A stretch of 30,147 nt of DNA from Chiloscyllium plagiosum (Eukaryota). The DNA lies in the NCBI RefSeq assembly GCF_004010195.1, contig NC_057719.1:26477426-26507572 (forward strand). The letters run 5' to 3'. Below the pieces are notes generated by a model. It was not told the DNA's origin. It did no database searches and saw only the letters and a list, made by a program, of their open reading frames with translations. Positions 1-30,147 of the stretch are shown one piece after another (the stretch's first letter is position 1; each line of letters begins with the position of its first letter). The position numbers and the translations under genes are program-made.

Positions 1-122
1 AAGAAGCTTGCAGGTCTGTGAGCATCTGTGGAAGAAAAAAAGTTAACATTTTGAGTCCAGTGATCCTCCTTTTAACATTCTGTTCCAGGTTTGTTTCAGG
101 TCTTCAGCACTTGCAGTTTTTA
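1..122. repeat. Degenerate Penelope terminal-repeat-derived fold-back fragment
   Basis: caggtct..gcatctgtgga..gttaacatttt and cagcacttgcagtttt are shared with copies at 3805-4000 and 25085-25205. Confidence 0.55.
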
Positions 123-222
123 TTCAAACATGATTTTGAAGTAGGCTTACTGTGGCTTGAATAAGCACACTATTTAGTTAGTAACTTGATCATTACTAAT
201 TCTTTGAAAATTTCTTTTTCAG

Positions 223-312
223 TATCCATATGCATTTGGACTACTCCTGGCTTCAAGCTGGTGTATCCTTGTTTGCCTCAGCCGACTGTACATGGGGATG
301 CATTCTATTCTG
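223..312 (+). CDS. SGPP1: Internal coding exon (exon 2 by human structure) of sphingosine-1-phosphate phosphatase 1
   Basis: Polypyrimidine tract plus AG at 221-222; 90 nt reading [30 protein letters not shown], which carries the PAP2 C3 motif SRxYxGxH; donor GTGAGT at 313; phase 0/0 joins in frame to the exon at 9957. Too short to appear in the ORF track. Confidence 0.95.
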
Positions 313-1508
313 GTGAGTAAATCATGATTTTGAATTATATTACTTTTTTGATTGGAGCTATTGACAAGTTTTTTTTTGAAGTTTTAAAATTTCAAAAGTG
401 ACATCTTGGCATTGCAACAGCATTGGTGTTCTATACTGGAAGCCTACAAACAACGTCTGTCTTTGTTCACGTGCTAAAATCTACTGTCCTTGGAAATGCA
501 CACTTCGAACATTTGAAGTCTACTATTGGTCTGTAAAATGGTAATGTTGGTGCTCTTTGAAAATGAAATAAAAATTGATTTATTTTTAAGTCAGACCTAT
601 AACAATTTAATTTTCTAATTTTACATAATGTTTCTCTTTCCATTTCTCCATTCTGTGGAAAATCAGTTGATACTGTGTACACTCATGTACACCGCAATAG
701 GGCACTGAAGCTTTCTCTGATCTGGAAAAACTCCGCATTAGCTGGGTTCGACTCTGAGCATATTTATAGCCCGTTTGATTCACTGTTTCCTGTAATCATT
801 AGCATCAACGACATTGTAACTTTGACAACCGTGTGAAAGTAGGGTTTCGTCAAATTACTGATGCAGTGCCAAGACATTGTTGACAACTGTAGTATGCTGT
901 CACTGTTACATTCTAGACTGGTACTGTTTTAAAAGTAAGCACACACATACATTTCAGCTTATGTATTCAAATCTAGGGTTAATAGTTTCAAAATTGTCAA
1001 TTTTTTTGGCCTGTATGTGATGTGGATTTGGCTGTTGGCATTCTGACATTTTCACACTGAAAACCTGCATCACTCCGTCTTCCACACAACCTGGAAAAGT
1101 AGCTTGAGCAATCATTTTAAGGCTTCCTCTTCATTTTCTTACCTGCATAATGATACAGCAGAATGACCTGTAGTATTGTAACATGTGTTTCATTAACATG
1201 AATTTGCTATAACGCTATTGGCAAATTGGGGACGCTGTTTCTAAATGAACTTTTAAAACGTGTTGGCTGTAACACAATTACATCACCAACATCTTTTAAA
1301 TGCCATTTCTAAAGCATGATTTTTCTATACTGCATAGTTGCACAAGAATGCAACAAAGCTTTGATGTTGGCAAATATATCTAGCTTTGTAAAACGAGCAT
1401 TTTTATGTTGCTGCAAATCATCATTAATGGGTGTGGTTATAAAGTCACAGACTCATACAGCATGGAAATAGATCCTTTTTGATCCAACCAGTCCACGCCA
1501 AATATGGT

Positions 1509-1819
1509 GGGCGGCACGGTGGCACAGTGGTTAGCACTGCTGCCTCGCAGCGCCAGAGACCCGGGTTCAATTCCCGACTCAGGCGACTGACTGTGTGGAG
1601 TTTGCACGTTCTCCCCGTGTCTGCGTGGGTTTCCTCCGGGTGCTCCGGTTTCCTCCCACAGTCACAAAGATGTGCAGGTTAGGTGAATTGGTCATACTAA
1701 ATTGCCCGTAGTGTTAGGTAAGGGGTAAATGTAGGGGTATGGGTGGGTTTCGCTTCGGCGGGTCGGTGTGGACTTGTTGGGCCGAAGGGCCTGTTTCCAC
1801 ACTGTAATCTAATCTAATC
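1509..1819 (+). mobile_element. Full-length HE1-type V-SINE (tRNA-derived)
   Basis: A box TGGCACAGTGG (1520-1530), B box GGTTCAATTCC (1564-1574), V-domain TGTGTGGAGTTTGCACGTTCTCCCCGTGTCTGCGTGGGTTTCCTCCGGGTGCTCCGGTTTCCTCCCACA, CR1-like tail GGGCCGAAGGGCCTGTTTCCA and (AATCT)n end; CpGs retained, so young. Confidence 0.9.
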
Positions 1820-1843
1820 ACTATGTTCCCAGCCTAAACTAGT

Positions 1844-2090
1844 CTTTTGCCTTTTAGGACCCTGCAACCACAGGATTAACATTGATTTCACCAATTTCCT
1901 GATCTCCCCCGGCCAACCTTTTGTCTTTTATCCCAATTCGAACCCTCCAACTTGGCACTGTCCTCCTGACCACGCACGCACGCGCGCACACGCATGCGCG
2001 CGCACGCACACACACACACCTTGGATGCTGTGCTTTTCCAGCACTACACCCTAGACTCTCTGATCTCCAGTGTCTGCAGTCCCTACTTTC
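1844..2090 (+). mobile_element. Penelope-like 3' fragment with ~17-bp target-site duplication
   Basis: Decayed GIY-YIG C-terminus (RTLQP-GINIDFTNF across a frameshift) and terminal repeat end (gctgtgcttttccagca..ctgcagtcc..actttctcc); flanked by TCCCAGCCTAAACTAGT (1827-1843) and TCCCAACCTAAACTAGT (2091-2107). Confidence 0.7.
1971..2019. repeat. Alternating pyrimidine-purine microsatellite (CA/CG mix)
   Basis: 49 nt of uninterrupted Y-R alternation including (CG)n runs. Confidence 0.9.
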
Positions 2091-2295
2091 TCCCAACCTA
2101 AACTAGTTCTACCTGCCTGCGCTTAGCCTGTATCCCTCCACAGCCTTTCCTATTTGTGAACTTATCCAAATGTCTTTTAAACGTTGTAACTGTACCTTTG
2201 TCAAGTTTGAACATAATTGGGGTGAAACCATGAAGGGATCTAAACATATGACTTTTAAATTTAGCATTTAATAGAACTAGGAGCCATTGTTGAGC

Positions 2296-2553
2296 GAGAA
2301 TTGCTTGAAGCATGGCACTCCAACTGGAATTCTATCAACAAACACACTGATTTGGATCCCATTTACACACACCCTCCCCTTGGGAAAATAACATGAAATG
2401 ACATCAGCAGCCCAAGGAAACTTAAACACACATAAATAAAACACAGGCCAAACCACCAGTGCTTCACCATAGGCTCACTGATGATGTTACCTAATATGGT
2501 GACAAAACTTCAGAAAACAACCTTCCAGCTCACCAAGCAAACCTTCATCCACA
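2296..2553 (+). mobile_element. Penelope 3' end / pseudo-LTR with hammerhead relic
   Basis: Reads ELLEAWHSNWNSINKHTDLDPIY (endonuclease C-terminus), then a terminal repeat homologous to 22197-22450 including CTGATGA-T-GTTACC-TAATAT-GGTGAC-AAAA at 2478-2507. Confidence 0.8.
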
Positions 2554-3804
2554 ACAACACCATATAAGATACAACTAGGTATAAATCAAACAAATTGAGT
2601 CTGCCATACAATGAACTGTAGAGTTGGATAAGGAAACCACCAATCCAACAAATTTAAAATCTACAGAAGAGCAAATCCTTTTTTTTTTTTCAAAACCAGG
2701 AGTGACAGACCAGTGAAAGACGTATCACTGGAGTTGGTTATAGAATGTGTGCATGCCAGAGCCACTGCATTGTCATTTGCCTTTGATGCAAACGTGGTGG
2801 CATTTCTTCTGGTCAAAGTGATAGCCTGAGAGTAATTAAAAGTTTTTTTTTTTTTTTTTTTGTTTTGATTTAAAATGTAAACTGATTGCCCTTTATTCTA
2901 GGGGACATCAGTGAAGAGGGAGTCTGTGATTTCCTCTTCACTTTTCTGCTAACTACTAACATACAGTCTTCCTTTCAAAATAACAGGGCCTTAAAGTATC
3001 TTTAGACTACATTGTGATCTTGTAGAGTAATATTATTGACATTAGGCACAATGTTATAGTGTAAACAATATTTTTTTTAGTGTTTGCCTTTCACTTGGGT
3101 TGGGCCAGCAAGTATTTTAAGGGATAACTTTTGACTGCAACATTATTGAATTACCTCTTTTTGTGGTCATTTATTTCTGACCACATTAGTTATTCACTTT
3201 GCTTGTTGCTACATGGGGTCCAGTTCCAAGATTTAGTCCCACTGGGAAATCCAGTGTTGTGATTTTGTTTTTAGTAGATTTGATTAGAGATGTCATGTGT
3301 AATTGTACAAAAACCAGAGGAAAGGTAAGCACAATGCAGATTTAGGGAGCTTGGTCTCCTCTTTTGATTTGATTTTAAAGCAGTTTTAACAGTTTTAAAA
3401 GCATACATGCCCTTCCTTTTTTTTTAAATATGGAATTATTTTGGAGAAGGGTAGGATATGCAGGTAATCTGTATAATCTCCAATGCCAGTGACTTTGACA
3501 TCAAGAACATCTTATTAATACTTAACATTCCTGTGTTTTTCATATGATAATACTTTAAATCTCATAAGCTTTCATTGTTGTGGGCAGGTTAGACTTAGTT
3601 TAATGCTGCAAACACTGACAAGTAGAATGACTGCAGTGAAGCCACTGTTCTTTAACAGTGCACTTAATTTTGACCTGCTGAAACTTGTCTGCCTCAGTTC
3701 CATGCTATCATGGACTTTATCCATCATTCTCACTCAAACTTCATTTGATGACATAGTCTGTCTTTCTGTTGTCTATCCTATTTGTCTCTACCACTCCATA
3801 CTGG

Positions 3805-4003
3805 TGAAAACTGTTAGACAAACTCAGGTCTGGCAGCATCTGTGGAGTGAGGAAAAACTTTACGATCTGAGTTATACCAGACTTGAAATGTTAACTTTGT
3901 TTCTGAAATGTTAATTTTGTTTCTGTCTCCACTGATGCTGCCAGACATACTGACTGTCCCCTGCATTATGTTTCAGATTTCCAGTATCTGCAGCATTTTG
4001 TTT
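3805..4003. repeat. Degenerate fold-back Penelope terminal-repeat element
   Basis: Inverted arms gtctggcagcatctgtggag / ctccactgatgctgccagac; same family as 1-122 and 25085-25205. Confidence 0.65.
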
Positions 4004-4094
4004 ATGGTACATTCACCCCTCTTCACAACTTTTAACATCTGTCTACTATCATAACCCTCTTTATGCATTCATTTACGTATTTATTTCTGTCATT

Positions 4095-4200
4095 TTAATC
4101 AACCTATTCGAATGTATAATGACCTCTTGAAACAGGTGGGACATGAACCCAGCCAATCTAGCCTAGAGGTAGGGACACTTCCATAATGTCGTCATAAGGT
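4095..4200 (-). mobile_element. Old tRNA-derived SINE head fragment
   Basis: Minus strand reads gtgtccctacctct..gggttcatgtcccacctg, a decayed B-box-like head. Confidence 0.4.
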
Positions 4201-4455
4201 GCTTTTTTTTTTCCTCTGGTCCAGTTTTCCCCTGAAATGCAACTATTCTGTTTTATTCAACCATTCCTGTGGTGCAAAGTTTTACCTTGCCATAGGGTGA
4301 AGATGCTTTTTCTGAATTATCTATTGGATTTTCTGATGACTGTCTACGTTAAGTTCGATCTCACATGAGGCAACACAACTTTCTGTGTCCACTCTGTCAT
4401 TACAATTAAAAGCCATTGTTAGGTTACTCCCTGAGCCACTGCCTCAACAAGAGAA

Positions 4456-4650
4456 TTAAAAATCGCACAACACCAGGTTATACTCCAGCAGATTTATTTG
4501 GAAGTACAAGCATGGAGTGTGCTCCTTCATTTAGGTAGCTACCTAACCAAAAACTTTGTACTTGCAAATAAACCTGCCGGACTATAAACTAATGTTGTGA
4601 TTTTTTAACTTTGTCCACCCCGATCCAACATCAACACCTGCACATCACAT
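4456..4650. repeat. Palindromic pair of Penelope terminal repeats
   Basis: Arms aaaatcgcacaacaccaggttata..tttatttggaagtacaa / ttgtacttgcaaataaa..tataa..tgttgtgatttttt around central palindrome AGGTAGCTACCT (4533-4544); same family as 24175-24246 and 28268-28357. Confidence 0.75.
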
Positions 4651-5373
4651 CACATGGTTTACAAGAGGGAAGAAACTCGGCCTGTCACTTTTATTTCTTT
4701 CTATACTAATACAGATCTGGTATCATGGTTTGTTATCACTCTATATCTCTTCTCGGTCCCCCTACATCCTCTATGCAACATAGCAACCAATATAGTGCAC
4801 AGGATAATAAATGTGGTTCGATACAGTTTCAATATAACTTTCAATTCTATCTCTCTAAATCTTTGCACTTGGTTTGCTTTTCTTTACCCTGGACCCTTTT
4901 TTGGCAATTTTAATAAATTAGCTGTGTATTTATGCTCCAGGATTCTTTTCTTCCTCCTCCATATCAACACCATTACTTTTAAAGTAATGTGTGACTTCTC
5001 CATTCTTCCTATGGAATATGTACAAAACAAATTTGTACATTTGTACATTAGGGATTTTTAGCGCTCTCATCCTCTGGATGCAATCTGTCCAGCATGTGCA
5101 TATCCTATGTTTCCCAGAATTAGTGTTGATGCCTCCAGAATCTCTCTCCCTCTCTCCTGTCATCACTTCAAACATGCATTCAGCTGTTCTCTTATGTTGC
5201 TAATTTTGCTAGCATGTGGTACTGTACATAATCCTGTGCATTAAATTCATTTTGGGATCCTGTTTTGAGTTTATTCACTACTCCTTAGGCCTCATCCCTC
5301 TTTATACTCCTCTTGTTATTGATGTCGACTGTGATGTCTGTCTGGATATTCATCCTCCCCCTTCAGAATGTTT

Positions 5374-5718
5374 TGTTAGGTTCCCTTCTTGAGCTTACAT
5401 GCTTGATTCAACTGCAATACTCCAACTTCTGTGAACAGCCACGATTTATTTAAGCAATTACAAGCTTTTGGAGGATCACTTAACACTCTTAGTGACGCTT
5501 GCAGAGCGTGTCAAGTGAGGCTTCCTGAACAAGAGAATCACTCTCCCTTTAGACAGGGTTTTGTATCCCAGTCAGTCATGATGCACGACACAACCCCCTG
5601 CCACTCCATAGTCACACTCCAAAAGCAATGTGAAGTGATTAGGTTGCTCCTCGAGGCGGTCTGTGACTTGGGCCGCTCCTCAAACTGCAGCATTTAGAGT
5701 ATGATTTAGATTGTCACA
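5374..5718 (-). repeat. 3' LTR (or related solo LTR)
   Basis: Minus strand TGTGACA...TAACA with AATAAA at 5445-5450; shares the identical block aaactgcagcatttagagtatgatttagattgtcac with the other LTR. Confidence 0.8.
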
Positions 5719-5829
5719 TCTGAAAAAGGTGCTGCCAGCTTATTCCTAGGAATCTCAGCCAGTATTTAGTCAAGTTATTGACACAACATACAGTGATTGA
5801 TTGATTGACAACTAGGAATTACTAGTTCA

Positions 5830-7005
5830 TGCAGTATGTAGGATCCCCAGGATCTTCCCATGTGGAAACGTGTTCACCAGTAAAGTTCTTAAATCCACAG
5901 TCTTTAGTGACCACTCCACCCCCTCCAAGTTGAGTGGTAACAAGCCAGTTATCCAAAATCTCCTTCTGTAAAGTTCAACCTGTAAACAAAATACAGTCTA
6001 GCAGGGTTTGGTTCTGTTGTGTACAGTGGATAAGGACTCCGGCCTCTGGAGATGCAAGGATCAGTGCTGTTCCTGCAAGGCCTTTTGGAGTTCCATGCAG
6101 TGAAGTGTGCTCCCAATGCAGGGTGCATATATGTGGGGTTAGGTGTAGCCATCAGTTTTGCTTTTGGCCATCTTCATGTTCATCTTTGCAGATTCCAACC
6201 AGAAAGTATGGATTTTCAGGATCAAATTAAATGCTGTTTAATGCAGTCTTTGCTTCTGCTCGCACTTTGCTGTGCAAAGAAGAGAAGGCGAAACTCGTGT
6301 GGTTTAATATCCAGAGGAAGGCCACTGACCAGCATATGGATCTCCTCTTCATGGTTGTTAACTTCTGTTTTTGTGCTCATGACTGGGCAGCTGATTGAAT
6401 TTGTTGTGTCCCCCTATTCTGGGTAGGAGTGGTTGGCAGAATGGGGGACAATATGTTCCAGTGTCAATTGTCTATCAGGAGTGCTGAGCAAGGTTCCCAG
6501 GAATGTGATTTGGCGCTCATTATTGGCAGACCAGACATGTCAGGAGGTACCTCTGACTTTATTCCCATTTGATAGTCCAGCTTGGCGTTTCAACCCCGAC
6601 TCCTTATTTTGCCTGCTCTTCTCTTCTCCATTTAACCTCAACACTGACTCTTCAGCACTTCCCAAAACCTAGGGTTTCCTATGTCTCACACTCAACTCAC
6701 ATCAAAAAGAGGGATTAATTCTCCCAGCTGGCCTGTTTAGATTTATTTGTTATTTTCTCAGCAGTCTTTCTCCCTGTGGATATTAAATCTTTCCATTTAG
6801 TCCTCAAATTACGTTTCCAAATTGCTTCCTCTGCTTTTAAACCTATATCTATGTTCCAAGTGCCTCCCATTGGCCATTTTTCATTTCCCAACTTTTTACT
6901 TAAGGATCCTGACTGGCGCCTGAACCGTTCCTCATTTTGGGGGTCATCCCGGCATAACTGATACAAAGCGGTTCTGACACCAGACTTGTCAAACGTCTGT
7001 GCCAT
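5830..7005 (-). pseudogene. Decayed retroviral gag remnant (matrix-like N-terminus, possible capsid start)
   Basis: ORF 7005-6715 begins MAQT (cf. MGQT of gammaretroviral Gag) and contains KWPMGGTWN (cf. matrix WPxxGT/SF); near 5860-5880 a frame reads GEHVSTWED (cf. capsid HQPTWDD); starts ~440 nt after the PBS; stops and frameshifts in between. Confidence 0.55.
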
Positions 7006-7445
7006 TTTCTTTAAAGTCTCAACTTCCTAACTTCTCTCTGTACACTAGTTCAGAGTCCTCAGTCTCCACACTCACTCCAAGGTCCTGACCTTCACTGGGG
7101 GATTTCCCCGCTTAGACTGGCTAAGGCAGAGTGATTGTCTCAATCACAATAGTTATCCTTTTTTATCTTATGTACTATATTCCGGGGCCTCATTCTGTTA
7201 TTAAGGACTCTTAACCTCCGAATTCCAGGGATACTGTATCCTCCCTGGAATGAACTGGTCTGTGTACAAGTATGTAAGTTAGCTCAGAGGTTCCATCACT
7301 AGAGTCCTAGGAGATGAGGGGTCAACTGAGTGAAAGGTGAGTGAGAGATCAAGGTAAATCTTACCTAGTTAGCCCATCCATCTCCTGTTACCATCACACG
7401 AGCGATCACTTACTCAGTCCACCTAGAAGCTCCCTAATATGTTGG

Positions 7446-7462
7446 AATCCCACTCGTCGCCA
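7446..7462 (-). promoter_or_regulatory. Primer-binding site complementary to tRNA-Ser(GCT) 3' end
   Basis: TGGCGACGAG-TGGGATT starting 2 nt after the LTR's CA; vertebrate tRNA-Ser(GCT) ends ...AATCCCA(T/C)CCTCGTCG-CCA as I recall it, giving a match with a 2-nt gap. Confidence 0.75.
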
Positions 7463-7464
7463 AA

Positions 7465-7804
7465 TGTGAAGTTCCCTTGAGATTCTTACATGCTTGATGC
7501 AACTTCAGGATGCCAATTTCTTTGAACAGCCATGATTTTATTTCAGCAAGTACAAGTTTTTGGAGGATCACTTAACGCTCTGCAAGCATCTCGAAGAGTG
7601 TGTGTCAAGTAAGGCTCCCTGAACAAGGGAACCATCCTCCCCTTTTTTTAATACAAGGTTTTATATCTGTCAGTCATGCATGCAGGACAAGCCACCCCCA
7701 CCCACCACTTTTTTTCCCCCCATAGTCACATGCCACAAAAAAACCATGTATGGTTAGGTTATTCCTTAAACTGCAGCATTTAGAGTATGATTTAGATTGT
7801 CACG
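7465..7804 (-). repeat. 5' LTR
   Basis: Minus strand (C)GTGACA...TTCACA with TATAAAA (7659-7665) upstream of AATAAA (7537-7542); homologous along its length to 5374-5718. Confidence 0.8.
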
Positions 7805-8319
7805 TCCTGCCTGCAAGACAGAATCCGCCCCCCACTCCAGCACATCCAATTTCTTATTTCAGCAGAACAAACTAACTCTAACATCTCAATATGGCCTGTC
7901 GCCTAGTCAGTGACAGTCATGACCCTGGTAGAAGGAATAAAATGTCCCATTCTGGTGTCATGGATGCAGCTGCAGAAATATCTATCTCTTCCCCTTTATG
8001 ATAGAATAACAATTGTACTCCCCTTTTTCCCTTGTAGTGTCTCTTGGTTTCTCAGGGAGATGAAACCTCTCCCATAGCACATACAAAACAGATTCTCTGG
8101 GGGGGGGTGTGAAGATAAATAACAGCCTTGCACTACCTGTCTAGTACTTTCACTGATGATTATCTGTTCTGCCTGCAGCTTTGTGGATGCTCCAGTGATT
8201 CTAGATACTGCTTCTGATCCAAAATGCAGGGCTGCAGCTGAAAATTTCATGCACGTGGAAGTGGCCCGAACTTAACAAATTGTACAGTAGGAGCATTACA
8301 CGTGAATAGTCTGGAGTCA

Positions 8320-8522
8320 TTTGAAGAATGGCAGATTCCTTTCCTAACGCAACAATCAACATTTACTTTCTGGTTGTTATTAGAATCTTGATTCCAGATT
8401 GTTTTAAAAATTAAGTTCACACTCTACTAGCTGCCATGGTGGGATTCAAACCTGGGGACCCAGAACATTACCTGGGTTTCTGGATTAATTGTCAGCAATC
8501 ATATCATTAGACCACCACCTCC
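8320..8522 (-). mobile_element. Old tRNA-derived SINE fragment
   Basis: Minus strand ggaggtggtggtctaatg..ccaggtttgaatcccaccatggcag, with A/B-box-like head. Confidence 0.5.
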
Positions 8523-8719
8523 TTTCTACTTAAATACTACTAAATCTAAATCAAACACCAAATGCAGCTGCTGTATAACCAATCAATTCTCAGCTTTCCT
8601 GTGTGTGACAGCTTTTTTTCCCCTCAGTTGGGACAGCTGCCAAGTCAGGTCTGACTCTGCATTGCTGTTTCTCTCTCTGACTGCAAGTAAGTCTCTCCCA
8701 CTTTTAAAAAATAAAACTT

Positions 8720-9420
8720 CAGATTGGTCAAATGTGATTTCCCCTTCATAAATCCATGTTGCCAATGACCACTCATGCAATTATCTTCTAAATATCCAGT
8801 AGTCATATACTATATAATAGATTCTAATATTTTCCATACCACAACAATCTTTGTGTATCTTGCTATTTTACTACTTTTATTCTCTCTTCCTTATTAGTAG
8901 TATGTCCAGCTTAACAGGCCTGTTGTTTGCAATTTTCTCTCTTGCTTAAGCAGTAAGGTTACATTTGTAACTGCATTCACTCTCTGTACTCATCTCTTTC
9001 AATGCTGCTTAGCACGATGGTTATTTGTGTTCTGAGGATTGTTTAAAGTTTACTTCACTTAACGTTTCCAATATTAACAATCTCTCACTAGGTCCTTGGA
9101 TTTTAATTATTTCAGGCAGGCTTGTTTTCCATTTCTCTATTTGCTATTTTAAATTAACTAAACTGGATTCTCTGAAATGGAGTTGCATTTGTCTTTGTTA
9201 ATCTGTTTCCCTTTTTGTTTTACTTTTTGTTTTTGAAGCTTTTACAATCTGTGTTCTTGCTATTTTAAACTCCATTCTTTATTAATTGTCTGTCTTCCTC
9301 TTGAATTCTGCAATTCTCTCTTAATTCTCAGGTTTACCTTTTTTTTTTTGCAACTTTGTAAACCCCTCCCTTGTGATATTTTATTCAACTTTGTTCACCA
9401 CAGCACTCTGGTTTTTCCTG
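8720..9420 (-). mobile_element. Highly decayed CR1 ORF2 fragments
   Basis: Minus strand near 8727-8765 reads QHGFMKGKSHLT (CR1 RT motif QHGFxxGxSCLTN); extent is approximate. Confidence 0.5.
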
Positions 9421-9956
9421 TTGGTTATTTTTGCCTTGTAGAAATTTATTCTAAAGAGGATTTCAGTTGAAAAATCAATTGTTGAGATCCTATGCAAATT
9501 ATCCCTATGCATCATTTGGCTAGTGGCCTTTAAATGGAATACATTTACAACTATTTTATTTATAATTGCTTCAATGAGGCAGCAAAACCCAAAGTGCTGC
9601 TTTGGTGTACTATAAAGCAATAAGGAGACAATAGAGCAAATGACTAGTTGAACAAACCTAATTTCAACAAAAAAAAAATCTTCTTTAGGGAAGAATGCAC
9701 AGCCTAGACCCTTGACAGCTGAAGGCATGAATACCAATCGTGGGGAAAGTAGGAGCTGGAGTAGACTATTCAGTATGGTCATGGCAAATCCTCCATCTCT
9801 GTGCCATACTCCCACTTGCTTCCCTTTATCGGGGCAAAAAGGTTGAAATATTTGGTCATTGGTTGGTTGATGTTGTAGTTTGTGAATCTTGCTTTTTGAG
9901 ATGTGGTCAGATGCTTTATTTGAATTCCCTCATTAACTTTTTCTATTTTCTAATAG

Positions 9957-10508
9957 GATGTCATTGCTGGTGTGCTTTATAGCATCTTGATCCTGATCAT
10001 CTTCCACCCAGCTTTGGACATAATTGACAACTTCAACTTGACCTACAAGTATGCTCCTTTATTCATCATCAGCCTTCACTTAGGAATGGGACTCTTTTCA
10101 TTTACCCTCGACACGTGGAGCACATCCCGTGGTGACACTGCTGAAATTCTAGGCACTGGCGCAGGTATCGCTTGTGCCTCTCATTTCAATCACATGTTTG
10201 GCATATTACCAGACCCTCCTCTTGATGCTCTGCCGTTTTCTCCCCCAGTAATCTCAGTTAACCTTATTGCAAGAGCATTTTTACGTTTTGTCATTGGCGT
10301 AATTGTTCTGTTACTAACCAGAGCAGTGCTAAAAGCATGCACTATCCCGCTGGCCTGCAAGATATTCCGTATTCCATGCACTGACATCCGCCAGGCACGT
10401 AAGAGAATGGAGGTGGAACTTCCCTATCGTTACATGACATATGGAATGGTAGGATTTGTGGCACTCTTTCTGGTTCCCTCCTTATTTAATTACCTGAATC
10501 TCTCTTGA
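9957..10508 (+). CDS. SGPP1: Last coding exon of sphingosine-1-phosphate phosphatase 1
   Basis: Acceptor TTTTCTAATAG|GAT at 9956/9957; reads [13 protein letters not shown]...[17 protein letters not shown]...[16 protein letters not shown]...NLS-TGA (10506-10508). [15 protein letters not shown] and EVELPYRY match SGPP1 as I recall it; the initial D completes the SRxxxxxHxxxD motif begun in the upstream exon. Confidence 0.95.
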
Positions 10509-13500
10509 TGGGAGGAAAGGGTCCTTTTGACAGAGCCATTAATTGCAAGCTGGAATGCTAGATTTTAGACGGCAAGTTCCAGATCGGTTGCTTGTTCTGC
10601 CTGAACCCTTAAGCAGACCTCTGTTTGGCCACATTCACTTTCAGGCAACTAACTGCAGGTGTAAGTTAAGATATGATCACTTTTGAAGAAGTTGGTGGTT
10701 TTTTCCTATATCCATGTGGAAGATTTGAGACTCTTCTGAAGTCCACACAAGGAGCTGAAGACCATAAAAGGAGAAGGAAATCTAAATGGTTATGAAAATG
10801 CTTATGAATAAAGATCCTGCAAAAGCTTATTTAAATCTGTGCAGAATGAGTACAAGTATAATAAATGACTGAAGTTTCAGGTATCTAACAATTTATTCAA
10901 TTGTGCCTTTTTAGTTTTATTGAATGAGAATTGCTGCAGTTTCACCAATGGTTATCATTAATTTTAATTGCCTCAGATGATGAGTTGTGCAACGTTTTGA
11001 CATTCCATTGCTGTTTTAGTCTGTAATTTAAGTTTGGGTCACGGTCCTAATTTGCAACTGAAAGATACCTTCTAAGTGCTGCAATTTAAGAATTTTTTTT
11101 TAATCAGAGCACTGATTTTTTTTTTTTAAACTTTCTCTTTCCTAATTTTAGTTAGTCACATTGTTTTAAATGGGGTGTTTGTGCACAAAAACACTCATTT
11201 GAAATCCTTGACACTCTGTTTATTGTTTAGATTTTCAACCTGAGGTGATATAGTTAAATCTGATTACTTATGCCCCACATTTTAGACACCACATAGGATT
11301 GGACACCTGATCAAATGAAGTACTGACAACTAAAAGTTTTATTTCCCCAGTTGAAAGTTGAATCTCGTTCACTTCAACTGTCTCTGAAGACACAAACCAA
11401 TGTAACATTACAAATTTCTTGCAACCATGAAAGGATTGTCCATGTGCTAAGTCTCTTCTGTGTTCTGAACTCTGTCAAAAGAGAAGGTACTGCAATCTGT
11501 TAAATGCTTCCAAGATGTTGGAAAATTGCATCTTTTGCGGTGAATTAATGATAAAGCAATAGCTTGATAAATGTAGGTCTTGCAGACTGGTGGGAGACAT
11601 TTCGGTATTAAGGGAGAAGCTCCAAATTTGAGATTAGACATAACTGCATAGGTTCCTACATTGATAAGAAAGTGAGGTCTGCAGATGCTGGAGATCAGAG
11701 CTGGAAATGTGTTGCTGGAAAAGCGCAGCAGGTCAGGCAGCATCCAGGGAACAGGAGAATCGACGTTTCGGGCATAAGCCCTTCTCCTGTTCCCTGGATG
11801 CTGCCTGACCTGCGCTTTCCCAGCAACACATTTCCAGCTCCTACATTGATAACCACTTTGTGTACAATACTAAACAATTTAGTGATTTCCTCCACTAAAA
11901 TAAACCATGGTATATATTTTTTTTCCCTGCATGGCTCTTGCAGCTTTGCCCTATATGTAATGATGAATCTACTACCATGTATGAGGAAACTATTAAAGTA
12001 CTATTCTGATTTCTTTAGTTCTTGATTTGTATTTGCACTGACATGTTACGAAGGATATGAAAGCTGACTTTATTTGAAAGCTGTTCAATAAGTGGACCAT
12101 CTTGTCTTTTTCAAGATTGGGGGGAGATTACGTTTAATCTTTTCCTGCAGTTTAAACCTTTCCCAAAAAGATAACATGCTCAGACAAGAAATTTCCTGTT
12201 TTTCAGTGCATCTGTTTCTCAGTACCAGTGTTTTGCACAGTTTGTCACCTGAGGTGACAGTGTTGCTTTTTAGTAGTTTGTGAATGTGGAATGGGTGACA
12301 TGTGTAACCATTGATAATTCTTACAGGAACTCACTGTATGTGAGAGTACACAACATTAATCACTACCATACCGTTATGACAAAGTTGATTTTTATCTATA
12401 GAATGAACATTTTTTGTTTCCTATGCTCATTGCCTTATTCCTTGTAGCAGAAAGCCCAACAGGAAGAATGAACAGAACTAGCATAACATTTTGCGCACAC
12501 AAATGTGTGGAGGAATTGCTGGTTGTATTTAATATTCATATTACCTGCAGTATTCCATGTCACTCTGAAGACTGACCACGACTATAACTGTTTTTTAACT
12601 GACCACAAAATTTCAATTTGTTCTTGTCTTAAAAATCAGGCATTCCAATGTCACCTCCTATGAAATCTTTTGCATCATCTGCACTTTTTACTGTGGGATG
12701 TATAATTGTTATCTAGTTGAACACACTGCAAAGATCCTGGTTTTTAAAAACATGTAGCTACAGTTTTGTTGCTGAGAAAAATACCCTTCTTTCTGTTGAA
12801 AGTTTTTTTCTTAAATCATTTTAAGATTGCAAACATTTATCAAATTTTCTTGTATCATACTTTGTCTTTTTCTGAAATGATATCAGGCTCTGCATTCATG
12901 GAATTAATGAAAACAGAACTGTGATGTGCTGTAGGCAAGTTTTACATCTTGCAAGAGAGGGAGTGTCCTGTGGATCATGTGATTGACCAGAAAAGTTTCT
13001 TATGAAAAAATCAATCAGTGTCTCTGGATATTCCTCCCATTGGGCTTTCAGCTTTCTGGATTATACAGTATTGATGTACAGATTGAAGATTGACTTGTGT
13101 TAAACTACTTCTGGAGTTTTAATGTAAAAAGTGTCACTCCTGTACTTGATGAAATAGTACTTTTTAAAATTTGTATAATTTATCTTGGGACAGTAAATCT
13201 TATTCAAACTATGTAATTCTTCTAAGCATGGGCATGAAAAAGATTCTACTGAACCTGATTGGTTGTTTACATTTTATTTTTAAAAATCCAATTTCAAATT
13301 TATTTTGAGATGAATCTTATTTTACCTTGCTAGAAATAGCGAGGTTGGTTACTTCTATATTTCAGCAGTATTCCATGGTATTACACTTGTCTTTTATTCT
13401 ATTCCATTACACTTTGCATAGAGATGTAAATTCACTGTCATTGATATTCCCGAGGTAAAAATATTGATGTAACATGGAGATGGGATAGGCAAAATTAGTT

Positions 13501-16500
13501 AATACATTTTGTTCTCAAAAGTACCATTTTTGTGGAAATCCAATTATCCCATAGCATTTAGTACTTGGCTAAAACCATCTAAATCTTTTATACAAGATGT
13601 CAGCAGATCTCACTACAGTGAGACCACTAACCAACCATGCTGCAATACTTTGTTGAATTGTATGGAACATTTGGTGAAGTGGGATGTACTTTGGTTGGAG
13701 TCTGAAAGTTTTTTTTAACTTTGAATTAGCTTTTGTTTTATTATTTAGCATCACTACTTATTTCTCCTCTATCCCACCTCCCCCATCCCCACCCCCACCC
13801 CACTCATCCATCCTTACCTTTTGCACCTGTGCATGCATATATATTACACGCATAGTCCTTGGAAATGTTTAAACTATATTTTATGGTTTTTCACTTTTTT
13901 TTTGTGTGTGAAGTTTTGATAGTGATAGCAGATGCATTAGGAAACTTCTGACCTACTGCAAAGGTATCTTTCCCTTGTATAACTTCCTGCATAACTTAAG
14001 TAGACAAAATGAAGGATGACAAATTTATTCTTGTGCAGACATAGCTGAATGTCCTGGATTTTGACTATTGTTTTCACTTCCTTTGCCAGTGACCTCTCTG
14101 GGGTTAAACAGTCTGTCAGAAATTCAAAAGTCTTTTGAACCTACCCCTGCCAAGTTACTTACCTGATTTTGGGTGGTTTCATGAGCATTGACATTTATCT
14201 TGATGTCACTGATGTTAAAGAAGGGAAAATTGGCTTGCATTCATTATGTTGAGCATTACTGAGATGCATGCGTGGAGCTTGGTAATGATCAGTCCTGATT
14301 GTGATGCAGACTGGTCTGTATGATTTGACCAGGGGTAATCTGATGCACTAATATTCTCCCAAATATTACATAGTGCATCTCCCACTATCCTGATACTCTG
14401 AGAAAGCCTAAAGAGCAAATTGTGCATTGTTGCCTCTGTAAAAGTATTTTTTTTTTGTTGTTTTGGATCAATACTGCAAAGGCTAATTCTTTTTTAAGCA
14501 AGGATCTTCCAAAGGGGCATATGCTGATTTCTGTCATGTGTTGAACACTCTTGTCAGCTCATAGCATAAAATTATGAATGTGATACATAACATTAAAGTT
14601 CAAAAAAATCATCATTTTATGAAACATTGGTGTACTTGAATAGGAGTTTTTTTGTTCAGCCCTTACTGTTGATGATTTGATTTATGGAAAACCAGTTTAA
14701 ATGTGGACTGTTGGTTTTAAAGTAAGAATAAATGTTATGTAAAACTACACTTCAAACTATATATAAACAATATAATCATTCTAAGCATGGAACTTTTGTG
14801 GTCCAATAATCCCATTGGTAGATTTCCCTCCCTCTTTATTCCACACATCTCTAAGTGAGGCTTGTTGGTTTCATGCCAGACAAGATTTTTAATTATTATT
14901 TTTTGAATGGTATGACAAAAGTAGATCCCTGTAACTTTTTTTAAAAATGCATTCTAGATTGATGGAACATTAATGCAAAAGTGAGTTTCACCATTTTAAT
15001 AAGTCATCTCCCTTTTCAGTGCTGAACAATCTAATGCATCCTTCTATTTACACAAAAAAGCATGCGTCACTGAAAAATGAAAGTGCAGTTAGAGAACTGT
15101 GAAGCCATAGTGTTTCTTAACCCTTTATGGGATAAACCAAATACAATTCAAGTTTTTAATTAATTATTTTCTAAAAATTCCTAAAAGGGTTAAAAAATAT
15201 TGAGTAAAATGGCTTTTTTGTTAAAGTACTAAATGCAGTTCCATAGGTATCAAAAGGATTAGTTGTTTTTCCTGAAGTTAAATCTATTGGTCATTAACAG
15301 TGCACGATCTGACTGTTCGTCCAATAATTTGGCTTCCATAACTTCCACATACACATGAATTGCCAATTTGTTGAAACTATATGGATGTTCTGCTGCACCT
15401 AATTGGCTCTGTGCAAGTACTGTGCACATGGAGGTGGCAGATGCAAGACTTTTGGAAAGTGCAAGTTATACATGGGAGTGGTTCATTAGAAAGTTCTTAG
15501 TACAGGGTTGGGACCACACTGGTGATCAGTGAATTCCTGTAAAAGTTTTTTGCATTCAAGAATATGTCCCATCTCTCTGTAGAAACCAATATGTCATCTT
15601 AAAGAGCCCCTGCCATTTCAGCTGTCTAAAATCTGGAGAGAGGGATAATATAGTTAAGATTATTTGTGGAATCCTGGCAAGATAACAGCATATTACCTGA
15701 CTAGAATTGCATTAATTGTAAACTCTATCAAAACAATTCAAAGGTTGTGGACATAAATATATCTATTATGACTGTGTATGGATTAGTAAATTTGTGTGAG
15801 GCCACTCCAAACTCAACAAAAGTGAATGATAAAATCTTTGGGTCACTATGCCAGATCATCCATGCATGGGATTCTTAAAAGTACACAGATTTGTGAAGTG
15901 ATTGAAATTAACTTATTTTTAAAAAAATATTTGCTTCCTATTTACTCTTTGATCTTGGTTAAACTTTAACCTTTTTGTTTATTCTTCAAACTAGCTAAAG
16001 ATTTTTTTGTGATGACCTTGCCTTTCCTTGCTGATACAACTTTTCACTAATGCTCTTAACCATTAACTTTAACTAATTGAATTATAATCTGTGATTAAGA
16101 TATGGAGATAAGTTCTTTCTCACCATCTAGTTTTTTTTTTAAAAAAAAGCACTTAAAGCTATTGGAAGCGCTAGAATTGCAATTTGAGATTGTCCAATTT
16201 AGCCCCAAACTGTGGTGAACAAGAAATCCTTTAGCCCAGCTGACTAGAATGTTTGTTTGTTTGTGCAACTAATATATAGAAATTGAGAATTTGGATAACC
16301 TGATTATGGAAACTTGATATATTGCAATCTTCAGTATATTTTTCATTACAGTAAATCAAAAAATATTTCAGGTCAGAGGGCATGTAGGGAAGGAAATTGC
16401 TCAAAGACTAATGTAGAAACATGGTACGATTCTTGGTTGACACACATACACCTGCAGCAGATTTGGAAAAATAAGCCACAGCTATATGCAGAGACTAAAG

Positions 16501-16900
16501 AGTAAATGTATGGATACTTACTTTTGTTTAATGATTTATTATTTGAATGTTGAACAGTTATGAATGAAGATGCATTGCATTATTTTACCTGTGTTAATGA
16601 AACATGGAACAAAGTGTTTGTTTTTACTATGTTGTAATGCTAGAGTTTTTTTTGTCATGAGCATGAGTTTTGTTTTTTCTTAAACTTTTTTAAAATCTGT
16701 TTTAAAAGTTGGTTTTCAGATCACTATCTTCCCTTGGACCTTGTGACTTTCAAATATTGTAAGTTTGTGTGTTAATCATTGATTTTCATCCTATCCTCCA
16801 ACAGTTAGTTCTGCTGGTCAGCAATGTGATACATTTCACAATTCATTTTATGTAATTGCAGTTTGCACTAAGCTTAAAATAAAAAGTACAATGAAACTTG
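10509..16900 (+). other. SGPP1: Putative long 3' UTR of SGPP1 with alternative poly(A) sites
   Basis: AT/U-rich and almost free of recognisable repeats, unlike the flanks; AATAAA at 10807, 10860, 14727, 16878 and 16937. The true end cannot be fixed from sequence alone. Confidence 0.5.
11668..11838. mobile_element. Young fold-back Penelope terminal-repeat insertion with perfect 14-bp TSD
   Basis: TCCTACATTGATAA at 11654-11667 and 11839-11852; inverted arms 11698-11759 and 11782-11840; loop holds the hammerhead half GAAGGGCTTATGCCCGAAACGTC on the minus strand. Confidence 0.9.
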
Positions 16901-16911
16901 GCTTTGTGTGT
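16851..16911 (+). terminator. Candidate distal polyadenylation site
   Basis: TGTA at 16851, AATAAA at 16878-16883 and GU-rich TTGGCTTTGTGTGT at 16898-16911; repeat-derived DNA resumes within about 600 nt. Confidence 0.55.
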
Positions 16912-17454
16912 ACACGTTTATTCCTTTTAAAGGAGAAATAAAGTGCCAGCAAAAGTACTCCTTGGCTAGCACTTCCTAATAGTAAAATTTGTCATTTGGA
17001 AACCTTAAATCTTCTGTTTAACTCTCAGCAAAGTTGTCCAATATTTCAGACAGCAAGTAACTGTCAACAGTGACTTATTTTCAAGCTGGCGTGGAGAATA
17101 AATTTAAACTTAATCACCCTGGAGCTGCAAATACTTGTCAATATAATTGCTAATAACTTCCATATTTAAGCATTGTTCAGTTCAATTTTCTCTATTGTTG
17201 AACATTGTTCTACGTAAGCTAGATCTGTTAAAGCTATTGGATCTCTTCCAAATTGATTTATAGAAGCTTATTTGACAGTATATTTACTTTGCTTGTATTT
17301 TTAAACTTCCAGAGAAAAGTAAATTATGAAAGTAGACATGCAGCTTTTATTCTCCCAAACACTTTCAAGTTGAGGGTTGAGTATAAAGTACTCTAAATGC
17401 TACTAAGCTTGATGCAATAATGATTTAACTGAAAGCTATGTAATAATAGGTAAT

Positions 17455-17625
17455 TAACCAGATTATCAAGTAGACCCCAGTGTTGTAGCAATAATGGATT
17501 ACTTTATCCAGGGTGCAGCTAATTCTGTAGCATTCTTTGATTTTTGAAGTTTGGTGATGTTCAATACTGGGGTCTTTAGCTGCTTATTGACATCCCATGG
17601 TGTGATCCTTTTTGTTTCTAACAAA
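17455..17625 (-). mobile_element. Decayed LINE RT fragment
   Basis: Reads ITPWDVNKQLK...NATELAAP then, after a frameshift, DKVIHYCYNTGVY, resembling the non-LTR RT segment ..APELAAPLxKLFxxSxxTGxxP. Confidence 0.55.
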
Positions 17626-18689
17626 ATATCTCTGCGCTTGTCTGCTTTAAATTCCATTTACCTTGTGGTTAGGGCATCGAAGGAACCCATTAGCTTATGG
17701 CGTCTATCCATTTCTTTTAAACTTTGTCGGCTTTAGTGTTTTTGTAAATTTGTTCTGAATCATTACTACTTGCTGCTTGAAAAGGTTCTTCCTTGTCTCC
17801 TCTTCTCTCAGCCTAAAACTAACTCCATGTCCTTGTACCATAATTTAGTGGTAACAACTTTACTTGGAAACCATTTCCTTCTAATCCTGCCATGATCTAT
17901 ACTGCAATTGCCAACTGTTGTGAAGTGCTGTTACATGTTGTCATTTATGGCAAGTTCCTCCAACACAATAATATCAATTTTTCACTTTTTTTCAATTAAT
18001 CCCTTAATGGTTTTCTTGGTTATTTTGGTTCTTTTTGAGATTGGGTGCCACCCTGAGTTGTGAAAAGGACTTGGCTGAGAAGCCTGGTAGGTAGTTGCAA
18101 GGTCTAGACCAACAGAGTAAATTCCTACATGATCATTGTTGGAAGTACATGCTTAGGTGAAGATTCTGGAGTTTGATGTTTGAATTTGTGTTCTGCAAAT
18201 TCACTGCTATAGAAATTCTCCAGTGGCAAGAGCTTTGGTAAGTGACCAAACCCCTCTGCCAACTAGAATAGTGGTGACAGCATGATAGACTACAATGTGT
18301 CCTCCTGTGGAAATTTAGTTATCAAATATCTAATTTAAACAGCTTTTGGAAGGCTGTGCTGACACATCTAATTCTTAGATGTACTGATTGATATTGGAAA
18401 AACATCAAAACTTTTCCTAATGTCAACAGCTACTTTTTTTAAAAAAAAAAGTTCACTAATTCCCCATCAATAACCATCCTTGGTGGAGGTTTTGTCTGGA
18501 GAAAAGCTGGGGAGTATTTTGGTTTTGCTGATGAGTGAGACACTGATTTGAGGTAGAGGGTGGACTGTCTGATACTTAGTGTGGGTCACAGCTGCATAGC
18601 TGTTAACATTATAACCCATTAATATATTGGGTTACCTTAGTCTTGACTCACAGGCTGTTGAAGTTGAAAAACTTCCCATTGAACCAAAA

Positions 18690-19030
18690 CACAACCGTGA
18701 CTCCTTGTACAAGTTGGACATGATTGAAATCATCAACCAGACTGAGATGAATCGAGGAAAAACTGATACCTTTCTGGATATAAGAGGGCTTAGTCTCCAA
18801 TCCACTACAAAGGACAGTTGCCACATAGTATTATGCAGGAGCTGATGGATTATTTTTTCTAACTCCCAAGCCTCTGATTTTTCTTTTCCAAAAGGCTTTA
18901 CTGTTGTTTTGGATTCAAAGGTCATTGGCTGATAGATCAGTAAAAGCAATAGAGAGATATTTGCATGAGCTCCAGAAACTCGTTTGTTTAATATCTGTGA
19001 CGCTCCTGGACATCACTGGGTTTGGTGTCT
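18690..19030 (+). mobile_element. Decayed LINE RT fragment
   Basis: EMNRGKTDTFLDIRG (cf. LDIxxAFD) followed by WIQRSLADRSVK (cf. WIxSFLxDR). Confidence 0.45.
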
Positions 19031-19104
19031 GGAAGTATGTAGGGTACTAGTTGGTTCAGGTGGATTCAGTGGGTGTATGATGATTAAAGTCACACCTTTC
19101 ATTA

Positions 19105-19500
19105 TATGAATATATAGACTAGGAGCAAAAGGAGACAGTCCATGTTCCCATTTACCCCAATAAAGCTTCATTACCATGTCTAACCAGAATCTATCCACAT
19201 CCATCTTTAAAGCTACTCAATGACCCTACACTCTCTGCTTTCTGGGGAGGTGTTTAATGTCACTCAACCCTTTTGAGGGCAGGTTTTAAAAAAAATTCTC
19301 AGCTTTGTCTTAAGTGTGACCCCTAATTTTAAAGTGTCTCTCCGTTCCAGGCTCCTCCACAAAAGGAAACCTTTTCACATCCTCCTTTACAAGCCCATTC
19401 AGAATTGTATGCACTTCAATCCAGTCACCTTCAAACTGGTAAACTCTAATGGAAACAAGCTGAGCATGCCTTTGTAAGACCGTAAACCCCTCTGAACCAT
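19105..19500 (-). mobile_element. Old CR1-type 3' fragment
   Basis: Minus ORF 19310-19585 includes GDWIEVHTILNGL...FPFVEEPGTERHFKIRG (cf. GDLIEVYKIMxG..FPxxxESRTRGH at 27050-27150). Confidence 0.6.
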
Positions 19501-20044
19501 TTCTGATGTGTTTACATTCCTTATGAAGTCTAGTATCACTTTTTCCTTTTAGAAGTAGAATCCTGATTCTTCTGACTGAAAGCAAGCTAAGTTCTTCAAT
19601 TTTTACTCTTTTTTTTTTACAAAAATCTCATTCAACAGATCCCTACTTTTTTGCCCAGGAATTTTCCCTCAAAATAAAATTCCAGAAATAATGGCAAGTC
19701 AATCATTAAATCCCCTGCACATATACCCACGTGCTAAGAGTTCAAGATCCAAACTCTCAAATGATTTTACATACATAAGTACATTGCACATGTTACAACA
19801 CATCATATAGACTGTTCTGTTTTACTTTTAATACTATTTCTTCTCTGCACCCAAACTTGACATTTAACATTGATGTCCTGCAACAAGGTCACCTTTTACT
19901 ACTGCAAATGCTATTCTTAATTATTAGTTTTACCTGTCCACTTTTGGCTTTCCATTTTTCTGGAATGTCCTAACCCTCAACCTGCTATGGCCAGTTTGTA
20001 CATCCACCCTGCAGTTGCCACTCCTTTCAAAACAGGCTGAGAAC

Positions 20045-22460
20045 ACTTCTAACCTGGTTGTAAGCTTGCTTGCTGAGCTGGTAGATTTGTTCTGACATTT
20101 CGTCACCATGCTGGGTAACATCAGTGAGCCTCCAGTGAAATGCTGGGGTTGTGTTTCACTGGCTATTTGTGTTTTCGTTTGATGTGAGCGATATCCCTTT
20201 CCATTCTTTTTCTGAGCGGTTGTGAAATGGGGTCCAAATCAAAATGTTTAACAATTCCAGTTTAGATGTCAGGCCTCTGAATTCCCATGCATGTCTTTGC
20301 TTAACCTGTCCTGGGATGGATGGTGTGTGTGTGTGTGTGATAGTTGGTCATGTCTTTTGGTGGCTAGTTGGTGCTCATTGTATCCTGGTGGCTAGTTTCC
20401 TGCCCGTCTGTCCAGTGTAATGTTTGTCCAGTCCTTGCAGGGTATTTTGTATATGACCTCTGACCTCTGTTCTGCTAGCTGTTGGTACTGGATCCTTTAA
20501 ATTCATCAGGAGCTGTTCAGTGTGGTGGTAGGTTTGTGGGCTACCATGCTGCTTAGGGGCGAGAGTAGTCTGGTTGTCATCTCCAAGGTGTCTTTTAATG
20601 TCTGGCAGATGGCTACAATCTCTCTGTGTGTTGTCGTCTTTTTTTAGGTCTGTCATGCAGGAATCAGCAAACTGCGCTCATCAGGCACCCATTATTCCTG
20701 GATACTTCATTTAGGTGTTTTCTTTCCTTTGGCGGCTTGTAGTTCCTCAGTGCTGTATTGTGTTGTGGCTCATTTAAATGTCCTGATGCAGCTCTGTTTG
20801 TGGGTGTTGAGATGATTGCTCCTGTAGTTGAGTATCTGGTCAGTGCATGCGGCTTTCCTGTAGAAGCTGGTCTGCAGCTCTACATTTAGCTTTTTGTTCT
20901 ACTATGACATCCTAGGAAGGGGAGTTTGTTGTAGTCATCGGTGCACTTTATACCAGTAAGGATGTTGTTTGTGGGTTCCTTCTAATTTGTTGCATTTTGT
21001 GATGACAAAGATGTCATCCACATAGCAGACTCGAAGCCTGGGCTATATTGTGGGAAGGGATGTTTGTTCTAACTTTGGGATAACTGCTTTTGCTTAGAGT
21101 CCTGATATTAGTGATCCCATAGGTATCCTATTGATTTGTTTATAGATCTTGTTGAAGGTGAATTGGGTTGAGAGGCACAGGTCTACTGTTTTTGAGGATG
21201 CTGTCCTGCTGATGGAGTGGTGCTGTCAGGTGTTTGTGTCCTTGGTTGTTGGCTAGGGTGATGTGAATAGGGACATGTTGAACAAAATGTCCTCAGCCTT
21301 GGTGTCTTTGAGGAATTCCTGGGTGGCTTGAGTCTTCCAGGTGTTTGTGTTGCAGTTCCCTTTAGTAGTCTGTTTGTAGCTGAACTGGGATGTGAGACAA
21401 TGGGTCTGAGGGGACCCTTGCTTATGTACCTTTCGGTAATCTGTAGAAACGGAGCATGTTGGATTCTTTCGGTTTTATTCTTTGCAGGTCAGTCTTGTTA
21501 ATTTCACCTGTTGTGTAAAGTTTCCTCAGGGTAGCAGTAGTATGGTTTTCTGGCTGTGGACTCTGGTCGATTGCTGCCTGTAGGTATCTACAGGTATGTA
21601 CAGGTATCTACAGGTTTGTATCTGTGAGCAGTGTGTTTGCTTTTTCAATGTATTGTTCTGTTCAGAATGACAGTCATGCACCTTTTTGCCTGCCGGTTGG
21701 ATTGCAATATTTCTGTCCTCCTCCTTGAGTTCTGAGTTGTTGAGGGTGTTCCCTTTCTTTCTGCTTAGTGTTAGTGTTACTGTTTGTCTGATGGCCTGCC
21801 CAATCTCTTCTGTAAATATGTTGTCTTTTAGGGAGGATTCCGGTGCTGCTAAAAAGTCCCTTTTTTTTTGTTCACGGTCCTGTTGTTGAATTCATCCCTT
21901 GTACAAGGATGACCGTTTCCGTGCCTGTTATCGGTCCAACAAGTTCTTTATCCAAGTCTCTCTGAGCTGTCTGTTTTATTGCTGAGCGAGAGCTTGGCCA
22001 GATCTTATTAGTAGGGTTTTTCTTTTCTTTGGTCTGCTGTTGTTTAGTGTTGGTTCGTTCTAACGTACTTGTCCATTCGTGGTCAGTCGCACTAGTGTAC
22101 AGAGTTTCTTGGTCAGAATACGCACAATTGAAAGACATCAGTTTGACTTGGACAATACATCCATCTCTGGGTAGACTAAACAAAGACACAGGAATTCCTA
22201 GACGCCTAGCATTCCAATTAGAATTCAATTAACAAACATCAATTTGGACATCATTTAGCAACCTCTCCTAAAAGAACCATAAGTGATATCGCCCACCACA
22301 ACAGACCAAGACCCCAAATAGCCAATGGGACAGAACACCAGCACTTCATCGAAGGCTCACTGATGTTACCTAGCATGGTGACGAAACATCTGAGAATAAA
22401 TCTACCACTTCAGTGAGCAAACTGACAACCTGATCCACAAGCTGAGTTACAACTCTTCTT
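20045..22460 (-). mobile_element. Decayed Penelope-like retrotransposon (RT + GIY-YIG) with inverted terminal repeat
   Basis: Minus-strand motifs in order: FYRLPK (~21450), LRPIVS (~21410), MGSLISG (21120), YVDDIFVI (21024-21001), FYRKAACTDQILNYRSNH (~20865), HYTGQTGRKLATRIQ (~20420); terminal repeat at 20045-20325 mirrored on + at 22128-22460; many stops and frameshifts. Confidence 0.9.
21581..21620 (+). repeat. 4 x 10-nt tandem repeat (CAGGTATSTA)
   Basis: taggtatcta caggtatgta caggtatcta caggtttgta. Confidence 0.85.
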
Positions 22461-23094
22461 TAAAATTTCAAACCTACTAAATAATTTGAGTTTGACACTC
22501 CTCCACCCCTGCTCTAAGTCCCCTTTCTGCCATACTGTAACCTTCTCCTTTCCCTGAACACTGACCAAATCAGATGATCTCCTCCTAAGAAGTGTGAAAG
22601 CCTCCTGGCACAGACAATTCTGGTAACTTTATCCTTCTCTGATGCATTGCAGTCTCTGTACCTCTCATACCAAACTCCAAACCAAATTGTGTTTACTGCT
22701 CAAATTGTACTTCAGATATACTTTCACTGGATCACCGTGGTAGCCAGGAGCTCCTGTATGCTGCAGCCTTGTCACCACTTGAGTGCAATCCTTGACTAGT
22801 TTAAATGTCATTAAATCACTATTACCATTCTCGCTTCTATGAATATCTTAGCAGCATTTGTTTCATTAGTGAACACCAATGCAAGGTATTCTTACATTTC
22901 CAAGACTTCCCTCTGCCTCTAATTATACTTTTATCACCTTCATTCCCAATCAAGTCCACTGGAATTTTACCACCAGCTTAATGTTTGGCTACCTCTTTTG
23001 ATAACTGCCATTGAATTCTCTTTTCTTTTTGCCAAATCTATTTTCTTCTTCTTCGAGCTGAGGAGTGAAGTATTTGGTCTAGTTCTTATTCGAG

Positions 23095-23450
23095 ATGAAT
23101 GTACAAATTAGGACCACATGTTAGCCATTTGGCCCTATGAGTCTGTCCTTCATTCAAAGAGATAATGGCCGATCTGTGTGTTTCAAATTTCACATCCCTA
23201 TCTATTCTCGATAATCTCAGATTTTTGTCTTCCAGGAAATCATGCAATTACCTCCCCTCCACCACCTTCTGAGGCACAGTTCAAAGTTTCTCAATCCCCA
23301 AGAGGAAAGATTTCTGATAAAAAAATTAAGGGCTAACCTTTTAAAAAGTGCTCCTTAATCCTGCACTTGTCCACAAGAGGGAATAGTATTTCCACATTGT
23401 ACCTTCATAACCACCTTTTCAGAATCTTATGATTCTGATCAACTCACTTG
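23095..23450 (-). mobile_element. Old CR1-type 3' fragment
   Basis: ttagga..gccatttggccct..gagtctgtcc..cattcaa..gataatggccgatctg tail-like pattern followed by RT C-terminal remnants. Confidence 0.45.
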
Positions 23451-23592
23451 ACATGCATCATACTGTTTTTGATTCTTTGTATTCTCTATCCCTCTTGTCT
23501 TCAAGGAGCTATTACTTTTGTTTTTCCTGCTCTTCCTTTTAATTGGAATGTAGCCTGTACCTGAAACATCCTTCCCTGATAGACCCACCCAA

Positions 23593-23770
23593 TACAGAGG
23601 ACCTCGATTATCCGAATACCAATGTCCTGAAAATAGGATTAGCTGGAGGAGATCAAGGCCACAATGGAAACATTACATCAAAGACTTTTTTTTTTCCCCC
23701 AACAGTGATCGTGTCTTTTGTTTAGTGATTAAACAGGCACGGTCTCCAAATGACTGTCTGTCTCCCCTCT
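23593..23770 (+). mobile_element. Tigger/pogo-like DNA transposon end fragment
   Basis: TA followed by CAGAGGACCTCGATTATCCGAA (23595-23616), resembling Tigger-type TIRs; no partner TIR found. Confidence 0.45.
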
Positions 23771-23904
23771 TTCCCCCCCACCCCCAACATGGGTATTAAT
23801 GTTAAATATTATATGGATTGACTACTCAAAAAAAAAAGCAGAACCTGCAAGCAGGCAGTAAATCCATATAATATTTCTAAATTCCACTTTGGAAATGGAA
23901 GCAG

Positions 23905-24246
23905 CCTGACTCAAGATTGCGATTCAGACAGACTCCAACCTCACACATTTAATGCATTGTCTGAGTGGAGCTGTCAACTTCAGGTTTTATGACAAAAGTT
24001 ATGTTGTGAATGTGACTTTAAAAGTGATTCTGGAGTTTACATATTGAAGAACCAAAACTAGCAACCCCATTCTAAAAGTTGAAAGACTTAACTAACTAGG
24101 TTTGTTCAATGTATCATTGTATCACTATAATCGTTTGCTACAAATTCTGTCTCTTATGGTCCTGCTTCACAACCACCTGATGAAGGGCCAGTGCTTCCAA
24201 ATAAACCTGTTGGACTATAACCTGGTGTTGAGTGGTTTTTAACTTT
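23905..24246 (+). mobile_element. Penelope-type 3' region and terminal repeat
   Basis: Ends cacCTGATGAagg..gtgcttccaaataaacctgttggactataacctggtgttg..tttttaacttt, the reverse complement of 28268-28357. Confidence 0.7.
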
Positions 24247-24915
24247 GATGGTTTGCATTGTCCATTACAAAAGTAAGGGGAAGTAGGGAGAAAGAAGTGA
24301 ATAAAAATGCAGTTGGAGGTGGAAAGAAAGCACCGTATCTTCCCCTCTACTGAATTTTCCAGCTGACACGAAAGATTCATTTGGAGTTCTGTCATTGTGG
24401 ATACATCACAGGCAAGTGGATTAGGGTCATAAGTTTATATTTTTAATAAATCATACTTGACAGTTGACTACCAGAATGGCACTTATTAAGAACAGACTGT
24501 TCAAAACTCCTAATGAGCACACTGCAAATGTTTGATTTATTTTGTTACCCACTTTTAAAAATCTTTTCATCTCTTTGCTGCTTTTCTTGAAAGGTATATT
24601 TTGCCACAAGCCATGTACCATCTTGGTGGAACTAATAGTGTTAAAGCTAACAGATCATTTGGACATGGGGAATATCACTTTCAAGTGGAATAGCCAGATG
24701 ACTTTCCACTTACATCATTTAAAATTCTAGGTGCCATATGCAACATGGTTTGTGACACATTCCGAAATGGCAGTTTGAATCCTGGAATTTAATTTGCTGA
24801 GATACATAGCAGTATTCACTGATTATTTTCCCTTTCTACATTACTGTATTCTTTGGATTTACCATCACTTCTAATTTATAGGCATCATAGCATGATAATT
24901 AATGGAGTCAAGAAG

Positions 24916-25060
24916 AAAACCAGAGTTTAAATCAGAGTATTCCTGATGGGCTTTTGCCCGAAATGTCAATTTTCCTGCTCCTCGGATTCTGCCTGACCTG
25001 CTGTGCTTTTCCAGCACCACTCTGATCTAAACTCTGGTTTCCAGCATCTGCGGCCCTCCC
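24916..25060 (+). repeat. Penelope terminal repeat with short inverted arm and hammerhead relic
   Basis: aaaccagagtttaaatcagagt (~24918-24939) is inverted at 25019-25040; CTGAT-GGGC-TTTT-GCCC-GAAA-TG-TC at 24943-24967; same family as 11668-11838. Confidence 0.8.
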
Positions 25061-25084
25061 TTTCATCGAGAAGAAAACGATTAA

Positions 25085-25205
25085 ATGTTCTGAAGAAGGA
25101 TTACTTGACCTGAAATGTTAAGTCTGATTTCTCCCTATAAATGCTGAATTGTCCAGCAATTTCTATTCTTGTTTATGATTTCCATCATTCACAGTACTTG
25201 GTTTC
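25085..25205 (+). repeat. Degenerate Penelope terminal repeat with hammerhead relic
   Basis: CTGAAGA-AGG..TGACCT-GAAA-TG-TT at 25090-25119. Confidence 0.6.
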
Positions 25206-25377
25206 ATTTTGAGAAAAAAAAACAGATTTAGCAGGCATTACTGAAAGACTTGCTGAATTTAGACAAGATGGTGAGTCACAGGACTTCAATATATGACCCA
25301 TTTGCATGTTTTGGAGGCCTTGAATATTTGGTTACCTTTGCAATCCCTTCATTACCAGTGAGCATCCGCAGTCCCAT

Positions 25378-26116
25378 TAGAGTCATAGAGATGCACAGCA
25401 AGGAAACAGATCCTTCGGTCCAACTTGTCCACCCAACCCATCTGCCAACACCCGGCCCATATCCCTCACAACCCCTCCTATTCATATACCCATCCAGATG
25501 CCTTTTAAATGTTGCAATTGTACCAGCCTCCACCACTTCCTCTAGCAGTCTATTGCGCACATGCGTGGAAAAGTTGCCCCTTACGTCTCTTTCATATCTT
25601 TTCCCTCTTACCCTAAACCTATGCCCTCTACTTCAGGACTCCCCAAACTCAGGGAAAAGACCTTGTCTATTTACCCTATCCATTCCCCTCGTGGTTTTAT
25701 AAGCCTCGATAAGGTCACCCCCTCAAGACTGCGTGCTCCAGGGAAAAAAAACAGTCCCAGCCTATTCAACTTCTCCCTATAACTCAAGTTCTCCAACCCT
25801 GGCAACATCCTTGTAAATCTTTTCTGAACCCTTTCAAGGTTCACAACATCCTTCCGATAGGAAGGAGACCAGGATTGCATGTAATATTCCAAAAATGGCC
25901 TAACCAATGTCTTGTACAGCTGCAACATGACCTCTCAATACTCTGACCAACAAAGGAAAGCATACCAAACTCCTTCATTATCCTATCTATCTGCAACTCT
26001 ACTTTCAAGGAACTATGAATCTGCACTCCAAGGTCTGTTCAGCAGCACTCCCCAAGATTTTTAAGTGTATAAGTTCTGCTAAGATTTGCTTTCCCAAAAT
26101 GCAGCACCTCGCATTT
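25378..26116 (-). mobile_element. CR1/HER1 LINE 3' fragment (copy A)
   Basis: Minus ORFs LYKTLVRPFLEY..WSP, LERVQKRFTRMLPGL and EAGTIATFKRHLD; tail ends ...ctctatgactct. Confidence 0.92.
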
Positions 26117-28255
26117 AGAGTCATAGAGATGTACAGCATGGAAACCTGTCCATGCCAACCAGATATCCCAACCCAATCTAGTCCCACCTGCCAGCACCCA
26201 GCCCATATCCCTCCAAACCCTTCCTATTCATGTATCCATCCAAATGCCTCTTAAATGTTGCAATTGTACCAGCCTCCACCACTTCCTCTGGCAGCTCATT
26301 CCATACACGTACCACCCTCTGCGTGAAAGGGTTGCACCTTAGGTCTCTTTGATATCTTTCCCCACTCACCCTAAACCTATGCCCTCTAGTTTTGGGCTCC
26401 CCAAACCCAGGGAAAAGACCTTGTCTATTTACCCTATCCAAGCCCGTCATGGTTTTATAAACCTCCTTAAGGTCACCCCCTCAAGACTGTGTGCTCCAAG
26501 GAAAACAGTCCCAGCCTATTCAACATCTCCTGATAGCCCAAATTCTCCAACCCTGGCAACATCCTTGTAAATCTTTTCTGAACCCTTTCAAGTTTCACAA
26601 CATATTTCCGATAGGAAGGAGACCAGAATGCACGCAATATTCTAACAGTGGTCTAACCAATGTCCTGTACAAACTCAACATGACCTCCCAACTCCTGTAC
26701 TCAATACTCTGACCAATAAAAGAAAGCATACCAAATGCCGCCTTCACTATCCTATCTACCTGTGACTCCACTTTCAAGGAGCTATGAACCTGCACTCCAA
26801 GGTCTCTTTGTTCAGCAACACTCCCTAGGACCTTACCATTAAGTGTATACGTTCTGCTAAGATTTGCTTTCCCAAAATGCAGCACCTCGCATTTATCTGA
26901 ATTCTAGTTCTCCCTGTATTCCATGAGATCTAACCTTGCTAATCAGTCTCCCATGGGGAACCTTGTCGAACGCCTTATTGAAGTCCATATAGATTACATC
27001 TACTGCTCTGCCCTCATCAATCCTCTTTGTTACTTCTTCAAATACCTCAATCAAGTTTACAAAATTATGAGGGGCATTGATAGGATAAATAGACAAAGTC
27101 TTTTCCCTGGGGTCGGGGAGTCCAGAACTAGAGGGCATAGGTTTAGGGTGAGAGGGGAAAAATATAAAAGAGACCTAAGGGGCAACCTTTTCACGCAGAG
27201 GGTGGTACGTGTATGGAATGAGCTGCCAGGTGGAGGCTGGTACAATTGCAACATTTAAGAGGCATTTGGAAGGGTATATGAATAGGAAGGGTTTGGAGGG
27301 ATGGGTGCAGGCAGGTGGGACTAGATTGGGTTGGGATATCTGGTCGGCATGGACGGGTTGGCCCGAAGGGTCTATTTCCATGCTGTACATCTCTATGACT
27401 CTAAGTTTGTGAGACATGATTTCCCATACACAAAGCCATGTTGACTATCCCGAATCAGTCCTTGCCTTTCCAAATACATATACAACCTGTCCCTCAGGAT
27501 TCCCTCAAACAACTTCCCACCACCGAGATCAGGCTCACTGGTCTATAGCTCCCTGGCTTGTCCTTACCACCCTTCTTAAAAAGTGGCACCACATTAGCCA
27601 ACCTCCAGTCTTCCAGCACCTCACCTGTGACTATCGATGATAAAGATATCTCAGCAAGAGGCCCAGCAATCACTTCTGTAGCTTCCCACAGAGTTCTCGG
27701 GTACACCTGATCAGGTCCTGGGGATTTATCCACCTTTGTGCGTTTCAAGACATCCAGCACTTCCACCTCTGTAATCTGGACATTTTGCAAGATGTCACCT
27801 CTATTTCCCTACAGTCTATATCTTCCATATCCTTTTCCACAGTAAATACTGATGCAAAATACTCATTTAGTATCTCCCCCATTTTCTGCGGCTCTACACA
27901 AAGGCCGCCTTGCTGATATTTGAGGGGCTCTATTCTCTCCTTAGTTACCCTTTTGTCCTTAATGTATTTGTAAATTCCCATTGGATTCTCCTTAATTCTA
28001 TTTGCCAAACAATCTCATGTCCCCTTTTTGCTCTCCTGATTTCCCTCTTAAGTATACTCCTACTTCCTTTATACTCTTCTAAGGATTCATTCGATCTATC
28101 CATCTATCCAGACATATGCTTCCTTCTTTTTCTTAATCAAACCTTCAATTTCTCCAGACATCAGAAATCTGTATACCTACCCGCTTTTCCTTTCACCCTA
28201 ACAGGAATATACTGTCTCTGCAACCTCGTTATCTCATTTCTGAAAGCTTCATACC
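26117..28255 (-). mobile_element. CR1/HER1 LINE ORF2 remnant (copy B), interrupted at 27053-27408
   Basis: KSPGPDQVYPR, DWRLANVVPLFKKG, YRPVSLISVV, HGFV, DVIYMDFNKAFDKVPH, RDLGVQV, LVRPLLEYC; the segment that would encode GVPQGS and (F/Y)ADD is missing near 26900. Confidence 0.92.
27059..27402 (+). mobile_element. 5'-truncated CR1/HER1 (copy C) inserted antisense into copy B
   Basis: YKIMRGIDR..ESRTRGHRF..FTQRVVRVWNELP plus full tail; AAGTTT duplicated at 27053-27058 and 27403-27408; removing it restores SCLTNLIE in copy B. Confidence 0.9.
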
Positions 28256-28267
28256 TCATTAATGCCC

Positions 28268-29731
28268 AAAGTTAAAAATCACACAACACTAGGTTATAGT
28301 CCAACAGGTTTAATTAGAAGCACATTAGCTTTCAGAGTGTCGCTCCTTCATCAGGTGATAGTGGAGGGCTCAATCCTAACACACAGAATTTATAGCAAAA
28401 ATCTACAGTGTGATGTAACTGAAATTATACATTGAAAAATTGATTGTCTGTTAAGCCTTTCATCTGTTAGAATACCGTGTTTGTTTCACTTCTTTCATGT
28501 GTAAATCACAAAACCTTTTTTTAAGAAGTTGCATTCTCAGGTTAGCTGTTAACAATGGTGATAGCTAGACAATATGTTGGCCCCTGTGTTCTCTGTCTAT
28601 GCCATGATGTTTAGATTGATTCTAATCTAAAAATTGAGATAATGGAGTTTTACATGAATTCATGCAGTTTTTGAGCTCAGAGTTCTACATGAATGCGTGC
28701 AGTTTTTGAGCAAAGTACAATGTAACCCTGAAAGTACAAATTCACCCCACAAAATATATGTGTGCATGTGGGTCTTTGTCTGTGTGTGTGTGTCTGTCTG
28801 GGTTGGGGGTTGTGAGTGTGAGAAAGTGTGTGTGTGTGTGTAGTGAGTGCAGAGCATCTTAAGTCTGTGAGGGGTTTCATGTGTGAGTGTGGAAGTGTGT
28901 GTGTGTCTGTAAGGGTGTGTTTGGGTGTCTGTGTATATGTGTGTCCGTGTGTATGTATGTATAGGAGTGCCTGTGTGTGTTTGAGAGTGTGCGTGTGTCG
29001 GAGTATCTGTGTGTGTATATAGTGCAATGGTGGTCACCTGTAATATGACATGAGCCCAAGGTCCCAGTTGAGGCCCTTCCTATGGGTACCGAACTTAGCT
29101 ATCAGCCTCTGCTCGGCCAGTTTTTTCTGCTGCCTGTCCCGAAGTCCACCTTGGAGGATGGTCACCCGAAAGTCCCAGGCTGAATGTCCTGGACCGCTGA
29201 AGTGTTCCCCAACTGGGAGGGAACACTCCTGTCTGTTGATTGTGCGGTGCCCATTCATTTGTTGTCGTAGCCTTTGCTCAGTTTCCCCAGTGTACCAGGG
29301 TTCATGTCACATTACAGGCGACCACCATTGCACTATATACACACACAGGCACTCCTATACACACATACACACGGACACACATATACACAGACGTGCGCAC
29401 AGACACCCACACACACCCTTACAGACACATACTCCCACACTCAAACATGCACCCCCTCACAGACCTAAGATGCTCTGCACTCACTACACACACAAATACA
29501 CTTTCTCACACTCACAACCCCCAACCCAGACAGACACACATACGCAAAGACTCACATGCACACATATATTTTGTGGGGTGAATTTGTACTTGTAGGTTTA
29601 CATTGTACTTTTCTCAAAAACTGCATGCATTCATGTAAAACTCTGTTATCTCACTTTTTAGATTAGAATCAATCTAAACATCATGGCATAGACAGAGAAC
29701 ACAGGGGGCCAACATATTGTCTAGCTATCAC
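28268..29731 (-). mobile_element. Penelope-type 3' end (GIY-YIG C-terminus, CA-rich 3' UTR, terminal repeat) with inverted partial copy
   Basis: Minus 29297-29034 reads WYTGETEQRLRQQMNGHR..PVGEHF..GHS..AEQRLIAKFGTHRKGLN; 28558-29057 is mirrored at 29298-29731; terminal repeat with hammerhead core at 28268-28357. Confidence 0.88.
28321..28358 (-). ncRNA. Minimal type I hammerhead ribozyme motif (best-preserved copy, probably impaired)
   Basis: UCAC-CUGAUGA-A-GGAG-cgaca-CUCU-GAAA-GC-UA-AUGUG: both core boxes and stem II present; stem I has a C/A mismatch next to the cleavage site. Confidence 0.6.
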
Positions 29732-29832
29732 GTCTATTTTGCTGCTCCTCGGATGCTGCCTGAACTGCTGTGCTCTTCCAGCACCATTAATCCAAAATCT
29801 GGTTTCCAGTATCTGCAGTCATTGTTTTTACC
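29732..29832 (+). repeat. Penelope terminal-repeat 3' half
   Basis: gtc..ttttgctgctcctcggatgctgcctga.ctgctgtgct.ttccagcacca..tctggtttccag.atctgcag matches 24965-25052. Confidence 0.8.
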
Positions 29833-29839
29833 CAATCAC

Positions 29840-30147
29840 ATCAGGTCAGTGCCTGCAGTTCCGCTAACGGCCAGAGGTGGTGCCCTTTCCACCGGACACA
29901 GCCACGGGGCTGAGGGGGGACACATGGTGAGTGTGAGGGACACGGAGGGAGATACAGAGACGGAGGGGAGGGGAGACCGTCAGAGGGGCCGCGATCAGGG
30001 TGACGGCCCGCTCCAGGACCCTCCTCCGGAGGATTTCAGTCGATCACAGGATCCGAATTAATCCCGGCCTAGTTACTGTGGGCCTGAGGGCGGGAGAGTG
30101 GGGGAAGGAAAGGAAAGGAAAGGAAATGGGGGCAAGGAGGGGAATGA
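29840..30147 (+). promoter_or_regulatory. GC/CpG-rich region, candidate promoter or first exon of the next gene
   Basis: Abrupt rise in GC and CpG in non-repeat-looking DNA; strong donor-like ATG|GTGAGT at 29924-29932; (GGAAA)n at ~30107-30126. Confidence 0.45.

Follow-up and report, generated by a model that had tools for sequence, protein, structure and literature searches.

Hammerhead ribozyme relics in short repeats, probably ends of Penelope-like elements, around a shark SGPP1 gene

Motifs resembling minimal hammerhead ribozymes recur along 30,147 nucleotides of Chiloscyllium plagiosum DNA (the window, meaning the whole stretch that was analysed), and the question was whether they descend from Penelope-like elements (PLEs) and whether any of them still acts on RNA. 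Protein comparison identified the host as the SGPP1 locus, around which the relics are scattered; the SGPP1 exon matched a Chiloscyllium punctatum protein at 99% and whale shark SGPP1 at 98%. A sequence-only reading had placed ten sites in four Penelope families, with pairing and core boxes kept, and had proposed a very large genomic population, some of it possibly active in host transcripts.

All ten sites were found where that reading had put them, to within a few bases, and all lie inside dispersed repeats with homologous copies in the window (Table 1). With one relic that had been missed, the density is 11 relics in 30 kb. Box 1 (CTGANGA) was intact at four of the ten sites (2478, 24177, 25090 and, on the minus strand, 28354) and the GAAA box at six (22360, 24943 and 25090; 11762, 20094 and 28321 on the minus strand). 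Both boxes and the UH triplet were present only in the copies at 28326-28354 (minus) and 25090-25119 (plus), and the helices of both are damaged. In the former, stem II has a G-U pair at its base and the first pair of stem I is broken by a C-A mismatch; in the latter, stem II contains one mismatch and stem I is weakened (the family majority has C at 25122). The pairing said to be kept was found for stem II of families 1 to 3; one or both core boxes are broken in eight of the ten copies. Stem II, with the G10.1-C11.1 pair and one extra base after A9, is formed by GTTACC/GGTGAC, GGGC/GCCC or GGAG/CTCC. Stem I has 3 bp in the majority sequences of families 3 and 4 and about 2 bp in family 2. At positions 15.2-16.2 the palindrome reads CG in the 11762 copy and GC both in the 28354 copy and in the majority sequence of family 3; four other sites have TG or CA, likely products of CpG decay, and all three family-4 copies have TG, not CG. 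The identification of the motifs as relics of minimal type I hammerheads was supported.

Table 1. Positions of hammerhead relics, repeats and associated features in the window
Feature	Position	Strand	Remarks
Family 4 relic	44..75	-	both boxes decayed; inverted arrangement 1-125 (by eye); SGPP1 intron, antisense
Family 2 3' tail fragment	2026..2091	+	without hammerhead
Poseidon-type terminal repeat	about 2298-2551	+	holds the 2478 relic
Family 1 relic	2478..2513	+	box 1 and stem II intact, A for G12; SGPP1 intron, sense
Family 4 relic	3875..3908	+	unlisted earlier; without box 1; inverted insertion 3828-4006; SGPP1 intron, sense
Family 3 inverted pair	4456-4640		plus arm bears AC-rich tail
Family 3 relic	4510..4535	-	both boxes decayed; SGPP1 intron, antisense
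SGPP1 last coding exon	9957..10508	+	preceding exon 223-312; splice sites
Family 2 insertion	11668..11838	-	inverted 5' piece; 14-bp target duplication; antisense
Family 1 relic	20094..20124	-	3-nt deletion in box 1; in 3' terminal repeat of Poseidon-type copy
Poseidon-type RT and GIY-YIG ORF remnant	20254..21411	-	decayed (frameshifts, stops); tblastn with P0001, E 9e-54
Inverted 5'-truncated copy (ORF end and terminal repeat)	22091..22430	+	same insertion as 20094
Family 1 relic	22360-22390	+	box 1 deletion identical to that at 20094
Family 3 terminal-repeat fragment	24016..24247	+	fixed 3' end at 24247
Family 3 relic	24177-24190	+	box 1 only; without 3' half of stem II and GAAA
AATAAA	24200-24205	+	family-3 repeat
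Poly(A) addition point of family-3 reads	about 24220	+	240 reads, RNA run X21
GT-rich tract	24223-24240	+	family-3 repeat
Family 2 insertion	24921..25068	+	short inverted 5' piece; 10-bp target duplication
Family 2 relic	24943-24967	+	3-nt deletion in box 1
Family 4 relic	25090..25119	+	both boxes intact; TG instead of palindromic pair
Neptune-type terminal repeat	28267..29030	-	holds the 28354 relic
Family 3 relic	28326..28354	-	best preserved; both boxes, GC palindrome, CTA triplet
Neptune-type GIY-YIG endonuclease ORF	29037..29297	-	C-terminal end; 86% identical to P0002, E 9e-46
Inverted 5'-truncated Neptune-type repeat copy	29298..29731	+	without hammerhead
Family 2 fragment	29730..29831	+	without core; starts at cleavage triplet

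Two of the families adjoin remnants of PLE proteins. Family 1 lies beside an ORF in which the reverse transcriptase (RT) is followed by the GIY-YIG endonuclease and which ends in the terminal repeat, the order characteristic of Penelope/Poseidon; the relative of this ORF does not carry the CX2-5CxxC linker. Judged from the adjoining remnant, family 1 is Poseidon-type. The RVT_1 match in the remnant (E 5e-4) is below the curated cut-off of Pfam and was the only match among 8 read-through frames, and no Pfam family was found in 7 stop-free pieces of the window. The relics at 20094 and 22360 are the two arms of one insertion and have the 3-nt deletion in common. Of the family-3 ORF no more than the final 88 residues lie in the window; its relatives P0002, P0007 and P0011 contain the linker, a mark of Neptune/Nematis (PMC8557442). 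By its adjoining ORF remnant family 3 is Neptune-type, although Nematis has the linker too. The cut predicted for the 24177 relic is between 24190 and 24191.

No RT/GIY-YIG ORF was found beside families 2 and 4 in the window, and pattern scans for loci linked to family 2 or 2/4 gave 0 matches in viral contigs. Two such scans of genome contigs gave 0 and 2 matches, the two being unrelated bacterial DNA. Since the two families are alike downstream of the core and lack an ORF here, three lineages are likelier than four, and the two probably represent one further lineage at different ages, with a Penelope origin that we infer from the architecture. The proposal of four Penelope families stood for families 1 and 3, terminal repeats with adjoining ORF remnants, and is weaker for families 2 and 4. 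The family 2 insertion at 11668..11838 forms a near-perfect hairpin (-122 kcal/mol, z -17.6), and the inversion has cut off the first five bases of box 1 of the relic at 11760-11784. This insertion probably lies in the SGPP1 3' UTR; among the datasets listed for 9700-13500, none of which is recorded as RNA, those presumed to be RNA contain 0.78-0.87 of its sequence words.

Families 2 and 4 could instead be stand-alone non-autonomous elements, retrozyme- or SINE-like and about 130-150 bp long from the hammerhead, moved in trans by a Penelope-like protein, a possibility that we regard as real but doubtful. The missing ORF would fit it, as would the fact that other family-2 copies part a few bases ahead of box 1 (agreement of 0.42-0.51 in the loose ends before 24944), the clean 10- and 14-bp target duplications at two of the four family-2 insertions, and a read depth about 150-fold that of family 1, a ratio not taken as a copy number because short contigs overlap. 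Non-autonomous PLE derivatives are also known, one chondrichthyan included (bioRxiv 10.64898/2026.07.22.740005). However, tandem arrays, the defining trait of non-LTR retrozymes, are absent from the window, a 5'-truncated PLE gives an equally short product, and inverted 5' pieces fit insertions of autonomous PLEs. The two explanations differ in the template only, not in the origin of the motif.

The preferred reading is that the sites are very probably decayed minimal hammerheads in short repeats, likely all of them insertions of 5'-truncated PLE ends, that no longer cut RNA; two of the families adjoin the protein remnants described above. Inverted 5' pieces, a hallmark of PLEs that a 2014 supplement (PMC4209133) describes for a minimal-hammerhead element as well, were seen in 7 of 12 insertions (one read by eye). 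Target duplications of at least 10 bp were found at 2 of the 11 junction pairs tested, and three 7-bp matches were taken as chance. Truncated 5' ends and inverted 5' copies occur together with fixed 3' ends and an optional tail, the latter in family 3, where two of three insertions share a single 3' end point and the third, like 1018 contigs, carries an AC-rich tail. Head-to-tail tandem arrays with intact hammerheads were absent among the direct repeats of the window.

For anole Poseidon, reverse transcription from fixed internal points downstream of the hammerhead has been demonstrated (PMC11167929). Internal start points are suggested here by 3' ends that are fixed some 55-100 nt beyond the cut, and by the optional AC-rich tail of family 3. 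Reverse transcription of PLE RNA would begin at such points, and most cDNAs would end early, so that the commonest insertion would be the last 100-300 bases, hammerhead included, in many cases with its 5' piece inverted. The ancestral motif may have consisted of box 1, one extra base, a stem II of 4-6 bp, GAAA, a two-base palindrome for stem III and a short stem I; as published for other species, it would have needed either a second copy, as a dimer, or the protein of the element in order to cut. Inserted copies would then decay neutrally, mainly through the loss of CpG around GAAA-CG and through slippage of 3 nt within box 1.

Sequencing reads were used to look at other genomic copies. From one DNA run 101,785 contigs aligned to 3.2 kb of the window, and depth, which is not a copy count, was 1e4 to 5e6 in repeat bins as against 5-18 in unique bins, in line with the very large genomic population that had been proposed. 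In family 3 the majority letters restored an intact core together with stem II and G1.1 (X1, 713 and 479 contigs; X21, 272 reads); in family 2 they restored an intact box 1 (845 and 485 contigs). The core majorities among the matches listed are those of families 2 and 3, and agreement was only 0.42-0.77. The family-2 loose-end majority at 24969 is a CpG-decayed triplet. The same core layout recurred at 110 loci in metagenome DNA of other animals (6 of 64 parts scanned), none of them homologous to the families of the window and four with PLE ORF matches within 1.5 kb. Only 66 of 111 metagenome motifs had a stem II of at least 4 bp, so some of them are chance matches.

In 240 RNA reads a terminal poly(A) stretch begins about 30 nt beyond the cut site of family 3, preceded by AATAAA. 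This suggests that the family-3 repeat supplies polyadenylation sites, and the site is on balance likely to be real. In a further reading the repeat would be a dispersed 3'-end cassette in sharks: with AATAAA, a used poly(A) site and a GT-rich tract 10-50 nt downstream of the cut, thousands of its sense insertions might terminate transcripts, whether of the host or non-coding, and intact copies might clip off their own poly(A) tail via a second copy or the element's protein. Taken as a whole this reading is highly improbable, the clipping being its unlikely part.

There is also little chance that the host has recruited some copies, so that intact ones cut transcripts and the family-3 poly(A) site is served by a tail-removing hammerhead 30 nt upstream. 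The poly(A)-ended reads at 24220 would agree with this, as would the 272 reads with an intact-core majority and the abundance of family 2 and 3 sequence in polyA RNA reads of both strands, against no reads from unique flanks; mammalian Clec2 3' UTR hammerheads act in this way according to the review PMC6765202. However, those 272 reads pass through the cut site uncut, and read ends do not pile up there (a weak test for fragmented 3' libraries). Published PLE hammerheads showed no cutting as monomers and low activity as dimers (PMC4209133), or needed the element's protein (PMC11167929), and eight of nine Xenopus retrozyme dimers were uncut. None of the five relics within the SGPP1 unit is both unbroken and in sense orientation, and the suggested activity in host transcripts was left unsupported.

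In 40 dinucleotide shuffles of the window CTGANGA alone had a mean count of 17.75, and the 22 occurrences observed are at chance level. The strict descriptor matched one site and nothing in each of 20 shuffles, and with one stem mismatch it matched two (shuffle mean 0.15, maximum 1). One core mismatch gave five sites, only two of them listed ones, and two core mismatches gave nine against 5.5 in shuffles, again chance level. Relaxed matches at 12772, 21529, 7062, 9451 and 17070 were taken as chance because they lack repeat context. With a profile HMM four listed sites scored 8.1-11.8 bits, nothing else exceeded 3.5, and 30 shuffles gave 0.07 matches at 8 bits or more; this profile was built from 99 motifs of other organisms chosen with the family 2-4 pattern, which makes the test partly circular and leaves family 1 outside it. 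A search of Rfam up to an E of 5 yielded no hammerhead; its six weak matches were to other families, and its miRNA matches at 11.7 kb, which reflect the inverted repeat there, were rejected. When three window copies were folded by minimum energy, each singly and as a dimer, the full hammerhead fold, which the method does not model, did not appear. It is extremely improbable that chance similarity was read into unrelated repeats: eight of the ten sites lack a box, Rfam is silent and the loosest patterns occur at chance counts, but strict descriptor and HMM matches exceed the shuffles, location in PLE terminal repeats matches the published one, and the boxes are whole again in the majority sequence of other copies, which largely refutes it.

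The known association of PLEs with hammerheads is hereby extended to sharks, and fragments of PLE ends belong to the commonest repeats of this genome, which is unsurprising and of help in repeat annotation. The importance would rise with evidence of wide use of the family-3 polyadenylation site, or of cutting of host RNA by any dispersed copies.

The phenomenon, including the genome-wide scatter of single decayed copies, was already described in 2014 (Cervera and de la Pena, PMC4209133), although sharks are unnamed in the parts of that paper and the two supplement files searched. The metazoan minimal hammerheads described there have the same type I layout with an extra base after A9 and the G10.1-C11.1 pair, and at 15.2-16.2, in place of helix III, a palindrome such as some of the window copies keep; they likewise form several consensus families per genome with opposite-strand pairs, and are mostly single copies tied to truncated PLEs. 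The density in the window is far above that of the 4,000 motifs of coelacanth and 9,000 of Xenopus given there, counts that comprise intact motifs only. Non-LTR retrozymes, reported in one chondrichthyan, are similar as short non-coding type I hammerhead repeats akin to PLE terminal repeats (PMC7229834; bioRxiv 10.64898/2026.07.22.740005), but they form head-to-tail tandem arrays with intact ribozymes, whereas the window copies are single or inverted and decayed. In the mammalian Clec2 3' UTR hammerhead the cut site precedes the polyadenylation signal, as in the family-3 repeat; the review PMC6765202 describes it as a conserved, active, discontinuous ribozyme of one gene family, whereas family 3 is known here from sequence and reads. 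Anolis Poseidon (Frangieh et al. 2024, PMC11167929) shares the terminal-repeat hammerhead, the fixed 3' ends, the optional AC-rich tail downstream and the absence of RNA-seq ends at the cut site; the window copies differ from it in being dead and known from their sequence, and in having the tail in the Neptune-type family 3.

All ten sites at which minimal hammerhead relics had been proposed lie at the stated positions, each inside a dispersed repeat. Since 20094 and 22360 are the two arms of one insertion, the sites represent nine insertions; an additional relic was found at about 3875-3908. The full pattern, described by the sequence-only reading as recurring, was present with both core boxes at only two sites: box 1 (CTGANGA) was intact at four sites and GAAA at six, but one or both were missing at eight of the ten. 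At 20094, 22360 and 24943, members of two families, box 1 has been inactivated by a similar slippage deletion of 3 nt.

Coordinates of the relics and of neighbouring features in the window
Feature	Position	Strand	Remarks
Relic, both boxes intact	28326-28354	minus	C-A mismatch at first pair of stem I; G-U at base of stem II
Relic, both boxes intact	25090-25119	plus	stem II mismatch; TG in place of expected palindrome
Relics in SGPP1 unit	44-75, 4510, 11762	antisense	
Relic in SGPP1 unit	2478	sense	lacks G12
Relic in SGPP1 unit	3875	sense	lacks box 1
Decayed RT and GIY-YIG ORF	20254-21411	minus	tblastn E 9e-54 to zebra shark protein; RVT_1 E 5e-4
Inverted truncated copy of family-1 element	22091-22430		
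Last 88 residues of GIY-YIG ORF	29037-29297	minus	86% to homologous protein P0002
AATAAA to GT-rich tract, family-3 repeat	24200-24240	+	poly(A) reads come from other copies
SGPP1 exon, 90 bp	223-312		
SINE-like element inserted in LINE fragment, SGPP1 intron	1507-1820		read by eye; presumably tRNA-derived
Two-copy repeat, SGPP1 intron	5374-5720, 7465-7806		~2.09 kb apart, 76-97% alike; possibly ends of LTR-like element
Direct and inverted LINE 3' fragments, nested	25377-28240		taken to be CR1-like from translated ends; no Pfam match
GC-rich stretch	29850-30147		probably promoter or first exon of next gene

CTGANGA alone occurs at chance level (22 in the window, 17.75 in shuffled sequences). 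A strict descriptor detected one site in the window and none in each of 20 shuffles, and two sites versus 0.15 were obtained when one stem mismatch was allowed; at looser settings the counts dropped to chance. An HMM built from 99 motifs of other organisms scored four of the ten sites at 8.1-11.8 bits, with 0.07 such hits per shuffle, in a test that is partly circular because the training motifs were picked with a pattern drawn from families 2-4. An Rfam search of the window returned no hammerhead match. The same core layout was found in an estimated ~1500 metagenome stretches, many apparently animal host DNA; PLE ORF matches lay nearby at 4 of 110 such loci.

To obtain family majorities, four runs were compared with 22080-25260 at 80% likeness. 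The prediction that consensus sequences keep intact boxes held for family 3 and partly for family 2. Upstream of 24190-24191, the majority of family-3 loose ends (713 and 479 contigs in the DNA contig run X1, 272 reads in the polyA RNA run X21; agreement 0.56-0.77) carries both boxes, the GGAG/CTCC stem, a GC palindrome and a CTA or CTT triplet. Family-2 loose ends at 24944-24973 have an intact box 1 and the GGGC/GCCC stem, the triplet being CpG-decayed in that subset. At 25122, the sole family-1 or family-4 core position among the rows listed, the family majority (G to C) restores stem I of family 4.

In X1, 101,785 contigs matched 22080-25260. Peak depth, which is not a copy count, was 5.4e6 for family 2, 1.3e6 for family 3, 3.4e4 for family 1 and 1.4e4 for family 4, versus 5-18 in unique bins. 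The proposed very large genomic population is supported by repeat depth. This agrees with the presence of four insertions of family 2 and three of family 3 within 30 kb, and we infer a copy number of the order of 1e5.

Type assignments of families 1 and 3 follow an ORF linker criterion. The ORF at 20254-21411 continues into the repeat carrying the 20094 relic. Its relative lacks the CX2-5CxxC linker, which by PMC8557442 points to Penelope/Poseidon; family 1 is accordingly assigned to this type. The GIY-YIG ORF end at 29037-29297 continues into a 764-bp repeat with the 28354 relic, also present as an inverted copy. Because relatives of this ORF carry the linker, family 3 appears to be Neptune-type. 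The Neptune-type insertion may sit within a family-2 copy at the GAAA/triplet region (28258-28266, 29730-29831); its left flank (28258-28266) is similar to the last part of stem II in family 2, and no target duplication was found at these borders. The Neptune-type endonuclease end also occurs in four predicted shark host proteins, P0003, P0010, P0016 and P0017 (PPP1R12A-like, GPCR, septin 5a and follistatin-related 5), reflecting either exonisation or a gene-model artefact.

For families 2 and 4 no ORF was found in the window, nor did searches for linked loci in viral and genome contigs find one. The two families are alignable over 100 bases after the core (mean column identity 53%, seven rows), and their core, together with fixed 3' ends and pieces inverted at the 5' side, leads us to infer a PLE origin. 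An inverted 5' piece was present in 7 of 12 insertions (one read by eye); PMC8557442 counts this feature among the PLE hallmarks, alongside 5' truncation and a tail of 30-40 bp. By analogy with a result from the anole, if reverse transcription is primed internally, 55-100 nt beyond the hammerhead, and is truncated early, most insertions would consist of the end that carries the hammerhead. Cleavage by the ancestral motif would require a dimer or the protein of the element. Copies have then decayed, chiefly through the loss of CpGs and through slippage of 3 nt in box 1.

The window (vertebrate DNA of bamboo-shark-like origin, 40% GC) contains host gene SGPP1; the product of its exon 9957-10508 shares 99% identity with a protein of Chiloscyllium punctatum and 98% with SGPP1 of the whale shark. 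The 3' UTR is probably very long (10509-16950, plus strand; AATAAA at 10807, 10860, 11899, 14727, 16878 and 16937). Of the words of 9700-13500, a fraction of 0.87 occurs in run X9 and 0.82 in run X14, and both runs lack depth at 24327-24754, a pattern that fits RNA, the RNA nature of both being a guess; the family-2 insertion at 11.7 kb therefore probably lies within this 3' UTR. In the mRNA orientation the insertion folds into a long hairpin, near-perfect at 11668-11838 (-122 kcal/mol, z -17.6) and with a 14-bp target duplication; it is a candidate target of A-to-I editing or of dsRNA sensors.

Hammerhead positions are numbered, and the canonical layout of a poly(A) signal is taken, according to established usage, and transposon-derived poly(A) sites are well known in general. 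The suggested ribozyme activity in host transcripts found no support in the window, all five relics in the SGPP1 unit being antisense or broken; G12 is the general base (PMC6155905). In X21, sampled at 2%, family-2 and family-3 reads occurred on both strands and unique flanks had none, indicating co-transcription of other copies. Read ends did not accumulate at any point, although this is a weak test. In 240 reads family-3 sequence switches to poly(A) at 24220 (agreement 0.83; median loose length 67). The switch lies 15 nt downstream of AATAAA, ahead of a GT-rich tract and ~30 nt past the predicted cut. Depth across this point fell from 166.7 to 54.8 in one direction and from 93.7 to 62.3 in the other. 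These reads may come from a genomic A-run in some copies; the junction was absent among the loose-end rows listed for contig runs. The data suggest that the Neptune-type repeat carries a functional polyadenylation site, and 24200-24240 is a possible dispersed polyadenylation site. We found no published report of one in this repeat.

The motif class itself is already described (PMC4209133). No paper naming shark PLE hammerheads was found, and shark families may be listed in the supplements of PMC4209133 or of a preprint (bioRxiv 10.64898/2026.07.22.740005) that traces tandem retrozymes back to PLE repeats and has one chondrichthyan among its species. PMC4209133 reports families, single-copy scatter in truncated PLEs, opposite-strand pairs and low activity, and the motifs of the window share the first three. 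Two of the three family-3 insertions in the window end at 24247, and 1018 contigs run beyond it into an AC-rich tail. This is the two-end signature that PMC11167929 explained by reverse transcription starting at two internal points.
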